Of a DNA stretch of 64,000 bases, positions 1 through 64,000 are shown piece after piece. Below the pieces are notes generated by a model that made no database searches, had not been told where the DNA came from, and worked only from the letters and a program-made list of their open reading frames with translations. Made by a program: the position numbers and the translations under genes. Position 1 is the first letter of the stretch. Each line of letters starts with the position of its first letter. The stretch lies in the IMG/VR virus record IMGVR_UViG_3300033067_001661, positions 205,624-269,623 of that record; one strand, 5' to 3'. The DNA comes from a virus (taxonomy: Duplodnaviria; Heunggongvirae; Uroviricota; Caudoviricetes).

Positions 1-329
1 GAAAGCATCTTATTAAACTTGAAAATGAATCCAGCAAGCCATTGCTGAACATTAATCGCAGAGTTAGGCAAAATCCTTGGCTTTGAAGGAGGGAGATTAG
101 ACTCTGAAGCGCTTGAAGACGGAGACGAAGGCATTGCTTTAGGAGCGTTTGGAGTAGCCTTAGGCGCAGTAACAGGAGTATTCCCTCTCATAAACGGAGG
201 AATATTAGGCCCGTATTGAACAGGCGTAGAAAGCTCGTCTTGCGAAAAAGGAGGCTGTTTATAAGGCCTAAGCGTAGCCTCTTTAGAAAAAGCCTCTTTC
301 ATCAAATTCATAAATACTAGATTGTTCAT
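1..329 (-). CDS. Hypothetical Pro-rich protein, runs off the left edge (missing from ORF track)
   Basis: ATG at 329 with AGGAG upstream; frame open to the window edge (MNNLVFMNLMKEAFSKEATLRPYKQPPF...). Confidence 0.75.
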   Translation of the reverse strand, partial: MNNLVFMNLMKEAFSKEATLRPYKQPPFSQDELSTPVQYGPNIPPFMRGNTPVTAPKATPNAPKAMPSSPSSSASESNLPPSKPRILPNSAINVQQWLAGFIFKFNKML

Positions 330-358
330 CCTATAGCTCCTAACGTGTCTCTCCTACC

Positions 359-383
359 ATTCAACGGAATTGATAACTTTCCT
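359..383 (-). promoter_or_regulatory. Candidate phage promoter AGGA-N17-GAAT
   Basis: AGGA AAGTTATCAATTCCGTT GAAT in the gap upstream of the ORF starting at 329; resembles the sigmaH-type consensus. Confidence 0.45.
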
Positions 384-428
384 CCAAGTTTTAGGAGAAG
401 AATTATCATCCCATCTATTCAAATATCG

Positions 429-1202
429 TCAATCGTAGGATTCTACCTTTTGGCCAGATCCGTTAGAAGAATGACCATTATTCCTAGAAGATTCTCTAAT
501 ACCTTCCTTATACCTCTGGTCTATATCAGAGACGATCTTCTCTCTGACGCAAGAAGCGTAGTCAAGCTCAATAAATTCAAGATTATTGATACCTTGAAGC
601 CTATTGATAGCATCAGCAAGACCGTTTAGTTTAGAACCAAGGTCAGACTGTTCAACGTCGCCAGTACATACAATCTTCGATCCCTCTCCAATACGAGTAA
701 GCATCATTCGCATTTGCTGAACAGTTGAATTTTGGCACTCGTCAGCAACTATATAAGACCTCTTAAAAGTGCAACCTCTCATATAAGCAAGAGGATAGAT
801 AACGATCTTTTTACTTTCAATAAGGTTCTTGATATCGTCTTGACTTAGATAATCTGAAACAACTTCATACAAAGGCATAACAGCCCAACTCATTTTAGCG
901 TCGAAATTTCCGGGCAAAAAACCAAGCTTCTCGCCAGCCTCAACATACGGTCTTGTAAAAACAACTCTGTCATAATGACCTTTTAGCAATTCTTGAATTC
1001 CCCAACCAACAGCACAGTGTGTCTTACCTGTACCGGGAGCGCCGTATAAAAAGGTTACTTGATTTTCTGAAATAGCTTTGAGCGCTTTTTTCTGACCAGC
1101 ATTCTTTGCCGAAACCGCAATTAAAAGCTTCGAAGATGTACTATCAGCCAAAACAAGATCTTCGCCTCTTTTACCTTTCATGCCCTTCATTTTCTTAGCC
1201 AT
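429..1202 (-). CDS. phoH: PhoH-family ATPase
   Basis: GAPGTGKT Walker A, RPYVEAGEKLGFLPG, PLAYMRG, ADECQN, TRIGEGSK and GDVEQSD PhoH motifs; AAGGAG RBS. Confidence 0.95.
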   Translation of the reverse strand: MAKKMKGMKGKRGEDLVLADSTSSKLLIAVSAKNAGQKKALKAISENQVTFLYGAPGTGKTHCAVGWGIQELLKGHYDRVVFTRPYVEAGEKLGFLPGNFDAKMSWAVMPLYEVVSDYLSQDDIKNLIESKKIVIYPLAYMRGCTFKRSYIVADECQNSTVQQMRMMLTRIGEGSKIVCTGDVEQSDLGSKLNGLADAINRLQGINNLEFIELDYASCVREKIVSDIDQRYKEGIRESSRNNGHSSNGSGQKVESYD

Positions 1203-1233
1203 ACAAACAGACTCCTTTAGATGATTAAACTAA

Positions 1234-1297
1234 AAACCTTCCTCGCCTACGAAGGGTAGGCGGCAAGTCTGTTTTGACTCGCAATTAAGGAAGGTTT
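1234..1297 (-). ncRNA. Three-way-junction RNA element in the phoH leader
   Basis: P1 AAACCUUCCU/AGGAAGGUUU (10 bp), P2 GCGAGUC/GACUUGC (7 bp, one G-U that works only on minus), P3 CGCCUAC/GUAGGCG (7 bp), followed by a U-rich tract. Confidence 0.6.
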
Positions 1298-1341
1298 CAC
1301 TCAGCTAGCTCTCTAAAATAAACAACACAACGTAGTATATA

Positions 1342-1367
1342 TTACGAAACATCGCCAATAAGATCCT
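1342..1367 (-). promoter_or_regulatory. Candidate phage promoter AGGA-N18-GTAA
   Basis: Motif about 45 nt upstream of the phoH leader structure. Confidence 0.4.
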
Positions 1368-1368
1368 C

Positions 1369-1719
1369 TTATTTCGGCTTCATATTTTTACTTCTATTGA
1401 GAGCCTTAATACAAAGTTCATTTGCATTTCTAACTCTTATTTCACCAAGATCAAAAATGTATGAATTGTTCTTATCAAGAGTCCCGTCAATATACTTGAT
1501 AACCATTGGTGTATACAACGCTATACCCTTGCCGTCTGGCAACTCCAAAAATATTCGCTTTGCCATAGAAGGAAGAGCGTCAATAATCGGGTCTCCGCCT
1601 CTAACGATTCTATTTTTCAACTCTGCTGAAGGAAGAAAGAAAAACTCAATCTCGTCAGCAAGCCCTAACTGTTTTAGCTTTGCAAGAAATTCGCCCGGCG
1701 TTGGTTTATTATCATTCAT
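1369..1719 (-). CDS. Hypothetical protein (116 aa)
   Basis: ORF in operon orientation, fills the gap. Confidence 0.75.
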   Translation of the reverse strand: MNDNKPTPGEFLAKLKQLGLADEIEFFFLPSAELKNRIVRGGDPIIDALPSMAKRIFLELPDGKGIALYTPMVIKYIDGTLDKNNSYIFDLGEIRVRNANELCIKALNRSKNMKPK

Positions 1720-1727
1720 GCTTTATC

Positions 1728-1853
1728 TCATTTCTTAGGCTTACAACTTCCTTTAGAGTACGGCTCCTTTCCAGGAACAGGCTCGTACCCTTTCCAGCAT
1801 CGACCTTTTTTCTTCTTTTCCGCCTTGTAAGACTTTGATTCTATACTTTTCAT
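1728..1853 (-). CDS. Small basic CWKGY-motif protein (41 aa, missing from ORF track)
   Basis: MKSIESKSYKAEKKKKGRCWKGYEPVPGKEPYSKGSCKPKK*; GAGGA RBS; exactly fills the gap. Confidence 0.75.
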   Translation of the reverse strand: MKSIESKSYKAEKKKKGRCWKGYEPVPGKEPYSKGSCKPKK

Positions 1854-1868
1854 AACTATCGTCCTCTA

Positions 1869-3164
1869 TCAAACGCCACCACCAAACATATAACGGAACC
1901 ATCTCGACCTTCCGCCTGGCAATGTAAATTCTGGAACAGTAATAACTTTGGTTCTTGGATACTTACCGTACTTCTTCTGCTCAAGAAGCCTTGTGAACTC
2001 TTCTTCATAGTTTTTCTTCAAAGTTTCCATGTTAGAAGAAGCCTTCTGAGCAGCGTCGGCTCCGCCAAAGACTTGCTGAGGTTGTTGAAAATTCAAACAC
2101 ATAAGAATGTCTCGAATAGCGTCTTTCGCTGCTCCATAAAGCAAAATAGGTATATAAAGATCAGGAACGCTCAAGATACTATAAGCGCTTTGAGGAGGAT
2201 AGAAATTGACTATCGCCAACGCATTCAAAAGGAAACGGTCTAACTGTTCATCGCTAAACCACCTAAAGTTATAATCAGCATAAATCGTATCATAATCAGA
2301 AAGAGGCGAATCGAAAAGAACTGTACCATTGAAGTAGTTTATTTCATATCCACCCTCAACAAGCTTATTATTTCTGAAGATTCTCGTTCCATAAGCCTGG
2401 TTCCATCTACCAAAAGTAAACTTGTACTTTTGATTATCTATATCAGGAATGGATTGCTCATGATAAACAGGAATCTTCTGAGCGCAACAAATCATCTCAC
2501 TAAGAGCAACTCTTAGATCTCCAAAACGAGCGCCATAAAGTTGAATATCAGAGTTTAATGTATCTCCGCTTGGAGCTATGATAACCTCTTGAAGTTCCGC
2601 CCCTGTATAGCCATTAGCAACGTAATTCCATGTAACGAGATACTTCCCCGCTTCCAAGTCAGTAGGAATCGTCCAATCAAAAGTATAGAATCCAGGCCTA
2701 ATATAGTCTGGATTTACGTCAGTCAAAACAGGGCTTCCGTCTTTGGTTACGCTAAGAGTAAGAGTCTCTGCCTTCAACGGATTACCATGAACGTCTGTAA
2801 GGCTTAGAAACAAAGCGCATAAAGCTCCCTGAACAAATGTTCCTCTTGTATCTGGAACTGACTTTACAGGGGATTCTGAAATAGTAGAAAAAGGGCCAAG
2901 CGACTGAACGGCATAAACAGGATCTGAACCAAGCGATGAAACTATTTTCCAAGAAGCTGTATAGATAATACCGTCTTGTACAGTTAGATCATACTCATAA
3001 ACTCCAGTAGAAGAATTTGTAACAAGAGTTCCATTTGCAACAACAATTGTTCCGTCCTGTTTCTTTACTCCATAAGAAGAATCTTCTGAAGCAAGCTCAA
3101 CAGAATAAGCGTTGGTCAAAGAACCGTCAACTTTGTACTCAATGAATATTTTCTTAATAGCCAT
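1869..3164 (-). CDS. Head-tail adaptor/neck-like protein with N-terminal Ig-like modules
   Basis: C-terminal helical region FSDEQLDRFL...LLYGAAKDAIR resembles head-tail connector proteins; beta-rich N-terminal modules with G-x-Y-x-Y/F. Confidence 0.55.
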   Translation of the reverse strand: MAIKKIFIEYKVDGSLTNAYSVELASEDSSYGVKKQDGTIVVANGTLVTNSSTGVYEYDLTVQDGIIYTASWKIVSSLGSDPVYAVQSLGPFSTISESPVKSVPDTRGTFVQGALCALFLSLTDVHGNPLKAETLTLSVTKDGSPVLTDVNPDYIRPGFYTFDWTIPTDLEAGKYLVTWNYVANGYTGAELQEVIIAPSGDTLNSDIQLYGARFGDLRVALSEMICCAQKIPVYHEQSIPDIDNQKYKFTFGRWNQAYGTRIFRNNKLVEGGYEINYFNGTVLFDSPLSDYDTIYADYNFRWFSDEQLDRFLLNALAIVNFYPPQSAYSILSVPDLYIPILLYGAAKDAIRDILMCLNFQQPQQVFGGADAAQKASSNMETLKKNYEEEFTRLLEQKKYGKYPRTKVITVPEFTLPGGRSRWFRYMFGGGV

Positions 3165-3167
3165 TTA

Positions 3168-3692
3168 TCATCTAACTCCAGGCGTAATTTGCACAGAAGA
3201 ACCTTGCGTTCCTGTTGTAATATTGATAATTTCTGAGGCTGGAACCTTCTTGTTTTCGCCAAGAGTAATCTCAGGGCCTACAGATTGTGTTCCTGCTGTA
3301 ATCTCTATTGTTGTATTATTTCCTACGTCTGTTTCAGTGGAGTTTTCAACAACAACGCTCGAATGCCCAACATTAACGCTAACAGTTCCACCAGAACCTC
3401 CTGAACAAACTTCAGAAACTTTAACATCTAGATTCTCCGCTTCTTGCGGATTTACAGATACAAAAGCTAGTATATTGTTAGGAGAGCCTTGTTCATAAAA
3501 CTTAACGCCTCCTCTAAAACTATCAGGGAAAGACTCATAATGCCAAAGATAATAACCATTACCAACTTCATTAAACCCTGTCGAAACAGCACTACCAACA
3601 AGTGCCAAAGAAGAATCAACAAGCTGAGCGTTGAGAGTTACACCAGCCTTACTTGAACCTAAAGCAAGAGATATATCAAGAGTATACGCCAT
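3168..3692 (-). CDS. Virion-associated protein, paralog of the N-terminus of 12480..13487
   Basis: Shared GF-x-EVG-x-G-[YF]-Y-x-W-x-Y-x-x-FP-x-x-FRGGVKF segment. Confidence 0.65.
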   Translation of the reverse strand: MAYTLDISLALGSSKAGVTLNAQLVDSSLALVGSAVSTGFNEVGNGYYLWHYESFPDSFRGGVKFYEQGSPNNILAFVSVNPQEAENLDVKVSEVCSGGSGGTVSVNVGHSSVVVENSTETDVGNNTTIEITAGTQSVGPEITLGENKKVPASEIINITTGTQGSSVQITPGVR

Positions 3693-4138
3693 TATAAGGC
3701 TCCAGGAATAAGGTCTGTCATTCTCTTAATTGCAGCAAGAAGGTCAGCCTGTTCTTGCGTCAAACCTCCAGTTGCAACAGTAATAGCCTGTACTGGCTGT
3801 TGATAGTTTACTCTAACAACATAGTTGCCATTTGTATTCATAAATGGATCGCCACCGCCGTCTACAAGCAAAACCCCATTTGTTACATTTAGAGTATGAT
3901 TTGACTCTTGCGGTTTGATTCTCCATCCATTAGCCAAGAACGCATACAATGGAACAGACGTTCCGCTGCCAGGGTCAATTGGGTCTCCTCCTGAAACTAA
4001 AAAGGCTAATTCCCACTTACTATTATCGCTTGTCAAAACCCAATCTTTCCATCTGGAATACAAATCCTTAACGTCTAGAGTTGTTGTTCCAGTCGTTAGC
4101 GTAATAACTTTTTGAGAGCCGTCAAAAGAGTATCCCAT
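3692..4138 (-). CDS. Fibre-cassette protein (LYSxWKDW family)
   Basis: DVKDLYSRWKDW...NGWRI is similar to the N-terminus of 9541..11448. Confidence 0.6.
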   Translation of the reverse strand: MGYSFDGSQKVITLTTGTTTLDVKDLYSRWKDWVLTSDNSKWELAFLVSGGDPIDPGSGTSVPLYAFLANGWRIKPQESNHTLNVTNGVLLVDGGGDPFMNTNGNYVVRVNYQQPVQAITVATGGLTQEQADLLAAIKRMTDLIPGAL

Positions 4139-4151
4139 AAATCACACTACA

Positions 4152-7100
4152 TTACGGGTTGAGGTAATTCCTATCAATGACTTGCTGAACAGGGATAGAA
4201 ACAGATTCAGAAGTCAAGGTATACGGAATGGTCAAATGCAGATATCCGTAGTTCTGAATGACTATGTTTACATCGACATTTGCATAGTAATCGTATGTTA
4301 GAGAGAATGAGGTTCCGCTGCTTGTCGTTCCTCCAAGAGAAACGCCGTCCGAAGTTCTTACAAACGTAATCTTCGATCCTGTCTTAAGTCCCGTCAATGT
4401 AATAGTTGGAGTCGTTTCAGGATAAATAGCCGTTTTATCAACGGTTGTAAATATCATCAAACCGTCTATGTAGCTTGTAAAGCTTGGTCCTAAAGCAAAA
4501 CCATTCGTTGCCGAATTTGTTGCCCTGCCCGTAACTCCGCTTCTTATAACTTCTCCTGGAATGAAAGAGCCAGTAACACTTGACAGTCTAAGAGTTCCGC
4601 CTATACCTGACGCGCCTGCCTCTTCGTCGTCAACAACAGCGGTCGCTCCAGAAGTAGCACCATTAATGGTTTCGCCAATAACAAATCTTGAAGTAAATGA
4701 AGTATACTTCATAAACGTTGTTGCTGTAAACTTGATCTTTAGATAAAAACCAACGTCAGCGTCTGGTAGCGTTTCAGCAACGAGATTCTCTGGCGTAGCT
4801 TCCTTATATGCTCCATATCCAGAACCAGTATCTATTTTGTACTCAATCTTAAGACCATAACCTGTTGTTGCGTCATTACCGAAATCATTTACGTTTACCT
4901 TATAAGCCAAACCTCTAAAGGCTGTTACGCCATATATCTTATGAGGCCAAGTATACTCTATAGAATCGCCTGCGGTTTCAAAATACAATCTTCCGCTATT
5001 TGAGAACTTAGGACTACCTGATATTATTGCATATGGAGGCGTACTAAGAGTCGAGGCATTGAATGTCATAGCCAATGCGCCGTTAGTTGTTCCTTGATAA
5101 AGTTCATTGAAAATTGTATCGTATATTGTTGTATAACCGTTTGCAACTCCGTCAGTTGTCGAGGTTATAGTAGAGGTTGTTGCCGTTCCTGATAGAGGAG
5201 CAAAAGAACCCCCAACAACACCTTTGCATATCGTATTGATATAGTTATTGTTCAATGGAAGAGCATAAGAATTTGATCTTATATTCTGTAATATGAGTCC
5301 TGAGTTATTGTTTGTTGTTCCTGAAGTTCCGCCAAAAGGATAAATAGTGGCAGTGGCGTTGAATATGTTCTTAACATCCCAATCATAGATAAAATTGTTA
5401 TTGCATAGATTTGAAAGAGTAAGAATTGAGCTTGCTGCCGAGTTTGCATAATCAAAACCAACATCATATCCTATAAACTGATTATCAGAAGAAGTTGTCA
5501 AGCTTATAAGACCAGCAGTTATACCCCCTCCAATTTCAGTTAAGTTTCTAAATACGTTACCATTACTATTTGTCAATATCTGCGTAACGGTGCTGACGTT
5601 TACATGATTTGCTGTTCTGTTATTTACGCTAGGAGTAAAACCAGAAGATGTTCCAAGATAAAGTTCGTGCCATAAACCCGTTACAAGAGCGCCTGTGTAC
5701 GCTATACCTTGATGAGAGTCTTCTCCCGCGTTTCCTTTACTCCAAACTTGAATAAGAGAAGGTTCAAGAGCGCCTTGAGAAACAGACGTTGTGGTTGTTG
5801 CGACATAAGGAATGGCTGTTGCACCCGTATTTACACAAGGAGACGCTGCTATCATGCTTGCGCCGTTATTATTTATGGTTATAGTTGCCGTTGTACTAGC
5901 GCCTACAGCAGTAAAGGTAACAGATATTCTTTGCCAATCATATGTTGTAGTAAAGGCTTGAGACGAAGATCCAAAACTTATACTTCCCGCAACAGCAGTT
6001 TGAGGAGTAGCTATATCAGATCTTACATATACGGAGAACGTATATTGAATACCATTGGTCGTTGTGACTGACTGAGTAACAGTTGCATTATTACCAGAGG
6101 CAAGAAGTCTATCAGCGTTACCTGTAATAGCTCCCGTAGCCCAATAAGCTTGCGTTGGAGGGACATCAACGTTTACCGTAACAGTAACAGTTGTCTTTGT
6201 CCAAGAAGCATTAGAAAAATCGTCAGATTGTAAACAAAGATTCGTAACAGCAGTAGCAGCACCTTGAGTATAACATTCTTGCTCGGCTGACTCCGTTCCC
6301 CATGCAAAGTTCAAAGTACCAGAAACGGTTCCTGCATTAGCAACTGTAACGGTCATTGACGTATTTGAATCAACAGACTGTATTTGCGCATTTTGACCTA
6401 TGTTAGTTCCAAAAACATACATACCAGCAACTAGACCAAAAGTAAGAGTAACTCCAAGTATGTCTTGCGTTAGATTATTTGATAGAGTAATTTGATAATA
6501 AGAATCAACGCTTGCAACAGTTGTATTAGCTGGAACTCCAGTTCCAGAAACAGGCATACCAGCGATAATACCTACCGTATCAAAGTTAGATCCTATAGCT
6601 AGGATTATGTTCTTTCCAGATTTTCCTTTACAGTTTGTTATCGTTGCAACGGCATTAAAGTTACCTGACGTTGTTACGGTTGTTGAGCCTCCCGATCCAG
6701 AGCCAGTGCCGCCTGCTATTCTAACATTGTACTTTCTAAGAACGTAATAGTATGTTGTTCCATTAACAGGAGCGGATAACAAAAGACCGCCGTTATCATT
6801 CACAGTGACAGTAGCAGCAGTACCGTTTTGATAAAGCCTTGTTGTTGCGTCTCTTGTTGTAAATCCAGGAGTTGTTCCTCTATATATTTCGTAAACAACC
6901 GTTGCAGCAGAAGGCGCTCTTTGAGTCCAAGTTAGAGCGTTAGTAGCGGAACCTGTATTAATTGCGCCGAAGTTGAATGGATGGAATTTATCAGGACCAA
7001 TATAAGGAGTGGCAGAAACAACTCTGCTTTCATGATAGCTTGTTGGATTTCTCCAATCCTTAAATGTTCTGGCTTTGAAATAATACTTTGTTCCATCAAC

Positions 7101-9509
7101 AAGCCTATCTCCCGTTGACGGATCATAACCGTACCTTGCGCCAGAAGCATAAAGGAGTCTTCCGTAAAACATACCTTGAGCGGTTGTTATACCATTGAGA
7201 GTGTTGTTATTTGATCTAATGAAGTTGTTTACTGCGCAACCATAAATTTCCGTATCCGTAAGAGTACAATCAAAAACAGAATCGGAAAAATACAAACCAA
7301 AAGAAGAGCTTTTAATAGGACTTAGACAAAACAATCTTAGCTTATTGAAAGTTGCATTCTGCGTAAATGAAAGACCAAGGATACCCGTAACCGCCGCTGC
7401 GCTAGTAAGAGCTTGCGGATTAGAAACAACAATAGACAAATCCGTTATAGACGCATTCGAAATATAGCTCCATATAGCATTATTACCAAAACGGCCTCTA
7501 CGAGTTTGCCAAGCTGAAGTACCAAAGAAAAGCCTATCAGGATTCAAGCCCATACCAACGGATTCGATAACAAGCGAATAAGTTTCTGCAATAAGCGGTA
7601 TTATTGCAAAACCACAGTTTTTCAAAGAACAAATCTTAGCCTGAGTAAAGTTGTTATATGATTCTGAGAAAATAGCTTTATCAACAGTTATGTTACCACC
7701 AGACGTAAGCAATATATTAGCGCTTAATACCAAAGAAGAAGTTTGCAAGCTTGCGGGAGTTAAATCATCAACAACAATATTTGGGACTCTAACCTTAGCT
7801 CCGCTAGGGACTACGTTACCATTTGTTCCGTCACCAAATCTTATAGTTGAAGTTAGCTGAGATTTGTAAGGATTATAGATAGTATATGTATTAGGACCAG
7901 CAGAAGCTGTAGTTACCTGATTCAATCTAAGAACTGTTGAAGATACTACAGCGTCAACAACGGAGTTGGCGGGAATGCCCGTTCCGGTTATCGCTGCGCC
8001 CTCTATAACTCCTGTCGTTGATGTAACAGTAACATACTTAGAAACAGTAGAAACACCGCCTGACAAAGAGATAGGGCCGCAAGACACAACAGTTCCGCCA
8101 CCAGACGTATCTGCGTCTTGAGTAAAGAACTTTCCTCTTTGATCAACGCTAACGCCGCTCAATCCATCTCTAAGAAGAGTTGGTATCTTATCATAAGACC
8201 CTGTTACATTGTTCCAAATCTCATATATTCCAGTTCCGCTACCCGTTTCAACCCAAACGCAAGGACAATGATTCCTATAAGGCAAGGTCATTGTTTGATT
8301 AGAAGAACCACTACCAGTTCCTATTTCAATCCAATTACCAGTAATCTCAACCGTTCCAAGACCGCTTGCAGGAAATATTGAATTAACAGTTGCACCTGTA
8401 TTACGACCCATAGCAAATTGTATTGGTGTCGAAGTTGAACTGTTTGTAATCAGTAATTTACCGTCGTTAATCGTTATGGTTTTCCAAAACTTAGTCTGGT
8501 CTGTATTGACTGTTATGGTTGAACCATTGTTAATAGTCAGTGTATCGCCAGAGTTCCACTTTATTGGAGTCTCGCAAACAGAAGTATAAGCGGCAGAGGC
8601 CAGTGTTCGACCTGTCCATGTAATACCATCAGGCGAAGTTGCAAGACCGTTGGTTGTTGCATTTGTTATTGCGCCAAAAAGCTTAAGACTGTTTGAGTAA
8701 GCAATAGAAGACCAGTTACCAGAAACAGGCAAAACTCTTTGAGTCCAATCTATTCCGTCAGTAGACGTTAGAGCGACAGTACCGCCTGTTGCAACTGCAA
8801 CAAAAACACCGTTTCCATAAGCTATGGAAGTCCAGTTTCCCGTTACAGGCAATGTATTGCAAGCATTCCAAGTAACACCACCGTCTGTTGAATATGCTCC
8901 TGCTGTTGAGTTATATCTCAAAGCAACAAGAGTACCGCCGCCAGCAGCAACGCATCTCCAATCACCAGAAGACGGCAATGTAGCTGCGCTCCAAGATGTT
9001 CCGTTTGTTGAATAAGCAGCAGCAGTTGAAGCGCCACCAGAAACAGCAGCAAAATTGCCATTTACAGAATCATAAGCAACAGATAGCCAGTTAGCAGAAG
9101 TTGGTAATGTTCTAGCTGTAAATGTTATGCCATCTGTTGAAGAAGCAGCAGCGGTTGACGAGGTTGTTGAAACAGCTACAAAGACACCTTCGCCAAAAGC
9201 AAGAGCCGTCCAAGCCGCCGTAGAAGGCATACCTGTCGCGTTGGCTGTCCATGTTGTACAATCATAAGAATAGTTAAGGGCTTGAGTTCCTGCCGCAACA
9301 GCAACAGCAACAGCGTTACCATTTCCGGCGGGGTCTCCGCAACAAACAGCGTTCCAAGAGTTTGCCGCAGAGAGAGCGTTCGTACCAGTTGACCACGTTA
9401 CGCCGTCAATAGACGTAGTTCTCGTTCTTGAGCCAGTGATTACCGCAGTAAACCCAACGCTATCAAGAACGTCAATGTTATTACTGACGTTTGCAATAAT
9501 TGCTGCCAT
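4152..9509 (-). CDS. Large fibre/receptor-binding protein (1785 aa) with BNR-like beta-propeller, beta-helix-like, FN3-like and CBM-like regions
   Basis: N-terminal S-x-DG-x-x-W and W-x-x-[IV]AYGNG-x-FVAV repeats; three G-x-x-[IV]-x-GT-x-[IV] repeats; LCLQSDDFSNASWTK CBM-like start. Confidence 0.7.
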   Translation of the reverse strand: MAAIIANVSNNIDVLDSVGFTAVITGSRTRTTSIDGVTWSTGTNALSAANSWNAVCCGDPAGNGNAVAVAVAAGTQALNYSYDCTTWTANATGMPSTAAWTALAFGEGVFVAVSTTSSTAAASSTDGITFTARTLPTSANWLSVAYDSVNGNFAAVSGGASTAAAYSTNGTSWSAATLPSSGDWRCVAAGGGTLVALRYNSTAGAYSTDGGVTWNACNTLPVTGNWTSIAYGNGVFVAVATGGTVALTSTDGIDWTQRVLPVSGNWSSIAYSNSLKLFGAITNATTNGLATSPDGITWTGRTLASAAYTSVCETPIKWNSGDTLTINNGSTITVNTDQTKFWKTITINDGKLLITNSSTSTPIQFAMGRNTGATVNSIFPASGLGTVEITGNWIEIGTGSGSSNQTMTLPYRNHCPCVWVETGSGTGIYEIWNNVTGSYDKIPTLLRDGLSGVSVDQRGKFFTQDADTSGGGTVVSCGPISLSGGVSTVSKYVTVTSTTGVIEGAAITGTGIPANSVVDAVVSSTVLRLNQVTTASAGPNTYTIYNPYKSQLTSTIRFGDGTNGNVVPSGAKVRVPNIVVDDLTPASLQTSSLVLSANILLTSGGNITVDKAIFSESYNNFTQAKICSLKNCGFAIIPLIAETYSLVIESVGMGLNPDRLFFGTSAWQTRRGRFGNNAIWSYISNASITDLSIVVSNPQALTSAAAVTGILGLSFTQNATFNKLRLFCLSPIKSSSFGLYFSDSVFDCTLTDTEIYGCAVNNFIRSNNNTLNGITTAQGMFYGRLLYASGARYGYDPSTGDRLVDGTKYYFKARTFKDWRNPTSYHESRVVSATPYIGPDKFHPFNFGAINTGSATNALTWTQRAPSAATVVYEIYRGTTPGFTTRDATTRLYQNGTAATVTVNDNGGLLLSAPVNGTTYYYVLRKYNVRIAGGTGSGSGGSTTVTTSGNFNAVATITNCKGKSGKNIILAIGSNFDTVGIIAGMPVSGTGVPANTTVASVDSYYQITLSNNLTQDILGVTLTFGLVAGMYVFGTNIGQNAQIQSVDSNTSMTVTVANAGTVSGTLNFAWGTESAEQECYTQGAATAVTNLCLQSDDFSNASWTKTTVTVTVNVDVPPTQAYWATGAITGNADRLLASGNNATVTQSVTTTNGIQYTFSVYVRSDIATPQTAVAGSISFGSSSQAFTTTYDWQRISVTFTAVGASTTATITINNNGASMIAASPCVNTGATAIPYVATTTTSVSQGALEPSLIQVWSKGNAGEDSHQGIAYTGALVTGLWHELYLGTSSGFTPSVNNRTANHVNVSTVTQILTNSNGNVFRNLTEIGGGITAGLISLTTSSDNQFIGYDVGFDYANSAASSILTLSNLCNNNFIYDWDVKNIFNATATIYPFGGTSGTTNNNSGLILQNIRSNSYALPLNNNYINTICKGVVGGSFAPLSGTATTSTITSTTDGVANGYTTIYDTIFNELYQGTTNGALAMTFNASTLSTPPYAIISGSPKFSNSGRLYFETAGDSIEYTWPHKIYGVTAFRGLAYKVNVNDFGNDATTGYGLKIEYKIDTGSGYGAYKEATPENLVAETLPDADVGFYLKIKFTATTFMKYTSFTSRFVIGETINGATSGATAVVDDEEAGASGIGGTLRLSSVTGSFIPGEVIRSGVTGRATNSATNGFALGPSFTSYIDGLMIFTTVDKTAIYPETTPTITLTGLKTGSKITFVRTSDGVSLGGTTSSGTSFSLTYDYYANVDVNIVIQNYGYLHLTIPYTLTSESVSIPVQQVIDRNYLNP

Positions 9510-9540
9510 ACTCTATTATCGCCCCAAACTGATTTATGCG

Positions 9541-11448
9541 TTAGTTGCTATAGTTACGTTCAAGAGGAGCAACCAACGAAACGCTATTCGCTGTCGAGCG
9601 AGCAAGGGTTCCTGTTGCCTTAACATACTGACCCGTGTTCAAACCAATACCAACTGCTGTTATAGGAGCGTCAACTGCTGCCGTTCTACCACCCTGAACG
9701 TTACCGTCATAGTTGAACGATAGCTGAACGCTTGACTGACTTGAAACAGATCCTGTCATATCTGCGCCTGCATTATTATCAACAATCACAGCGCTTGAAC
9801 TTCCGAATGGATTAAACTGAACAGTTACGCTAGCTCCCGCTGATTCGTTTGTAAAGTTAGCGTCTCCTGTATCTGCTTTTTCAACAGTAACAGAGCCGCT
9901 TGAACCACCAGCGGTAGCTCTATAAAGTCCATTATTACCTGTTGTCGCAAATCCGCTAACGTAAAACTCTTCATTATCAAGAATCTGAGAAAGATCAGTT
10001 GTTGAACTTGTAAGAGTTGCTGTTTGTCCAGAAGCACTTGTTATAGCAAATCCAGTATTTGTTGCTTGATGAGTATATGTAAAGTAAATCCAATACTTAG
10101 CACTAGCATCAAGTCTCAAGTTATCACCAAAGTTAACAGTAAGAACAGCAACATATGGGAACGTTCTCTTTGTTCCAGTGTTGTCATAAAACTCAATACG
10201 GTTTGTATCGCTAGAGCTAAAGCCTTCGATTATAACGCCAGAACCGCCAGAATTAGGATTGCTTGGAGAAGGGTTTCCGCAAACAAGAGTATCACCAACG
10301 AATCTCATAAGAGCGTCAGCAGTCTTTCCTGTTACAGATTGATCTGTTGAGTCAATATCTGAGTTTTGCCTCAAAAGATACTGAACTTTAGTATAAATTT
10401 GCTCTGCTGTTGCAACTACAGGAGTTCCTCTTTGAAGAGTAAAGGTTTGATTAGAAAGCGTACTTGCAAAAGTTCCACCAGTAATTGTAACTTGAGTTGC
10501 TGTTGGATTTCCTGAAATCGTATACGTTCCAGCATTAGCGCCCTCATGTATGGTAAGGGTTCCACCTGCGTAAGGATTTCCAGAAGTATTAATTCCGCCT
10601 TCGGTTGTTGTAAAAACCGTTCCTCCAGAAGAGCATGAACCATCAACACCCGAATGAGTTCCTACGTCAACAACAATACCGAAGTTTCTATCAGTTGTTG
10701 AATCAACATCCCTACTGAAAGCCTGATCAAAATATCTAACAAGAATTGCCGTGTATGGCGAAGACGAACCAACAGTAGAGTCATCTGCGGTAATCTTAAG
10801 GTCAGTACCTGTAGAAATAGGGAAACGGTAAGCAATCGAGTCCATCGTAGTAACACCGATGTCCGTCAAGCTTGATTTACCATACAACTGATTGTATTCA
10901 CGGCAAAAAAGATTAAAAACAGTTCTTCTATCATAGTCAGAACCTTCTGCGTAGTTTCCATCGCCGTCATCGTCTCTTAGAATTTGAACAGCCTGATTTA
11001 CCTGACCAGTAAGTTGAACGTTAACTGCTGAACCACCGCTAGACTGCTGAAAATAAAGCTGGTCATTTGATTCAATAGTACCAAGACCTATAACTCCGGC
11101 CCACTTTTGAGTAACATTACCAGAAGTATTTTTTACCGTCCAACCTGCTGTTCTAATAAGATACCTACTTGCGTCAGCGTCAAAATCCCATCCTTCGATA
11201 AACTCGAAAGATTCGTCAGTAATAGGAGTCATTGGAAACGGAAACGCCGCAAGATTCTTGCTATTAGGATCGTTTCTCCATTCTTCTTTTAGAAACGAAT
11301 AAAGACACTTCAATGTAACTCCGTCAGTTGACAGGTTACCTGTTTGATTCAATTTGATAGTCTTAGCAGCCGTATCTATAAACACTTCGGTTGCTGTATT
11401 ATTACTTGCATGATCGTTTAGGTTGTCAGGATCTGTGATTAGTGCCAT
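9541..11448 (-). CDS. Fibre-cassette structural protein (635 aa)
   Basis: MALITDPD...LKCLYSFLKEEW N-terminus; S/T/G-rich beta composition; ends ERNYSN. Confidence 0.65.
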   Translation of the reverse strand: MALITDPDNLNDHASNNTATEVFIDTAAKTIKLNQTGNLSTDGVTLKCLYSFLKEEWRNDPNSKNLAAFPFPMTPITDESFEFIEGWDFDADASRYLIRTAGWTVKNTSGNVTQKWAGVIGLGTIESNDQLYFQQSSGGSAVNVQLTGQVNQAVQILRDDDGDGNYAEGSDYDRRTVFNLFCREYNQLYGKSSLTDIGVTTMDSIAYRFPISTGTDLKITADDSTVGSSSPYTAILVRYFDQAFSRDVDSTTDRNFGIVVDVGTHSGVDGSCSSGGTVFTTTEGGINTSGNPYAGGTLTIHEGANAGTYTISGNPTATQVTITGGTFASTLSNQTFTLQRGTPVVATAEQIYTKVQYLLRQNSDIDSTDQSVTGKTADALMRFVGDTLVCGNPSPSNPNSGGSGVIIEGFSSSDTNRIEFYDNTGTKRTFPYVAVLTVNFGDNLRLDASAKYWIYFTYTHQATNTGFAITSASGQTATLTSSTTDLSQILDNEEFYVSGFATTGNNGLYRATAGGSSGSVTVEKADTGDANFTNESAGASVTVQFNPFGSSSAVIVDNNAGADMTGSVSSQSSVQLSFNYDGNVQGGRTAAVDAPITAVGIGLNTGQYVKATGTLARSTANSVSLVAPLERNYSN

Positions 11449-11476
11449 TTATAAACTCCAAATTACCTATGATAGG

Positions 11477-11501
11477 ATACAAGAAAAACGAACTTATTCC
11501 T
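11477..11501 (-). promoter_or_regulatory. Candidate phage promoter AGGA-N17-GTAT
   Basis: Motif upstream of the 635/1785/148-aa cassette. Confidence 0.4.
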
Positions 11502-11695
11502 CTTGAATCTTCTCTAAAAACAAAATGTAGTTGGGATTTGAAATCTCCCAAGTTTTTTCGTCAAGCTGACGAATATCAACAACTTCAAAAAATATAACCA
11601 AAATCAAGAACAATATCATCCGTTATGTCTGGTAAATCTTCAAATACCCTACCAATATTCTTGCCATCCGTTGATCGAACAACTATATACTTCAT
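11494..11695 (-). pseudogene. Small gene split by one extra base at TTT-TGA (36 aa + 30 aa; 66 aa if +1 frameshifted)
   Basis: AGGAG RBS, ATG 11695, MKYIVVRSTDG...DFGYIF then TGA at 11587-11585 within a T6 run; +1 frame continues EVVDIRQLDEKTWEISNPNYILFLEKIQEE* to 11494. Confidence 0.65.
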
Positions 11696-11709
11696 AAACT
11701 TCTCCTATG

Positions 11710-12480
11710 TTATGAGACTGATATTCCAGAAAGAGTTCCGTCTAAATTGTAAGTAAAGGTCTTCGTAACATATGGACCTGTTCCAACTATTTGATTTAAT
11801 GTTCCGTCTAAATTATAAGAAAGAGTCTTCGTTCCAGAAGAATCTGTTATAACCGAAAGACGACCGTTTCCGTCATATGTGAAAGTTTTTGATAATTCAG
11901 TACCACCACCCGAAGTAGGAACTGTTGCCCAAAGCACATCCGTTCCATTTGTCTTCAAAAACTTATCAGTATTACCGCTTTGAGAGGGTAATAAAGCATT
12001 AATAGCGGCAGAAACGCTTGTCTGCCCTGTACCTCCCTTATTGATAGGAATTACGTTAGCATTCCATGTTCCTGTCGTAATTGTTCCAAGAGTTACAATA
12101 CTTGTGGAACCAACTAAAGGAGAGTAAACCCCATCATGGTTGTGAGCTACAGGTGAATAAATTCCATCATGATTATGAGAAGAAGAAGCCGCATCAGTAA
12201 TACCATAGCCAGCCAAAGTTGTAGGAGTAGAGGTTATGCTTGCCCAGGAATGAGTATGGACAAGAAGTGCTGCATCAGTAATACCGTATCCTGCTAAAGT
12301 TGTTGGAGTAGAAGTTATTGAAGACCAAGGATGAGTATGCGGTCCTCCGCCAGCGAGCGCTCTATTTTCCCATTTTTGGCTTGTCGAGTTATAAGCCAAA
12401 ACATCACTATTCTGAACGTTTATTATAGAAACGTCAGCTTGATCTGATATTCTGTCTATTACTCTAATACCTAAAGGCAT
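11710..12480 (-). CDS. Fibre-like protein with PTTLAGYGITDA repeats and a YD-like C-terminus
   Basis: Two HTHxWxSITSTPTTLAGYGITDA copies (81-nt period); KTFTY/KTLSY...NLDGTL repeats. Confidence 0.75.
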   Translation of the reverse strand: MPLGIRVIDRISDQADVSIINVQNSDVLAYNSTSQKWENRALAGGGPHTHPWSSITSTPTTLAGYGITDAALLVHTHSWASITSTPTTLAGYGITDAASSSHNHDGIYSPVAHNHDGVYSPLVGSTSIVTLGTITTGTWNANVIPINKGGTGQTSVSAAINALLPSQSGNTDKFLKTNGTDVLWATVPTSGGGTELSKTFTYDGNGRLSVITDSSGTKTLSYNLDGTLNQIVGTGPYVTKTFTYNLDGTLSGISVS

Positions 12481-13487
12481 TATCCAAACCTCATGTTAGG
12501 CCCTCTTCCTTTAGACCCTCTTGGGCCGATTCTTGGGCTTTGAACGGTTGGGCTTCCTCTTGCTTTTGCAGCACAACAAGTCTTAAGCAAGTCAAACGTC
12601 TTCTGTATGCTACTTCCTAATTCCGAATTTACCTTATTCAATTCCTCTAAGGTCTTTCCAGTTGACAAAGCTATAGCCGCTAATATATGAGCCTCAAGCT
12701 CCGTATAGTCGCAATCAGCAATACCGCCAGCCGTAAGCGTTCTTGTTGAATACTCCCATATCTGCTGTGGAGTAATGCCAGGCGGAATCTCCGGGAAGCT
12801 AGTAAGAGTTCTTGTTCCATATTCCCAAACTCTACGAGCAATCTCAAGCCACTCGCCACTCTGAGCGCCCCAACAAACCCTTAGATTTCCCGTATTACAA
12901 TCTACAGAGCGATTTGGAGTAGCCCCTTTCCTTTTCCAGACCTCAATAAAGTAAAACTGATTACCAACGACAACAGGAATGTTTGAAACATTGCTTATGA
13001 TATATTCATACCAACCAATCCTGTCTGTATCTTCAACCAAAGGCAACGCAAAAGTTGTTTGATTTGATAAAGAATATGTCTCAAATGTAGACGTAGACGG
13101 ATTCCATGCTTTTGTTAAATCTTCAGCAGAAAACAAGATTGCATAAAAGTTCAAACCTGGCTGATCGCTATAGGTTATATCAAATGTATCGCCAATCTCA
13201 GGGACGCACTCCTCATTAGAAGTGCAACCAACAAGTCCCTCAGTTGATATGTCTATGAAAGACAAAACTCTAGAGGTATCGGTTGAGTCGCAAAACTTAA
13301 CGCCTCCTCGAAAGTTTTCTGGGAAATTAGAATACTCCCAAATATAGAACCCTTCGCCGACTTCAAAGAATCCGTCAGAAACAAACGGAGTAACAGTTGT
13401 TCCGTTTGGCTTTATTATTTGCGCAGCAAGATCTAAGCCTGCAAATCCAGCGCCTAGATTAATTGATATAACCATTGTCTTAGGCAT
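12480..13487 (-). CDS. Virion-associated protein (335 aa)
   Basis: Paralogous N-terminal module; two [VI]WEYxTRTLT repeats; basic C-terminal tail. Confidence 0.65.
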   Translation of the reverse strand: MPKTMVISINLGAGFAGLDLAAQIIKPNGTTVTPFVSDGFFEVGEGFYIWEYSNFPENFRGGVKFCDSTDTSRVLSFIDISTEGLVGCTSNEECVPEIGDTFDITYSDQPGLNFYAILFSAEDLTKAWNPSTSTFETYSLSNQTTFALPLVEDTDRIGWYEYIISNVSNIPVVVGNQFYFIEVWKRKGATPNRSVDCNTGNLRVCWGAQSGEWLEIARRVWEYGTRTLTSFPEIPPGITPQQIWEYSTRTLTAGGIADCDYTELEAHILAAIALSTGKTLEELNKVNSELGSSIQKTFDLLKTCCAAKARGSPTVQSPRIGPRGSKGRGPNMRFG

Positions 13488-13490
13488 ACA

Positions 13491-16400
13491 TTACTCTCCA
13501 ATAACCGAACCAGTAGCAGGCGGATTAGCCGCAGGATAGTTGGCGCTTCCACCAGGGCCTTTATCAAGACCGGCAGAACGAGGAGTTACAAGTCTCCTCT
13601 TTGAGTAGAATACCATAAGATTTGTCATTTCAACGTCAACAGTTCTACTTGTCGTTCCGCTACTCTTGAATATTCCAATTATCGACGGATGAACCCTTAT
13701 ATTTGAAAGAGGAATATTAGTCGTTATCTCTCCAACCAATCCGTTATTGATATAGAACGATACCTTCGTTCTGTTTCCTCCGCTATCATCATTTGATAGT
13801 ATCCACTTCAAACTAATCCAATCAGTCGTTACATCAACCGCTGTATAAAGCGTTCCTCCAGCATTCTCCGTTGTACCAAAAGCGTCCTTACATCTATAAG
13901 TCCAAAAATCGCCATAGTTCAATCTGTCATAAACAAAGCCAACAAATGCATTTGTCGCATTTGGCGTTGTATTAACATCCGACAATCCAGCAATAACCTG
14001 AAACTCATTTCCAACAACAGAAAGATTCTGTATTCTTAATAGGCATTCCCAAATTGTACCTCCCAAAAGATTACTCGTCTTTTGAGAAGCGGCATTGTAA
14101 AACATAGAAACATAGCCCGTTGTTCCCGTACCAGTCTGAAGCTGAACCCAACCTTGTTCGTCGGTGCTTGTTCCTGCTACGTTTTGAACAACCGAGCCGC
14201 CAGAGGCCTGCGTTAGATAACCAGTATTACCATAGCTTCCGCTCGTAATTGCGCCTCCCCAAAACTCATCATACATCTTACCAACGCACATTGGGTCGGC
14301 AACAACATTCTCATGACCGTTAACAAGAATCCATCTACCATTAGCATCTGCGGCTTCGTCGTCATACATAAAAGTAAATTCGTCTCTTGGCCTCATAAGG
14401 ATATCAACGCCGTAAGGAGTTCTAATCCTCTTTTTGCTTGTTAGCGCCGAAGAGCTTTCGTGACAAACAAGTATATCATACTCTCCTGCATTTCTAATAT
14501 GAATTCTTCTACCTGGATAAGGATTTTCTATGCCTTGTAGCTTTATTGGAGGATTTGCTGAGTTGCCTGCTATTTTTATGAAGTTCTCATTGAAACCAAT
14601 AGGAAATGCCGTTTCATCAAAAAACGAAATAGCAGGAGTATATCTTCCGTGAGCAATCATAAGACATTGATTGCCAACAGAGAATCTTTGCGTATAGCTA
14701 ACGGCATTACTATCAGTTCCGCTTTCAAGAATATGAGTTGGAACAAGACTTGTATTCGAAGTAAACTTCATTGTTGACTGCCAATACTCCATATACGAAG
14801 AGCCAGAGACAGTTAACGCTTGACCGCTATTGTTGTTACCAGTTAGTATCTGATCAAAAGATATTGTTCCGCCAGGATTTATCCATGACATATTACCAGA
14901 AGTATCTGAGGCCAAAACTTGACCATTAGAAACAGGATAAGCAGAAGGTAGTATATATGGATATCCAGAGCCAAGACCGCTAGGAGCTTTTATGCTAACA
15001 TAAGCGCTAGGAGAGCTACTACTTGTTAGTAACCTAATTTCGCCAGGAGAAGTTCCAGAAGCTATCCTAAGGAAGTTGGCGTTTGCTGTATTATCCCAAA
15101 AGAAATTTGTATTGTTCTGAGAAAGAACAGGACCGCTTCCAATAAAAAGGATTGAGCCAGTAGTTCCGCTTGTAACTGTAGAGCCTATTGATATGGTTGG
15201 AGCCGCAGGAGCCTGAGAAACCCATGTTGTTCCATTAGAAGTAAGAACATTTCCGCTTGTGCTTGGAGCAACCAACCCAACCTGAGAAGTTCCATTTCCA
15301 AGCAAAACGTTATTTGCAACAAGAGTTGCCCTTCCTGTGCCACCTTGAGCAACGGTAACAGTTGCTGCGTCAGTCAAAACAAGAGCGTTTACGTTAGGTA
15401 ATGTATAAGTCTTTAGAGATGTTGCAGGCCCTGTAAATTGCATAAATCCATTGTTTGTTCCGCCATTTGCCCCTGGCAAGATCCCGCTAACTTCTGAGGT
15501 TAGAGCAACAGCGCCCCAAGAAGGCGTTGTTCCTCCATGCAAAACTTGAGAAGATGTTCCGGCAGCCAAAGAAGCCATTGCCGTTGTGGACGTACCATAT
15601 AACAAGGCTCCAGCGCCTGAAATAGAAGTCAAGCCCGTACCACCTTTATTAACTACTACAGGGAAGCCCGACATATTATTGATATTGAAATTGGCTTCAA
15701 CAGCATCTATTGTAATAGATCCAGCACCAAGAGTAACAGATATCTTCGAAGAACCAGCAGAAACGGTCTTGTATTCCAAACCCGTAGCGCCAGTATTAAC
15801 TGCCAAAACTTGATTAGCAGTACCAATTGAAGTCAAACCCGTTCCGCCTCTACTAACTGCTATAGTTGTTCCGTTCCATGTTCCAGTCGTTATAGTTCCA
15901 AGAGTTGTTAAGTTAGTAGAGCCAGCCCATGTAGAAAGAGCAACGTTTTCAACAAGATTAAGAGAAAGCATTGTTTTTGTTGAAGAAGCGGTTAATTCTT
16001 CAATATCGCCGCTACCAGTTGCGGTTCGACCAAGAATTCTATTCTGAGCTATAGCCTGCATTTTAGCAAAAATGACAGCCCTTGCAGCTATGGTTGCCGT
16101 ATATGTACCGCTTGTCATAGTTGGAGTTGTTACGTCTCCGCTTAGTGTTATAGCCTGATTACCAGTAGACCAAGAAGTGTTTGAACCGTCTGTCATTAAG
16201 AACTTATTAGCATTACCAGTCTGAGAAGGAAGAAGAGCATTCAAGGCTGCATTCGCTGTTGTCTGTCCCGTTCCGCCCTTTGATATAGCAAGAGTTCCAG
16301 AAAAGGCATTTATGTCAATAACACCAGGAATAAAATCCCAAACCAATTCGCCAGCGTTTGGAAGAATCTCAATAGCGTCACTAACTGAGTAAACAAACTT

Positions 16401-18020
16401 ATATTCAAGAGCATTACCAAAATTATTGACAGCTAAAACATAGTTAGCAGTTCCCAAAGAATTCAATCCTGTTCCGCCATTAGAAACTCCAAGAGTTCCA
16501 GTTATCTTTGACGCAGCTAAAGAATCAATCCATGATGGATCTATATAGTCACTCGTTGTAACAACAACTTCTGATCCAACGTCTATTGACGGATTTCCAC
16601 TAACACCGTCGCCGTTTGAAACAGTAATTCTGTTTGCTGTTCCTGTTATTGTTCTTCCGGCGAAGTTATTATTAGACGTTTGAACAAGAATACCATTCGT
16701 ATTATAGTTTGCCAAAGCTTCCAAGCCAGCGTCTGCATTTATGTTCGTTCTACCGTTCAAGCTATCGTCTGAAGCAGTAAAAGCTCCGCCAACAAAATTG
16801 ATCGTGCTTCTTGCTGTAAGATTTGAACCATCTTCCTGAACTGTTGCATAACCACCAGCGCCTGCGCTAGCGTTAATTGTTACAGAGTTCGCTCCATGCG
16901 ATATCGTTACATTCGTTCCTGCAACAAGCGTTTTGTATTCTAAAGCATTTGCTGCATTATTTACGCCAAGAACCTGATTGGCGCTTCCTATAGATCCAAG
17001 TCCTGTTCCACCAAGATTAGTAGGAACGATTGTTCCATTAGAAACCGCAGTTACTCGACCCTTACCGTCAACCGTTACCGTTGCATAAGTAAAAGTTCCA
17101 ACATTTGAGTTCACTGTTGAAAGCGTCAAAGCACCGCTATTATTGATACTAGCATCACCAGACATCGCAACACCAGTTGCAACATTAGAGCCATTGCCAA
17201 CAAAAATGTTTGCAGAAGTTAAAGTTGAAGAAAGTTTGTTATTGAACGTTGTCCAATCTGAAGAAGTCAAAAGACCTCGATTAGATCCAGACGAATTTGG
17301 AATATTGAAAGTATGAGTAGAGCCAGTTGAAGATATACCAAAATCAGTTCCGGCTGTTCCTGTTGCAAATGTTTGAGAAGAAGCAGTAAGCGTATTAAGC
17401 GACTGTATAACGCCAGTTCCGTTAGCGGCTGCTGTTATTCTTCCTTTTGCGTCAACGGTTATTGTTGCATAAGTAAACGTTCCAACGTTAGAGTTTACCG
17501 TTGCAAGAGTCAATCCTCCAGCATTATTGATTGTTGCGTCACCAAACATAGCAACACCCGTCGCTATGTTTGAAGCATTACCAACAAATATATACGAAGA
17601 CGTTAACGAAGAAGAAAGCTTGTTATTGAATGTTGTCCAATCTGAAGAGGTCAAAAGACCTCTATTAGACACAGAAGAATTTGGTATATTGAAAGTATGA
17701 GTAGAGCCAGTTGAGGATATACCAAAATCAGTTCCGGCTGTTCCTGTAGCAAACGTTTGCGTTCCAACTGTCAAACCATTTAGATTTGTTATACCGCCAC
17801 CGCCGCCAACGATTTCGGTCCATTGCAGGGTCGAACCATCGGTTTGCAAAAACTTACCAGCATTACCAGCTTGCGGAGGAAGAATAATTGTAATTAAGTC
17901 CGCATTAATCCATTTTTCTGTTGCAGAATCATAGACAACTCCTTGATGATTTTGTATGTTTACAAAGTTAACATCAAGGAGTCTTGAAAAGAACGTAATT
18001 ATGCGAATTGCAGAAGGCAT
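13491..18020 (-). CDS. Long fibre protein (1509 aa) with a C-terminal lectin/ConA-like domain
   Basis: Multiple GGTG fibre motifs, a 128-aa tandem duplication and a beta-sandwich-like C-terminus. Confidence 0.75.
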   Translation of the reverse strand: MPSAIRIITFFSRLLDVNFVNIQNHQGVVYDSATEKWINADLITIILPPQAGNAGKFLQTDGSTLQWTEIVGGGGGITNLNGLTVGTQTFATGTAGTDFGISSTGSTHTFNIPNSSVSNRGLLTSSDWTTFNNKLSSSLTSSYIFVGNASNIATGVAMFGDATINNAGGLTLATVNSNVGTFTYATITVDAKGRITAAANGTGVIQSLNTLTASSQTFATGTAGTDFGISSTGSTHTFNIPNSSGSNRGLLTSSDWTTFNNKLSSTLTSANIFVGNGSNVATGVAMSGDASINNSGALTLSTVNSNVGTFTYATVTVDGKGRVTAVSNGTIVPTNLGGTGLGSIGSANQVLGVNNAANALEYKTLVAGTNVTISHGANSVTINASAGAGGYATVQEDGSNLTARSTINFVGGAFTASDDSLNGRTNINADAGLEALANYNTNGILVQTSNNNFAGRTITGTANRITVSNGDGVSGNPSIDVGSEVVVTTSDYIDPSWIDSLAASKITGTLGVSNGGTGLNSLGTANYVLAVNNFGNALEYKFVYSVSDAIEILPNAGELVWDFIPGVIDINAFSGTLAISKGGTGQTTANAALNALLPSQTGNANKFLMTDGSNTSWSTGNQAITLSGDVTTPTMTSGTYTATIAARAVIFAKMQAIAQNRILGRTATGSGDIEELTASSTKTMLSLNLVENVALSTWAGSTNLTTLGTITTGTWNGTTIAVSRGGTGLTSIGTANQVLAVNTGATGLEYKTVSAGSSKISVTLGAGSITIDAVEANFNINNMSGFPVVVNKGGTGLTSISGAGALLYGTSTTAMASLAAGTSSQVLHGGTTPSWGAVALTSEVSGILPGANGGTNNGFMQFTGPATSLKTYTLPNVNALVLTDAATVTVAQGGTGRATLVANNVLLGNGTSQVGLVAPSTSGNVLTSNGTTWVSQAPAAPTISIGSTVTSGTTGSILFIGSGPVLSQNNTNFFWDNTANANFLRIASGTSPGEIRLLTSSSSPSAYVSIKAPSGLGSGYPYILPSAYPVSNGQVLASDTSGNMSWINPGGTISFDQILTGNNNSGQALTVSGSSYMEYWQSTMKFTSNTSLVPTHILESGTDSNAVSYTQRFSVGNQCLMIAHGRYTPAISFFDETAFPIGFNENFIKIAGNSANPPIKLQGIENPYPGRRIHIRNAGEYDILVCHESSSALTSKKRIRTPYGVDILMRPRDEFTFMYDDEAADANGRWILVNGHENVVADPMCVGKMYDEFWGGAITSGSYGNTGYLTQASGGSVVQNVAGTSTDEQGWVQLQTGTGTTGYVSMFYNAASQKTSNLLGGTIWECLLRIQNLSVVGNEFQVIAGLSDVNTTPNATNAFVGFVYDRLNYGDFWTYRCKDAFGTTENAGGTLYTAVDVTTDWISLKWILSNDDSGGNRTKVSFYINNGLVGEITTNIPLSNIRVHPSIIGIFKSSGTTSRTVDVEMTNLMVFYSKRRLVTPRSAGLDKGPGGSANYPAANPPATGSVIGE
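17031..17765 (-). repeat. Tandem 384-nt (128-aa) duplication in the fibre gene
   Basis: Near-identical DNA at 17701 vs 17317 and 17416 vs 17032 (offset 384). Confidence 0.9.
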
Positions 18021-18046
18021 TTCTTATTCGTAATATCCTATGAAAG

Positions 18047-21000
18047 TTACTGTTCCGTAACATAATCAACTAATATAACATCTCCAGTTTGTGGTATATT
18101 ACCGCTTTCAAATGTTATTTCTTGTCCAGAAAGAGTATAATCATATCCAGAACCTGGCTTTTGTCTTAAGCCATTCTTATAAACCCTAAGAGTTCCAGAC
18201 TCTATACCGTTTGCTGTACTAAACAAAGCATTTGATCCATTAACTGTTCCGCTTGGAACTTCATTATAAATTTGAGTTCCAAGCTGTGCATTTGCTAGAG
18301 AAGTCCATGCCAAACTTCCTCCATCTCCAGTCAAAACATAATGCCCAGCACCAACAGGTATTCCTGATGGCAAAACTGGCCAAGTATAAGTTGAATCAGA
18401 AGAAAGATCGCTTGCTGCTCTGAAAATAATCTTGTTTGTTCCTAAACCAATCGACTCAAACATATGCAAAGAACCTTGATCTCTAAGAGCTATGGAACCA
18501 GATTCTATAGAAAGAGCATACGATCTTGTTATCGTTGCATTCGTACCAGCAACAGGATTGCCTGATATTGCAACAGTCGAAGCGTCTGATATTGTACTTG
18601 CAGAAACAAAGGCATATGTTGGAGCAGAAATCCTAATAGCTCTTTGGGTTGTCAAAGCGCCTGCGGCAAACTGTACAGTTCTAGCAAGATTTAGATAAAG
18701 ATCAGGAGACTCAGTAGAAGCCGTCAATGTTGTATGAGCGGCACCTGTATAAAGTATTCCAACAGGTGAACCGGATGTATGAACATCAGGAACTATTTGA
18801 GTTTTACCGCCAATATACAAAGCATAGTTTGTTGTTGCACCTGTTGGTGATTGAACATAAATACCATAGGCGGTTGTAACCGTAGAAACAGCGCCAGCTT
18901 CAATTCTAAGAGCAGAACTACTTGTAATTGTTGCATTTGTGCCAGCAACAGGAGCGCCTCCAATAGAAACAGTAGAAGCCGTAGTAATAGTGCTAGAAGC
19001 AACAAAAGCATAGGTAGGAGCTTGTATTCTAACCGCTCTTTGTGTTGTCAAAGCACCAGTTGAAAATTGTACAGTTCTAGCAAGATTGAAGTTGATATCA
19101 GTGGCTTCAGTAGAGGCTGTTAGAGAAGTATGAGCAGGTCCAGTTGCTGTAAGCAAAGTAGGAGAACCAGTTGTTCTAACAGCAGGATTGATTGTCCAAT
19201 CACCATGAGAATTAACATTGGAAACAAGAGTTCCGGCCCTTGTCCATTGTTGAAGAATTGCCGTCTGAGCGGAAGCTCCTCGAACCTCCATAACAACTTG
19301 ACTTGTTGTATCAGAAGCAGACTTAAATGTATTTCCAGGATCAGAAGTTGAGTTCCAGTTAGCTCTCCAGAAATACTGAGAGGTACTACCAAAGCCTGAT
19401 ATATAGAAATAAGGAACGGTTTCAGAACCAAGCCATATTGCCCAAACCGCAGAGCCAGCCGAAAAGCTTATACCCATAGTATTTGTAGAATGAGCAACGC
19501 TAATTCTGCCAGCAGCAGATGCTGAATTTACAAGAACATTACCGCTTGAATCAAGCTTGAGTCTATTCGTTCCTCCTGTTGCAAAATCAAGAGCATCAGC
19601 GCCGCTTGAATACATGCCTGTATTGCTGTCGCCGCTAATAGTATACGAAGGGGCTGTATTACTTCCAACAGGAGTTGCAATTTGTCCGCTTTCAATATTC
19701 AAAGCATAAGAGTTTGTAATCGTTGCGTTTGTACCAGCAACAGGAGCGCCAGAGATAGCAACAGTAGAAGCAGTTGTTATTGTACTTGAACCAACAAAAG
19801 CATAGGTAGGAGCTTGTATTCTAATCGCTCTTTGAGTTGTCAAAGCGCCTGTCGAGAACTGTACAGTTCTAGCAAGATTGAAGCTGATATCATTAACTTC
19901 AGTAGAAGCCGCTAATGTTGTATGAGCAGCACCTGTCATTGCAAATGACACAGGAGAGCCAGAAGCTTGAGCCTCGGGTGTAAAAACAACATTTGCCAAA
20001 TTATTGAAAAGCCAAACATTATTAGCCTTTGTCGCTATCTCAAATATGTTTGTTGACTGGCTTGATTCTCCAGAAAAACGACCAGCAGCAACAGACGCAG
20101 AAGCAGCCACCGCATTCAAAGAAGCTGTTGGAGCGGTAACATTAATACCAACTCTACCAGCTATATAAGCGCCATAATTGTTTGTTGCACCCGTTTGTAA
20201 ATCAACATAAAGACCATAAGAGTTTGTTGCTGTAGATACAGCACCAGCTTGAATTCTAAGAGCAGAGGTGTTTGTTAGAGCAACATTCGTTCCTTTAACA
20301 GGAGCGCCGCTAATGCTTAAAGTTGAAGCATGAGTTATCGTTTGAGTAGCCGCTGTTGCGGTATACGTTGGTGGATTAATATAAAATGCTCTAATCGCAG
20401 CAATAGTAGATCCAGTTGTAAACTGAACGTTTCTACTCAAATTGAAATGTATATCATTAACATCTCCAACCTGAGTTGATGTATGAGGCGGTCCTACAAG
20501 ATAAAATAATTTTGGACTTAAAGAATTGTTCTTTTCTGGAGGAGTAATTGAAATTTCAAGCGGTATGTCAATATAGTAATTTATACCAGATATCGTAATC
20601 GCAGAGTCAGCGCCAGCGTTTCCTCTTCCATATCTAACATAAACATTTATACCATTACCAAGAGTTCCGTCTTTATCGTATGGACCAAAGTAAAAATCGT
20701 CTCCATAAAGAGTGAATATTTCTGTTGGATCTCCGTCTAAATCTTCAGCATAAATACGAGTAGAATTATTCATTATAAAGTCAGAATAAAACCTCGGAAT
20801 AGTAGCTCCTTTAAAAGTTTCATAACCAATAGAAAAAACATTATTAGACAAAGAATCCTTAACGACAAAAAAGCTTGCGCTATCACCTCCATTTATAAGC
20901 TCAATTCCTCCCGTTGAGTCATTATAAAGCAATCTACTTGTTGTTGCAAAACTAATAGCGCCAGAAGAATTCGAAACTAAAAACCCACTATTACTTCCTG

Positions 21001-21457
21001 GCAATTCACCTGGAAGTATTAGATTGACACTTGAAGTTAGAGAAGCAGGAGCCTTTAGCGAAACATAACTCGTTCCATTTGGATTATCTTCTTCAAATCT
21101 AACTTCACCTTGATCCTTAACAAGGACCGTTCCGGCATTGTTAGTTGAACCAACGGTTATTGTATTTGTTGTTTTGTTCCAAGTTAGCTGAGGATCACCA
21201 GCCGAAACGCCAGAGTCATTAAACTGTATTTCCGTATCGCTACCAGCAGGAATGGTTGAAGCAGCGAGCAAAGACCATCCAGTATTACCAGTTCCAGATC
21301 CTTTAACGTATAGAGTATTTGCTGCATTAGAAGCGGTTGCATTTAGATAAACAGAGCCAACAGGCGCTGTTTCAACACCTTCTGGGCTACCGTTTCCTGT
21401 ATAAATCAGAACGGCTTGCGTTCCAAGAGAAATTTGAGATAAGAACTGATTAGCCAT
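18047..21457 (-). CDS. Fibre protein (1136 aa) with four ~85-aa repeats
   Basis: GSPEGVETAPVGSVY N-terminal motif; four AHTxL..FNLARTVQF..APTYAFV..GAPVAGTNATIT-type repeats. Confidence 0.75.
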   Translation of the reverse strand: MANQFLSQISLGTQAVLIYTGNGSPEGVETAPVGSVYLNATASNAANTLYVKGSGTGNTGWSLLAASTIPAGSDTEIQFNDSGVSAGDPQLTWNKTTNTITVGSTNNAGTVLVKDQGEVRFEEDNPNGTSYVSLKAPASLTSSVNLILPGELPGSNSGFLVSNSSGAISFATTSRLLYNDSTGGIELINGGDSASFFVVKDSLSNNVFSIGYETFKGATIPRFYSDFIMNNSTRIYAEDLDGDPTEIFTLYGDDFYFGPYDKDGTLGNGINVYVRYGRGNAGADSAITISGINYYIDIPLEISITPPEKNNSLSPKLFYLVGPPHTSTQVGDVNDIHFNLSRNVQFTTGSTIAAIRAFYINPPTYTATAATQTITHASTLSISGAPVKGTNVALTNTSALRIQAGAVSTATNSYGLYVDLQTGATNNYGAYIAGRVGINVTAPTASLNAVAASASVAAGRFSGESSQSTNIFEIATKANNVWLFNNLANVVFTPEAQASGSPVSFAMTGAAHTTLAASTEVNDISFNLARTVQFSTGALTTQRAIRIQAPTYAFVGSSTITTASTVAISGAPVAGTNATITNSYALNIESGQIATPVGSNTAPSYTISGDSNTGMYSSGADALDFATGGTNRLKLDSSGNVLVNSASAAGRISVAHSTNTMGISFSAGSAVWAIWLGSETVPYFYISGFGSTSQYFWRANWNSTSDPGNTFKSASDTTSQVVMEVRGASAQTAILQQWTRAGTLVSNVNSHGDWTINPAVRTTGSPTLLTATGPAHTSLTASTEATDINFNLARTVQFSTGALTTQRAVRIQAPTYAFVASSTITTASTVSIGGAPVAGTNATITSSSALRIEAGAVSTVTTAYGIYVQSPTGATTNYALYIGGKTQIVPDVHTSGSPVGILYTGAAHTTLTASTESPDLYLNLARTVQFAAGALTTQRAIRISAPTYAFVSASTISDASTVAISGNPVAGTNATITRSYALSIESGSIALRDQGSLHMFESIGLGTNKIIFRAASDLSSDSTYTWPVLPSGIPVGAGHYVLTGDGGSLAWTSLANAQLGTQIYNEVPSGTVNGSNALFSTANGIESGTLRVYKNGLRQKPGSGYDYTLSGQEITFESGNIPQTGDVILVDYVTEQ
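18500..20500 (-). repeat. Four dispersed ~260-nt repeats in the 1136-aa gene
   Basis: For example cataggtaggagcttgtattctaa at 19801 and 19009; more diverged copies near 18613 and 20360. Confidence 0.85.
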
Positions 21458-21460
21458 ACT

Positions 21461-23908
21461 TTATCCTACAACTACAACCCTATATTGAACTCCAACACCA
21501 GGTGCCGGTTTGAATGTTATTGTTACATAATTGACGTTTGGCGTACTAACCTCTGGATAAACAAGAATATCGCTAGAATTGTAAACTTGTACAGCAACAT
21601 TTTTTGAGTTCATGTTGTGAGTTATATTGAAAGCTGTCGTAGAGTTATCTCCAGTTATTGTTCCTGAGTATCTACGAGCTATTATCCATTCATAAGTACC
21701 ATTATCTATATACCACTGTTGATCGACCGTTTCCTTGAATCTTATGAAGGCATTATCACCAGTTCCGCCTGTACCCCTTTCAACTTCGATACCTGCGTCC
21801 AAAACAGCAGAAATGCTATTTACTGTTATGAAATTGTCTTCAACAAGAAGGGTTGAAGTATTAACTGTTGTTGTAGTTCCATTTATTGTAAGATTTCCTG
21901 TAACAGTCAAGTTTGTCGCAACTGTAACGTCTGTGTTGCCGCCAGAATCGCCAACTGTAAAGATTGGAGATCCGCCGCTAGTTTGAACTTCAAAAATCTT
22001 TGCTGGAGAAGTTGTTGTCTGCTTTACAACTAAGCCAACAACGCCCGAAGCAGTTGGAGCAACTGTGTTATCAGAAGTTGCAGCAGGAACAACTCTTAGA
22101 TATGTTCCTGTAAGAGATGGAATATCAGAGCTAAGTATATTTCTAAAAACAACATCACCCAATGTAGAGCTATTCGCTACGGCAAAATTATTAGCTACTT
22201 GCGTTCCTGAAGATATAGTAACAGTTCCGGTAAGGTTAGGAAGGGTTTGTGTCTTACCAGAAGAGCCAGAAGTTCCTTGAAGAGTTATTCTATTGGCCGC
22301 AACACCAAACTGAATAGAACCATTTCCAGTTGTATTAATCGAACCGCCACCATTATTTGTTGTAATCGAGCCACCAGCAGCGGTTCCTCCACCAGAAGTA
22401 TTTATTGAGCCGCCAGCATATATACCGCTTGCATAAGTGTAAATATTACCACCTGCCGCTCCATTTGCTCCCAAACCATCAGCGTCAGCGCCTCGGGTAT
22501 CTATGTTTCCGCCAGGGCCGCCAGATTCATTTGTTGAACCGTTTGTTTCTCCATTGCCACCATAGGTATAAATATTACCACCAGCGCCACCAGCACAGCC
22601 ATCATTAGCTCCGCCATCGCCGCCTTGCGTCTTAATATGTCCAGCGTTTCCGCCTGTACATCCAGTTCCAGCAACACCGCCGCCGCCGCCAAAAGTATAA
22701 ATATCTCCAGCCTGCCCACCAGAACCTGCGTCATCAGAACCGCTAAAAGTCCATATATCACCACCTCTTTGAGAAGAACCAACAGAACCTGTATTGATAC
22801 TACCACCAGGTTTACCTGTTGTCTGGGAAGATCCTGCTGTAGTTATACTTCCACCAACACTCAAATATCCTCTCGTGTCAATGGTTCCGCCTCTTGCTCC
22901 GTTACTTGTTCCTCCGTTTGTATAAATATTTCCACCAGTGGCATTAGTCGCGCTTCCTCCGCTTGCATTAATACTTCCTCCTGCGGCGGTCTGTCCTCTT
23001 GTCCAAATATTACCTCCAGCAGCAGAACCAAAACCATATGTATAAATTGAACCACCATCTGATGTAGAACCAGCAGAAGTAACAATAGAACCTGTTACTC
23101 TACCAGAATATGAATCCATTTGAATATAACCAACAGTTCCACCTGAGCCGGCATTGGTATTCAATCTCAAAACATAGGTAGAAGTTGCAGAACGATAGAC
23201 ATTAACAATATCAGCGCTACCGCTAGTTTGTACTGTAAAGACATTGTGAGCAGAGGAAAAAGTTCCCGAAGATTGTTTCACAATCAATGGAACAACGTCT
23301 GCAACGGTAGGCGCTATTATGTTTCTCGAAGAAGATCCTGGTGTAGTATGTATATATTGAGTATGATCATCATCCGATAGACCAGTTAACCCACCATGAT
23401 CGATTGATAAAGAAGCAACACTAATCCAAGTTGGAGCGCCTGCTCCACCGCTTTGCAAAAGCTGTCCGCTTACTCCCGCAGAAGTTATTGCTAAAGCAGA
23501 CGCTGTTGAATAAAGAATACCACCATTTACCGCTGTTAGGTTGGCATTTGTTCCACCGTCAGCAAGAGCAATAATTGCATTTGAATTATAAAGATTAGCA
23601 TTTATTGTACCGCTACCCGAAACGGTCAACGAAGCACCCGTACCAACAGTCATCGTTGCTGTTGTATTTGTTCCTGTCGTAACACCGCTAAACGGAACAG
23701 AAGAAGCAGTCGCAGAAGACATAGCAACCCAAGTTGTTCCGTCATAATAGAATGGTTTTTTATTAGAAGCATTCTCGTCATAGAATATTTGACCAGCAAC
23801 AGGAGTTGAAGGATAGCCGTCAATAACCGAATCTCTGTTTTCAATAACAGCGCTGATTAGGCTATTTTGGTCAAGATCTATATCAATTAGAAATTTTCTT
23901 GTTGCCAT
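21461..23908 (-). CDS. Gly-rich fibre protein (815 aa)
   Basis: DHGGLTGLSDDDHTQY motif, long GGxIxTxG repeat tract, C-terminal THN...V-x-VY...YRVVVVG module. Confidence 0.75.
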   Translation of the reverse strand: MATRKFLIDIDLDQNSLISAVIENRDSVIDGYPSTPVAGQIFYDENASNKKPFYYDGTTWVAMSSATASSVPFSGVTTGTNTTATMTVGTGASLTVSGSGTINANLYNSNAIIALADGGTNANLTAVNGGILYSTASALAITSAGVSGQLLQSGGAGAPTWISVASLSIDHGGLTGLSDDDHTQYIHTTPGSSSRNIIAPTVADVVPLIVKQSSGTFSSAHNVFTVQTSGSADIVNVYRSATSTYVLRLNTNAGSGGTVGYIQMDSYSGRVTGSIVTSAGSTSDGGSIYTYGFGSAAGGNIWTRGQTAAGGSINASGGSATNATGGNIYTNGGTSNGARGGTIDTRGYLSVGGSITTAGSSQTTGKPGGSINTGSVGSSQRGGDIWTFSGSDDAGSGGQAGDIYTFGGGGGVAGTGCTGGNAGHIKTQGGDGGANDGCAGGAGGNIYTYGGNGETNGSTNESGGPGGNIDTRGADADGLGANGAAGGNIYTYASGIYAGGSINTSGGGTAAGGSITTNNGGGSINTTGNGSIQFGVAANRITLQGTSGSSGKTQTLPNLTGTVTISSGTQVANNFAVANSSTLGDVVFRNILSSDIPSLTGTYLRVVPAATSDNTVAPTASGVVGLVVKQTTTSPAKIFEVQTSGGSPIFTVGDSGGNTDVTVATNLTVTGNLTINGTTTTVNTSTLLVEDNFITVNSISAVLDAGIEVERGTGGTGDNAFIRFKETVDQQWYIDNGTYEWIIARRYSGTITGDNSTTAFNITHNMNSKNVAVQVYNSSDILVYPEVSTPNVNYVTITFKPAPGVGVQYRVVVVG
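22330..23060 (-). repeat. GG-x-I-x-T-x-G repeat tract (about 15 copies)
   Basis: GGSIYTYG, GGNIWTRG, GGNIYTNGG, GGTIDTRG, GGDIWTFSG and similar in the translation. Confidence 0.85.
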
Positions 23909-23921
23909 TCATCCCTTTTCA

Positions 23922-24662
23922 TTATACGCAATAAGCTGTTCCTGTAATAGCTTTATTAAAATCTACAACTAATTGGTCTAAACTAACATGAGAAACCTGT
24001 CCTTCTATTTCAACATCGGAAGAATCTCTAACCGAAACAGAAGGCATTCTTCCCAAGTTATGAACAACAGACCATGTTGCTGAAGAAGAACTTTGTGTAT
24101 GAAGATAGTAAGCTTTATCTATGAAATCTTGGAGTACAACTCCTCTGTACAAATAAAACTCAACCGTACCATTAACAAGGCTTAGATTTGTTTCCGAAAC
24201 AACAACGCAAGCATATGGATCAAAAAACCAGTTTGTTACATCGCCAACAGGAACATCAACACCATTGTTCTTAAGTCTAACCGCATATCCTGTTGACGGA
24301 AAAGCAACTGAAGAACCAAAAGATTGAGGAATAGCGAAAGTCCAATTACTTATATAGTCTTGCGCAACAAAGCCTGGAAGAGTTGAGAAATATCCAGAAT
24401 ATCCTGACGGGAACTTTGCTCGCCAAGCCTTTCCTGAAGAAGCAACAATAGCTTCAAGATCTGCGGTTATTAGTTCAGCAACATTATCAGAAACAGCAGT
24501 AGCAGGAGTTTGACTAACAGAACTTCCCATAATCTGAGAAGCAGCAATAGATACCTGAGTACCTAAAGCCTCGTTAGGATGGTCAAAGGTGTTTGTTGTA
24601 TGCGCAACTCCAAGAAGCTTCTTGAATGCATACTTGCTTAGTGTTGTATCACTAAAAGGCAT
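23922..24662 (-). CDS. Structural protein with C-terminal HTQ...W-x-V-x-HNLG module (start moved to ATG 24662)
   Basis: TAATG stop/start overlap with the upstream gene; HNLGRMPSVSV...GTAY fibre-associated module. Confidence 0.7.
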   Translation of the reverse strand: MPFSDTTLSKYAFKKLLGVAHTTNTFDHPNEALGTQVSIAASQIMGSSVSQTPATAVSDNVAELITADLEAIVASSGKAWRAKFPSGYSGYFSTLPGFVAQDYISNWTFAIPQSFGSSVAFPSTGYAVRLKNNGVDVPVGDVTNWFFDPYACVVVSETNLSLVNGTVEFYLYRGVVLQDFIDKAYYLHTQSSSSATWSVVHNLGRMPSVSVRDSSDVEIEGQVSHVSLDQLVVDFNKAITGTAYCV

Positions 24663-26602
24663 TAGACACCCCACTCAATCTGTAAACTTGTCAAGTTGCC
24701 AGTCCAACCTTGAGGAGCAGATATTCTGTAATAAACCTTATTAAAACTACTGGCCGTATTCTTTGTACCGAAAGTTATACCAATACCATTAGCTCCTGTT
24801 GGTATGGTAGTATCAGAGCCATAAGTTGCCGAATAACATCCATCTCCATCACTCCAGCTACCTGGAACATAAGAAGTCTTTATATCCATCCATCCTGTTT
24901 GAGAAGGTAATCTTAAAGATATCTTGACTTGAGTGCTACTTGTTGTAAAAGAAGTTGCTTCAGAAATCAAAGTTGCAGTACCTGTTATTCTAAGCCTAAA
25001 GTTTGCAGCAACAGTTCCGTTTGTAAAATAGCCATAATAGTATCTAGTACCAGTTGCTGTTGAATAGTTAGGACTGCCAGAATAAGCATTTGGCATATTC
25101 GTTGTTGTAAAATCAATAGAAGGATAATATACCGCTCCATTTACGGTTTGCAAACCAGTAGTATAATTTACATTCATGCCAATAACGGATTCTGTTGAAT
25201 CCCAGTTTGCTGATAAGTTTGTAGCAAAGTTAGACCCTACATGAAGGCGATAGTTCTCGTCATCAAAGTAGTTTATCAAATCAGTTGATGTTGCTGATTG
25301 ATTATCAATCAAAAGAGTATAATCGCTTGTTATCGAAGAAGTAATCGTTGATTGGACCGTTCTTAGAGTTGAAGTGCTTACACCAAACCCATAGGTACTA
25401 GACTCTCCAACAAGACCTTTTATGATTCTCGTTTGGTCCATTGTTACGGTTTTAGCTAATACAATATCAGCCGCTTCATTACCAGAACAGTTTGGAATAG
25501 AAGAAGAAGAAATAGAACAGTTTCTGCTTGTTGGATGAGTAACAGCAGAGCCGCTGCTTGAATATGTATTCCTATAAGCGTTCTGTATGGTTATGTTATA
25601 AGTTGCCGTTGCACCCGTATGGTATCTTACACCAGATAGGTATTTACTACCCGTTGCAGAAAGACCGCTAAACGAAGCCGAAGCATACGAAGTCGCTGTT
25701 ACCGATGCGTCAATAACCAGGTTATAAGTCTGAGTAAGAGAGTCAGAAACCGAAACCCTATCATGCTTGACTTGTATGGTGTTATATCCATTACTCAAAT
25801 CGGCAGCAGTTACAATCCAGCCTCCTGTTCTATACTTTCTAAGAGAAAATGGTTGACTATTTGGAAAGTTAACAGGAGTTGCAGCAGATAATGAAGAAAA
25901 GCCGCTTCCATTACCATTGTAACTATTGCCTGAAGTAAAAACAGAAAGGTCTACAGAATGAACAACCGAACCATTCACCAAAAGCTGTAATACGCCTTCG
26001 TCAGCATATCCAAAAGAATCAGCAGGGTAGGCTCCGTTTGAGTCTGCAACAACATCGTCGTTGATAGTTCCAGTAACGCTTCCTCCTGAAGCGTATATAC
26101 CCTTTCGGTCTCCAGAAACTGTAAAAGACTGATCAACTAAAACGTCAGGAACATTGTTATAACCAGATATAGTATTAGAAACGTCAAACGACAGCTTTCC
26201 AGAAACGCCAGAAGCCGAAGCATAGGATATATAATCCAAATCAGGAGCATTTGGCGGCAAAAGATTATCTAGCAAATCAGTATTTGAATCACAACATTGC
26301 TCAACGTCACAAACTCTCAAAACTATTTGATCAAGAGCGTCATTTACGTTACCAGGGTCACTACTACCTTGCCAACAAGAAGCAGCATCAACCGAAGGGG
26401 TATAGGTAATAATCGAAGCGTCTACATCTCCAATTGGGCCTCCTCCGCCATTTATCTCTATCTCATGAACTCTATCAGCAAGTTCGTCTAAAGCAATCTG
26501 AACAGTTCCAGGGTTGCCTATCCAGTCCACAGCCTCTGACGGCAAGTAGTTAATCTCACTTGCGTCAGGATAGCAGCATCTATTACGAGGGACATGGGGC
26601 AT
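24662..26602 (-). CDS. Structural protein (646 aa)
   Basis: Two N-terminal DASxIxYxPS...VxxALDx[LI] repeats; S/T/G-rich beta body; GGAG RBS. Confidence 0.7.
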   Translation of the reverse strand: MPHVPRNRCCYPDASEINYLPSEAVDWIGNPGTVQIALDELADRVHEIEINGGGGPIGDVDASIITYTPSVDAASCWQGSSDPGNVNDALDQIVLRVCDVEQCCDSNTDLLDNLLPPNAPDLDYISYASASGVSGKLSFDVSNTISGYNNVPDVLVDQSFTVSGDRKGIYASGGSVTGTINDDVVADSNGAYPADSFGYADEGVLQLLVNGSVVHSVDLSVFTSGNSYNGNGSGFSSLSAATPVNFPNSQPFSLRKYRTGGWIVTAADLSNGYNTIQVKHDRVSVSDSLTQTYNLVIDASVTATSYASASFSGLSATGSKYLSGVRYHTGATATYNITIQNAYRNTYSSSGSAVTHPTSRNCSISSSSIPNCSGNEAADIVLAKTVTMDQTRIIKGLVGESSTYGFGVSTSTLRTVQSTITSSITSDYTLLIDNQSATSTDLINYFDDENYRLHVGSNFATNLSANWDSTESVIGMNVNYTTGLQTVNGAVYYPSIDFTTTNMPNAYSGSPNYSTATGTRYYYGYFTNGTVAANFRLRITGTATLISEATSFTTSSTQVKISLRLPSQTGWMDIKTSYVPGSWSDGDGCYSATYGSDTTIPTGANGIGITFGTKNTASSFNKVYYRISAPQGWTGNLTSLQIEWGV

Positions 26603-26616
26603 ATGCAGAAACTCCG

Positions 26617-27447
26617 CTAGTCTTTGCTAGACAACCGACCTATTTCGTTATATAGAATTTGAGGATTTTTGATGTCAAATCCTTTACCTCTTAGGTAATG
26701 ATAAGACAAAACGCCTATACCCGCAACAGCCGCAGCGCAGAGGCTACTCCCTGCAACTGTCGCAAATTTTGAATCAACAAACGTTGTCTCAAAGTCTTGC
26801 GATGGCAATATAACGCCTTTTGTTTTTCCAGCATGCTTAATGACTTCATTACTGTTTATATTATTCGAATATCCAACCGAAAAAACCTCGTCGTATCTTG
26901 CTGGAAAATCCATATCCTTCGTTCGGGATGTACAGTTCCCTCCTGCCGCAAACATTGAAATCCCAGATCTGTTAACCTTTCGTATAGCATCTCTTAAGCC
27001 GTCATGCTCAAACTGAGAGCCAAAAGACATAAGAACAATATCTACTTCTCTAACTATGCACCACAAAAGAGCGTCTATAACAGCCTCATGGACTCCTGTT
27101 CCGTCAGCGTCCAAAAGAGTCTTCGCAAAATATAAGTCTGTCTCAGGAGCTAGCCCTTTTATGCCGCTCTTGCCATTTGCCGCAATAACGCCAGCCAAGG
27201 AGGTGGAATGACCAAAAACGTCAAAAACGCTACCGCTAGAAGTAAAATTTGAGCTTTTGTAAACGTCAGCGGCTATGTCTTTATGCATAGGGACGCCGCT
27301 ATCAATAATGGCTAATCTAACATACTTCCCTGTTGCTTGTATATTTTGGAATCCAAAGTAGGGAGTAGTATATTGAATCTTCTTAGCTGGATAATCGTGA
27401 ACATTCTTTATGTTCGTTTTGCGTGATTGAATTGCTCCATGCGACAT
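26617..27447 (-). CDS. Subtilisin-like S8 serine peptidase
   Basis: LAIIDSG (Asp), GHSTSLAGVIAA (His), AAGGN (oxyanion Asn), GSSLCAAAVAG (Ser). Confidence 0.85.
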   Translation of the reverse strand: MSHGAIQSRKTNIKNVHDYPAKKIQYTTPYFGFQNIQATGKYVRLAIIDSGVPMHKDIAADVYKSSNFTSSGSVFDVFGHSTSLAGVIAANGKSGIKGLAPETDLYFAKTLLDADGTGVHEAVIDALLWCIVREVDIVLMSFGSQFEHDGLRDAIRKVNRSGISMFAAGGNCTSRTKDMDFPARYDEVFSVGYSNNINSNEVIKHAGKTKGVILPSQDFETTFVDSKFATVAGSSLCAAAVAGIGVLSYHYLRGKGFDIKNPQILYNEIGRLSSKD

Positions 27448-28171
27448 TTGATATCCCGTAATGATTGCCTTTGCTAAAGAATTCTATCTTATAAGGCAAG
27501 CCCATAGTGTCTAAAAACTCGACTTCTTTGCGCAAAGCAATTGAAGCATGCAAAGCGAACAAATCGTCAGTTATAATGTACATATACCTATTGATTTCAT
27601 CCATTTTCTTCAGCAAACTTTTTCTATTCGGAACCGTTGAAACGCTAGAGCCTGAAATCTGTAAATTGTTATTTACAAAGCCTCTTAGTCCTTCGTTTGA
27701 AATTGAAAGTCCAATACTATTCTTCTTTGTTCTGTTCTTTGGATAATAAGAAAGATCATAGCCTTCTCCTCTCCATGTCATTCCACAAAACTTGAAAAGT
27801 ACCTGCAAAAAATGTTTATCTGTTTTTCTGTTACCATAAACAATACCATAGTAATCTTCAACTTCTTTACTCGAAAAACCAACCGAACCCCGTTCTTCTA
27901 CAAAACCAATTACATTAGGCGACAAAGAGGAAGAAAAGGTTGAACAATGAATATCTGGCGTTAGATTTATTGCCAAATCAAAACTGTTCTCATAACCAAA
28001 TTCTTCCACTGAAACAGCAACCTTCTTGCTAAATGATAAGATAGGCAAACATTCAGGTTGTACAAAAAAGGTTACTGAACAGTCTTTATACGCTTTCGCA
28101 AGCCCTCTAATAAGGCTTGTGCAAGCAAGAAGGTTCCAAGGTTCTTCATGATTTATTACAGCTATGTTCAT
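27383..28171 (-). CDS. Divergent GT9 (heptosyltransferase-like) glycosyltransferase
   Basis: LACTSLIRGLAKAYKDCSVTFFV and TDDLFALHASIALRKEV align with GT9 N- and C-terminal motifs; DLAINLT. Confidence 0.55.
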   Translation of the reverse strand: MNIAVINHEEPWNLLACTSLIRGLAKAYKDCSVTFFVQPECLPILSFSKKVAVSVEEFGYENSFDLAINLTPDIHCSTFSSSLSPNVIGFVEERGSVGFSSKEVEDYYGIVYGNRKTDKHFLQVLFKFCGMTWRGEGYDLSYYPKNRTKKNSIGLSISNEGLRGFVNNNLQISGSSVSTVPNRKSLLKKMDEINRYMYIITDDLFALHASIALRKEVEFLDTMGLPYKIEFFSKGNHYGISNVAWSNSITQNEHKECSRLSS

Positions 28172-28725
28172 TTCTTAGTTTTCTTAAAACTGATTGTTTT
28201 GTTCAAATCTATCTCAATAGGATTATCGACAGAGCCGGACTTTTCAGACCTATCTTCTTGAAGAAGCTTTTGCTCTTTTTCATTCTCTTCATTGATCTTA
28301 TCTTGCTCTATATAAAACTTCTGCTTCTCGGTAACAATCTCAAAAACGCCATCTCTTATACCCTCTGTTATTGTTCGACAGTTCTCAACAAATCCCTTAG
28401 GCAACAGAGATACAGGCTTCATGTCATACATGCCTCCAAAAAAGATCTTCTTACCGTTATAAGCAACAGAATGTTTTTGTTTTCCCGTTGTTCTAAGATA
28501 AAGTTCTCCGCCGTCGTCGTCAGCAAATCCATTATCTTCGTCAACATATTGAGAAACAAGGTCAACAACACTATCTCCGTCTGTTAATACAGTTTCAGAA
28601 ACATATATAACCTCTTTGCCCAAAAGCTCTTTTTTGATAACATTGAGCATAGTAAACGGATAAACCTTAACGGTCTTATCGCATATTGTAATTGTCTTTT
28701 GTTCTGTGTCTAAAAATACTATCAT
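28168..28725 (-). CDS. Hypothetical protein (185 aa)
   Basis: Coupled to both neighbours by ATGA overlaps. Confidence 0.75.
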   Translation of the reverse strand: MIVFLDTEQKTITICDKTVKVYPFTMLNVIKKELLGKEVIYVSETVLTDGDSVVDLVSQYVDEDNGFADDDGGELYLRTTGKQKHSVAYNGKKIFFGGMYDMKPVSLLPKGFVENCRTITEGIRDGVFEIVTEKQKFYIEQDKINEENEKEQKLLQEDRSEKSGSVDNPIEIDLNKTISFKKTKK

Positions 28726-30101
28726 GTTTGCTTCCTTTTAGTCCAAATATCATCCAAAACTATTTTTGCTTCCGCTCCAACCATTTTTCCGTCAAGATTC
28801 TGCTTAATAAAATCTTGCAAAAGAGCATTCTTTACTTTAGCTTCATCGTAGTTATTGTAAACATATCTCATTTTGTCTGCTAAATCATAAATAAAAGACT
28901 GATCAAGTTTCGGGAATTCTTGACCGTCCCAATAATGGATTCCAGTCGTTCCCTTTTCCGCTCGTTCAAACTCTTTGAAATCAACAAGGTATGAGTTATC
29001 CTTCGTCAAGAAGTCTAAACATCCGCTATAGTTTGTCGCTATTATTGGCAAACCGCATAAAGAAGCCTCGCAATAAGGCAAACCGAAGCCCTCTCCTCTA
29101 GAAGGCAAAACAAAGGCATTAAATCCTCTGTAAAAAGAAGGTAACTGATATTCTGGAACAATCTTTGTGCATATACAGATATGAGGCTTATTAGGAAAAT
29201 CTCTGGTTATAGCATCGGCTTCTTTTCTTATCTTTTCTTGCTGCGACCTTGACCTCTCAGAAGTTAAAACAACAAGAGAAACATCGTCCTTGCTTGTAAA
29301 TGCAGAACAAAAAGCCTTAAGCAAAACATCAGAGCCTTTTCTATACCCCCATGATTGAACGCTAACAAAAGAAAAGGACTTCAATGCCGGCCTAAAAGTA
29401 TATGGCTGTACGTTTTCCTTGTAAAGATTCGGATTGACTATTGGATTAACAACACTAATCTTACCAGAGTAGCCGCTATTCAAAAAAGACTGCTTACAGA
29501 ACTTGCTTGTAACCCATAACTCATGATAATCATTTGCTATATCAACAAATTGTTTTGGAACAACATGACTTTCTGTTGTAGTGTACAATATGTTATAACA
29601 GTCCTTTTCTATCTTACCTTGCGTTGGAATAACACTGTCTATTCGTATAGCATCTTTACCAACTGGTCTCCTAAGAATAGAAAAAATCATTGCTTCAACT
29701 TCATTGAGCGTATTGTTTCTTGTTGTTACAGGATCTATTTCAACAGAAAGATTACTTCTTCGCAAACACATTGCAAAGTTTCTATTGACTTTTGAATATC
29801 CTGTTGCGTCATAAAAATGACCTCTCAAGATAACCTCTGTAGACAAACCGCTTGGTTTCCTTTCAACAGAAGGAGGTTCTTGCATAACTGCGGTTTTACT
29901 GAGTTTATAGAGATTCTGTTCAATTCTATCTTCCGTTGCCTCTATCACGCTAAAACAACCAAGCTTTACCATTTTTTGAAACGCAATGCTCTTCTTGACA
30001 AGCTCCGTGTCTATATGTTGAGGCTCTTCATTGGCATACTCTATTGACAAATCAATGTCTTCGAGTTGTACCGAGTTTTTTGTTTTATTGATGAACTTCA
30101 T
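28722..30101 (-). CDS. GT4 glycosyltransferase with a small N-terminal accessory domain
   Basis: TGYSKVNR, RKGSDVLLKAF and FVLPSRGEGFGLPYCEASLCGLPIIATNYSG (GT4 EX7E motif). Confidence 0.9.
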   Translation of the reverse strand: MKFINKTKNSVQLEDIDLSIEYANEEPQHIDTELVKKSIAFQKMVKLGCFSVIEATEDRIEQNLYKLSKTAVMQEPPSVERKPSGLSTEVILRGHFYDATGYSKVNRNFAMCLRRSNLSVEIDPVTTRNNTLNEVEAMIFSILRRPVGKDAIRIDSVIPTQGKIEKDCYNILYTTTESHVVPKQFVDIANDYHELWVTSKFCKQSFLNSGYSGKISVVNPIVNPNLYKENVQPYTFRPALKSFSFVSVQSWGYRKGSDVLLKAFCSAFTSKDDVSLVVLTSERSRSQQEKIRKEADAITRDFPNKPHICICTKIVPEYQLPSFYRGFNAFVLPSRGEGFGLPYCEASLCGLPIIATNYSGCLDFLTKDNSYLVDFKEFERAEKGTTGIHYWDGQEFPKLDQSFIYDLADKMRYVYNNYDEAKVKNALLQDFIKQNLDGKMVGAEAKIVLDDIWTKRKQT

Positions 30102-30109
30102 ATAGACTA

Positions 30110-30134
30110 TATCGGCGCAAAAGAAAACCGCCCT
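30110..30134 (-). promoter_or_regulatory. Candidate promoter AGGG-N17-GATA giving a leaderless GT4 mRNA
   Basis: Overlaps the terminator; ends 8 nt before an ATG that has no SD. Confidence 0.35.
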
Positions 30135-30149
30135 CTTTCGAGAGCGGTT
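30119..30149 (-). terminator. Intrinsic terminator
   Basis: AACCGCUCUC-GAAA-GAGGGCGGUU 10-bp stem (G-U only on minus) followed by UUCUUUU. Confidence 0.85.
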
Positions 30150-30150
30150 T

Positions 30151-30279
30151 CCCTGAACCCGTGTATCTCTAGAACTCTTTGCGTCTCAGTTTAGACTCGC
30201 CCAAAATGAACGTCAGCCAAGCGGCGGCGAGAGGTTCGACGAGTATGTTTATATACTAAGTTCTCGTTAGGGTTCAGAA
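30151..30279 (-). ncRNA. Candidate ~129-nt structured RNA between a stop codon and a terminator
   Basis: Nested helices UUCUGAACCC/GGGUUCAGGG, AGAACUU/GAGUUCU and CUCGCC/GGCGAG. Confidence 0.5.
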
Positions 30280-30663
30280 TTACTTCTTTGCCGGTTCTTC
30301 GGTCTCGCAGAAAAACGGAGAAAGATTCGCCATATCTCTTGCGTTTACCTTACTATCGCCTAGCAAGTCAATAGGAATCGGATTCATATTAACTTCAACT
30401 TCCTCTTTTAAGAGGCCTTCAATCTCTTTATTGAAGTCTTCGATATGTTCAGCCTTAACTCTAATAACACCCTCTTGCTCAAGACGCTCTCCGTACTTGG
30501 CGACAAGATTCTGTCTTGCCTTCTCGTAAACAGTAATTCTGTCTTGAATCAGCTTTGCTGCAACACCAAGACGGTATGATTCTTTTGCCGGAAGGGGCAG
30601 ATTCATAACATTGTTAAGACTTTCAATCATTGGTGCAATATCTCTAAGAGTCAACTTTATCAT
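30280..30663 (-). CDS. DUF1617-like helical phage protein (start moved to ATG 30663)
   Basis: GGAGG RBS; SYRLGVAAKLIQDRITVYEKARQNLVAKYG...FNKEIEGLLKEEVEV pattern. Confidence 0.6.
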   Translation of the reverse strand: MIKLTLRDIAPMIESLNNVMNLPLPAKESYRLGVAAKLIQDRITVYEKARQNLVAKYGERLEQEGVIRVKAEHIEDFNKEIEGLLKEEVEVNMNPIPIDLLGDSKVNARDMANLSPFFCETEEPAKK

Positions 30664-30748
30664 TTGTTCCTCCAAAATAACAGTTCTGGTACTAAGACTA
30701 TGTGTTCCTTCGGAATTTTTATCGACCAAAATCAAGATTCCACAACAA

Positions 30749-30777
30749 ATAAAAAGGGCTACCCTAAGGTAGCCCTT
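30749..30777 (-). terminator. Intrinsic terminator after the major capsid gene
   Basis: AAGGGCUACC-UUAG-GGUAGCCCUU perfect 10-bp stem plus U tract; preceded by a 7-bp hairpin at 30778-30798. Confidence 0.9.
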
Positions 30778-30817
30778 CTGATCTTTCAGGCAGATCAGAG
30801 CCAGTATGTATAACCTA

Positions 30818-31711
30818 TTAGGTTACGGAGCCAGTCAATCTAACTGCGCTGAGAGCGTAGTCGTTGATGATGGCAATGCCAACTTCTTCGTAGATAACCC
30901 AGCCAAGGCGGAGCTTCTTAGGATCGTCAGCAGGAAGAACGGTGATATCCTGGCGAATTGGGAATGCGCCAACGGTATCAGGGGAAGCCAAGCAGAGAAC
31001 ATAGTTCGCTGGCATACGAGAGGAAACGTGAACGTCAGCGGTCCACAAGTGGCCGTAAAGACCAGTTGTAAGGATTTCGCGAGTTGTTGCCTCGTCGAAG
31101 AAGCGGTAAGAAGCAGTTGTTCCGCCTGGGCCGTTGAACATACGAATGTCAGCGTAGCGGAAAGCGTTCATTACCATCTTGGTGCAAACCAAGTCATGCT
31201 GCTCAATTTCGCGGAAGGCAGCGTTGAGGTCGTCGGTCATGATTGTACCGCCCGAGTCAACGATAACCTGCTCAGAACGAAGAGCGGCGATGCATGCAGC
31301 GAAAATCTGCTCATCCTCTTCCTTCTGAATGGCTTCCTTAGCCTTAATCTGAGCGCGGTCAACGATGTAGAATCGGCGTGCCTTGATTTCGCTGAGACGA
31401 ATCGTTGGGTTAGCAGCGATTTCCCAGGTTGGAACAAGGATTTCCTCGCCCTCTACAATCTGGTCAGGTACAGCGCCTCTACGAGAAACGATGTGTGCAA
31501 TAGCAGCAACATCGCGCTCGTAACGAGCAAGAGCGCCCTGAGGCAACTCGTCGATCATGAGGAGCTTACGACCAACCGCCTGATACTCAAGAGAGCGGCG
31601 AATTGGTTCAACCATTGCCTGAGCGAGAGCAGTACGACCCTCATCGGTCTCAAGGGCTTGAGCAATAATCATTTCTTTCTGTTCGTCAGTATATGACTTT
31701 ACAAGACTCAT
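30818..31711 (-). CDS. Major capsid protein (HK97 fold, no delta domain)
   Basis: LAQAMVEPIRRSLEYQAVGRKLL, RRFYIVDRAQ and GWVIYEEVG motifs of large-phage MCPs; follows protease and decoration genes; AAGGAG RBS. Confidence 0.9.
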   Translation of the reverse strand: MSLVKSYTDEQKEMIIAQALETDEGRTALAQAMVEPIRRSLEYQAVGRKLLMIDELPQGALARYERDVAAIAHIVSRRGAVPDQIVEGEEILVPTWEIAANPTIRLSEIKARRFYIVDRAQIKAKEAIQKEEDEQIFAACIAALRSEQVIVDSGGTIMTDDLNAAFREIEQHDLVCTKMVMNAFRYADIRMFNGPGGTTASYRFFDEATTREILTTGLYGHLWTADVHVSSRMPANYVLCLASPDTVGAFPIRQDITVLPADDPKKLRLGWVIYEEVGIAIINDYALSAVRLTGSVT

Positions 31712-31777
31712 TTTCTATCTCCTTTAGTGTCCTTTGGGTTTCCTTAATAGACCCCAGAGTAACAGTAAAACTTAAAC

Positions 31778-31861
31778 TCTTGGAACGGAATTGTTTCCAA
31801 GACAACCCTCTCTTATTGAGAGGGCCAAGCCCCTCCCGCCGAAACGGGAGGGGCGTTAGCC
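31778..31861 (-). promoter_or_regulatory. Multi-hairpin 5' leader of the capsid gene
   Basis: 17-bp stem with UUCG loop, then 7-bp and 8-bp hairpins; no U tract. Confidence 0.6.
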
Positions 31862-31871
31862 GCCTAGTTCA

Positions 31872-32453
31872 TTAGACGCTAAGGATGAATCCAACAAACT
31901 GCGTTGCCAATGGCATCGAGTAGTCAGAAGCAGAGCCTCCATCAACACCCGGAACACCGCTTGGGTAGTTGATCAATCCAGTGGTTGTTCTACCAACCTG
32001 AACGTTAGAGGAAGAGGTTGTCGTAACAAGTCCTGTTCCTGTGTTTTCTGCATAAAGAGCAAGGCCGGGAGATGCTACAGCGCCAGAAACCTGGTCAGTG
32101 TAGAATTCGCCGCCGACAAGATAAACGGTCATCAAGCCGGAACCGAGAGTCTCGTTGAAGTAATCAGAAACACGGTTCTGAGTGTACTTTCTTGCGCCAG
32201 CAGAGTTAACTACAAGAGAATCGCTGTAAGCGTTGTAGCCTCTAGCAGAGTGCAAGGTATCGGCTGCCAAACCAATCGGAGGCGCAGAACCGCCAGAGCC
32301 GGTTGCCTTCTTTACATAGCCAGAGGTGTTAAGACCTACGACCATGCCCTGAATGATTGCGTTTGTGTTAGTACCGCTGTTGACGGCAGAAATATCTGAC
32401 GGATCGAGAGGGTACTGGCCAACTACTGAGTGATACTTTGGAATAAGAGCCAT
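31872..32453 (-). CDS. Capsid decoration/cement protein
   Basis: Directly upstream of the MCP; GMVV...PIGLA...SGLMTVY..GGEFYTDQ..PG..LY beta-tulip-type pattern. Confidence 0.7.
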   Translation of the reverse strand: MALIPKYHSVVGQYPLDPSDISAVNSGTNTNAIIQGMVVGLNTSGYVKKATGSGGSAPPIGLAADTLHSARGYNAYSDSLVVNSAGARKYTQNRVSDYFNETLGSGLMTVYLVGGEFYTDQVSGAVASPGLALYAENTGTGLVTTTSSSNVQVGRTTTGLINYPSGVPGVDGGSASDYSMPLATQFVGFILSV

Positions 32454-32474
32454 TTGAAAATCTCCTTTGTTTTC

Positions 32475-35400
32475 TTATCTTCTAAAAGTCTGTCTTAGAT
32501 CCACGTTTGGATCTTCCTGAGCGAGCTTGTTCGCCTTATCTAACTTGAACAAACTCTGTATGGAATCCTTCAATTCCTCACCAATTTTTCTTTGGTTACT
32601 ACGCTCAGAGATTACTAAAGGCTTTTCTGAACCTTTCGCAACGGTGTCAAGTCCTTTCTTGGAAGCTCCAAAGAGGGCAGTTTCAAGATCCTTGAGGTCA
32701 GAAGGCTCATAACGAGCAAGCTTCTCTATTTCAGAAGCAAGCTTGTCAACGGAAATCATTCCCGCTTTGAGCTTACGACCCGCAACTCTTGTAGCAGCCT
32801 CTTTCTTAGCCGCCAAGGACTCTGCATCGCCACCAGCAATGACCGTTCCCTTATGCGCCGTTTGCTTTTCAGGCGCATTCTTTTCATTCTTATCATACTT
32901 AGCATTCGTTCCGCCGCCAGCAGGAATGCTTGGAGCATCCTTCTCAGCCTTTGGTACGCTTACTAATGTTTCTTTTTCATGTCCCATGAAGCTAGAATCT
33001 CCAGCTTCAACCTTGCCAATATCAGCAGACTCCTGAGGAGTTATTGGATTACCACTCTTTGGATGATCCTTGTTAGCTGCATATGGCTTTGTATCTCCGT
33101 CTTCAGAAACAGGAGCAGCCTTTTCAAGCTTCTTGTCCGAAGCGGTCTTTGTTGCATTCAAGATTCTTTCAGCAAGAGCAGAAGTTCTAGCCTTGCTAGA
33201 AGCAGACTTACCCGCTCCTTGCGTTCCGCCAGTCATTTCATGTTCCTTCTCTGAGGTATAACCAAGCTCTTTCTCATGACCCATTTCGCCGCCGCCAGCC
33301 TCAAAGTTAGCCTTTGGCTTGCTGTTGTCATATCCAGCGTCTTTTTCGCCGCCCATTGTGGCGTCTCCGCTAAATACTTCTGGATCCTTAGCGTCAAACT
33401 TTTCCTCATTGCCCATAGTTCCGCCGTCCTTAACCTTGCCGAAATCTTCGGTATGGTCTTGAACGTTCTTATGAGTTACTTCCTTGGCAATCTTGCCTTG
33501 AGAAGCAAGAACCTTCATAACGCTAGACAAGTCAAGATTGATTTCGCCGGAGCTAGAAATCTTGCCCTTTCTAAATGCGTTTGTTGCGGACTCGGCCTGA
33601 GCCATAAGCTTGAACTCCTCTTTATCTTCTGAACCTTCTTCGCTGTCATTCGAGAAGTCGCTAGAAGAATCCTCTTTTTCTTCTGAATTTTCTTCAGAAG
33701 GCTCGGAAGATTCACCTTCGCCCTCAGAAGATTCGCCTTCAGAAGACTCTCCACCAAACGGATTAGAAGAAGGCTCTTCAACGGAAACCTCAGACTCGCC
33801 AGTTTCAGGAGCGCCTCCCATGTCGCCGCCCTCTGGGGCGACTTCAACGGAAACGTCTTCCTTAAGTTCAACTGGGTTTGAATCAACTACGCCAGGCGCT
33901 TCTTGAACAGCGTCTTGAACAGCGTCAAGAGCGCCGCCCACCGCAGAACCAACTTCTTGAGTTGCGTCTACAGCGGTTTCAAGAGCTTGGTCAGCAGCTT
34001 GGTCTACACCTTCGGCAACTTCGCCAGGAAGGGAGATTGTTGCAGTTCCATCAAGAGGAGCGTTGTGATGAGGCTCGGCAGCAGGATTCTCTCCCTTTGC
34101 CGTATCTATAGCAGCGTCAAACTGCTCTATAACATCAAGAGGGAGTTCGATTGTAATAGTTCCCGCCATTGGGTCGCCACCACCAAGCTCTCCTCCTACG
34201 TCCCCTCCAACATCGCCACCCATATCTCCGCCCATATCGCTTGCAAACGGATCTACGTCGCCTCCAAGTTCGCCACCCATATCGCCGCCCATGTCTCCCT
34301 CAGGAGATGGAACGCCGTCAGTTGGGGACGGAGGAACTTCAGAACCGCCAGAAAGCTCATCAGCAAGATGATCTTCAAACTGAGCATACTTAGCCTTGAG
34401 TTGGTCGCAAACAAAGCAAGCTTGCTTCATGGAGAACTTTCTAGAGCGTACAAAATCTTCTACGCAAGTAACCATAAGGTCTTCGTTCTTCCATATGGAA
34501 GCAAGCTTGATGGCAACGTCATTAGCATAAACGCCAGCGGTAGAAAGCTTCTGGCAAACACAGTCTGCAAGATTCTTTCCTTCGCATGGACCGCTCATTG
34601 CAAGAGCGTTTTCGCCATACTTACGAGCAATCTTCTCTCGGCAAGTTTCGATTGGGAACTTACCTTCAAACGCCGCGGTCTTCTTGAGGCCCGACAAAAC
34701 AGAACTCTTAGAAGCTGTCTTGACAGGAGAAAGAAGGCCCTTATCCTTCATAGCCATGATTGCGTCACCCTTATCGAAGAGCATCATGGAATCAAAAGTA
34801 TCTTCGCTAATACCGGCGGACTTGAGAGCCTTCATAAAGGCGCTCTTCTTACGACGGCAGCTTTCGCAGCCGCGAGTAAGAGGCTTCGCTTCAAATCGCC
34901 ATTCGGCAAATACAGCCTTCTTTCCGCCCTTGTCTACGCCAGCAACATGAACTTCATAAGTAGCGCCCGTATCCAAGCACAAGAACTTATTGTTGCTAAT
35001 CTTCATAACGCTTGTTGAGCCAGTATAAGGACTGATAGAGCCAAGGCTCCATTCAATACCCTTAGCCTTTGCATCTTCAGCAGCCTTCTTAAGCATTGCT
35101 GGGTTCAAACGAGTCATAGCAGCAACTGGCAAGCTTGCAGGTTCTTCGGCTTCTGGAAGAGCAAAGCCTTCGCCGCCCTCCTCGCCGCCACCAAGTCCAG
35201 CCTCGCCAGCTTCCTCACCCTCGCCTTCGCCAGAGTCAAGCAAGCCAGGATACTTAGTAATCTCAAGCTCAACCTTATAAGCAAACTCAGCGGAGCAGTT
35301 ACCGCACTTACCCTTGCCGTCTAGAACATCAACGTCGCTAGAACCGCAAACTGGGCAAATAGTGCCAGGTGGCTTTGGTTGCATATCGCCTTCGCCGCCG

Positions 35401-38400
35401 CCCATCATGTCGTCTTCGCCTGCGCCAAGCTCATCGCCAGGACCGCTTAGGCTTTCAGCAGCAGGAGCGCCTCCCATTCCAGCGTCTGCGCCAGGCATAG
35501 TTGCTCCCATTCCGCCAGCAGGACCGCCGCCTCCCATACCGCCACCCATCTGTCCGCCCATCATCTGGGCTTCCTTAAGAAGGTTGGCTCTGTTAACAGA
35601 ACGAGCAGTCTTATTTGTTCCTTGAGGCTTCTGTGTTGCAGTCTTGAACTGTCCGCTCAAAACAGAAGCAAAAGCCTTCTTCTCTGCGTCCGAGCAAGAT
35701 CCCTCTTCCTTGCAATCAGCCTCAAAGATTCCAGCTTCCTTGTCCAACTTGACGTTAGTAACAACGAATGGAACTTCGATATGGCTCTTTGCGAAAGTAA
35801 AGAGAGCATTCATGAATTCTGTTTGATTGTCTGGGCTTACCTTGACATCTTCTGTAAGGGTTCCGCAAATCTTATAAAGACCGTCTTCTGGACGATCAAG
35901 TTCAGCAAAGGCTTGACGGAAAGCATCTTCTTTGCTTACAACTGTTTCTTCAGAAGAATCTTCGGCAGAAGCGAGCTTGGTATGAGCCAAAGTCTCAGCA
36001 GCAGCAAAAGCCTTCTTATCGGAAGCAACAAACTTGATTGCGTCAACAAAATCCTCAGCCTTGAGGTATCCAATGTTATCACCCATAGAAGCCAAGAGAG
36101 CGTCAACGCTTCTAACCTTGCTACCGCTAGTAGAAGCTACCTTAGCAAAGTAGTTCTTGCGATTTCTTTCAGCAAGACGAGCCTTAACCTTGACAGGGGA
36201 TGCGTTGATAAGAGCAAGATATCCAGCCTTGATAGAAGAGAACGGAGAAGAAGAAATCTTGCTTACAGCCGCAGAAACCTCGGCAGGAGTAAGGTTGTAA
36301 TGAGCAATCGCGTCGGCAACTGCATTGGAAGCGGCCTTAACCAAATCCTTAGCAGATGAAGCCCAACGAGCAGAATCGGTCTTTCCTTCTGGAGCAGCCT
36401 TCTTCTGTTCGTCAAGCTGAGCTTGAGTTGTAACTTCAGGAGCGGTCCACTTATGAGACTTCTGCAAAGACTCTAGCTGAGCCTGAGTTGTCTTTTCTGT
36501 GTAATCCTTACTAATAGAAGTAGAAACTCTGCGGCTCATTTCTGTCCACTGAGCTTCAGTAATAACCTCTGGGTAGCTATCCCAACGAGCAATGTCGTCA
36601 TGCTCAATCGAATCAAGCTGAGCTTGGGTAATAACTTCAGGAGCGTTACCCTTACGAAGCTGATTATCGTCAGAGGTTGTATCATTAACTGGCTTAAGCT
36701 CGCCGTCGCCGTTGAGTTGAGCCTGTGTCGTTACGGTTGGAGCCTTGTCTTCTCTAGGGTGAAGAGGGCCAGCGTTATCAAGTTGCTTCTGAGTGGTAAC
36801 TTCCAACTGGGAAGCCTCTCCTCCAGCTATCTTCGTGGTTTTTTGTGCAGACATATTAACTCCTGATTCTTTCTGATATTGACTTAAAACAATCTTAGCA
36901 GCCTCTTGAGGATTTGAGGAAGCAAGGGCCTTTATTTCATCGCCAAATTCTTCAGCAGAAGCCCAGCTTACAAGCTTATTATCTTTGAACTTTCCGAAAA
37001 CTAGACCGGAACCTTCTACAGTGGCAACAACAACTCTTGTGTCGCCGTTTACAAATTCAGCAATATGTTCAGATTCAGCCACTTCCTTACTCCTTTGTGC
37101 TAGCAGAACGATTGAAGCGCGCAATGCAGAGCTAACACTGGCTAGCTTACTGCTAATATTCTCGCCTTGCTTCAAAAATTCCTTCTTTAATTCTTCAGAT
37201 GCTCCAACAAAACTTGGTCTTGTAACACTTCCCAATCCAGCCATTGAGCCAGATTGAGGGCTTCCCTGAGGGGCGGCTTGGGGTTGAGGCGACTGCGTTA
37301 AGCTCTGAGCGCCTTGTCCAACTTGACTTGGATTAGATACTTGCTGAGCAGCGCCTGCACCTGTCATTGAAGGGTCTAAAGACATAACATTTCCAAGAGC
37401 AACAGCCTGCTCTGGAGGAGATGGAAGTTGGGCGTAACCCATTTCCGTTAGTTCGTCAGTAAGAGATTGAACTTTAGCAAGTTGCTCAACAAGATCACTT
37501 ACATAATCTAGCTGAATTTGCTGTTTTTGAGCCATCATCGAACGAGCAACATGCTCCATAAGATTCATGGCTTGAGTAAGAGCTTGAAGTTCTGCCTTGC
37601 CAGCAGTCTTTTCTAGCGAACCGTCTTTCATTGTATCAACAGCACCGCTAAGTCTCGAAGCAACCTTCCTCAATTCTTCAATCTTATCAGCAACCCTTGT
37701 CTTTACATTATCAAGATTGAGAATATCACAAACCAAACAATCATGGCATGCTGGATTTACAACAAATGAATCCTCGATAAACTTGATATCATAATTCCAT
37801 TCATATACTTTTGCTTCTTTATGAATAAGTTCGTGTTCTTCATTCTTTTTCTTGCCATCTAAAGGGCATGGGTCTGTAGGCTTGCAAGGGCTATCATGAT
37901 ATTTACATTCATATTTGCCGCTAATTTTCCTATTTTTACCACCCTTTATATGAGTGCAGAACTCGTCTGCTGTATGGGCCTTATTATGGCAGATTGAGCA
38001 GATAGAATAAGTAACTTGAGCGCCCATTGACGTACCAGTAATGTATCCTTCTTCGATACCTCTAGCAAGCCTTGGATAAGCGGCTCTATCAACCATATTG
38101 ATACAATAAACACCTTTAGAAGGCTCGTCATACCAAGAGTGAACGACCTTACCTCTTGCGTTCTCTACATTATCATTTTGATGATTTACAAAGACAGGAA
38201 CGCCAACGAAAGTATGAGCAGCCTTCTTAAGTTCTTCTTCAGAAAAACAATCGCCGTTATCATTTACTTCGTTTGCCTTAATAGCAAATACCTTAACAAA
38301 TAGATTGTCTGGATTCTTCTCAATTGCTGCTTGTATATCAAATCCGCCAAGATCTGTTTTCTTGGTTTTATCAATAGAAGCAACTTTAATACGAGAAGTA

Positions 38401-38486
38401 TTGTAGTAATCCCATGCGCCTCCCTTAGGAACATGAAGAGCCTCAACGCTCATCTGAGTATTAGTTTTTGCTCGTTTTTCAAACAT
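32475..38486 (-). CDS. Prohead protease fused to a giant scaffold/core region (2003 aa)
   Basis: N-terminal NDNGDCF...VFVNHQN...GTSMG (His/Ser of HK97/herpes-type prohead proteases) plus a CSICH..FCTH Zn motif; position between portal and capsid genes. Confidence 0.8.
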   Translation of the reverse strand: MFEKRAKTNTQMSVEALHVPKGGAWDYYNTSRIKVASIDKTKKTDLGGFDIQAAIEKNPDNLFVKVFAIKANEVNDNGDCFSEEELKKAAHTFVGVPVFVNHQNDNVENARGKVVHSWYDEPSKGVYCINMVDRAAYPRLARGIEEGYITGTSMGAQVTYSICSICHNKAHTADEFCTHIKGGKNRKISGKYECKYHDSPCKPTDPCPLDGKKKNEEHELIHKEAKVYEWNYDIKFIEDSFVVNPACHDCLVCDILNLDNVKTRVADKIEELRKVASRLSGAVDTMKDGSLEKTAGKAELQALTQAMNLMEHVARSMMAQKQQIQLDYVSDLVEQLAKVQSLTDELTEMGYAQLPSPPEQAVALGNVMSLDPSMTGAGAAQQVSNPSQVGQGAQSLTQSPQPQAAPQGSPQSGSMAGLGSVTRPSFVGASEELKKEFLKQGENISSKLASVSSALRASIVLLAQRSKEVAESEHIAEFVNGDTRVVVATVEGSGLVFGKFKDNKLVSWASAEEFGDEIKALASSNPQEAAKIVLSQYQKESGVNMSAQKTTKIAGGEASQLEVTTQKQLDNAGPLHPREDKAPTVTTQAQLNGDGELKPVNDTTSDDNQLRKGNAPEVITQAQLDSIEHDDIARWDSYPEVITEAQWTEMSRRVSTSISKDYTEKTTQAQLESLQKSHKWTAPEVTTQAQLDEQKKAAPEGKTDSARWASSAKDLVKAASNAVADAIAHYNLTPAEVSAAVSKISSSPFSSIKAGYLALINASPVKVKARLAERNRKNYFAKVASTSGSKVRSVDALLASMGDNIGYLKAEDFVDAIKFVASDKKAFAAAETLAHTKLASAEDSSEETVVSKEDAFRQAFAELDRPEDGLYKICGTLTEDVKVSPDNQTEFMNALFTFAKSHIEVPFVVTNVKLDKEAGIFEADCKEEGSCSDAEKKAFASVLSGQFKTATQKPQGTNKTARSVNRANLLKEAQMMGGQMGGGMGGGGPAGGMGATMPGADAGMGGAPAAESLSGPGDELGAGEDDMMGGGEGDMQPKPPGTICPVCGSSDVDVLDGKGKCGNCSAEFAYKVELEITKYPGLLDSGEGEGEEAGEAGLGGGEEGGEGFALPEAEEPASLPVAAMTRLNPAMLKKAAEDAKAKGIEWSLGSISPYTGSTSVMKISNNKFLCLDTGATYEVHVAGVDKGGKKAVFAEWRFEAKPLTRGCESCRRKKSAFMKALKSAGISEDTFDSMMLFDKGDAIMAMKDKGLLSPVKTASKSSVLSGLKKTAAFEGKFPIETCREKIARKYGENALAMSGPCEGKNLADCVCQKLSTAGVYANDVAIKLASIWKNEDLMVTCVEDFVRSRKFSMKQACFVCDQLKAKYAQFEDHLADELSGGSEVPPSPTDGVPSPEGDMGGDMGGELGGDVDPFASDMGGDMGGDVGGDVGGELGGGDPMAGTITIELPLDVIEQFDAAIDTAKGENPAAEPHHNAPLDGTATISLPGEVAEGVDQAADQALETAVDATQEVGSAVGGALDAVQDAVQEAPGVVDSNPVELKEDVSVEVAPEGGDMGGAPETGESEVSVEEPSSNPFGGESSEGESSEGEGESSEPSEENSEEKEDSSSDFSNDSEEGSEDKEEFKLMAQAESATNAFRKGKISSSGEINLDLSSVMKVLASQGKIAKEVTHKNVQDHTEDFGKVKDGGTMGNEEKFDAKDPEVFSGDATMGGEKDAGYDNSKPKANFEAGGGEMGHEKELGYTSEKEHEMTGGTQGAGKSASSKARTSALAERILNATKTASDKKLEKAAPVSEDGDTKPYAANKDHPKSGNPITPQESADIGKVEAGDSSFMGHEKETLVSVPKAEKDAPSIPAGGGTNAKYDKNEKNAPEKQTAHKGTVIAGGDAESLAAKKEAATRVAGRKLKAGMISVDKLASEIEKLARYEPSDLKDLETALFGASKKGLDTVAKGSEKPLVISERSNQRKIGEELKDSIQSLFKLDKANKLAQEDPNVDLRQTFRR

Positions 38487-40374
38487 TTTCGTTCAAACTC
38501 CTAATAATTCTCTTAGCCAGGCTAGACGCTTGAGCGTCAGGATGATCAGGTCCAACATCTTCAACCGGAGGGCGAAGAGGAGGAGGTTGCTTAATAGGCT
38601 TTATCGGATCTCTTCCTACAAACTGATTAAACGCCTTGTCTGCTCTTTGAACACCTTTTGATTCTGGACTAAGATTCGGTAGCGGATCTTGTTCAGTTAG
38701 ATTTCCTTCATTATCTTCAACAATTCTACCTCCCTCGCCAACGATAATTTTCTTCATCTCTGCAACTGCGGCAGAAAGAGAAGGTAATCCGCTTCTAACT
38801 TCTCTCCAAGGAGAAAGGATAAGTTTCTTTTGTCCAAGCTTAGTTTCGTAATATCTTTCGCTAGCCATCATTCTTGGTATAGATATTTGTTTTGCAACAA
38901 CGACAAATGATTGTCTGTTCGTAACAACAGAACCTCCCCAAAACTCGGGTTCTTCATTTGGAACGTCCTTATATTGAACCATATCTTGCTTACCAACAGT
39001 CTTTGCTTGACCAACATTGCGGCCTGTTGAAAAATCAGGACCAGCCATGTAAATAATGAAGCCTTCTAAAGCTGTATGAGAATTTTGAGCCTTGACAATA
39101 CCGCCATTCTCGTCAAAAGAATAACGGTCGGTCTTTGTGTCAAGCCATTGTTTCAATTGCTTCAATGCGGGAACAGAATAAGCAAATTCTTCTTTATTCT
39201 TCGGGTTCATTATCTTTTGAACCGTATTCTCATCGTCTACTGAATAAACAAACTTATATCCACTCGCAACCTCAGAAACATCAAGGTCTTCACCCTGAGC
39301 CTGAGCAGTTACTCTATAAACCTTACCAAGCGTATTTTTATTAGCTAGAGCGGTTACTTGTTCTTGCGATAAATAAAGCTTCTCGCCAGTAACTCTTTCA
39401 ACCCTCTCGCCTGTTTCTTTGTTAATAGCTGGACGACCGCCTGCTCCATACCTTATCTTTTTCTGAAGATACATTGCGCCTGATTCTGGGTCTGCAAAAA
39501 TTCCCCAAATGAACTTTGCTTGCTCAGGACTGTTTTTGATAATCATATCAGCGTTGTTGACGTAACGTATATTCAAAGACTGAGGGTTAAACTGAGCGGC
39601 GGCAGCAGCCTGCTCATCAGGAACAAGGCCTTCTACAGGAGAAACATAAACAGCACTACGATTCATAATGATAGGATCATTGAAGAATTTCTTCATCGTA
39701 ATCGTATTCGTAGTAACGGTTGAATCAAAAACATTTGTAACGCCATGAACGTTTACAATACCAAATGTAAAACCCTCGCCAGACGGAACAACTTGAAAGT
39801 TTCCATTAGTCGAGTTAGGATACTCTTTCCCACCAACATTCTCTTGAATCTGACGGGGTATCTTGTTATATTTTTGCGACACATGATACTGAAGACCATT
39901 TGCGGCCAAATCTTGATAAGCATAGCCAAAAATAGAAAACCAATGCTTAGAACCAATACTCTTGTCTATCTTGTTTACACCAGAAAAGCCTGAAGCGCTC
40001 GAAGGAAGCTGTAAGCCATACTCTCTCGCAAACTGCGCTGTCTGCAAAAGTTCAGGACGCTCTCTTTGAAGATCTTTAATCTCAGAATCACCAATCAATC
40101 GATCTTCAGCATAAGCGATACGAAGCATACCAGAGTATTCGTTTGACCTAGCAGCAGGAAACCTCTTAAAAGCCCTATCAAACTCGGCTATTTGCCTCTG
40201 TATGCTTTGTTTTACAACATCTGGTAACTTAGAAAGATGTTGCTTAAGTCTATTTCTATCAAATACATGAAAATCAAGACTTCGATTCTTGATATTGATA
40301 GAGCCAGGCATGGCGGGCATATCCGCCTGCTTTAGCAAAAGACTACTAATAATTGACTTTGGATCGCTACTCAT
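38479..40374 (-). CDS. Hypothetical head-associated protein (631 aa)
   Basis: Coupled ORF between portal and protease; LLKQAD near the N-terminus. Confidence 0.75.
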   Translation of the reverse strand: MSSDPKSIISSLLLKQADMPAMPGSINIKNRSLDFHVFDRNRLKQHLSKLPDVVKQSIQRQIAEFDRAFKRFPAARSNEYSGMLRIAYAEDRLIGDSEIKDLQRERPELLQTAQFAREYGLQLPSSASGFSGVNKIDKSIGSKHWFSIFGYAYQDLAANGLQYHVSQKYNKIPRQIQENVGGKEYPNSTNGNFQVVPSGEGFTFGIVNVHGVTNVFDSTVTTNTITMKKFFNDPIIMNRSAVYVSPVEGLVPDEQAAAAAQFNPQSLNIRYVNNADMIIKNSPEQAKFIWGIFADPESGAMYLQKKIRYGAGGRPAINKETGERVERVTGEKLYLSQEQVTALANKNTLGKVYRVTAQAQGEDLDVSEVASGYKFVYSVDDENTVQKIMNPKNKEEFAYSVPALKQLKQWLDTKTDRYSFDENGGIVKAQNSHTALEGFIIYMAGPDFSTGRNVGQAKTVGKQDMVQYKDVPNEEPEFWGGSVVTNRQSFVVVAKQISIPRMMASERYYETKLGQKKLILSPWREVRSGLPSLSAAVAEMKKIIVGEGGRIVEDNEGNLTEQDPLPNLSPESKGVQRADKAFNQFVGRDPIKPIKQPPPLRPPVEDVGPDHPDAQASSLAKRIIRSLNENV

Positions 40375-40814
40375 GCCTTAACATGCTCCGGTATATCTGC
40401 GTTCACAAGAGACTCTCTGTTATACGGAACTTGACCCTTTGGAACAGGAGTACCCCATCTTTGACTTGCGTAAATAAGCGCGCCTTTCATTGTTGGAAAA
40501 TACTCTCCATAAGGGCTATATGTCTTTGTATCAGGATCTTTTGTAAATTCTTCAATAGGAATCTTTTTGATACCTGCAAAGAAAACCTTACCTACATTAT
40601 GCTGCATAGAAGGACCAACAACAACATAATAGATTGAGTTTGTTGTATAATCATGTCCTTCCCATCTATAGTAAGCACCAGGGCCAACTTGTTCTTCGAA
40701 CTTTTCCTTAAGAGGCTTTGATCTTTCTCGGTATATTTCTTCCCACTTAATACCACGGTCCTTGATTCGTTTACGACCCGCGGTTTTTTCCAAGTTGTAA
40801 ACTAAATCGTTCAT
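40371..40814 (-). CDS. Hypothetical protein (147 aa)
   Basis: Coupled ORF; LEKTAG at the N-terminus. Confidence 0.75.
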   Translation of the reverse strand: MNDLVYNLEKTAGRKRIKDRGIKWEEIYRERSKPLKEKFEEQVGPGAYYRWEGHDYTTNSIYYVVVGPSMQHNVGKVFFAGIKKIPIEEFTKDPDTKTYSPYGEYFPTMKGALIYASQRWGTPVPKGQVPYNRESLVNADIPEHVKA

Positions 40815-43087
40815 CCTTGCTTAGCTCCATTGTCCGTAATATATTTAGAAACGACACATCCTTCAAAAGGACTAAACCCAACAGGTTTATAGTTCGTATT
40901 TTCTCCTGTTTGTGCCTTCTTGGACAAAGCTTTCTTTTCCTTTGACGCCTCTTCGACTTCTTTACGAACAACTTGCTCAACCTTGTCTAGGTGTTCACCA
41001 ATAGCTTGTTCAGTAAATCGCAAAACCCTCCAGCCATAGGAAGCAAGAGTCATATCTCTTTCTTTATCCTTCTGCTTATCTTCAACAGAAGAATGCCACT
41101 TTTCACCGTCTACCTCAATATCAACACCAAGTTCAGGAATCGCAAAATCCATAAGATAGAAATTGGAATCGCTTGGAACTGGTTGCTTATATTGAGCAAA
41201 CAATCTAAAAGGCAACTTCATGGATAGAAGCGTTCTGTACATCTTTGATTCAGGCTTGGTTAGCTGTATAGTTGTTGGTCTTACAGGCTGCATTTCGCTT
41301 TCTTTAGCTTTAGGAGCCTTACCTCTTCTATAAATCTTTCCGTCCCCTCCGCCTGCGGCTACGCCGGGAGCGACTCCCATACCTCCGCCCATGCCGCCTC
41401 CCATGCCACCGCCCATGCCACCCATGCCACCTGTCGGGTCCATACCAGGAGCGCCCATGCCTCCTCCCATACCGCCCGTTGGGTCCATGCCAGGAGCGCC
41501 GCCCATACCGCCGCCGCCCATATCCATTCCACCTGCGCCTCCCATGCCACCACCCATACCGCCACCCATGCCACCACCGCCCATAAGTTGACCGTTTTGC
41601 ATGGCTTGTACTTGTTCGTTTCTAATTCTTTCTGTTTCTAGATCATAGTCCAAATCAAACTCTTCCAAAAGAGTCTGAGCAGAAATTAGACCGCTCTGCT
41701 GCATCTGCAAGAACATTTGAAGCTGATTAGTATTGTCTCTAAGCCTAAGGTCTTCCCATTTAACTTTCGGGAACAAATAAACCGTTTCTCCAAATTCTTC
41801 AGAAGCCTCTTCATCAATAAAGCCTTGCATCTTAGCAACAGGAAGGAAAATGTGCTTCTCAATCCATTGAGCAAGCTCATTTCTCCAAGACTCCAAACGA
41901 CGAATCATAACCTCAACGCCAACCTGAGCGGAGTTATAACCAGCCATCTCTCCATTCAAAAGAGTTTGGTTGAGCATGAGACCGTCCAAGATTTCTTTAC
42001 CAACATATTCAAGTTCTTGATTAATGTTGTGTATCTTGCCGCTTGCTCCATACCATTCGTAATCAAAGTTATTATGAGTTACAATGGTAAGATTAGGGTC
42101 GTTAGCGACCGCAGCAAGCTGAGCAGATACGTCCGCAATTGCGTCATCGTCTGCTGGTCTCTCGTCCGAACCAACCTTAACAACTCTAACCGGAAGTATG
42201 AGTCTTTCAGCAACAATCCAGTTTGCTGTCATAAGCTTTGTTTTGTATGCCAAAACAGTAAACAATCTACGAAGAAGAGATTCTCCATAAGTTCCATAAG
42301 GACTTCCGCCATGCTTTACATGGCTCGTAACTCTATTGGAAAGCAGAATAGGCCTCTTAGCCATAATCTGAACTTTGATGTTATCTGGAATTTGATCATA
42401 CAAAAACTTAGGTTGCTTTGTTTGAATAATTCTTTGAAGCTCTTCGTCTGGCAAAAGAACAATCTGAGGTTCTTGCGAAATAGGAGTCTTCATCACCTCA
42501 ATCCAATCTGGATTAAGAACGGTTAGTTTACTTATAGAGCCGTCAGGGTGATTGCATGGCTCATTCTTTTCAGAATCAACGCCAGTACCCTTACAATGAG
42601 GACACTCGATTTCGGTCATTACGAAAACGTCGCCAAGAAGAAAACGTTGATGACTTACCATTCTAAGCCAGTACATCAACTCTATTTTCTCAATAAGCCT
42701 CTCGAAGAAACGTAATACGCTCTTCTTTTTGCATTCAAGTTTTAGACCGTTAATGGGGAACTGTGAGTAAAAATCTATACCAGCAGCAACCTTTGGTTCG
42801 TTTTCATAATAGAACCTCGCCCATTGATAGACTTCTTTTCTCTTGCTTGCAATCTGCCAATTCTGAGGAGTATGCAAAGGCGAAAAGAACATGGGCTGAG
42901 CCATGATAACGTTAGCGCCTGATCCCGCAAACTGAGCAGCCTTTGTAATTGGAACGCTAACAACGCTAGAAGTAGAATACGGCTTAGCTGTTGCGTCTCC
43001 GTCCTTCATAACAACACCCTTAGCGGAAGCTATCTTACTAACAGCTTGCTTATTCGGAAGTTGCATCTTGATTGGTTTATCTGCCAT
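40811..43087 (-). CDS. Portal protein with C-terminal Gly/Met linker and DUF559 (Vsr-like) nuclease domain
   Basis: ARFYYENEPKVAAGIDFYSQFP, YGESLLRRLF, KWEDLRL portal-type segments; MDFAIPELGVDIEVDGEKWH...KDKERD..L...GWRVLRF DUF559 signature. Confidence 0.8.
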   Translation of the reverse strand: MADKPIKMQLPNKQAVSKIASAKGVVMKDGDATAKPYSTSSVVSVPITKAAQFAGSGANVIMAQPMFFSPLHTPQNWQIASKRKEVYQWARFYYENEPKVAAGIDFYSQFPINGLKLECKKKSVLRFFERLIEKIELMYWLRMVSHQRFLLGDVFVMTEIECPHCKGTGVDSEKNEPCNHPDGSISKLTVLNPDWIEVMKTPISQEPQIVLLPDEELQRIIQTKQPKFLYDQIPDNIKVQIMAKRPILLSNRVTSHVKHGGSPYGTYGESLLRRLFTVLAYKTKLMTANWIVAERLILPVRVVKVGSDERPADDDAIADVSAQLAAVANDPNLTIVTHNNFDYEWYGASGKIHNINQELEYVGKEILDGLMLNQTLLNGEMAGYNSAQVGVEVMIRRLESWRNELAQWIEKHIFLPVAKMQGFIDEEASEEFGETVYLFPKVKWEDLRLRDNTNQLQMFLQMQQSGLISAQTLLEEFDLDYDLETERIRNEQVQAMQNGQLMGGGGMGGGMGGGMGGAGGMDMGGGGMGGAPGMDPTGGMGGGMGAPGMDPTGGMGGMGGGMGGGMGGGMGVAPGVAAGGGDGKIYRRGKAPKAKESEMQPVRPTTIQLTKPESKMYRTLLSMKLPFRLFAQYKQPVPSDSNFYLMDFAIPELGVDIEVDGEKWHSSVEDKQKDKERDMTLASYGWRVLRFTEQAIGEHLDKVEQVVRKEVEEASKEKKALSKKAQTGENTNYKPVGFSPFEGCVVSKYITDNGAKQG
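41345..41600 (-). repeat. Gly/Met low-complexity repeat (GGGMGG; two APGMDPTGGMGG)
   Basis: Direct repeats in DNA and translation. Confidence 0.9.
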
Positions 43088-43098
43088 ATATCATCCTG

Positions 43099-43521
43099 TT
43101 ATAGACCCAAATGATTCGCTGATCTCTCAACGTTGGATAAATGATTTTCGTCAACAACTTGAATGTCGTCGTCCGAAATCCTCTTCCTATTTGGTTTCAT
43201 CGGTTTAACTGCTGGATTCGTTGTTCTTGGAATCAAAGATTGAGCCGCAGCAGCAAGACCTGGAACATGAACTTTGTTAATAGGAACACCCATCATGAGC
43301 GTCTCATGAGGGTTTTGGCCTTTTTGCTCGCCTTGTTGATCTCTTTTTCTTTGTTTAGGAAGCGCTCTTATTTTTGCAATATCCGCTCCGCAGTTAATGC
43401 ATACAACAGCAGTCGGAGTGTTATCCGAACTGCATGTTGGACATACTTTTTCGAGAGCTAGAGGCTTAACTTTGTCTATAGGAGGAAGAGACGGTATCTT
43501 AGGAAGAGACTGAGCTATCAC
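43099..43521 (-). CDS. Zinc-ribbon protein
   Basis: CPTC-x10-CINCG. Confidence 0.7.
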   Translation of the reverse strand: MIAQSLPKIPSLPPIDKVKPLALEKVCPTCSSDNTPTAVVCINCGADIAKIRALPKQRKRDQQGEQKGQNPHETLMMGVPINKVHVPGLAAAAQSLIPRTTNPAVKPMKPNRKRISDDDIQVVDENHLSNVERSANHLGL

Positions 43522-44744
43522 TTTTTTTTTACAGAAGCTTCTTTCCAGTTATAAGGCTTAGCTTCTGTATCTGTTGGCTCATATCCCCTGTCCTCTGCCA
43601 TCTTCTTTCTTGAAGCTTCCATGCGAGCCTCTATAGTCGCAAACTCTGGCAAATATGGACGACGACGTTGCCCTGGCAACAACTGTAAGTTATTACCTTC
43701 TGGAACATTACGGTCTACATCAAATCTCTTGTTGATATAACCGCCAACCCATTCTCCCTTATCATTACGATAAGGTTGGCTATACTTATCCATTATGTTG
43801 CCGCGCCAGAAAGTTTCAAAATCGAACGCTCTATCGTCGAAAATGAAGTTATGGTCTCGACCTCTAATCCAGTTGTGCCACTCGCTACCGAGAAGTCCTG
43901 TATTGCTATGAGGGAAAACTCTTCTAGATTCTGGACCGAAGTTAATAAACTCACTTCCGCCGTTTCTATTAACACCGTATTGAGCTTCTTTCTTTAGATT
44001 GTAAGAAGCCTTCTTGTTTAGTTTCTGAGACGAAGCAGCTTTCTTTGCAAACGCCTCGATTATCTTCAATGTTTCATTTACAGCATTTTCTGCTGAAGCT
44101 TGAGTATAAGTCGCATCCACTGTTTCTTCCCCTTGTCCTCTGCCGTGAATGGCTTTGAAAACTTCTGCCGCTATAATTGTCTTGTCGGCAGGATCTCTTT
44201 CTGGCTCATAATACCTCTGAACGGCGTCTCTAACAAGAGACTGACTATCAGTAGGGGCGGACTGAACTATTTCATTTACGAAATCTGGATTGTCCGCATT
44301 TTGGTCCAACAAAGCTTGAAGCTCTTGCGGACTATTAAACTGAGATTGCAAATCCGATTGAGGTTGTCCCATTGATGGGTCCGCCATTGGATCTGCTGCC
44401 GGGTCTGTCATTGGAAGACCAGCAGAATCTCCAGACATCATTGGGTCCGACTGAAACTGAGCAACCTTTGCTAAGCTAAAGTAAGAAGCCATAACAGGAA
44501 CGCCATCAACGCTATTTACATCAAGCTGTTCTTGATCAACGCCTTCTATTCCCTGAGAAGCCTCTTGTTGAGCCATTTCTAATTCCTGTCGTAATGTATC
44601 CAAAAAGTTCTGTTGCTCAAATCTTGGCCTTGTTGGATCAACGCCTGGATTGACAGCCTGAAGGTTATTCTTGGCTTGCTGAGCAAGTCCAACATTAACC
44701 TGTTCGATTCCGTTAGCGGCAGATGGTCCTGGCGTTACAGGCAT
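43518..44744 (-). CDS. Head-associated protein (408 aa) with an acidic N-half and several K-x-A motifs
   Basis: LAKVAQF, LNKKASY, LKKEAQY. Confidence 0.75.
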   Translation of the reverse strand: MPVTPGPSAANGIEQVNVGLAQQAKNNLQAVNPGVDPTRPRFEQQNFLDTLRQELEMAQQEASQGIEGVDQEQLDVNSVDGVPVMASYFSLAKVAQFQSDPMMSGDSAGLPMTDPAADPMADPSMGQPQSDLQSQFNSPQELQALLDQNADNPDFVNEIVQSAPTDSQSLVRDAVQRYYEPERDPADKTIIAAEVFKAIHGRGQGEETVDATYTQASAENAVNETLKIIEAFAKKAASSQKLNKKASYNLKKEAQYGVNRNGGSEFINFGPESRRVFPHSNTGLLGSEWHNWIRGRDHNFIFDDRAFDFETFWRGNIMDKYSQPYRNDKGEWVGGYINKRFDVDRNVPEGNNLQLLPGQRRRPYLPEFATIEARMEASRKKMAEDRGYEPTDTEAKPYNWKEASVKKK

Positions 44745-44747
44745 TAG

Positions 44748-45524
44748 TTACTCCTTGTTTCTTTCAGACAAAACCTTGAACAATCTAGAAGTTGCATCGT
44801 CATGAACGCTCTTGTAAGAAGAGTCTTTCTTCTGATCAACTATACCGTCAACAAATCTGTTAGTCATGTCCTTTGAAGAAGCAACTTTCTTGTTACCAAG
44901 ATGGCTCGCCTTCTTTGCTTCTTGCTTTTCAACCTTCGGGCTAACCCTATTCTCAATAGCTGTTAGTCTATCAAAATTCAAGTTGTTATCAAACATGCTG
45001 ATCTTATTCGAAGGAACCCATCCCTTACCGCTACTCTTAGCGGAGGCTGGATTTACAGAAGAAGACTTCTGAGCAAGAGCATCAGCGTCTTCGCCAAGCT
45101 TAGGACTCATGCTTTGCTTATATTCTGCCTGTTTCTTTTGACGAATTCTATCAGACGAAGCTTTTTCTTCTGCGGTTGCTTCTCTAGAAGAAATGCTTTC
45201 TGCCTTCTTCCCAAGAACATCAGAATCCCAAACAGAGTTATTGCTTTCGCAACCAATTTGCTTTGTTGGACCGCCCATATCAGTAATACCACCCTTGCTT
45301 GCGCAGCGAGAAGGTCTTACGCTTGAAACACCGCGAGCGATAGGATTATTGTATTCAGCAACCCTATTCTCTTGCTTAGCCCAAGAACGATCTTTCTCGA
45401 TCTTCTTGGCCTGCTTCATTTCAGGCTGTCTCTCATTAACTTCTTTACGATAATCAACCTTCTTGTCTGACGTTCCGAGAAGAGCATCAACAAGGCTTGA
45501 TTTTTGAGCTTGTTTACGAATCAT
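44748..45524 (-). CDS. Hypothetical charged protein (258 aa)
   Basis: GGAG RBS; MIRKQAQ N-terminus. Confidence 0.75.
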   Translation of the reverse strand: MIRKQAQKSSLVDALLGTSDKKVDYRKEVNERQPEMKQAKKIEKDRSWAKQENRVAEYNNPIARGVSSVRPSRCASKGGITDMGGPTKQIGCESNNSVWDSDVLGKKAESISSREATAEEKASSDRIRQKKQAEYKQSMSPKLGEDADALAQKSSSVNPASAKSSGKGWVPSNKISMFDNNLNFDRLTAIENRVSPKVEKQEAKKASHLGNKKVASSKDMTNRFVDGIVDQKKDSSYKSVHDDATSRLFKVLSERNKE

Positions 45525-46303
45525 CTTTTACCTCCAAAACCGCTCTTCATAAGAGAGGCTAGAATTTCGTTGTGACTTTGCTTAATAAGAGAATGCTTAG
45601 ACTCTGCGGCCTTTCTCTCGCCATGATCGGAATTACCCGCTCCACTACCATACATCTGTTCTAATCCATTAAGAGCAGGGGTTTCGTCAACTGAAGCGGA
45701 TAGAGGATTTACGTCAAATACATAAACGTCCTCGCCCATACCCATCTCTGTTGGAACAATCTCGAACTCATGGTTATTCGCTATTTCCTTCAAAGACTGA
45801 TACGCCTCTGTATATTGTATAACATGACGCTGACCATCTGGACCAATCCACCAACCAGGTATTTCAATACGGCCCTTACCTGTTGTTGGAGCTATCTTAA
45901 ACATTCGATCAAGCATCTTTCGCTTATTCTTGTCTCTTGTAATAAGCTGCATATTGATATTGAACTTTTGAACAAAGCCTGTAAAGTCTTCTTTGAAGGC
46001 TTGAATATTCTCAATGTTCTTAGCAATAGCTTGCTTTGGATCTTGTTGCTGTTGAGAGCCTGGAAACTTTAGAGAATTCGCAAGCTGTTGTTGATTTGGA
46101 ACTGCTGGTTTTGCCGTTGGCTTTTGCTGTTGTTGTTGGAGTGTATTATCAAGCTTAGCCATTGGATTAAAGTCACCACCCTCAGCAGGCTTTGCCGCAG
46201 GAGTTATATCCTCCTGCTGAATCCCCTCTCTTGGAGGAGGATTCCCTGGCTTGGCTTGCTGAGCCGTAACTGTTCTTTTAGTACCGCTCGGGACAATGCG
46301 CAT
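45521..46303 (-). CDS. Hypothetical protein (260 aa), Gln/Pro-rich N-terminus
   Basis: ORF with AGGAG RBS in the operon. Confidence 0.75.
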   Translation of the reverse strand: MRIVPSGTKRTVTAQQAKPGNPPPREGIQQEDITPAAKPAEGGDFNPMAKLDNTLQQQQQKPTAKPAVPNQQQLANSLKFPGSQQQQDPKQAIAKNIENIQAFKEDFTGFVQKFNINMQLITRDKNKRKMLDRMFKIAPTTGKGRIEIPGWWIGPDGQRHVIQYTEAYQSLKEIANNHEFEIVPTEMGMGEDVYVFDVNPLSASVDETPALNGLEQMYGSGAGNSDHGERKAAESKHSLIKQSHNEILASLMKSGFGGKR

Positions 46304-46330
46304 TACGAACTCCTAATTGTTGGAAGAGAT

Positions 46331-47008
46331 TTACTTATCAGCGAACATTGCGTCAACGTACTCAGATGGGTAAAGCTTCTTCCAGTAGTTCTTCCATTCA
46401 TTCTTAGTCTTGGAGTCAAGGTTTGCAATGCGAACCATTCTACGAGAAGCAGAAGCTTCCTTCTTTTCCTCAGCCTTGGCCTCGCCCTTACTTTCAGACT
46501 TCTTAGAGCCTTCGCTACCGTCGCCGCTCGTTGGAGCGCCGCAGCACTTATCAACCTCATGGGTTACGCCCTTGTTCTCTGCTGGAATCTCGGAGTTATC
46601 AGCCTTCTTTGCAACAGAAGCCTTCTTCTTTTCGCCTTCTGGCTTGCCGGTATTTGTGCCGCCAACAGGATCCATCTCCTGCTTCTTGACATGCATTTCA
46701 CCGTCCTTTTCCTTGCAGCATTCATCCTTAGCAACCTTAACTTCCTTCTCAGCGGAAGCCTTGGTTTCTTCTTTCTCTGCGCCTTCTACCTTTTCTACTT
46801 CCTTGCCGTCTTTCTTCTCTTCCTTCTTACCGAATGGAGGAGCTTTCTTGTCGCCAAGGTTAGAAATATTGGCAGTCTTTTCGGCCTTCTCTGGCGCAGC
46901 GGTTGAGGCTGTCTTGGAGAAAGCTGCGTTACTTGCAGCGAGCTTTTGTACAAATTCGCCGAAGTTCTGGGCCTTACCAGTCGAGATCTTGTTCGTATAA
47001 AACTTCAT
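46331..47008 (-). CDS. Lys/Glu-rich disordered protein with C-terminal YWxxLYPxxY motif
   Basis: AAGGAG RBS; ends WKNYWKKLYPSEYVDAMFADK. Confidence 0.8.
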   Translation of the reverse strand: MKFYTNKISTGKAQNFGEFVQKLAASNAAFSKTASTAAPEKAEKTANISNLGDKKAPPFGKKEEKKDGKEVEKVEGAEKEETKASAEKEVKVAKDECCKEKDGEMHVKKQEMDPVGGTNTGKPEGEKKKASVAKKADNSEIPAENKGVTHEVDKCCGAPTSGDGSEGSKKSESKGEAKAEEKKEASASRRMVRIANLDSKTKNEWKNYWKKLYPSEYVDAMFADK

Positions 47009-47055
47009 ATCAATACACTCCTTTGGATCTAATGGCTATTTTAGCCTGTTCTTGA

Positions 47056-47080
47056 TTTCTGGTTATCTTCCAAAATTCCT
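47056..47080 (-). promoter_or_regulatory. Candidate phage promoter AGGA-N17-GAAA
   Basis: Lies in the 81-nt gap upstream of 47008. Confidence 0.4.
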
Positions 47081-47089
47081 TCTTTTCAC

Positions 47090-48370
47090 TTAAGGTTTTC
47101 TTGGAGCAAACCTACCTTTATTTCTTGGTTGTTGCGGGCGACCTGCTGGCGCTGCTGGCGGCGTTGCCGCTGCTGGCGGCGTTGCCGCTGCTGGTGGTTG
47201 TCCATAAAGTCCTGCGCCTGGTGGCGGATTGTAATTAGGCCCTGTCATTACGGCTCCAGGAGGCATTGCCCCGATAGGACCGCCTCCCGCTGCTGGCGTT
47301 GCTGGTGCCGCTCCTCCTAACGGATTAGAAGATGCTGCTGGATTGACTCCAGGCGCTGCGGGCGGCGTTCCGCCTGCTGGAGAACCGCTTGGAGCGGCTG
47401 GAGCAGAAGGAGCGCCTCCCGATGGAGAACCGCCATAATTGCCTCTCAATATAGAATTCAAAGAAGTTAGAGTATTAGGCCAGTTCTTCCTTACGCCTTG
47501 AATATCTTTAGCCTTTATCAAACCAGAAACATTACTAAGATGCTGTATCGCTGTTGAAGCTTGCTGCTTTTGTTGAGGAGTTGAGTTTGGATCATTTGCA
47601 ACGATATTTAATTGCTGAGAAGCCGTCGCTATACCACCAGAAAGCCCACCCCAAGTTTGATTTGCTTTTTGATAAGCATCTTCAAAAGCTTTGAAACTAT
47701 TGTCCAAATCCGTTATTGTTTGCTTAAGCTTTCCGGTATAGGCTTGATTACTACCCCAATTCTTAACACCCTGCCCAACGCCTTTGAAAAAGTCCATTAT
47801 ACCAGCTTCTTTTACCATTTCTTCAGCAGCGGCTGTAAGCTTTTCAGCTATTTCTGGGTTAGAAACAAGTCTAGACGCAATATCCATGATTTCATTGCTT
47901 GCGGAAATCATAAGCTCATTTGGCTCATTTGCAACTTCTTCAATAGAAGCATAAACAGCAGAACCAATATCTAAGCCTTCCGCAACCTTCTCTTCAACCT
48001 TGCTAGCAATCTTTGCGTTAACTTCTTGAGAGAAAGCATGAAGCTCAGAACCAACCTTAATGTTGTTTTCTGAGCCTGCGTATTTGTCCCATTTAGAACC
48101 ATCATTGTTCAATGACTCAACGTATTCTTTATGGCATTCAGTCCAAACCTGTTGAGCAGACTTATTTGGAGAAGAAGTTCTTTTCTGCCTATAGCAATTA
48201 CCCCAACATCTGGAGTTTCTAATAGCATAGCCCTGTATACCAACATACTGAGCCGTTTTGACTTCAAAGGTCTTGTTTGCAACCTTATCAACCTTATCTG
48301 CTATAGCTCGTAAGCCTTGAGCGTCAAGCGCTTCTGCTGCTTCAACAAGCAATCGAATGATATTATCCAT
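47090..48370 (-). CDS. Head-associated protein (426 aa) with Pro/Ala-rich tail
   Basis: GGAG RBS; EVKTAQY and MVKEAGI; CWGNCY..C Cys cluster; 18-nt tandem repeats near 47146-47200 encode PPAAAT. Confidence 0.8.
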   Translation of the reverse strand: MDNIIRLLVEAAEALDAQGLRAIADKVDKVANKTFEVKTAQYVGIQGYAIRNSRCWGNCYRQKRTSSPNKSAQQVWTECHKEYVESLNNDGSKWDKYAGSENNIKVGSELHAFSQEVNAKIASKVEEKVAEGLDIGSAVYASIEEVANEPNELMISASNEIMDIASRLVSNPEIAEKLTAAAEEMVKEAGIMDFFKGVGQGVKNWGSNQAYTGKLKQTITDLDNSFKAFEDAYQKANQTWGGLSGGIATASQQLNIVANDPNSTPQQKQQASTAIQHLSNVSGLIKAKDIQGVRKNWPNTLTSLNSILRGNYGGSPSGGAPSAPAAPSGSPAGGTPPAAPGVNPAASSNPLGGAAPATPAAGGGPIGAMPPGAVMTGPNYNPPPGAGLYGQPPAAATPPAAATPPAAPAGRPQQPRNKGRFAPRKP

Positions 48371-48385
48371 TTTGAATCGGCTCCT

Positions 48386-49384
48386 TTATCGAACAATAAA
48401 CTTAGGGTTGAACTTTTTCCCAACAATAGAAAACTCTCTTACATTTTGCATACGAAACGCCCTAATTCCTCCAACGGTTTCGTCAAAAGTTACAAGAATC
48501 TCATGCGACGGCTCATTCTCTGGATGAGAAGTAAACCTTCCATGAGGCTCGATGTACCTTGTTATTACATTATTACCAAAAAAGCGAAGTCCCTTCTTTT
48601 TTGATTTTGTTTGATACGAAATCTTCATAACTTCTTTGTTTTCTTGCGCCCAATTAAAGGCCTCAGACACGCTACCGAACGTTGGAATCCTTTGCTGAAG
48701 ATCTTCTAAACTTTCTTGTTCCTGTTCTTGAGCGTCTTCGGGAGAAGGTGGTTCTTCAACAGCCAAACCATCTTCCTGTTGCATATCCTGCTGCTCTTGT
48801 ATCGAATCTTCTATATATTGCCCTATCTCGTCTTGACTTAAAACAGGTAGATTCGTTTCTTCTATTTGTTGCGGCTGTTGAGGTTGTTGAGGTTGTTGAC
48901 TCTGAGAGTCAAGATGGTTGAAGTAATCAGATAATGTTGGGAATTTAGAAAGCATCTCTTCGTCTGTCATTTGCTGAGCAAGTCTTAAAGAAGATATCGG
49001 CTCTTTAGAATCTCTTTTAGCAAAGGAAACCATAGACGTATTCTTGTTGAAAACCATCATATCGCCAGGCTTGATACCGTTGCTCTGAAAGAATCCAAGA
49101 TTAGCTTCAACAGCGAACTGACATGGAGACGAGCTTGAAACAGATTTTTTGGACAATGGAGAAATTGTTTCAATATTGACAACTCTTCCTCTGTCATTTA
49201 CAAATGCAATATCAAGAGGAATAAAAGTGTTCTCTCCCCAAAAGCTAAGTTTTCTGTTCGATGAGAAAACAAATAGCATACCGCAGTCCCGAGGCATGCT
49301 CTTCACAAACATTAATCCCCGAGCCTGAGACTCAAATGTGTCTGCTATTTTTACTCGCAAAGTTGGCAATGAGTTAAGATTCAT
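48386..49384 (-). CDS. DUF192 (UPF0127) protein fused to a C-terminal WYL-like domain
   Basis: RGLMF...GMLFVF...FWGENTFIPLDIAF...AVEANLG..I.PGD (DUF192); ISY...TRYIEPH...IRAFRMQNVREFSIVGKKF (WYL-like). Confidence 0.75.
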   Translation of the reverse strand: MNLNSLPTLRVKIADTFESQARGLMFVKSMPRDCGMLFVFSSNRKLSFWGENTFIPLDIAFVNDRGRVVNIETISPLSKKSVSSSSPCQFAVEANLGFFQSNGIKPGDMMVFNKNTSMVSFAKRDSKEPISSLRLAQQMTDEEMLSKFPTLSDYFNHLDSQSQQPQQPQQPQQIEETNLPVLSQDEIGQYIEDSIQEQQDMQQEDGLAVEEPPSPEDAQEQEQESLEDLQQRIPTFGSVSEAFNWAQENKEVMKISYQTKSKKKGLRFFGNNVITRYIEPHGRFTSHPENEPSHEILVTFDETVGGIRAFRMQNVREFSIVGKKFNPKFIVR

Positions 49385-49392
49385 AGAATTAC

Positions 49393-49417
49393 TTACGTCT
49401 TTGAAAAGATTATCCCT
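49393..49417 (-). promoter_or_regulatory. Candidate promoter AGGG-N17-GTAA (leaderless)
   Basis: Ends 8 nt before an ATG that has no SD. Confidence 0.4.
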
Positions 49418-49425
49418 TCTTAGGT

Positions 49426-49450
49426 AGGAGTTTTGAACACCTTTTTGTAA
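49426..49450 (+). promoter_or_regulatory. Candidate promoter AGGA-N17-GTAA for the plus-strand island
   Basis: Back-to-back with the 49393-49417 motif. Confidence 0.45.
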
Positions 49451-49479
49451 AACTAAGTGACCTTAAGCGGAGGCTCCAA

Positions 49480-49749
49480 ATGATCAATATCTTCACATTC
49501 ATTCTCAAACTGATTTTCGGATATAGTGCATCCGGAAGTCTAACAGTATCTTCGTCAATTTCTCAAATAGAAGTCAAGCCAGGATGGACGCCTAAGCATG
49601 TATTCATTAGCTTAGACAGTAATCCTTGCATTCCTGTTTGCGGTTCTCATCAAGATTGGTTCGATGTAAAGATTGTAAAAGACGGCTTTATATTACAGTG
49701 TAACATTAAGAGTTCTTTCAGGAAAATTACATGGATAGCAACACAGTAA
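49480..49749 (+). CDS. Hypothetical protein (89 aa)
   Basis: GGAGG RBS; first gene of the divergent island. Confidence 0.75.
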   Translation: MINIFTFILKLIFGYSASGSLTVSSSISQIEVKPGWTPKHVFISLDSNPCIPVCGSHQDWFDVKIVKDGFILQCNIKSSFRKITWIATQ

Positions 49750-50720
49750 ATGTTGTTGGATGGTATAGTAAGTGTAACTGTGGAGACGAAAGCTACAAGC
49801 TAGCTTTCCCTAAGATTTTCCCAGATTATAACCTCGTCTTTTCTGATTGGCCCATAAAAGACGCTGACGCCTACATTATTGGTGGCGGAGATATCTTAAC
49901 AACAAAACTTCTTGATAAGTTTGCCAGTATCGACAAGCCTAAGCATATAATGTCTGTTACAGTTTCTAAGAAACAAGATAAAGAAAAGTTCAATGGGTTC
50001 AGAACAATCATAGTTCGAGATCAGGAGTCTGTAAAAAGACTCTCTGAAATTGGCGTCGAATGCCTACTGTATCCTGATTTTTCCTTCATCCTTGAAGGCA
50101 ATAAAGAAAAAGGAACATCGCTAACAGAAGAGCATTTCAGCAAAAATAGAAGCGATCTCTATCAGAAGAAAGTTGCAATAGTAATCAATGGGCATTTAGT
50201 TCCTGCTCACGGAACAACAGCATACGAACAATCAAGATTTGACAGATTCTGCTTTGACCTTTCAATCGCAATAGACGAGACACCAGCAAGTTTCATATTT
50301 GTACCATTTGGAACAAAGCAACCTTGGGACGACAGAATTGCTAACGGCATGGTTGCGGTAAAATGTAAATGGTGGAAAAAGAACTGCATGGTTTATAACG
50401 AACTTGATGTTCAGGAAACCCTTGACATTATTTCAGCAAGCGATGCCGTTGTAAGCACAAGGTTGCATTCGTCAATATTTAGCTGCGCAACAGAAACGCC
50501 TTTTCTCGATATCACTCATAGCCACAAAAACAAGTATTTTCTTGAAACCATAAAGTACGAAAAAGCTTCTGTTGGATATGAAGACTTCAACATTACAAAA
50601 GCAAAATCAATTTTGAGAAACGCAATCTTTAACACTGAAGCTAAAGAAGAAATTGGAAGTCTTGTTTCAATCAACAAGCTTTTGCTTGGAGAGCTAAATA
50701 AAAGAATCATCTTGACTTGA
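49731..50720 (+). CDS. Polysaccharide pyruvyl transferase family protein (CsaB/WcaK-like)
   Basis: GWY..CNCGDE, IGGGDI, VRDQES, PDFSF and STRLHSSIFS motifs. Confidence 0.85.
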   Translation: MDSNTVNVVGWYSKCNCGDESYKLAFPKIFPDYNLVFSDWPIKDADAYIIGGGDILTTKLLDKFASIDKPKHIMSVTVSKKQDKEKFNGFRTIIVRDQESVKRLSEIGVECLLYPDFSFILEGNKEKGTSLTEEHFSKNRSDLYQKKVAIVINGHLVPAHGTTAYEQSRFDRFCFDLSIAIDETPASFIFVPFGTKQPWDDRIANGMVAVKCKWWKKNCMVYNELDVQETLDIISASDAVVSTRLHSSIFSCATETPFLDITHSHKNKYFLETIKYEKASVGYEDFNITKAKSILRNAIFNTEAKEEIGSLVSINKLLLGELNKRIILT

Positions 50721-50733
50721 GGAGTTGTTGATT

Positions 50734-52020
50734 ATGTATCTACTGTATGATAGCGACTACATTATAAGAATTGTTTCCACAAAGCCCGTCAAAAGCGAAG
50801 GCCTTGGTATCGTGTCTGTACCGGACAATCAAAACTGGAACAAACAGATATACAAGAAACTTCCTAGGAAAATTGCCGAACAAATTGGCGCTAAGGTAAA
50901 AAAGAATCATAGCGAACTAAGAATCGCTGTTATATGCAACTGGAAAGATAAGTGCGGCATATCAACATATAGCCAGTTTCTTGTTGATTCTCTCAAAAAA
51001 CAAGTCAAAGATATTGCTATCTTTTCCGAGCATGTCGAAGGCAGCATTGACATTCAAGAGAAAGGTATGGTACGTTGTTGGAAAAGAGGCGAAGACGTTC
51101 AAGAGCTTATTGATTTGGTAAAAGATTACGCTCCTGATTTCATTATTATACAGCATGAATATGGTATCTTTCCAAACGCTTTCAAATTCATGCAACTCAT
51201 GCAGTCCTTTGACAAGATACCCTATGTTGTCGTAATGCACAGCGTTTACAAACATCTCGATAAGGCTGTCTATAGCGAATCTGCAAAGAACATTATCGTT
51301 CATACTAATGAAGCTAAAAAGACACTAAGAGAAGTTGGCAACACAAGCAATACCTACGTTATTCCGCATGGATGTATTAGCTTCAAAGACACAAACGAAC
51401 TATGGAATATCTGCACAAATCCTTATACTATTTTGCAGTTTGGTTTTGGATTTTCTTACAAAGGCGTTGATAGAGCTTTAATGGCAATCGCTCAACTCAA
51501 GTCTATGGAAAAGAAATACCAAAACATGCAATATATCTATCTGTGCAGCACTAACAGCCATAACCTTGCGGCGAACGCTGAATACTGTAAGAAGCTTATG
51601 ACTCTTGCAAAAGAACTTGACATAGAGAAAAACATTGTTATCATACAAAAGTATCAAACAGAAGAAATGATAAATCTCTATCTCAGGCTTGCGAAAATCG
51701 CAATCTTCCCTTATGTTATAGACCCTTCAAACGAAGTCTTTGGCGCTAGCGGGGCGATAAGAATTGCTCTTGCGAATAAAAGACCCGTACTAGCCAGCGA
51801 AAGCCATCTATTCGACGATCTAGAGGGCATTATACCAAGACCGAAAAACCATATCGAACTCGCAAACGAAATAAACAAGATATTCAACTCAAAAGAGCAT
51901 AGAGACTCTATTGTTGAAAGCGGATATAAGTTTGTTCAGGATAACAACTGGGATATTTGCGCAAAGAAATATCTAGAAGTATACGACTCAATCGTATCTA
52001 ATACCTGCGAAATTCAATGA
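50734..52020 (+). CDS. GT4 glycosyltransferase (start moved to ATG 50734)
   Basis: GAGGAG RBS 9 nt upstream; CGISTYS, QHEYGIF, VIPHG, YKGVD and SGAIRIALANKRPVLAS. Confidence 0.85.
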   Translation: MYLLYDSDYIIRIVSTKPVKSEGLGIVSVPDNQNWNKQIYKKLPRKIAEQIGAKVKKNHSELRIAVICNWKDKCGISTYSQFLVDSLKKQVKDIAIFSEHVEGSIDIQEKGMVRCWKRGEDVQELIDLVKDYAPDFIIIQHEYGIFPNAFKFMQLMQSFDKIPYVVVMHSVYKHLDKAVYSESAKNIIVHTNEAKKTLREVGNTSNTYVIPHGCISFKDTNELWNICTNPYTILQFGFGFSYKGVDRALMAIAQLKSMEKKYQNMQYIYLCSTNSHNLAANAEYCKKLMTLAKELDIEKNIVIIQKYQTEEMINLYLRLAKIAIFPYVIDPSNEVFGASGAIRIALANKRPVLASESHLFDDLEGIIPRPKNHIELANEINKIFNSKEHRDSIVESGYKFVQDNNWDICAKKYLEVYDSIVSNTCEIQ

Positions 52021-52350
52021 TTGTTCAATAAAGTTGATATCCTCGTCGTCAACATTAATAGCAATTTGATTCATAGAGCTAGAATCGGAATTAATCACAA
52101 CGTAATCGTTATGACTTTGAATCCATTTCTCTATATCTTGCTTGTTGCTAACCTCTTCATAGACATTAATGTAAACGTCTTCAGGTTTTGGCATTAGACG
52201 AGCGGTTTGAATATCAAAAACAAAAGAAAGCTTACCGCAACGATGAGCTTCCATCGACTCTGTTTCTGGGTTGTACCAAAAATGAGTCGATTCAACTTTC
52301 TGCGCTTTCTTGATTCTTCTTTTTTCAATCTGTAGAAGTAAGATCCGCAT
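51988..52350 (-). CDS. Hypothetical protein (120 aa)
   Basis: Last gene of the minus-strand run; its end overlaps the convergent GT4 end. Confidence 0.65.
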   Translation of the reverse strand: MRILLLQIEKRRIKKAQKVESTHFWYNPETESMEAHRCGKLSFVFDIQTARLMPKPEDVYINVYEEVSNKQDIEKWIQSHNDYVVINSDSSSMNQIAINVDDEDINFIEQSLNFAGIRYD

Positions 52351-52708
52351 TCTTAACTCTCAAATACCATCCAACAAGTTCTTCTTTTGAGGCTTTCTTC
52401 TCTAAGGCAAAAGAATCATCATTGAGAATCATTACCTTCAAAGCTTGAGCGCCCTTCTCTGTAACCTTGAGGTACTTACCCTGATCTTCGACAAGACCAG
52501 ACTCTACCATTTTCTTGAGTTCGCCAGACGCTAAATTAGCAGGCTTCAAAAACTTACGGTTCGAGAGCTTTTCCGTATCAGACCACATAGCATACAACTG
52601 CTTATTGATGCCATCGCCCCTATTGACAAGTCTTGCTCTTGCGTCTTGCAGCGCTGGCATTATTTGTATGAGTATATCAATCAAAGATTGTTGAGCAGTT
52701 TTTTGCAT
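52325..52708 (-). CDS. Possible winged-helix protein (start moved to MQKTAQQ)
   Basis: ELKKMVESGLVEDQGKYLKVTEKG resembles a wHTH recognition helix plus wing; ATG 1 nt after the upstream TAA. Confidence 0.5.
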   Translation of the reverse strand: MQKTAQQSLIDILIQIMPALQDARARLVNRGDGINKQLYAMWSDTEKLSNRKFLKPANLASGELKKMVESGLVEDQGKYLKVTEKGAQALKVMILNDDSFALEKKASKEELVGWYLRVKNADLTSTD

Positions 52709-52709
52709 A

Positions 52710-52949
52710 TTAGAACCCCACTTGAACTCCGAATGAACGAAGCTTCTTTCGTATTTCCATTTGTATAGAATCAAGAGCCATAACATCAGCCTGAGAAAGT
52801 TGTGTTATACCATTTAAGCCTAATGTTGTAAAAGCTTGCTGAAACGTTCTAACCCTAGGATCTATCTGGTTAGGTTGATTAGGGTTCTTGAGCCTTTTGG
52901 GATCAAATTTCAAAGTTTGCATTTGAGATGTTTTATACCAATTACTCAT
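52710..52949 (-). CDS. Hypothetical protein (79 aa), MSNWYKTSQ N-terminus
   Basis: Coupled ORF. Confidence 0.7.
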   Translation of the reverse strand: MSNWYKTSQMQTLKFDPKRLKNPNQPNQIDPRVRTFQQAFTTLGLNGITQLSQADVMALDSIQMEIRKKLRSFGVQVGF

Positions 52950-53686
52950 GGTCGCATTGTGCCTCTAGGATATGGACTCTCATCTTCTCTTTTGCCCCAC
53001 AAATAAGGTTCATTACGAAGCTCTCTCCATTTGAATCCTTCATTAACCCAAGGATCATGATATCCTTCAAGACCCATTTTATATCTACTCTGATTCCTAA
53101 TATCTCGGCCTCTTCCTCTAACCTCTTCATCAATAGCTGACCAAGAGAAAACTCTTTCTTGCATTGGAACGTCTAAATTAGAATAAGGTCCATGAACGCC
53201 CTTTGCAGAAACTTCTTTCTGTCCTGGAAACTGAACAACCAAAAGCAAAGCTCTAATATAGAGATTCTTGGCAATCAAATGGCTTACCCATTCAATACCT
53301 AACTTGTACTCTATGATTTTAGACATTACTCTATACGAAAAAGAGTTGATATCTCTACACAAGGCTTGCCCAACTTGTCTTTGAATCTCGTCAAATCTAA
53401 GAAGACCAGGATACAAATAAAGCATTCTATAGAGGCCTTGTAAAGCGTGAACAAAAACTCCGTCGATACCCTCGGGAGGATTCGTCTTAGTCTCTGTCTG
53501 TTCAGACAAAAGAGAACAAACTTCATCCCAAAGTTTCTCAATAACTTCGTAAGAAGCTTTAGCCTTAGCCTTAAACAATCCTGCGCAATGAGAAACTGGG
53601 AGGCTCTTGCTATCAAAAGAAACAACACCATTACCTTTTAGAGTAATGTTATGAACCAACAGTTCTTTTTTGATCTCGTCATACAA
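52946..53686 (-). CDS. Hypothetical protein (246 aa)
   Basis: TTG start with GAGGA RBS. Confidence 0.75.
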   Translation of the reverse strand: MYDEIKKELLVHNITLKGNGVVSFDSKSLPVSHCAGLFKAKAKASYEVIEKLWDEVCSLLSEQTETKTNPPEGIDGVFVHALQGLYRMLYLYPGLLRFDEIQRQVGQALCRDINSFSYRVMSKIIEYKLGIEWVSHLIAKNLYIRALLLVVQFPGQKEVSAKGVHGPYSNLDVPMQERVFSWSAIDEEVRGRGRDIRNQSRYKMGLEGYHDPWVNEGFKWRELRNEPYLWGKREDESPYPRGTMRP

Positions 53687-54296
53687 GGGTTGTATCCTCT
53701 ATTGGCCTTCTCTTAACTGCAAGAGTAATATGGAAATCATGGTCTTTTATCCTTGGCGATAAGTTATACTTCTGCCTTAGTTTTTCAAGCTGAGGAGCCT
53801 CAACCTTCAAAAACCAAACAGACTGCATCTCTTCCCAACCGTCAGGATTATCAACCTGTTCTACTCCGGTTATTTTATAGTTTATCTTCTTACCTACATC
53901 TTCAAATCGAATACCTCGCTCAGAAACTTCCTTAGTCTTAATGACTGTTATATGAGCGCCAATATCATCATAATGTCTTTCGTTCTTAGGCGGCTTTTCA
54001 GCTTCATTACCCAAGAAAGGCATAAATCCTGCAAATATAGAGTTAGGAACGTCTACATAAACAAACCCGTCTCTAGTCTGTCTGAGTTCGCCAACAAAAA
54101 CAACATCTTTAGCATCACTAGCTATCTTCTTCAACGCATTAAAAGTAGCAGCCAACCGATTTTCATAATCAGCGGTCATCTTTTTGGCATAATCTTCAGG
54201 ATAAAGAGTGGACCAGTAAGTTGTTAGCTTTACTTGATCTTTCTTTCTCCTTTTGAGCCAATTCTTAGGAACATTTTTGGAAGCCAACTGTAACAT
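53679..54296 (-). CDS. 2H phosphoesterase with an N-terminal YWxxLYPxxY leader
   Basis: Two HxT motifs (AHITVI, FHITLA) with the spacing of the 2H superfamily. Confidence 0.8.
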   Translation of the reverse strand: MLQLASKNVPKNWLKRRKKDQVKLTTYWSTLYPEDYAKKMTADYENRLAATFNALKKIASDAKDVVFVGELRQTRDGFVYVDVPNSIFAGFMPFLGNEAEKPPKNERHYDDIGAHITVIKTKEVSERGIRFEDVGKKINYKITGVEQVDNPDGWEEMQSVWFLKVEAPQLEKLRQKYNLSPRIKDHDFHITLAVKRRPIEDTTLV

Positions 54297-54299
54297 TTA

Positions 54300-54902
54300 T
54301 TATTCTTTCTGTTGATTCCTTAAGCTGTTTTGCATTTTAAGAAGTCTATCTCTTGTTTGCTTCTTATCTACAAAATTACCTTCTTCAAGATCCTTATCAA
54401 TTTCCGCAATTCTATTTTCAACATAAGCTTTTGTTTTTACATCAGGATCGTGAATGTAAGTGTCCTTTGGCGGTTTCTGAGAAGCAACAACGTCTTTCAT
54501 GTTCTTTGGAGCCTTATCAACAGCTTTGGATTTCTTTTCTTTTGCAGCCTTAGGTTTTTCTTCTGTTTTTGACTTTTCAAACAGAGAAACAAAGCCCTCT
54601 TTGATAAGGTTTGTAAAATTAACAGAAGACGCATTTCCAAGCTCAACATCAAAAACTTGATTTGGGCCAATAATCTGTCCCCAAGGCATTCTAAGTTTAT
54701 TACCAGTGTTGTTCTTATATTGCGAACTTGCAGAAGGCTTATAGCTACTTGACTGCAATACTCCGCTCTTCAACAAGCCTTGTACCTGATAAGACAGAAA
54801 CTGCTCTTTCGTCAAATCAGCTTCTTGTCCCGCCAAAAGAGTTCCCGGCAATCCAACGATATTCAACTTTCCTTTTAAGCTGTCTGCAACTTTGATCTTC
54901 AT
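54300..54902 (-). CDS. Protein with two small repeated domains and a Lys-rich tail
   Basis: S-x-x-[VF]-x-x-L-[LI]-K-x-G occurs twice. Confidence 0.75.
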   Translation of the reverse strand: MKIKVADSLKGKLNIVGLPGTLLAGQEADLTKEQFLSYQVQGLLKSGVLQSSSYKPSASSQYKNNTGNKLRMPWGQIIGPNQVFDVELGNASSVNFTNLIKEGFVSLFEKSKTEEKPKAAKEKKSKAVDKAPKNMKDVVASQKPPKDTYIHDPDVKTKAYVENRIAEIDKDLEEGNFVDKKQTRDRLLKMQNSLRNQQKE

Positions 54903-54913
54903 GTGCTTTTTCC

Positions 54914-55354
54914 TTATATGTTTCTAAGTCTCTTTCTAAGACCCCTAAGTACGCCATCGCCACCATTCAAATTGAATGGCTTTCTGTCCCTATTATCGTC
55001 TATCTGCCGAGTAACCGTCTGATTTCTTCCCAAAGCTGCGTCCGAACCAGAAGAACCTCCTTGACCCTGATAATCGTCATGCAATTCTAAACCATAATCA
55101 GTTACAATGCCAGTTCCATTATCATTCTTTGGACGACCTTCATCGTCTGTAATAAAAGGCTGATCTGTGGGCCACTCTTTATTCTGAGAAAAAGGACCAC
55201 CACCAGTTTCGCCTGGCCTTAAAAGATCATCACCCGCGCCGCTATTCGGTTTACCCTTTGACTTTCTATAAGGATCAGTCAATAGGGGATCTGAAGGATT
55301 AAATGCGGTTGGCGGATTTCTTCTAGCTGTTTTTGATAAGTTAAAAGGGGGCAT
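54914..55354 (-). CDS. Disordered protein (start moved to MPPFNLSKTAR)
   Basis: GAGGA upstream of ATG 55354; FNLSKTA parallels FNLKKAQ of the neighbouring gene. Confidence 0.7.
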   Translation of the reverse strand: MPPFNLSKTARRNPPTAFNPSDPLLTDPYRKSKGKPNSGAGDDLLRPGETGGGPFSQNKEWPTDQPFITDDEGRPKNDNGTGIVTDYGLELHDDYQGQGGSSGSDAALGRNQTVTRQIDDNRDRKPFNLNGGDGVLRGLRKRLRNI

Positions 55355-56540
55355 CTTCAATAGTATCCTCTTGTGGATTTTGCGGTTCGATTGCATTATC
55401 AACAGGAGATTCAGGCTCGCTTGGTGCTGTGGTTTGACCAATTCCTCCAGTATAAGAAACGTCTCTACTTGTTACTCCAGAAATACCAGACATAGGATCA
55501 GGGAAATCGAATCCAGAATCATCATTTGGATCTACAGGAGCATTTGGATCAGTAGGAGCATTTAAGTCTACAGGAGCATTTGGATCAGTCATATCGTCTA
55601 CAGGAGGCGAGAAACCGCTCTGTGTTGCCCAATAATGCTCGTCGCCGCTAACTGTTGGATTTCCGTCCATAAAATCAGCTTCCCTATCCTGAGAGCTAGC
55701 AGAAGGCCCTGGTGTTGGCGATGGAGGAACGTTAGGGTCAAATGGCGGATTATTAGGATCAGCAGAAAGAGGGTCTTCTGTTTGAGCTAAAGACATAAGA
55801 ATACTTACCTTGTCTTTATTGATCGCCGAAACAATCTCTTTCTCTGAAGCAGTAAGGCCTCTACCTTCGCTACTAGCCTTTAGGTAAATACCAAACAAAA
55901 GCTTGTCTGCACTCTTTAGAGAAGCTGTAATCTCAATTGGCTTCTCTTTCTTGTTCATTGGCTTTATGTCAAGCTCTTTACCAAGATGCTCTCTATTTGT
56001 TGCCGCATCAGGATCGTGAGGAAGACCATCAAGGTTTCCAAACCTATGAGGACTATTTTGAAGTTGACTACCCTTCTCTGGTAAGTTAACCATAACTTTT
56101 GTTGGCTCACCATCGAGTTGAGCGCCTACAAACTTATCCCAGAAAGAGGTATCCGCTCCCTTATTTGCCTTTGAAAAAGCATCTCTAAACTTTCTATCAT
56201 TAGCATGAGCAAGAGCGTCAATTGGAGAAACGGTATAGTTATCTTCTCCGCCCTTGAACTGCCTATGAGGATACAATGGAGAATCAGAATCTTCTATCGC
56301 TCCTTCTGTTATCTTTTCAGAAACAGAGGCCTTACGACGAACTTCGTTCAAAAGACCTTCATGAGTTTCTGGACTTTCGCCCAAAGAACGACGGTCTGCC
56401 TCAAGAAGCCCATTGATAGACTTGACACTACCGCCTCCCTCTAGCGAAAGGTTATACTTCTTAGAATGAGACGGAACAGCAGCCGACTGAGGCGTTACGC
56501 TGTTATTGATTACCTGTGCTTTTTTCAAGTTAAAAGTCAT
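55341..56540 (-). CDS. Head-associated protein with acidic Pro-rich tail (start moved to MTFNLKKAQ)
   Basis: GGAGGA RBS; ATG 1 nt after the terminase TAA. Confidence 0.75.
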   Translation of the reverse strand: MTFNLKKAQVINNSVTPQSAAVPSHSKKYNLSLEGGGSVKSINGLLEADRRSLGESPETHEGLLNEVRRKASVSEKITEGAIEDSDSPLYPHRQFKGGEDNYTVSPIDALAHANDRKFRDAFSKANKGADTSFWDKFVGAQLDGEPTKVMVNLPEKGSQLQNSPHRFGNLDGLPHDPDAATNREHLGKELDIKPMNKKEKPIEITASLKSADKLLFGIYLKASSEGRGLTASEKEIVSAINKDKVSILMSLAQTEDPLSADPNNPPFDPNVPPSPTPGPSASSQDREADFMDGNPTVSGDEHYWATQSGFSPPVDDMTDPNAPVDLNAPTDPNAPVDPNDDSGFDFPDPMSGISGVTSRDVSYTGGIGQTTAPSEPESPVDNAIEPQNPQEDTIEDAPF

Positions 56541-56541
56541 T

Positions 56542-59500
56542 TTATATTCCTCCCCTTCGAGGGTACGATGCTCTTTGTTCCAATTTCCTAGCAACCTGCT
56601 GTCCAGGTCCAACCCCATAAGGCTGCCCAGACATAGATCTCCATACTACATCATTAGCTCCCTGTACTGGCAAAGAGACTAATTTTCCTTGTGGAAGTTT
56701 GTTCAACTCTTTTTCGACGCAATTATAACAAGCGCCCGCAAGAGCGTCAACAATATCGTCCGTGGTAATATCTCCGTCTTTCCTTGGATATACCTTATAT
56801 CCGCTATCCAGCCACTTTCTTTGAAGATTCTTCATTTCATTCTTAAGTAAAATGTGATTTGGTATAAACAGCTTACCTTGTACGGCTATTTGGTACAAAT
56901 TATCGTAAATAAGGTTCTTATACTGCTTATTATACGGAGTCATCTTGGTTGGAACGCCTCTTTTCCTGAGTTTAGCTATACTTTCTTGACTATTAAAGTG
57001 ATCGTAAGTAACAACACCAAGACAAAACTTTGTATTCAAATCAGCAACATACTCGTCAACCTCTTCAACTGATATTGGCTTACCAGGCAAAGGCGACCAA
57101 TACTTGATATGGTCTACAACAATTCTCCACTCTTTCCTAGAAGTCGGTTGGTCAAAGAAAACCTCTTTATGAGCAAGAACCAAAGCATAGTTATGGCTCG
57201 AAGTTGCAGGGTCTAAATGGGCAAAGTAATAAATGCCAGGCACCCCTCTGTCTCTAAACTTCAAAACTTTATCAGAGAAACACTTTTCAACAACTTCTTC
57301 TGGAAAGAAGTTTTCACCAGCCGTACCCGAAAACTCCGCTCCAAACTCCATTCGAAACTTTTCTTCGGGCATACTAGGAAAGGCCTGAATAAGAGCTTCT
57401 TTTGACTGCATTGGATTAACTTGCCATGTAGCCGCTCTACAAACGAGTCGGTGGTCAACCTCTGCGTGATTCTGATACAAGTCATAGAAGATACCTTCCT
57501 TACCTCTTGGAGTAGAAAGACAAATGATCTTGCCGTCATAAATCTTGTCAAACTCTTGTTGTCCATTAGCGTCAAGAACAGGCTTGCCTTCCGCGTCAAC
57601 CCTTGGAACTTTCCTAATATACGTCTTTACAGCAGGAGCGAGCGAGTTGAAGATAGCATCGCCTGAAGAAGATCCAGCCGTATTCTTGTAAAGACCAATT
57701 TCGTCGAGCAACAAGACGTAGCAAGAAATACCTACCAAGCTGTCTGAGTTACTATGTCCTGATCGAACAACAATAGAACCCAAACCAGGGGCAAACCCCT
57801 TGGCAACCAACTCTTCATTCCTTCGTTTATCTTCGGGAGTCAAGAAATGGATTGCGTCCGCAGTAATACCTTCTGGTAAAACCTTATCCTTAAAGTAATC
57901 GCTATTGAGAACCTTGTCCTTAATTTCTCGGAACAAAATCTTTGCCTGTTGAGTCGAGTTTGCTATTGTAAGAATGGTAAACGGAGTTGCCATACCAAGC
58001 TTATAGACGGCGTAGGGATTACCGCCAGGACACTCAAGAAGTCTCATTGCTTCGTAAAGAGCTATGATAGATGTAAGGAAGTCTTTTCCGCTATTATGAC
58101 AAATAAAGCCATTTGAACAGAAATTTTGTAAAGACGGGTCCGAAGAAACCATCAAATCAAAAGTTCTTTTCGCTCCAATCTTTTTGATAGATACAATCGG
58201 TGAAAAGATAGGCGAGTCGCTAACCTTTTCAATATCAACATTATGAGCAATCTCTTGAACTGCTTCATCTTTTCCTACAAAACCGATCTCGTCAATAAAT
58301 CGACGAACACAGGAGTTTTTGCTTATAACTAAAATATGCTCTGGCTTAGAATTGATTAGCTTTGATTGAAAAGTTGAAAATACACCAAACCTTGACAACA
58401 AATGCTGTACTTGCTTCGTTAGCTGTAGACTCGAAAAAGAAGCCTCAATTTTACATGTGAAACGAGAAGTCTTTGTGTAAGAAATCTCTCCATCACAACT
58501 AAAAAGAGACTTCAAATAAGCTGCAACAATATTCTTTGGCGAAGAAAAGATCCTTGACGGAACAAACTTCTGCGGACTTGTTTTATTCTTCAAACCGTTT
58601 TGGTCTAGAAGCGTAATAGCATTATTTTGTTGAGCCTTTGTTGCCTTTTGAGAATAAACGTAAGTGTATTTACGCTCGTCTTCAGACTTTATGTTATGAT
58701 TACTTGCTGGTTCTATCTTAGAGTCAGCACAATATTTCGTTATTCTTAGCTTGAAATCTTCAAAAACTTCTCCATTACTGAGCGACGTAGCAAGATAAGC
58801 TCCAACCGAATCACAAGAACCGCTGCTCAAATAACCAAGAATAACAGCCTCGTCTTCAGATAGCTCCGTAGAACTACCAAAGAAAGGCTGATAAGACGCT
58901 AACGCTACTTTGTCCTTTGGTTTCAAATCTTTGACATGAACCCATCCTGCTTCTGTCAAAAACGGATGATTATCTGTTGCTTCTATTTCGTGTCCAGAAA
59001 TGGTTTGAATCTTATAGACATCTCTAACGCCTTGAAGTATCAAGTTGCAATTGTCTATTGAAACCATCTTCTTGGCTCGTTCGTCAAACGTCCAAGACTC
59101 TAGCTTGGTTTTTCCATAGTTCCAAAGCTCGCCAAGTGTCCAGTTTCTTCCTGTTTTGATATCAAGGATTTCACTATTTTCAGAAAGACATCTTCGGCCC
59201 CAAACAAGAACAAGCTCTCTAAACTGATTACCAGAATTCCACTTATCTAATAAAGCGCCATTAAGCGGATCATTTAGTCCGTTCTTTTGAATTACCTCAA
59301 GATCTTCTGGAGTTAACTGTAAATCTTCATTTCCATCGCTACCCCTATAAAAGCACTTAAGTATGAGCTTTTGAATATCGTAAAGATTAACAGGGGGATT
59401 AGCGTAAGGTAGTCCAAGAAACTTTGGACTATCAACAAACTCCACAATACTTGGAATCTTAGCCAGTCCAGCTACTTCCTTTTTCATCTTTTCTCTCAAC

Positions 59501-59565
59501 TCGTTCAACAAGCCAAGAGAACTACCTTGCTGCGGCTTCTGTGATTGCTTCTTTTCTTTTGCCAT
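56542..59565 (-). CDS. terL: Terminase large subunit (641 aa after intein splicing)
   Basis: Walker A GRR/SGK split by the intein; Walker B YVLLLDE; CLSTPRG; RNase H-like FAHLDPA and DDIVDALAG. Confidence 0.92.
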   Translation of the reverse strand: MAKEKKQSQKPQQGSSLGLLNELREKMKKEVAGLAKIPSIVEFVDSPKFLGLPYANPPVNLYDIQKLILKCFYRGSDGNEDLQLTPEDLEVIQKNGLNDPLNGALLDKWNSGNQFRELVLVWGRRCLSENSEILDIKTGRNWTLGELWNYGKTKLESWTFDERAKKMVSIDNCNLILQGVRDVYKIQTISGHEIEATDNHPFLTEAGWVHVKDLKPKDKVALASYQPFFGSSTELSEDEAVILGYLSSGSCDSVGAYLATSLSNGEVFEDFKLRITKYCADSKIEPASNHNIKSEDERKYTYVYSQKATKAQQNNAITLLDQNGLKNKTSPQKFVPSRIFSSPKNIVAAYLKSLFSCDGEISYTKTSRFTCKIEASFSSLQLTKQVQHLLSRFGVFSTFQSKLINSKPEHILVISKNSCVRRFIDEIGFVGKDEAVQEIAHNVDIEKVSDSPIFSPIVSIKKIGAKRTFDLMVSSDPSLQNFCSNGFICHNSGKDFLTSIIALYEAMRLLECPGGNPYAVYKLGMATPFTILTIANSTQQAKILFREIKDKVLNSDYFKDKVLPEGITADAIHFLTPEDKRRNEELVAKGFAPGLGSIVVRSGHSNSDSLVGISCYVLLLDEIGLYKNTAGSSSGDAIFNSLAPAVKTYIRKVPRVDAEGKPVLDANGQQEFDKIYDGKIICLSTPRGKEGIFYDLYQNHAEVDHRLVCRAATWQVNPMQSKEALIQAFPSMPEEKFRMEFGAEFSGTAGENFFPEEVVEKCFSDKVLKFRDRGVPGIYYFAHLDPATSSHNYALVLAHKEVFFDQPTSRKEWRIVVDHIKYWSPLPGKPISVEEVDEYVADLNTKFCLGVVTYDHFNSQESIAKLRKRGVPTKMTPYNKQYKNLIYDNLYQIAVQGKLFIPNHILLKNEMKNLQRKWLDSGYKVYPRKDGDITTDDIVDALAGACYNCVEKELNKLPQGKLVSLPVQGANDVVWRSMSGQPYGVGPGQQVARKLEQRASYPRRGGI
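58093..59190 (-). mobile_element. Intein (366 aa) with LAGLIDADG-type homing endonuclease remnant
   Basis: Starts CLSENS, block B IEATDNHPF, ends CHN followed by extein Ser; LKSLFSCDG block E and QVQHLLSRFGV block H. Confidence 0.92.
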
Positions 59566-59567
59566 TT

Positions 59568-60098
59568 TTACCTCAAATCTGAAGCTTCTTTATAGACCAA
59601 CCAATCTTCTCCGCCATTATATGTTAGAAGCTTCAATACGTCTATTGCATTAGCAGTTGAAGATAGAGTTATATCCGTTTGTCCAGGTTTCCTAAACGAA
59701 GACGGAAACGAAACGGTATGACCGCCTGTTGATTGCTCAACAAGTAAGGTCAACTCAAATGCAGAACCCTCGTCTAAGTTATGCAAAAACGTTAGCGACA
59801 GATTCTCGGTAAGCGTGAGTTTTTGAACATTGCCAGCGGTTGTGCTAATTTGATAAGTAGCTCCAACCTCTCCTATGTCATTGTATTTTAGATGGTACGA
59901 ATCAATAACAGGCTTTACCAAAGCGCCCTTATTGAACGTAGCCTCCATTTTTTCTGTGGATAGCTTCAACGGCGTAGGAATGCCGTTGCCGCCATAAACG
60001 GTTACTAGATCGCTTGTGACTCCTATATTATCGTTGTTGAGATACAGAAGGTCATTACACGATTGAGCAGGTGTTTTATCGCCTAGAGACGAACTCAT
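59568..60098 (-). CDS. Short fibre-domain protein
   Basis: C-terminal TL...L.F...EG.AF.LTL..EQ.TGG..V.FP...LS..ANA.D module typical of phage fibre tips. Confidence 0.65.
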   Translation of the reverse strand: MSSSLGDKTPAQSCNDLLYLNNDNIGVTSDLVTVYGGNGIPTPLKLSTEKMEATFNKGALVKPVIDSYHLKYNDIGEVGATYQISTTAGNVQKLTLTENLSLTFLHNLDEGSAFELTLLVEQSTGGHTVSFPSSFRKPGQTDITLSSTANAIDVLKLLTYNGGEDWLVYKEASDLR

Positions 60099-60112
60099 GA
60101 AAATTCCTCAAA

Positions 60113-60895
60113 CTAAAGGTTCTCCCATCCTATCTTATTCATTGGAAGCGTTATATCCTTCCAAAGAAGATGCATGTCAGACCACCTGGCTTTAGCATCT
60201 CCTATCACCGTTATCGAATATCCAACCTGTTCCGAAAGAATTGCATAGGTCAGCGGAACCTCTAAAAACTGATCTATGAGAAACTCGTCCATGTTGTCGT
60301 ACCCATATGCAGCGCCATATTCTCTCATTACATGAGCATTCAGCGCTCGAACGGCATTATACATAGTCTGTTGATTATCAAGATGCTTGTAGATTATGTA
60401 AGCATACGTTCTTCTTAAAAAGCTCTCAAGCTCCGTTCTGTGTCTTTGGCGAACATTTACATCGCAGTTTTGCAGATTATTATACATGCAAACAAGAGGA
60501 CTTAGACACTCCTTGCCAAGATCATAAGACTCAGCTATGGCCTCAGTTATCACTCTATAGTCATATGTTCCTATTCTATGTCCGTCGTCTGGGACAGGCC
60601 CTCTTGGAGGAACTACAGGCGGAGCAACAGGAGGTGGGGGAGGCGGAGGGGGTGGAGGCGAAGGCGGAGCTTCAAACGTAATAGAAAAAACAGAACTAGA
60701 AAGAGATTCTTCATAAGTAATAAGATCATCTACAAGATAATACGTTACAGCCGTAACAACATAATAATAGGTATTACCTAAAACAACGTCGTTATCAACA
60801 AACGATGTACTGGTTGTTGTGCCAATAAATACAAACGTACCTGGCGTTCCAGTATCAGAGCGATAAATATTGTAATGAGAAAAATCTCCTGGCAA
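60113..60895 (-). CDS. Out-of-frame continuation of 60897..64000: C-terminal part of an FN3 domain, poly-Pro linker and helical domain
   Basis: Begins PGDFSHYNIYR...SFVD...YYYVVTAV (FN3 strands C-G only). Confidence 0.7.
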   Translation of the reverse strand: MPGDFSHYNIYRSDTGTPGTFVFIGTTTSTSFVDNDVVLGNTYYYVVTAVTYYLVDDLITYEESLSSSVFSITFEAPPSPPPPPPPPPPVAPPVVPPRGPVPDDGHRIGTYDYRVITEAIAESYDLGKECLSPLVCMYNNLQNCDVNVRQRHRTELESFLRRTYAYIIYKHLDNQQTMYNAVRALNAHVMREYGAAYGYDNMDEFLIDQFLEVPLTYAILSEQVGYSITVIGDAKARWSDMHLLWKDITLPMNKIGWENL

Positions 60896-60896
60896 A

Positions 60897-63800
60897 TTAT
60901 GGACTCCAGCTTATTGTTATTGTATTTTGGTCAACATCTCCTACCGCAGTTACAGAAGAAGGCGGATCAAGAACAGGGTCGTCAGGGACAAAGGGAACCG
61001 TCAGAATGGTAGATTTGCTCGATTCATTACCAAAAACATCGACAGCAGAAACTTGATAGTAATAGGTTGAATTTGTCCTAACCGCCGTATCGTAAAAGAA
61101 CGGGTTCTTTGTATATTGCCTCTTGACAAAGTTTGCAGGTGTAGAATCTATAACTTGATTTGAAATCTTGCACTTATAAACAATGTAATGACTAAAATCT
61201 GGATCTTCATTAGCGTCCCAGAATATCTTTATGTACTTTCTGTCCGTTGTGTATGTTGTATTTCTTTCTTTATCATAGAAACCATACCTAAGACCGCTTG
61301 GAGGAGCAGGCGCAACAGTTGATGTGTAATTGGCTGGAACGTCTACAAAATCAAATCTTCTATCAACAGCTTCAAAGCTTGAAGACGAAGGATCAAGATT
61401 GGGATAAACATTCAAACCATAGCCGCCGACAACATAGCCATAAGACGCCATAGCCCCAAACCTATACAAAACTTCTTCCTCAGTAAGAGTTGAATCAAAT
61501 CTTACAACACCATAATCAATACACCAATGTTCGTTTCCTGGAACCAAAAAGTTTGCAAGATGATGAGGACCGCATATGCCGTCATACGAGAACAAATACG
61601 AAGCCCCTCTAAAGCAGAATACATCTTGTTTCGCTTTCTCAACCAATAAAGACATATTTGGATATCGCTCCTTATATGTATCCATAAGGTCTAAAGCATT
61701 CTTCATTTGATTCTGATTGAAACTAGAACCAAAGAAATCCAAACCAAGAGAATTTGCCCAAAACAAATCCGAAGCAAGGTCTACTTCGTCATAGAACTTC
61801 TGCATTCGTGCGGTATCTGTAAAATCAATAGTTTCATACTCAACAGACGGACCATATACCGTTGAGCTTGTTGCAACCAAATCTCCATAGCCTTGATAGA
61901 AGCCAAACTGCGCAATTTCTTCACCAAGCCTTTGTAAGCCAGATATTGAAGAAAGCATATTTGGATATCCGGTCCAAGGATACTGGTTTCTGTATATTGG
62001 AGTCAAAATTTGAGGATAGTAGTTTAATCCATTCTCATTATGACCAAGAATTTCCCAAACCATATACCTCTGATAGTTCTTGTTGATAACATTTGAAACA
62101 ATACTGTTTATGTAAGAAGAATACCCCGTTGAAGGTATATTGTAAGAAGCGTTAAGTAGTAACGGAGCAGCGCCAGGGTTTGTTGTCATAACTTCCAAGA
62201 AAACAGGCCTTGGATCTCTAGTATGAACCATTTCATGATTGGACTGTAAATAGTCTTTCCAAGGCTTAGCTTTCAAAACCCATTTAGACGGATTCCTTGC
62301 AACACGAACAGATATGGTTATGGAAAAAGATTCTCCCCTTTGCAAGCAATCATTATAGTAAGAAGTAGAACTTCCTGTATTTGCTAACCACTTTAACTGA
62401 GTTTTACCCCTAGAATATACAACCCCATTAAATCCTGACCTAGACGAGGTTATTTCTTGAAACATCTTGTCAGAATTTACATAATCAGCAGTCCAAGAAA
62501 TAACAACCGCATGATTTTTCAAGAGATAACAGCTAATAGGCGCAAATTTGTATGGATACTCTCTTGCGTCATTGCCTGTATAAAGCCCTTGCTTTGTGTG
62601 GAACATATAGCTATAAAAGCCCATTCCATTCAAATCAGTTAGCAACGAAACATTTCTTCCGCAAAATATTCCGTCAATGTCTATGGTTCCCATTTTTTGA
62701 GCAGCAGAACCAACAGCCTGAGACAAAGGACCGTCATTAGTATAAACAACAGTAATATCTATACCGTCGTCTTCAACGGAGGTTGAAATAGTTGTCTTTA
62801 TATAGTCTCCAACACCATTCAAAAGAGAAAGATAAGGACTTACAGCAGTCTCGTATGATGGGATTCCATATGACTGCCCAACAATTATTTTTGCAGAAGT
62901 AACATCATCATTATCTTGTTCTATAAAAGATGGGTCTCTAATCTCAAATGTAAGATTATGAGAATCATTTGCAACAGCATTGGCATTTGTTGGCCGGCTT
63001 CTATATGACAATGAAGACGAAACGCTAAACTGAGAAGAATCATCAGAAAAAGCAACAAAAGGAGCGGCGCAAACTCTCTGAACTATAGACGAATCAAGAA
63101 GCTCTAACTTATAGTTTCTGTTAATAGACTCATGAGGACTAACCTTTTCAAACTCGTCATACTTTAATACATCAAGAGCAAAAGCTCTTTCTGGCAAGCA
63201 ATCTTCTATCTCTATAACAAATGAAATTGATTGAACGTTTTCAAAAAATGTCTTACAATCAACAGAGACTCCCTCAACTAGCGCCATTCTAACATTTTCA
63301 AGATCAACTGGTTTTGGATAAACATTTCCTTTTACATTAAAATCTGACTGAACTGGATTATAAGATATGTAATTAGACATGCAATTGATTTTGTTATCTA
63401 CAAATACGTTTTGTGAAAAATCAAACTGGTCTAATACAAAATTATCTGCATTCAGATCGCAAACCGCAGAATAATCCGAAACATTTGACCACAATAAGAA
63501 CATATTGTTCAAAATCAAAACCTGCTGCTTTGCAACCGTTGGTTCAAGCAAAATAGCAGAGCAAAGCATGTTATTGTATTTTAGTTCAAATATATTACTT
63601 ACAACACAGATTGCGCCCTGTTGTTGATCTAAATACAAACAAGCTCTCTTTTGAACAATTGTACTTGGATCTGATTTTTGACCACCACCAGCAGCAGAAA
63701 AATAGTTATTCGCTATTCTTACATAGAAAATGTTTGAAATTTCAGAACATCCTCTTATGAAGCAATTAGAATACAAAAAGACATCATTACCTATTGAAAA

Positions 63801-64000
63801 ACTAAAAGCTCCCGCTGATAATTCATCAAAAGTGGTATACAAAAAACCGTATGCAGAAGAATCTCCACCAGGAGAAGAGTATCCAGGTTCAAGAGTTAAG
63901 GCATTATCAAGATATGACCATTGCAAAACAATATGGCTTGGTGAATTGAATTTTATAAGCTTACCTTGCTTCTCATATAGGGTTCTAGAGGTTCCAGAAT
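60897..64000 (-). CDS. Large virion-type protein, 5'-truncated, with C-terminal FN3 domain(s)
   Basis: Frame open from 63926 to the window edge; one intact FN3 (FWDANEDPDFSHY...YYYQVSAVD) then PPSSVTAV...ITISWSP* (FN3 strands A-B). Confidence 0.75.
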   Translation of the reverse strand, partial: SGTSRTLYEKQGKLIKFNSPSHIVLQWSYLDNALTLEPGYSSPGGDSSAYGFLYTTFDELSAGAFSFSIGNDVFLYSNCFIRGCSEISNIFYVRIANNYFSAAGGGQKSDPSTIVQKRACLYLDQQQGAICVVSNIFELKYNNMLCSAILLEPTVAKQQVLILNNMFLLWSNVSDYSAVCDLNADNFVLDQFDFSQNVFVDNKINCMSNYISYNPVQSDFNVKGNVYPKPVDLENVRMALVEGVSVDCKTFFENVQSISFVIEIEDCLPERAFALDVLKYDEFEKVSPHESINRNYKLELLDSSIVQRVCAAPFVAFSDDSSQFSVSSSLSYRSRPTNANAVANDSHNLTFEIRDPSFIEQDNDDVTSAKIIVGQSYGIPSYETAVSPYLSLLNGVGDYIKTTISTSVEDDGIDITVVYTNDGPLSQAVGSAAQKMGTIDIDGIFCGRNVSLLTDLNGMGFYSYMFHTKQGLYTGNDAREYPYKFAPISCYLLKNHAVVISWTADYVNSDKMFQEITSSRSGFNGVVYSRGKTQLKWLANTGSSTSYYNDCLQRGESFSITISVRVARNPSKWVLKAKPWKDYLQSNHEMVHTRDPRPVFLEVMTTNPGAAPLLLNASYNIPSTGYSSYINSIVSNVINKNYQRYMVWEILGHNENGLNYYPQILTPIYRNQYPWTGYPNMLSSISGLQRLGEEIAQFGFYQGYGDLVATSSTVYGPSVEYETIDFTDTARMQKFYDEVDLASDLFWANSLGLDFFGSSFNQNQMKNALDLMDTYKERYPNMSLLVEKAKQDVFCFRGASYLFSYDGICGPHHLANFLVPGNEHWCIDYGVVRFDSTLTEEEVLYRFGAMASYGYVVGGYGLNVYPNLDPSSSSFEAVDRRFDFVDVPANYTSTVAPAPPSGLRYGFYDKERNTTYTTDRKYIKIFWDANEDPDFSHYIVYKCKISNQVIDSTPANFVKRQYTKNPFFYDTAVRTNSTYYYQVSAVDVFGNESSKSTILTVPFVPDDPVLDPPSSVTAVGDVDQNTITISWSP

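What the first reader, a model, noticed from the sequence alone, without database searches (positions are those of the whole stretch)
32475..56540. K-x-A-[S/Q/A/G] motif across head-region proteins: candidate prohead-protease processing and cargo code
Seen: about 20 copies by manual count in the protease/scaffold (KVAS, KTAG, KLAS, KIAG, KEAQ, KTAS, KYAQ, KLAQ and others), often at domain boundaries; I estimate roughly 5 by chance. The motif also lies near the N-termini or linkers of neighbours: portal ITKAAQ, LLKQAD, LEKTAG, LAKVAQ, LKKEAQ, IRKQAQ, FSKTAS, EVKTAQ, MQKTAQ, LKKIAS, and variants FNLSKTAR, FNLKKAQ and WYKTSQ. It looks sparse in the fibre genes. Established: T4 gp21 and phiKZ gp175 cut many head proteins at short motifs ending in Glu. 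Inference: this phage uses a Lys-x-Ala specificity, and short aromatic-K-x-A leaders act as removable capsid-targeting signals for a large ejected proteome that includes enzymes.
Basis: partly seen in the sequence, partly recalled or inferred. Interest (0 to 1): 0.8.

Follow-up and report, generated by a model that had tools for sequence, protein, structure and literature searches.

The report
Head-protein cut-and-address motif, huge phage
In this huge phage, a relative of Bacillus phage G, the short motif Lys-x-Ala-Ser/Gln is about five times too frequent, and only in the head-assembly proteins; it is most likely the cutting signal of the phage's own capsid-maturation protease, and at protein starts a removable loading tag, though no cleavage has been shown.

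Summary
K-x-A-[SQAG] occurs 24 times in the 2003-aa protein (6.7±2.5 in shuffles) and 30 times in its head neighbours (10.7±3.2). Reversed, shifted and substituted controls are flat. Genome-wide, K-x-A-[S/Q] is 34 observed against 6.4 expected in the head cluster and 52 against 45 elsewhere. The true core is K-x-A-[S/Q], often with a hydrophobic residue at -2; A or G at the fourth position is not specifically favoured. Fibre genes are at chance, not depleted.

The enrichment recurs in 23 related metagenomic head modules, in phage G, and in 116 diverse giant homologues (952 against 176 expected). Many sites are conserved islands in diverged flanks. The N-terminal domain of the 2003-aa protein has the herpesvirus assemblin / T4 gp21 protease fold. 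Its two boundary motifs are the only disordered stretches of a confident model.

Best reading (about 0.6): this is the protease's recognition motif, probably cut after Ala, and short N-terminal tags ending in it work like the T4 capsid-targeting sequence. Cleavage, packaging and ejection are inferred. A "large ejected proteome" is not supported; only about a dozen candidates exist here. The scan had already noted the W-Y-K-x-A-Q tag elsewhere in this genome (e1-1881128), destination unknown. This work links that tag to the head protease.

The parts
32475..38486 (-). 2003-aa protease-scaffold polyprotein with 24 K-x-A-[SQAG] sites
   Evidence: ORF; motif count; full-length orthologues of 1890-2396 aa in 20 or more loci; 116 giant homologues
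37716..38354 (-). Protease core, residues 45-257: assemblin / T4 gp21 fold with invariant H102 and S153
38376..38387 (-). Site 34, K-V-A-S: N-terminal boundary of the protease, candidate activating self-cleavage
   Evidence: K and A invariant in 13 of 13; a site at this offset in about 80 of 106 representatives; lies in the pLDDT<50 segment 32-39
37599..37610 (-). Site 293, K-T-A-G: C-terminal boundary of the protease, candidate release site
   Evidence: K 1.0, A 0.83, G 1.0 conserved; pLDDT<50 from residue 295; NNKTAG also follows the protease domain in mycobacteriophage Catera gp94
36822..36833 (-). Site 552, K-I-A-G: conserved K-x-A island in a gap-rich linker
   Evidence: K/R and A kept in 0.92 of homologues; flank conservation 0.35
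35565..35576 (-). Site 971, K-E-A-Q, directly before a Gly/Met low-complexity stretch
   Evidence: Q invariant, A 0.92, K 0.83
34710..34721 (-). Site 1256, K-T-A-S, invariant in all homologues
   Evidence: K, A and S 1.0, T 0.92, flanks 0.47
32517..32528 (-). Site 1987, K-L-A-Q, 17 residues from the C-terminus; the Ala is invariant, the Lys is not
   Evidence: possible counterpart of the assemblin maturational site (inference)
40811..43087 (-). Portal protein; the motif is concentrated in the N-terminal leader and C-terminal extension, not the core
   Evidence: Portal families; across 21 orthologues the leader has 18 against 2.6 expected and the core 2 against 3.3
42932..42943 (-). Portal site 49, K-A-A-Q, at the start of the conserved portal body
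   Evidence: [K/R]-x-[A/S]-Q in 15 of 15 sequences with a variable upstream leader; phage G portal has K-M-A-S at residue 55
40371..40814 (-). 147-aa protein with the N-terminal tag MNDLVYNLEKTAG
   Evidence: F/Y-N-L-x-K-x-A-G conserved in orthologues
43518..44744 (-). 408-aa head protein with internal sites at 93 (YFSLAKVAQ) and 252 (YNLKKEAQ)
   Evidence: Site 252 has K and A kept in 14 of 14 with flank conservation 0.25; site 93 has the extended motif conserved
46331..47008 (-). 225-aa Lys-rich protein with K-T-A-S at residue 32
   Evidence: Kept in 9 of 10 orthologues; flanks 0.33
47090..48370 (-). 426-aa protein with K-T-A-Q at 38 and K-S-A-Q at 70
   Evidence: I-K-T-A-Q-Y-V-G conserved wherever aligned
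55341..56540 (-). 399-aa protein whose true start gives the N-terminal tag MTFNLKKAQ
   Evidence: GGAGG at -10 of this ATG and no RBS at the longer ORF's start
54914..55354 (-). 146-aa protein with the N-terminal tag MPPFNLSKTAR (variant, R at the fourth position)
   Evidence: Start with GAGG at -13
52710..52949 (-). 79-aa ORF starting MSNWYKTSQ (variant of the W-Y-K-x-A-Q tag, Ser in place of Ala)
   Evidence: Six-frame search
52325..52708 (-). 127-aa protein probably starting MQKTAQ
   Evidence: The start lies 1 nt after the stop of the upstream ORF; the RBS is weak
53679..54296 (-). 2H phosphoesterase with K-I-A-S at residue 57, upstream of the enzyme domain (97-197)
   Evidence: PF22547 2.9e-13; motif; orthologue conservation not testable
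30818..31711 (-). Major capsid protein (context); no motif
   Evidence: phrog_2522 3.6e-61; 49% identical to phage G gp27; 0 against 2.1 expected over 17 orthologues

Best explanation
K-x-A-[S/Q], in extended form hydrophobic-x-K-x-A-[S/Q/G] and often aromatic-N-L-x-K-x-A-Q, is the recognition motif of the phage's own prohead serine protease. That protease has the assemblin / T4 gp21 fold and forms the N-terminal domain of the 2003-aa protease-scaffold polyprotein. Inferred mechanism: inside the assembled procapsid the protease frees itself at the sites flanking its fold (residues 34-37 and 293-296). It then cuts the rest of the polyprotein and other internal head proteins at conserved and lineage-specific sites. 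It trims the portal's N-terminal leader at residue about 52. It also removes short N-terminal leaders (M-x-F-N-L-K-K-A-Q, M-N-W-Y-K-x-A-Q) that first serve to bring proteins into the procapsid, as the T4 capsid-targeting sequence does. The cut is most likely after the Ala (P3 = Lys, P1 = Ala, P1' = Ser/Gln). This follows from the P3-x-P1 spacing of T4, phiKZ and SPN3US sites and the Ala-Ser bond cut by assemblins. Shown here: enrichment, specificity to the head module, conservation, the protease fold, and disorder at the boundary sites. Inferred: cleavage itself, the scissile bond, targeting and ejection.
For: (1) Enrichment is confined to the head cluster: 34 against 6.4 expected, versus 52 against 45 in the other 98,947 residues of the genome. 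Controls are flat.
(2) The same enrichment occurs in all 23 related loci, at 33-100% protease identity. It also occurs in phage G head proteins gp4, gp7, gp11, gp12, the portal and the protease tail. In 116 diverse giant homologues it is 952 against 176 expected, with the reverse motif at 0.87x.
(3) Sites are conserved islands in diverged flanks: giant residues 34, 293, 552, 971 and 1256; portal 49; 408-aa protein 252; 225-aa protein 32.
(5) In a confident model (pLDDT 84) the only segments below 50 are 32-39 and 295-300, which are the two boundary motifs.
(6) Known relatives behave this way. T4 gp21 is activated by N-terminal self-cleavage, degrades core proteins to peptides and clips short leaders (PMC9958956). 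SPN3US gp245 cuts after A-x-E with Ser preferred at P1' and auto-cleaves its own terminus (PMC10052503 and PMC5694885). Assemblin is an N-terminal protease fused to scaffold, with release and maturational sites ending in Ala (PMC4498786).
(7) Positive control: the same scan on T4 core proteins recovers [L/I]-x-E at 37 against 14.9 expected, with the reverse at 17 and mature proteins at 25 against 20.
(8) In distant L023, a 479-aa protein next to the protease has 12 motif copies 20-30 residues apart, as expected of a scaffold degraded to small peptides.
(9) In the portal, sites lie in the leader and tail and not in the core.
(10) Ser is encoded by both TCN and AGY codons within the motif, so selection acts on the protein.
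Against: No experimental cleavage data exist for this phage or any relative that I could read; the phage G virion mass-spectrometry paper is not held. The extended upstream consensus (aromatic-N-L) is longer than the subsites usually read by this protease fold and fits a docking motif as well. Phage G gp20 and gp21, possible scaffold proteins, have no K-x-A-[S/Q]. Cluster C mycobacteriophage Catera, with a homologous 1369-aa fusion, shows no enrichment, so the motif is clade-specific and not tied to the fold. Motif avoidance in the major capsid protein is not significant (0 against 2.1). About half of the 24 sites in the giant protein are not conserved, and some sit in well-conserved, probably folded segments (87, 1327) where cutting is unlikely.
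Confidence: 0.6

Rival explanations
1. The motif is a docking peptide that is not cleaved. It would be a short linear motif binding one common receptor in the procapsid (capsid inner surface, portal or scaffold), present in many copies in the scaffold for multivalent binding and at N-termini of cargo for recruitment. This may also be true together with cleavage, as for the T4 capsid-targeting sequence.
For: The conserved part extends well upstream of K-x-A (aromatic-N-L-x-K). Copies are regularly spaced in the L023 479-aa protein. The motif occurs at the very N-terminus of unrelated proteins.
Against: Docking does not explain why the motif brackets the protease fold in disordered segments across the whole family. 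It also does not explain why the small residue pair Ala-Ser/Gln is the most constrained part, which matches the bond cut by assemblins.
Confidence: 0.2
2. The motif is read by a different enzyme, such as a host or phage housekeeping protease (Clp or Lon type) or a lysine-modifying or cross-linking enzyme, and not by the prohead protease.
For: Lys is the most conserved residue. Phage G encodes ClpP and ClpX, which were detected in particles.
Against: The signal is confined to the head module next to the protease gene and tracks that protease family over 116 diverse homologues. No modifying enzyme was found in the cluster. The self-flanking sites point to autoprocessing.
Confidence: 0.08
3. The motif is a by-product of composition, helical periodicity or shared ancestry of repeats, with no function of its own.
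For: The proteins are rich in Lys and Ala and partly coiled-coil or low complexity. About half of the sites are not conserved.
Against: Global and local shuffles, reversed and shifted controls and conditional dipeptide tests all reject composition. The contexts of the sites are diverse and not copies of one repeat. Sites are conserved where flanks are not. Enrichment holds across lineages with 33-50% identity.
Confidence: 0.04

Closest known systems
T4 gp21 prohead protease with its [L/I]-x-E sites and the capsid-targeting sequence (CTS) of internal proteins IPII and IPIII
   Different: Lys-x-Ala in place of Leu/Ile-x-Glu. The protease is fused to about 1700 residues of scaffold-like polyprotein rather than being a separate 212-aa protein. 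The tags have no sequence similarity to the T4 CTS. Nothing is shown experimentally.
Herpesvirus pre-assemblin (UL26 type): an N-terminal protease fused to scaffold, with release and maturational sites
   Different: No detectable sequence similarity. Lys is favoured at P3. There are dozens of sites rather than two or three. The catalytic third residue is not established. A Cys cluster (C163, C166, C177, C247, C250) is inserted in the fold. A nested in-frame scaffold gene is not supported.
phiKZ gp175 and SPN3US gp245 prohead proteases of giant phages ([S/A/G]-x-E, A-x-E)
   Same: Giant phages in which many head and ejection proteins carry propeptides with several motif copies. The protease auto-cleaves its own terminus, the portal is processed, and Ser is preferred at P1'.
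   Different: A different motif (P1 Glu there, probably Ala here), a different phage lineage (HK97-type small capsid protein, phage G clade), and the fused polyprotein architecture.
Bacillus phage G gp19 (annotated head maturation protease) and its head module
   Same: Closest cultured relative: capsid protein 49% identical. K-x-A-S is enriched in gp4, gp7, gp11, gp12, the portal and the gp19 tail. K-T-A-A lies directly before the gp19 protease core.
   Different: The phage G protease is a separate 300-aa protein. Ser dominates the fourth position. gp20 and gp21 lack the motif. Published processing data, if any, could not be read.

Membership tests
Assemblin / T4 gp21 / HK97 gp4-type capsid maturation serine proteases | The characteristic protease fold | tested here: met
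Assemblin / T4 gp21 / HK97 gp4-type capsid maturation serine proteases | Conserved catalytic Ser and His | tested here: met
   H102 and S153 (in S-M-G) are invariant in 62 sequences. Inteins are inserted at or next to the Ser motif in L020-L022. Residue-by-residue equivalence to the solved active sites was not checked.
Assemblin / T4 gp21 / HK97 gp4-type capsid maturation serine proteases | Third catalytic residue (His in assemblins) | tested here: inconclusive
   H179 is nearly invariant in 14 sequences but is not in the invariant list of the 62-sequence alignment. No coordinates were available to check geometry.
Assemblin / T4 gp21 / HK97 gp4-type capsid maturation serine proteases | Gene lies between portal and major capsid protein in the head module | tested here: met
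   Portal at 40811-43087, protease fusion at 32475-38486, capsid protein at 30818-31711.
Assemblin / T4 gp21 / HK97 gp4-type capsid maturation serine proteases | Proteolytic processing of head proteins at a defined motif | not testable with these tools
   Only indirect evidence: enrichment, conservation and disorder.
Pfam PF14550 Peptidase_S78_2 (XkdF-type) | Score at or above the curated gathering threshold (24 bits) | tested here: not met
   20.9 bits for residues 57-121; 3 of 14 relatives match at E<0.01. PHROG phrog_18299 'head maturation protease' matches at 2.6e-10.
T4-type capsid targeting sequence (CTS) | The same short N-terminal leader on otherwise unrelated proteins | tested here: met
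   MTFNLKKAQ, MPPFNLSKTAR, MNDLVYNLEKTAG and MSNWYKTSQ in the window. MGWYKQAS, MWYKLAQ, MWYKFAQ, MDWLKKAS and MNNYFDITKIAQ elsewhere in the genome, on a kinase-like protein and two helicases among others. The extended motif occurs 10 times against 1.3 expected.
T4-type capsid targeting sequence (CTS) | The leader ends in the cleavage motif of the phage's prohead protease | tested here: inconclusive
   The leaders end in the same K-x-A-[Q/S] that is enriched in head proteins and flanks the protease. That this is the cleavage motif is inferred.
T4-type capsid targeting sequence (CTS) | Tagged proteins are found in virions with the leader removed; the tag suffices to load a foreign protein | not testable with these tools
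   No proteomic data are readable. The supplementary table of the phage G particle proteome is not held.
Herpesvirus UL26-type protease-scaffold fusion | N-terminal protease and C-terminal scaffold in one polypeptide, with a release site directly after the protease | tested here: inconclusive
   The architecture and a conserved K-T-A-G in a disordered segment after the fold are present. Scaffold function and cleavage are inferred.
Herpesvirus UL26-type protease-scaffold fusion | Nested in-frame gene giving a protease-free scaffold | tested here: inconclusive
   Four in-frame internal starts with an RBS were found, no more than in another frame (4, 4, 0). Their conservation was not examined.

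The most novel reading that the evidence does not exclude
A whole clade of huge phages (phage G relatives, with more than 2,600 protease representatives in public data) uses one portable 'address and cut' code: hydrophobic-x-Lys-x-Ala followed by Ser/Gln. It is read by an assemblin-fold protease made as part of a roughly 2000-residue polyprotein that is diced into ten or more products inside the procapsid. The same code, placed at the start of any gene, loads enzymes such as helicases, a kinase-like protein and a 2H phosphoesterase into the capsid for injection. This would be a second, independently evolved capsid-targeting system, and a bacteriophage counterpart of the herpesvirus Ala-Ser maturation sites.
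Probability: 0.3. Interest if true: 0.8.

Novelty: new variant of a known kind. Interest (0 to 1): 0.62.

Why it matters
Motif-directed processing by prohead proteases is known mainly from T4 and the phiKZ/SPN3US group, all with Glu at P1. A predicted Lys-x-Ala specificity would broaden the known range of these enzymes. It occurs in an assemblin-fold protease fused to a giant scaffold polyprotein and is conserved across a very large, mostly uncultured clade. It would also tighten the phage-herpesvirus parallel, since both would cut after Ala within a protease-scaffold fusion.

Practically, it gives a sequence rule for predicting mature ends of head proteins and candidate packaged proteins in huge-phage metagenomes. 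It gives a destination to the orphan W-Y-K-x-A-Q tag noted earlier in this genome. It is directly testable in phage G, which is in culture and already has virion mass-spectrometry data.

Tried and rejected
- **Protease-substrate co-fold.** Protease residues 40-292 with the invariant K-T-A-S segment scored 0.14 against a mark of 0.32: no verdict, not evidence either way.
- **First AF2 model.** With 14 sequences it was too poor to use (pLDDT 53). It was replaced by the 62-sequence model.
- **PDB sequence search.** A profile search found nothing relevant. Only fold comparison links the domain to assemblin/gp21.
- **Unavailable sources.** The phage G virion mass-spectrometry paper (J Mol Biol 2020, PMC7316594) is not held. 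The supplementary proteome table of the 2025 phage G paper is not held. So the motif could not be checked against detected peptides.
- **Literature.** Searches found no description of a K-x-A specificity or of these tags. Absence from this library is not proof of novelty.
- **Mycobacteriophage Catera.** This homologous fusion shows no K-x-A-[S/Q] enrichment. The motif is therefore not a property of the protein family as a whole.
- **Capsid-protein avoidance.** 0 against 2.1 expected, too weak to use.
- **Nested scaffold gene.** Internal starts are not more frequent in frame than out of frame.
- **A or G at the fourth position.** Rejected as part of the core motif: 1.07x and 1.25x after K-x-A across the family.
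- **MIRKQAQ.** Rejected as a conserved site.
Full report
**Setting.** The window is the head and tail module of a 333,623-bp phage genome (window = genome 205624-269623). Almost all genes lie on the minus strand. The major capsid protein (30818-31711) is 49% identical to gp27 of Bacillus phage G, the 497-kb cultured megaphage. The gene order is:
- portal (40811-43087; portal families plus a C-terminal DUF559 domain);
- a 147-aa and a 631-aa protein;
- a 2003-aa ORF (32475-38486);
- a 193-aa protein;
- the capsid protein.

Residues 40-187 of the 2003-aa ORF match a PHROG 'head maturation protease' (2.6e-10). They also match Pfam's XkdF-type serine protease, just under threshold.

- The giant protein has 24 K-x-A-[SQAG] against 6.7±2.5 in composition-preserving shuffles. 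The 20 neighbours between 38479 and 56618 have 30 against 10.7±3.2. No shuffle of 1000 reaches either count, and shuffling within 50-residue blocks gives the same result.
- Reversed, shifted and substituted control motifs are at expectation. So are the fibre genes (4 against 5.7), the capsid-protein group and the genes upstream of 56542.
- A scan of all three-letter patterns, with no prior choice, ranks K.AS (24 against 4.6, p about 1e-10) and K.AQ highest after Gly/Met low complexity, and only in the head region.
- Among A-[S/Q] dipeptides, 28% have Lys at -2 in the head cluster against 8.7% expected. In the rest of the genome this is 7% against 6.5% (odds ratio 5.1, p about 7e-11).
- Genome-wide, K-x-A-[S/Q] is 34 against 6.4 expected in the head cluster and 52 against 45 over the other 98,947 residues.
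- Ser in the motif uses both codon families, so the constraint is on the protein.

The fourth position is essentially S or Q (5.8x and 5.4x), with A and G near background (family-wide). The fibres are not depleted; they are simply Lys-poor.

**Conservation.**
- Twenty-three related IMG/VR head modules, with 33-100% identity in the protease domain, all show 3.5- to 6-fold enrichment and no enrichment of the reverse motif.
- An exhaustive search found 2,630 representatives of the protease domain. Among the best 150, 116 are fusions of at least 800 aa. Together these have 952 K-x-A-[S/Q] against 176 expected (5.4x). The reverse is 0.87x and R-x-A-[S/Q] is 2.9x.
- Phage G has K-x-A-S in gp4, gp7 (5 against 0.8), gp11, gp12, the portal (residues 55 and 625) and the tail of protease gp19 (248, 274). 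It has K-T-A-A directly before the gp19 core. There are almost none in gp20-gp63.
- In a 13-sequence alignment of giants (39-78% identity), sites 34, 293, 552, 971 and 1256 are conserved islands in diverged or gapped flanks. About half of the sites turn over between lineages.
- In the neighbours, the portal keeps [K/R]-x-[A/S]-Q in 15 of 15 sequences exactly where the conserved portal body begins. The 408-aa protein keeps K-E-A-Q at 252 in 14 of 14 and Y-F-x-L-x-K-x-A-Q at 93. The 225-aa protein keeps K-T-A-S in 9 of 10. The 147-aa protein keeps F-N-L-x-K-x-A-G. MIRKQAQ is not conserved.
- Across 21 portal orthologues, the leader holds 18 sites against 2.6 expected and the core 2 against 3.3.
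- A homologous 1369-aa fusion in mycobacteriophage Catera shows no enrichment, so the motif is clade-specific. Catera does keep N-N-K-T-A-G right after the protease fold.

**N-terminal tags.**
- Ribosome-binding sites place the true start of the 425-aa ORF at MTFNLKKAQ (window 56540, the finding's end coordinate) and of the 175-aa ORF at MPPFNLSKTAR.
- A 79-aa ORF starts MSNWYKTSQ, and the next gene probably starts MQKTAQ.
- Elsewhere in the genome the tags MGWYKQAS, MWYKLAQ, MWYKFAQ, MDWLKKAS and MNNYFDITKIAQ head unrelated proteins. These include an AAA_33 kinase-like protein, an SNF2-type helicase and a UvrD-type helicase.
- The extended forms are 7 against 1.2 and 10 against 1.3 expected genome-wide.
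The present analysis shows that its last four residues are the head-module motif.
- The distant L023 lineage has its own tags (MSNPYLEKAAS, MTNVYLEKIAA). It also has a 479-aa protein next to the protease with 12 motif copies 20-30 residues apart.
- In this genome the candidate tagged set is about a dozen proteins, not a large proteome.

**The enzyme.**
- A 62-sequence alignment gives a confident model of residues 1-300 (pLDDT 84.3, pTM 0.73). The core 45-257 is above 90. The only segments below 50 are 32-39 and 295-300, which are the K-V-A-S and K-T-A-G sites.
- All 50 best Foldseek hits are herpesvirus assemblins or T4 gp21.
- H102 and S153 are invariant. Relatives L020-L022 carry inteins at the Ser motif.
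- A site at the offset of residue 34 is present in about 80 of 106 representatives.

**Interpretation.** Known members of this fold family behave as the model requires.
- T4 gp21 is activated by cutting off its own N-terminal nine residues. It degrades core proteins to peptides and clips short leaders from internal proteins, whose roughly 10-residue targeting sequence loads them into the core (PMC9958956).
- SPN3US gp245 cuts after A-x-E with Ser favoured at P1', processes the portal and its own terminus, and has several motif copies inside propeptides (PMC10052503 and PMC5694885).
- Herpesvirus assemblin is the N-terminal part of a scaffold fusion. It frees itself at a release site and cuts a maturational site near the C-terminus, both after Ala (PMC4498786).
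- As a control on the logic, the same scan applied to T4 core proteins recovers the proven motif: [L/I]-x-E is 37 against 14.9 expected, the reverse is 17, and mature structural proteins are 25 against 20.

I therefore read K-x-A-[S/Q] as the protease's recognition motif. The cut is probably after Ala, with P3-x-P1 spacing as in T4 and an Ala-Ser bond as in assemblins. The N-terminal tags would be targeting leaders ending in that site. Confidence is about 0.6.

**What remains open.**
- No cleavage, packaging or ejection is shown.
- The long upstream consensus fits a docking role, alone or combined with cleavage (rival, 0.2).
- Phage G gp20 and gp21 lack the motif.
- Avoidance in the capsid protein is not significant.
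- A protease-substrate co-fold gave no verdict.
- The phage G mass-spectrometry paper and proteome table could not be read. Prior experimental knowledge of phage G processing therefore cannot be excluded.
- The literature searches available found no description of this specificity.

**Verdict.** This is a new variant of a known kind, motif-directed prohead processing with targeting leaders. It has a new predicted specificity and a giant polyprotein architecture, and it is testable in phage G.

Noticed in passing
L020:9995-16828, L021:10001-17191, L022:9461-16303 (relatives; not in the window): The giant protease-scaffold genes of three relatives carry Hint/intein-like insertions at or next to the active-site G-T-S-M-G serine. 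This explains their greater length (2277-2396 aa). Pfam Hom_end_hint, Hint and Intein_splicing hits support it.
   Followed up: partly
window 56542-59565 (-): The 1007-aa ORF just upstream of the finding contains an intein with a LAGLIDADG endonuclease (Pfam 2.7e-13 and 6.9e-13). The host protein is possibly the large terminase, but this was not checked.
   Followed up: no
window 32475-38486 (-), residues about 975-1050 and 1400-1450; also the portal linker and other neighbours: Gly/Met low-complexity repeats (M-G-G, G-x-M-G) are the most over-represented pattern in the head cluster (23 against 1.45 expected). They recur in relatives, and one follows the conserved K-E-A-Q site directly.
   Followed up: no
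window about 36400-36830 (-), giant residues about 555-695: There are six copies of a P-E-V-T-T-Q-A-Q-L-like repeat (Q.QL 6 against 0.17 expected) between two conserved motif sites. Their function is unknown.
   Followed up: no
window 37716-38354 (-), protease core: Cysteines C163, C166 and C177 are invariant and C247 and C250 nearly so. Together with the C-S-I-C-H-N-K-A-H stretch they suggest a metal site inserted into the assemblin fold, which T4 gp21 and herpesvirus assemblins are not known to have.
   Followed up: no
genome 318867-321029 (-), outside the window (L033): A 720-aa ORF with no Pfam match has 4 K-x-A-[S/Q] against 0.31 expected and an internal N-W-Y-K-K-A-Q at residue 590. It is the only strong outlier outside the head cluster and possibly another internal head or cargo protein made of two tagged modules.
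   Followed up: partly
L023:11575-13014 (+): In a lineage with only 33% protease identity and no giant fusion, the 479-aa protein after the protease has 12 copies of [L/M]-x-K-x-A-[S/A] spaced 20-30 residues apart. It looks like a scaffold built to be cut into small peptides.
   Followed up: partly
L025:8962-13071 (mycobacteriophage Catera gp94): Cluster C mycobacteriophages encode a 1369-aa protein, annotated as hypothetical, whose N-terminus is homologous (32% identity) to this protease domain. The protease-fusion architecture therefore extends to cultured actinophages, where it could be studied.
   Followed up: partly
window 55341-56618 and 54914-55441 (-): The longest-ORF starts of these two genes overlap and lack ribosome-binding sites. 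The downstream ATGs at 56540 and 55354 have good sites, so automatic gene calls here are likely to be too long by 26 and 29 codons.
   Followed up: yes
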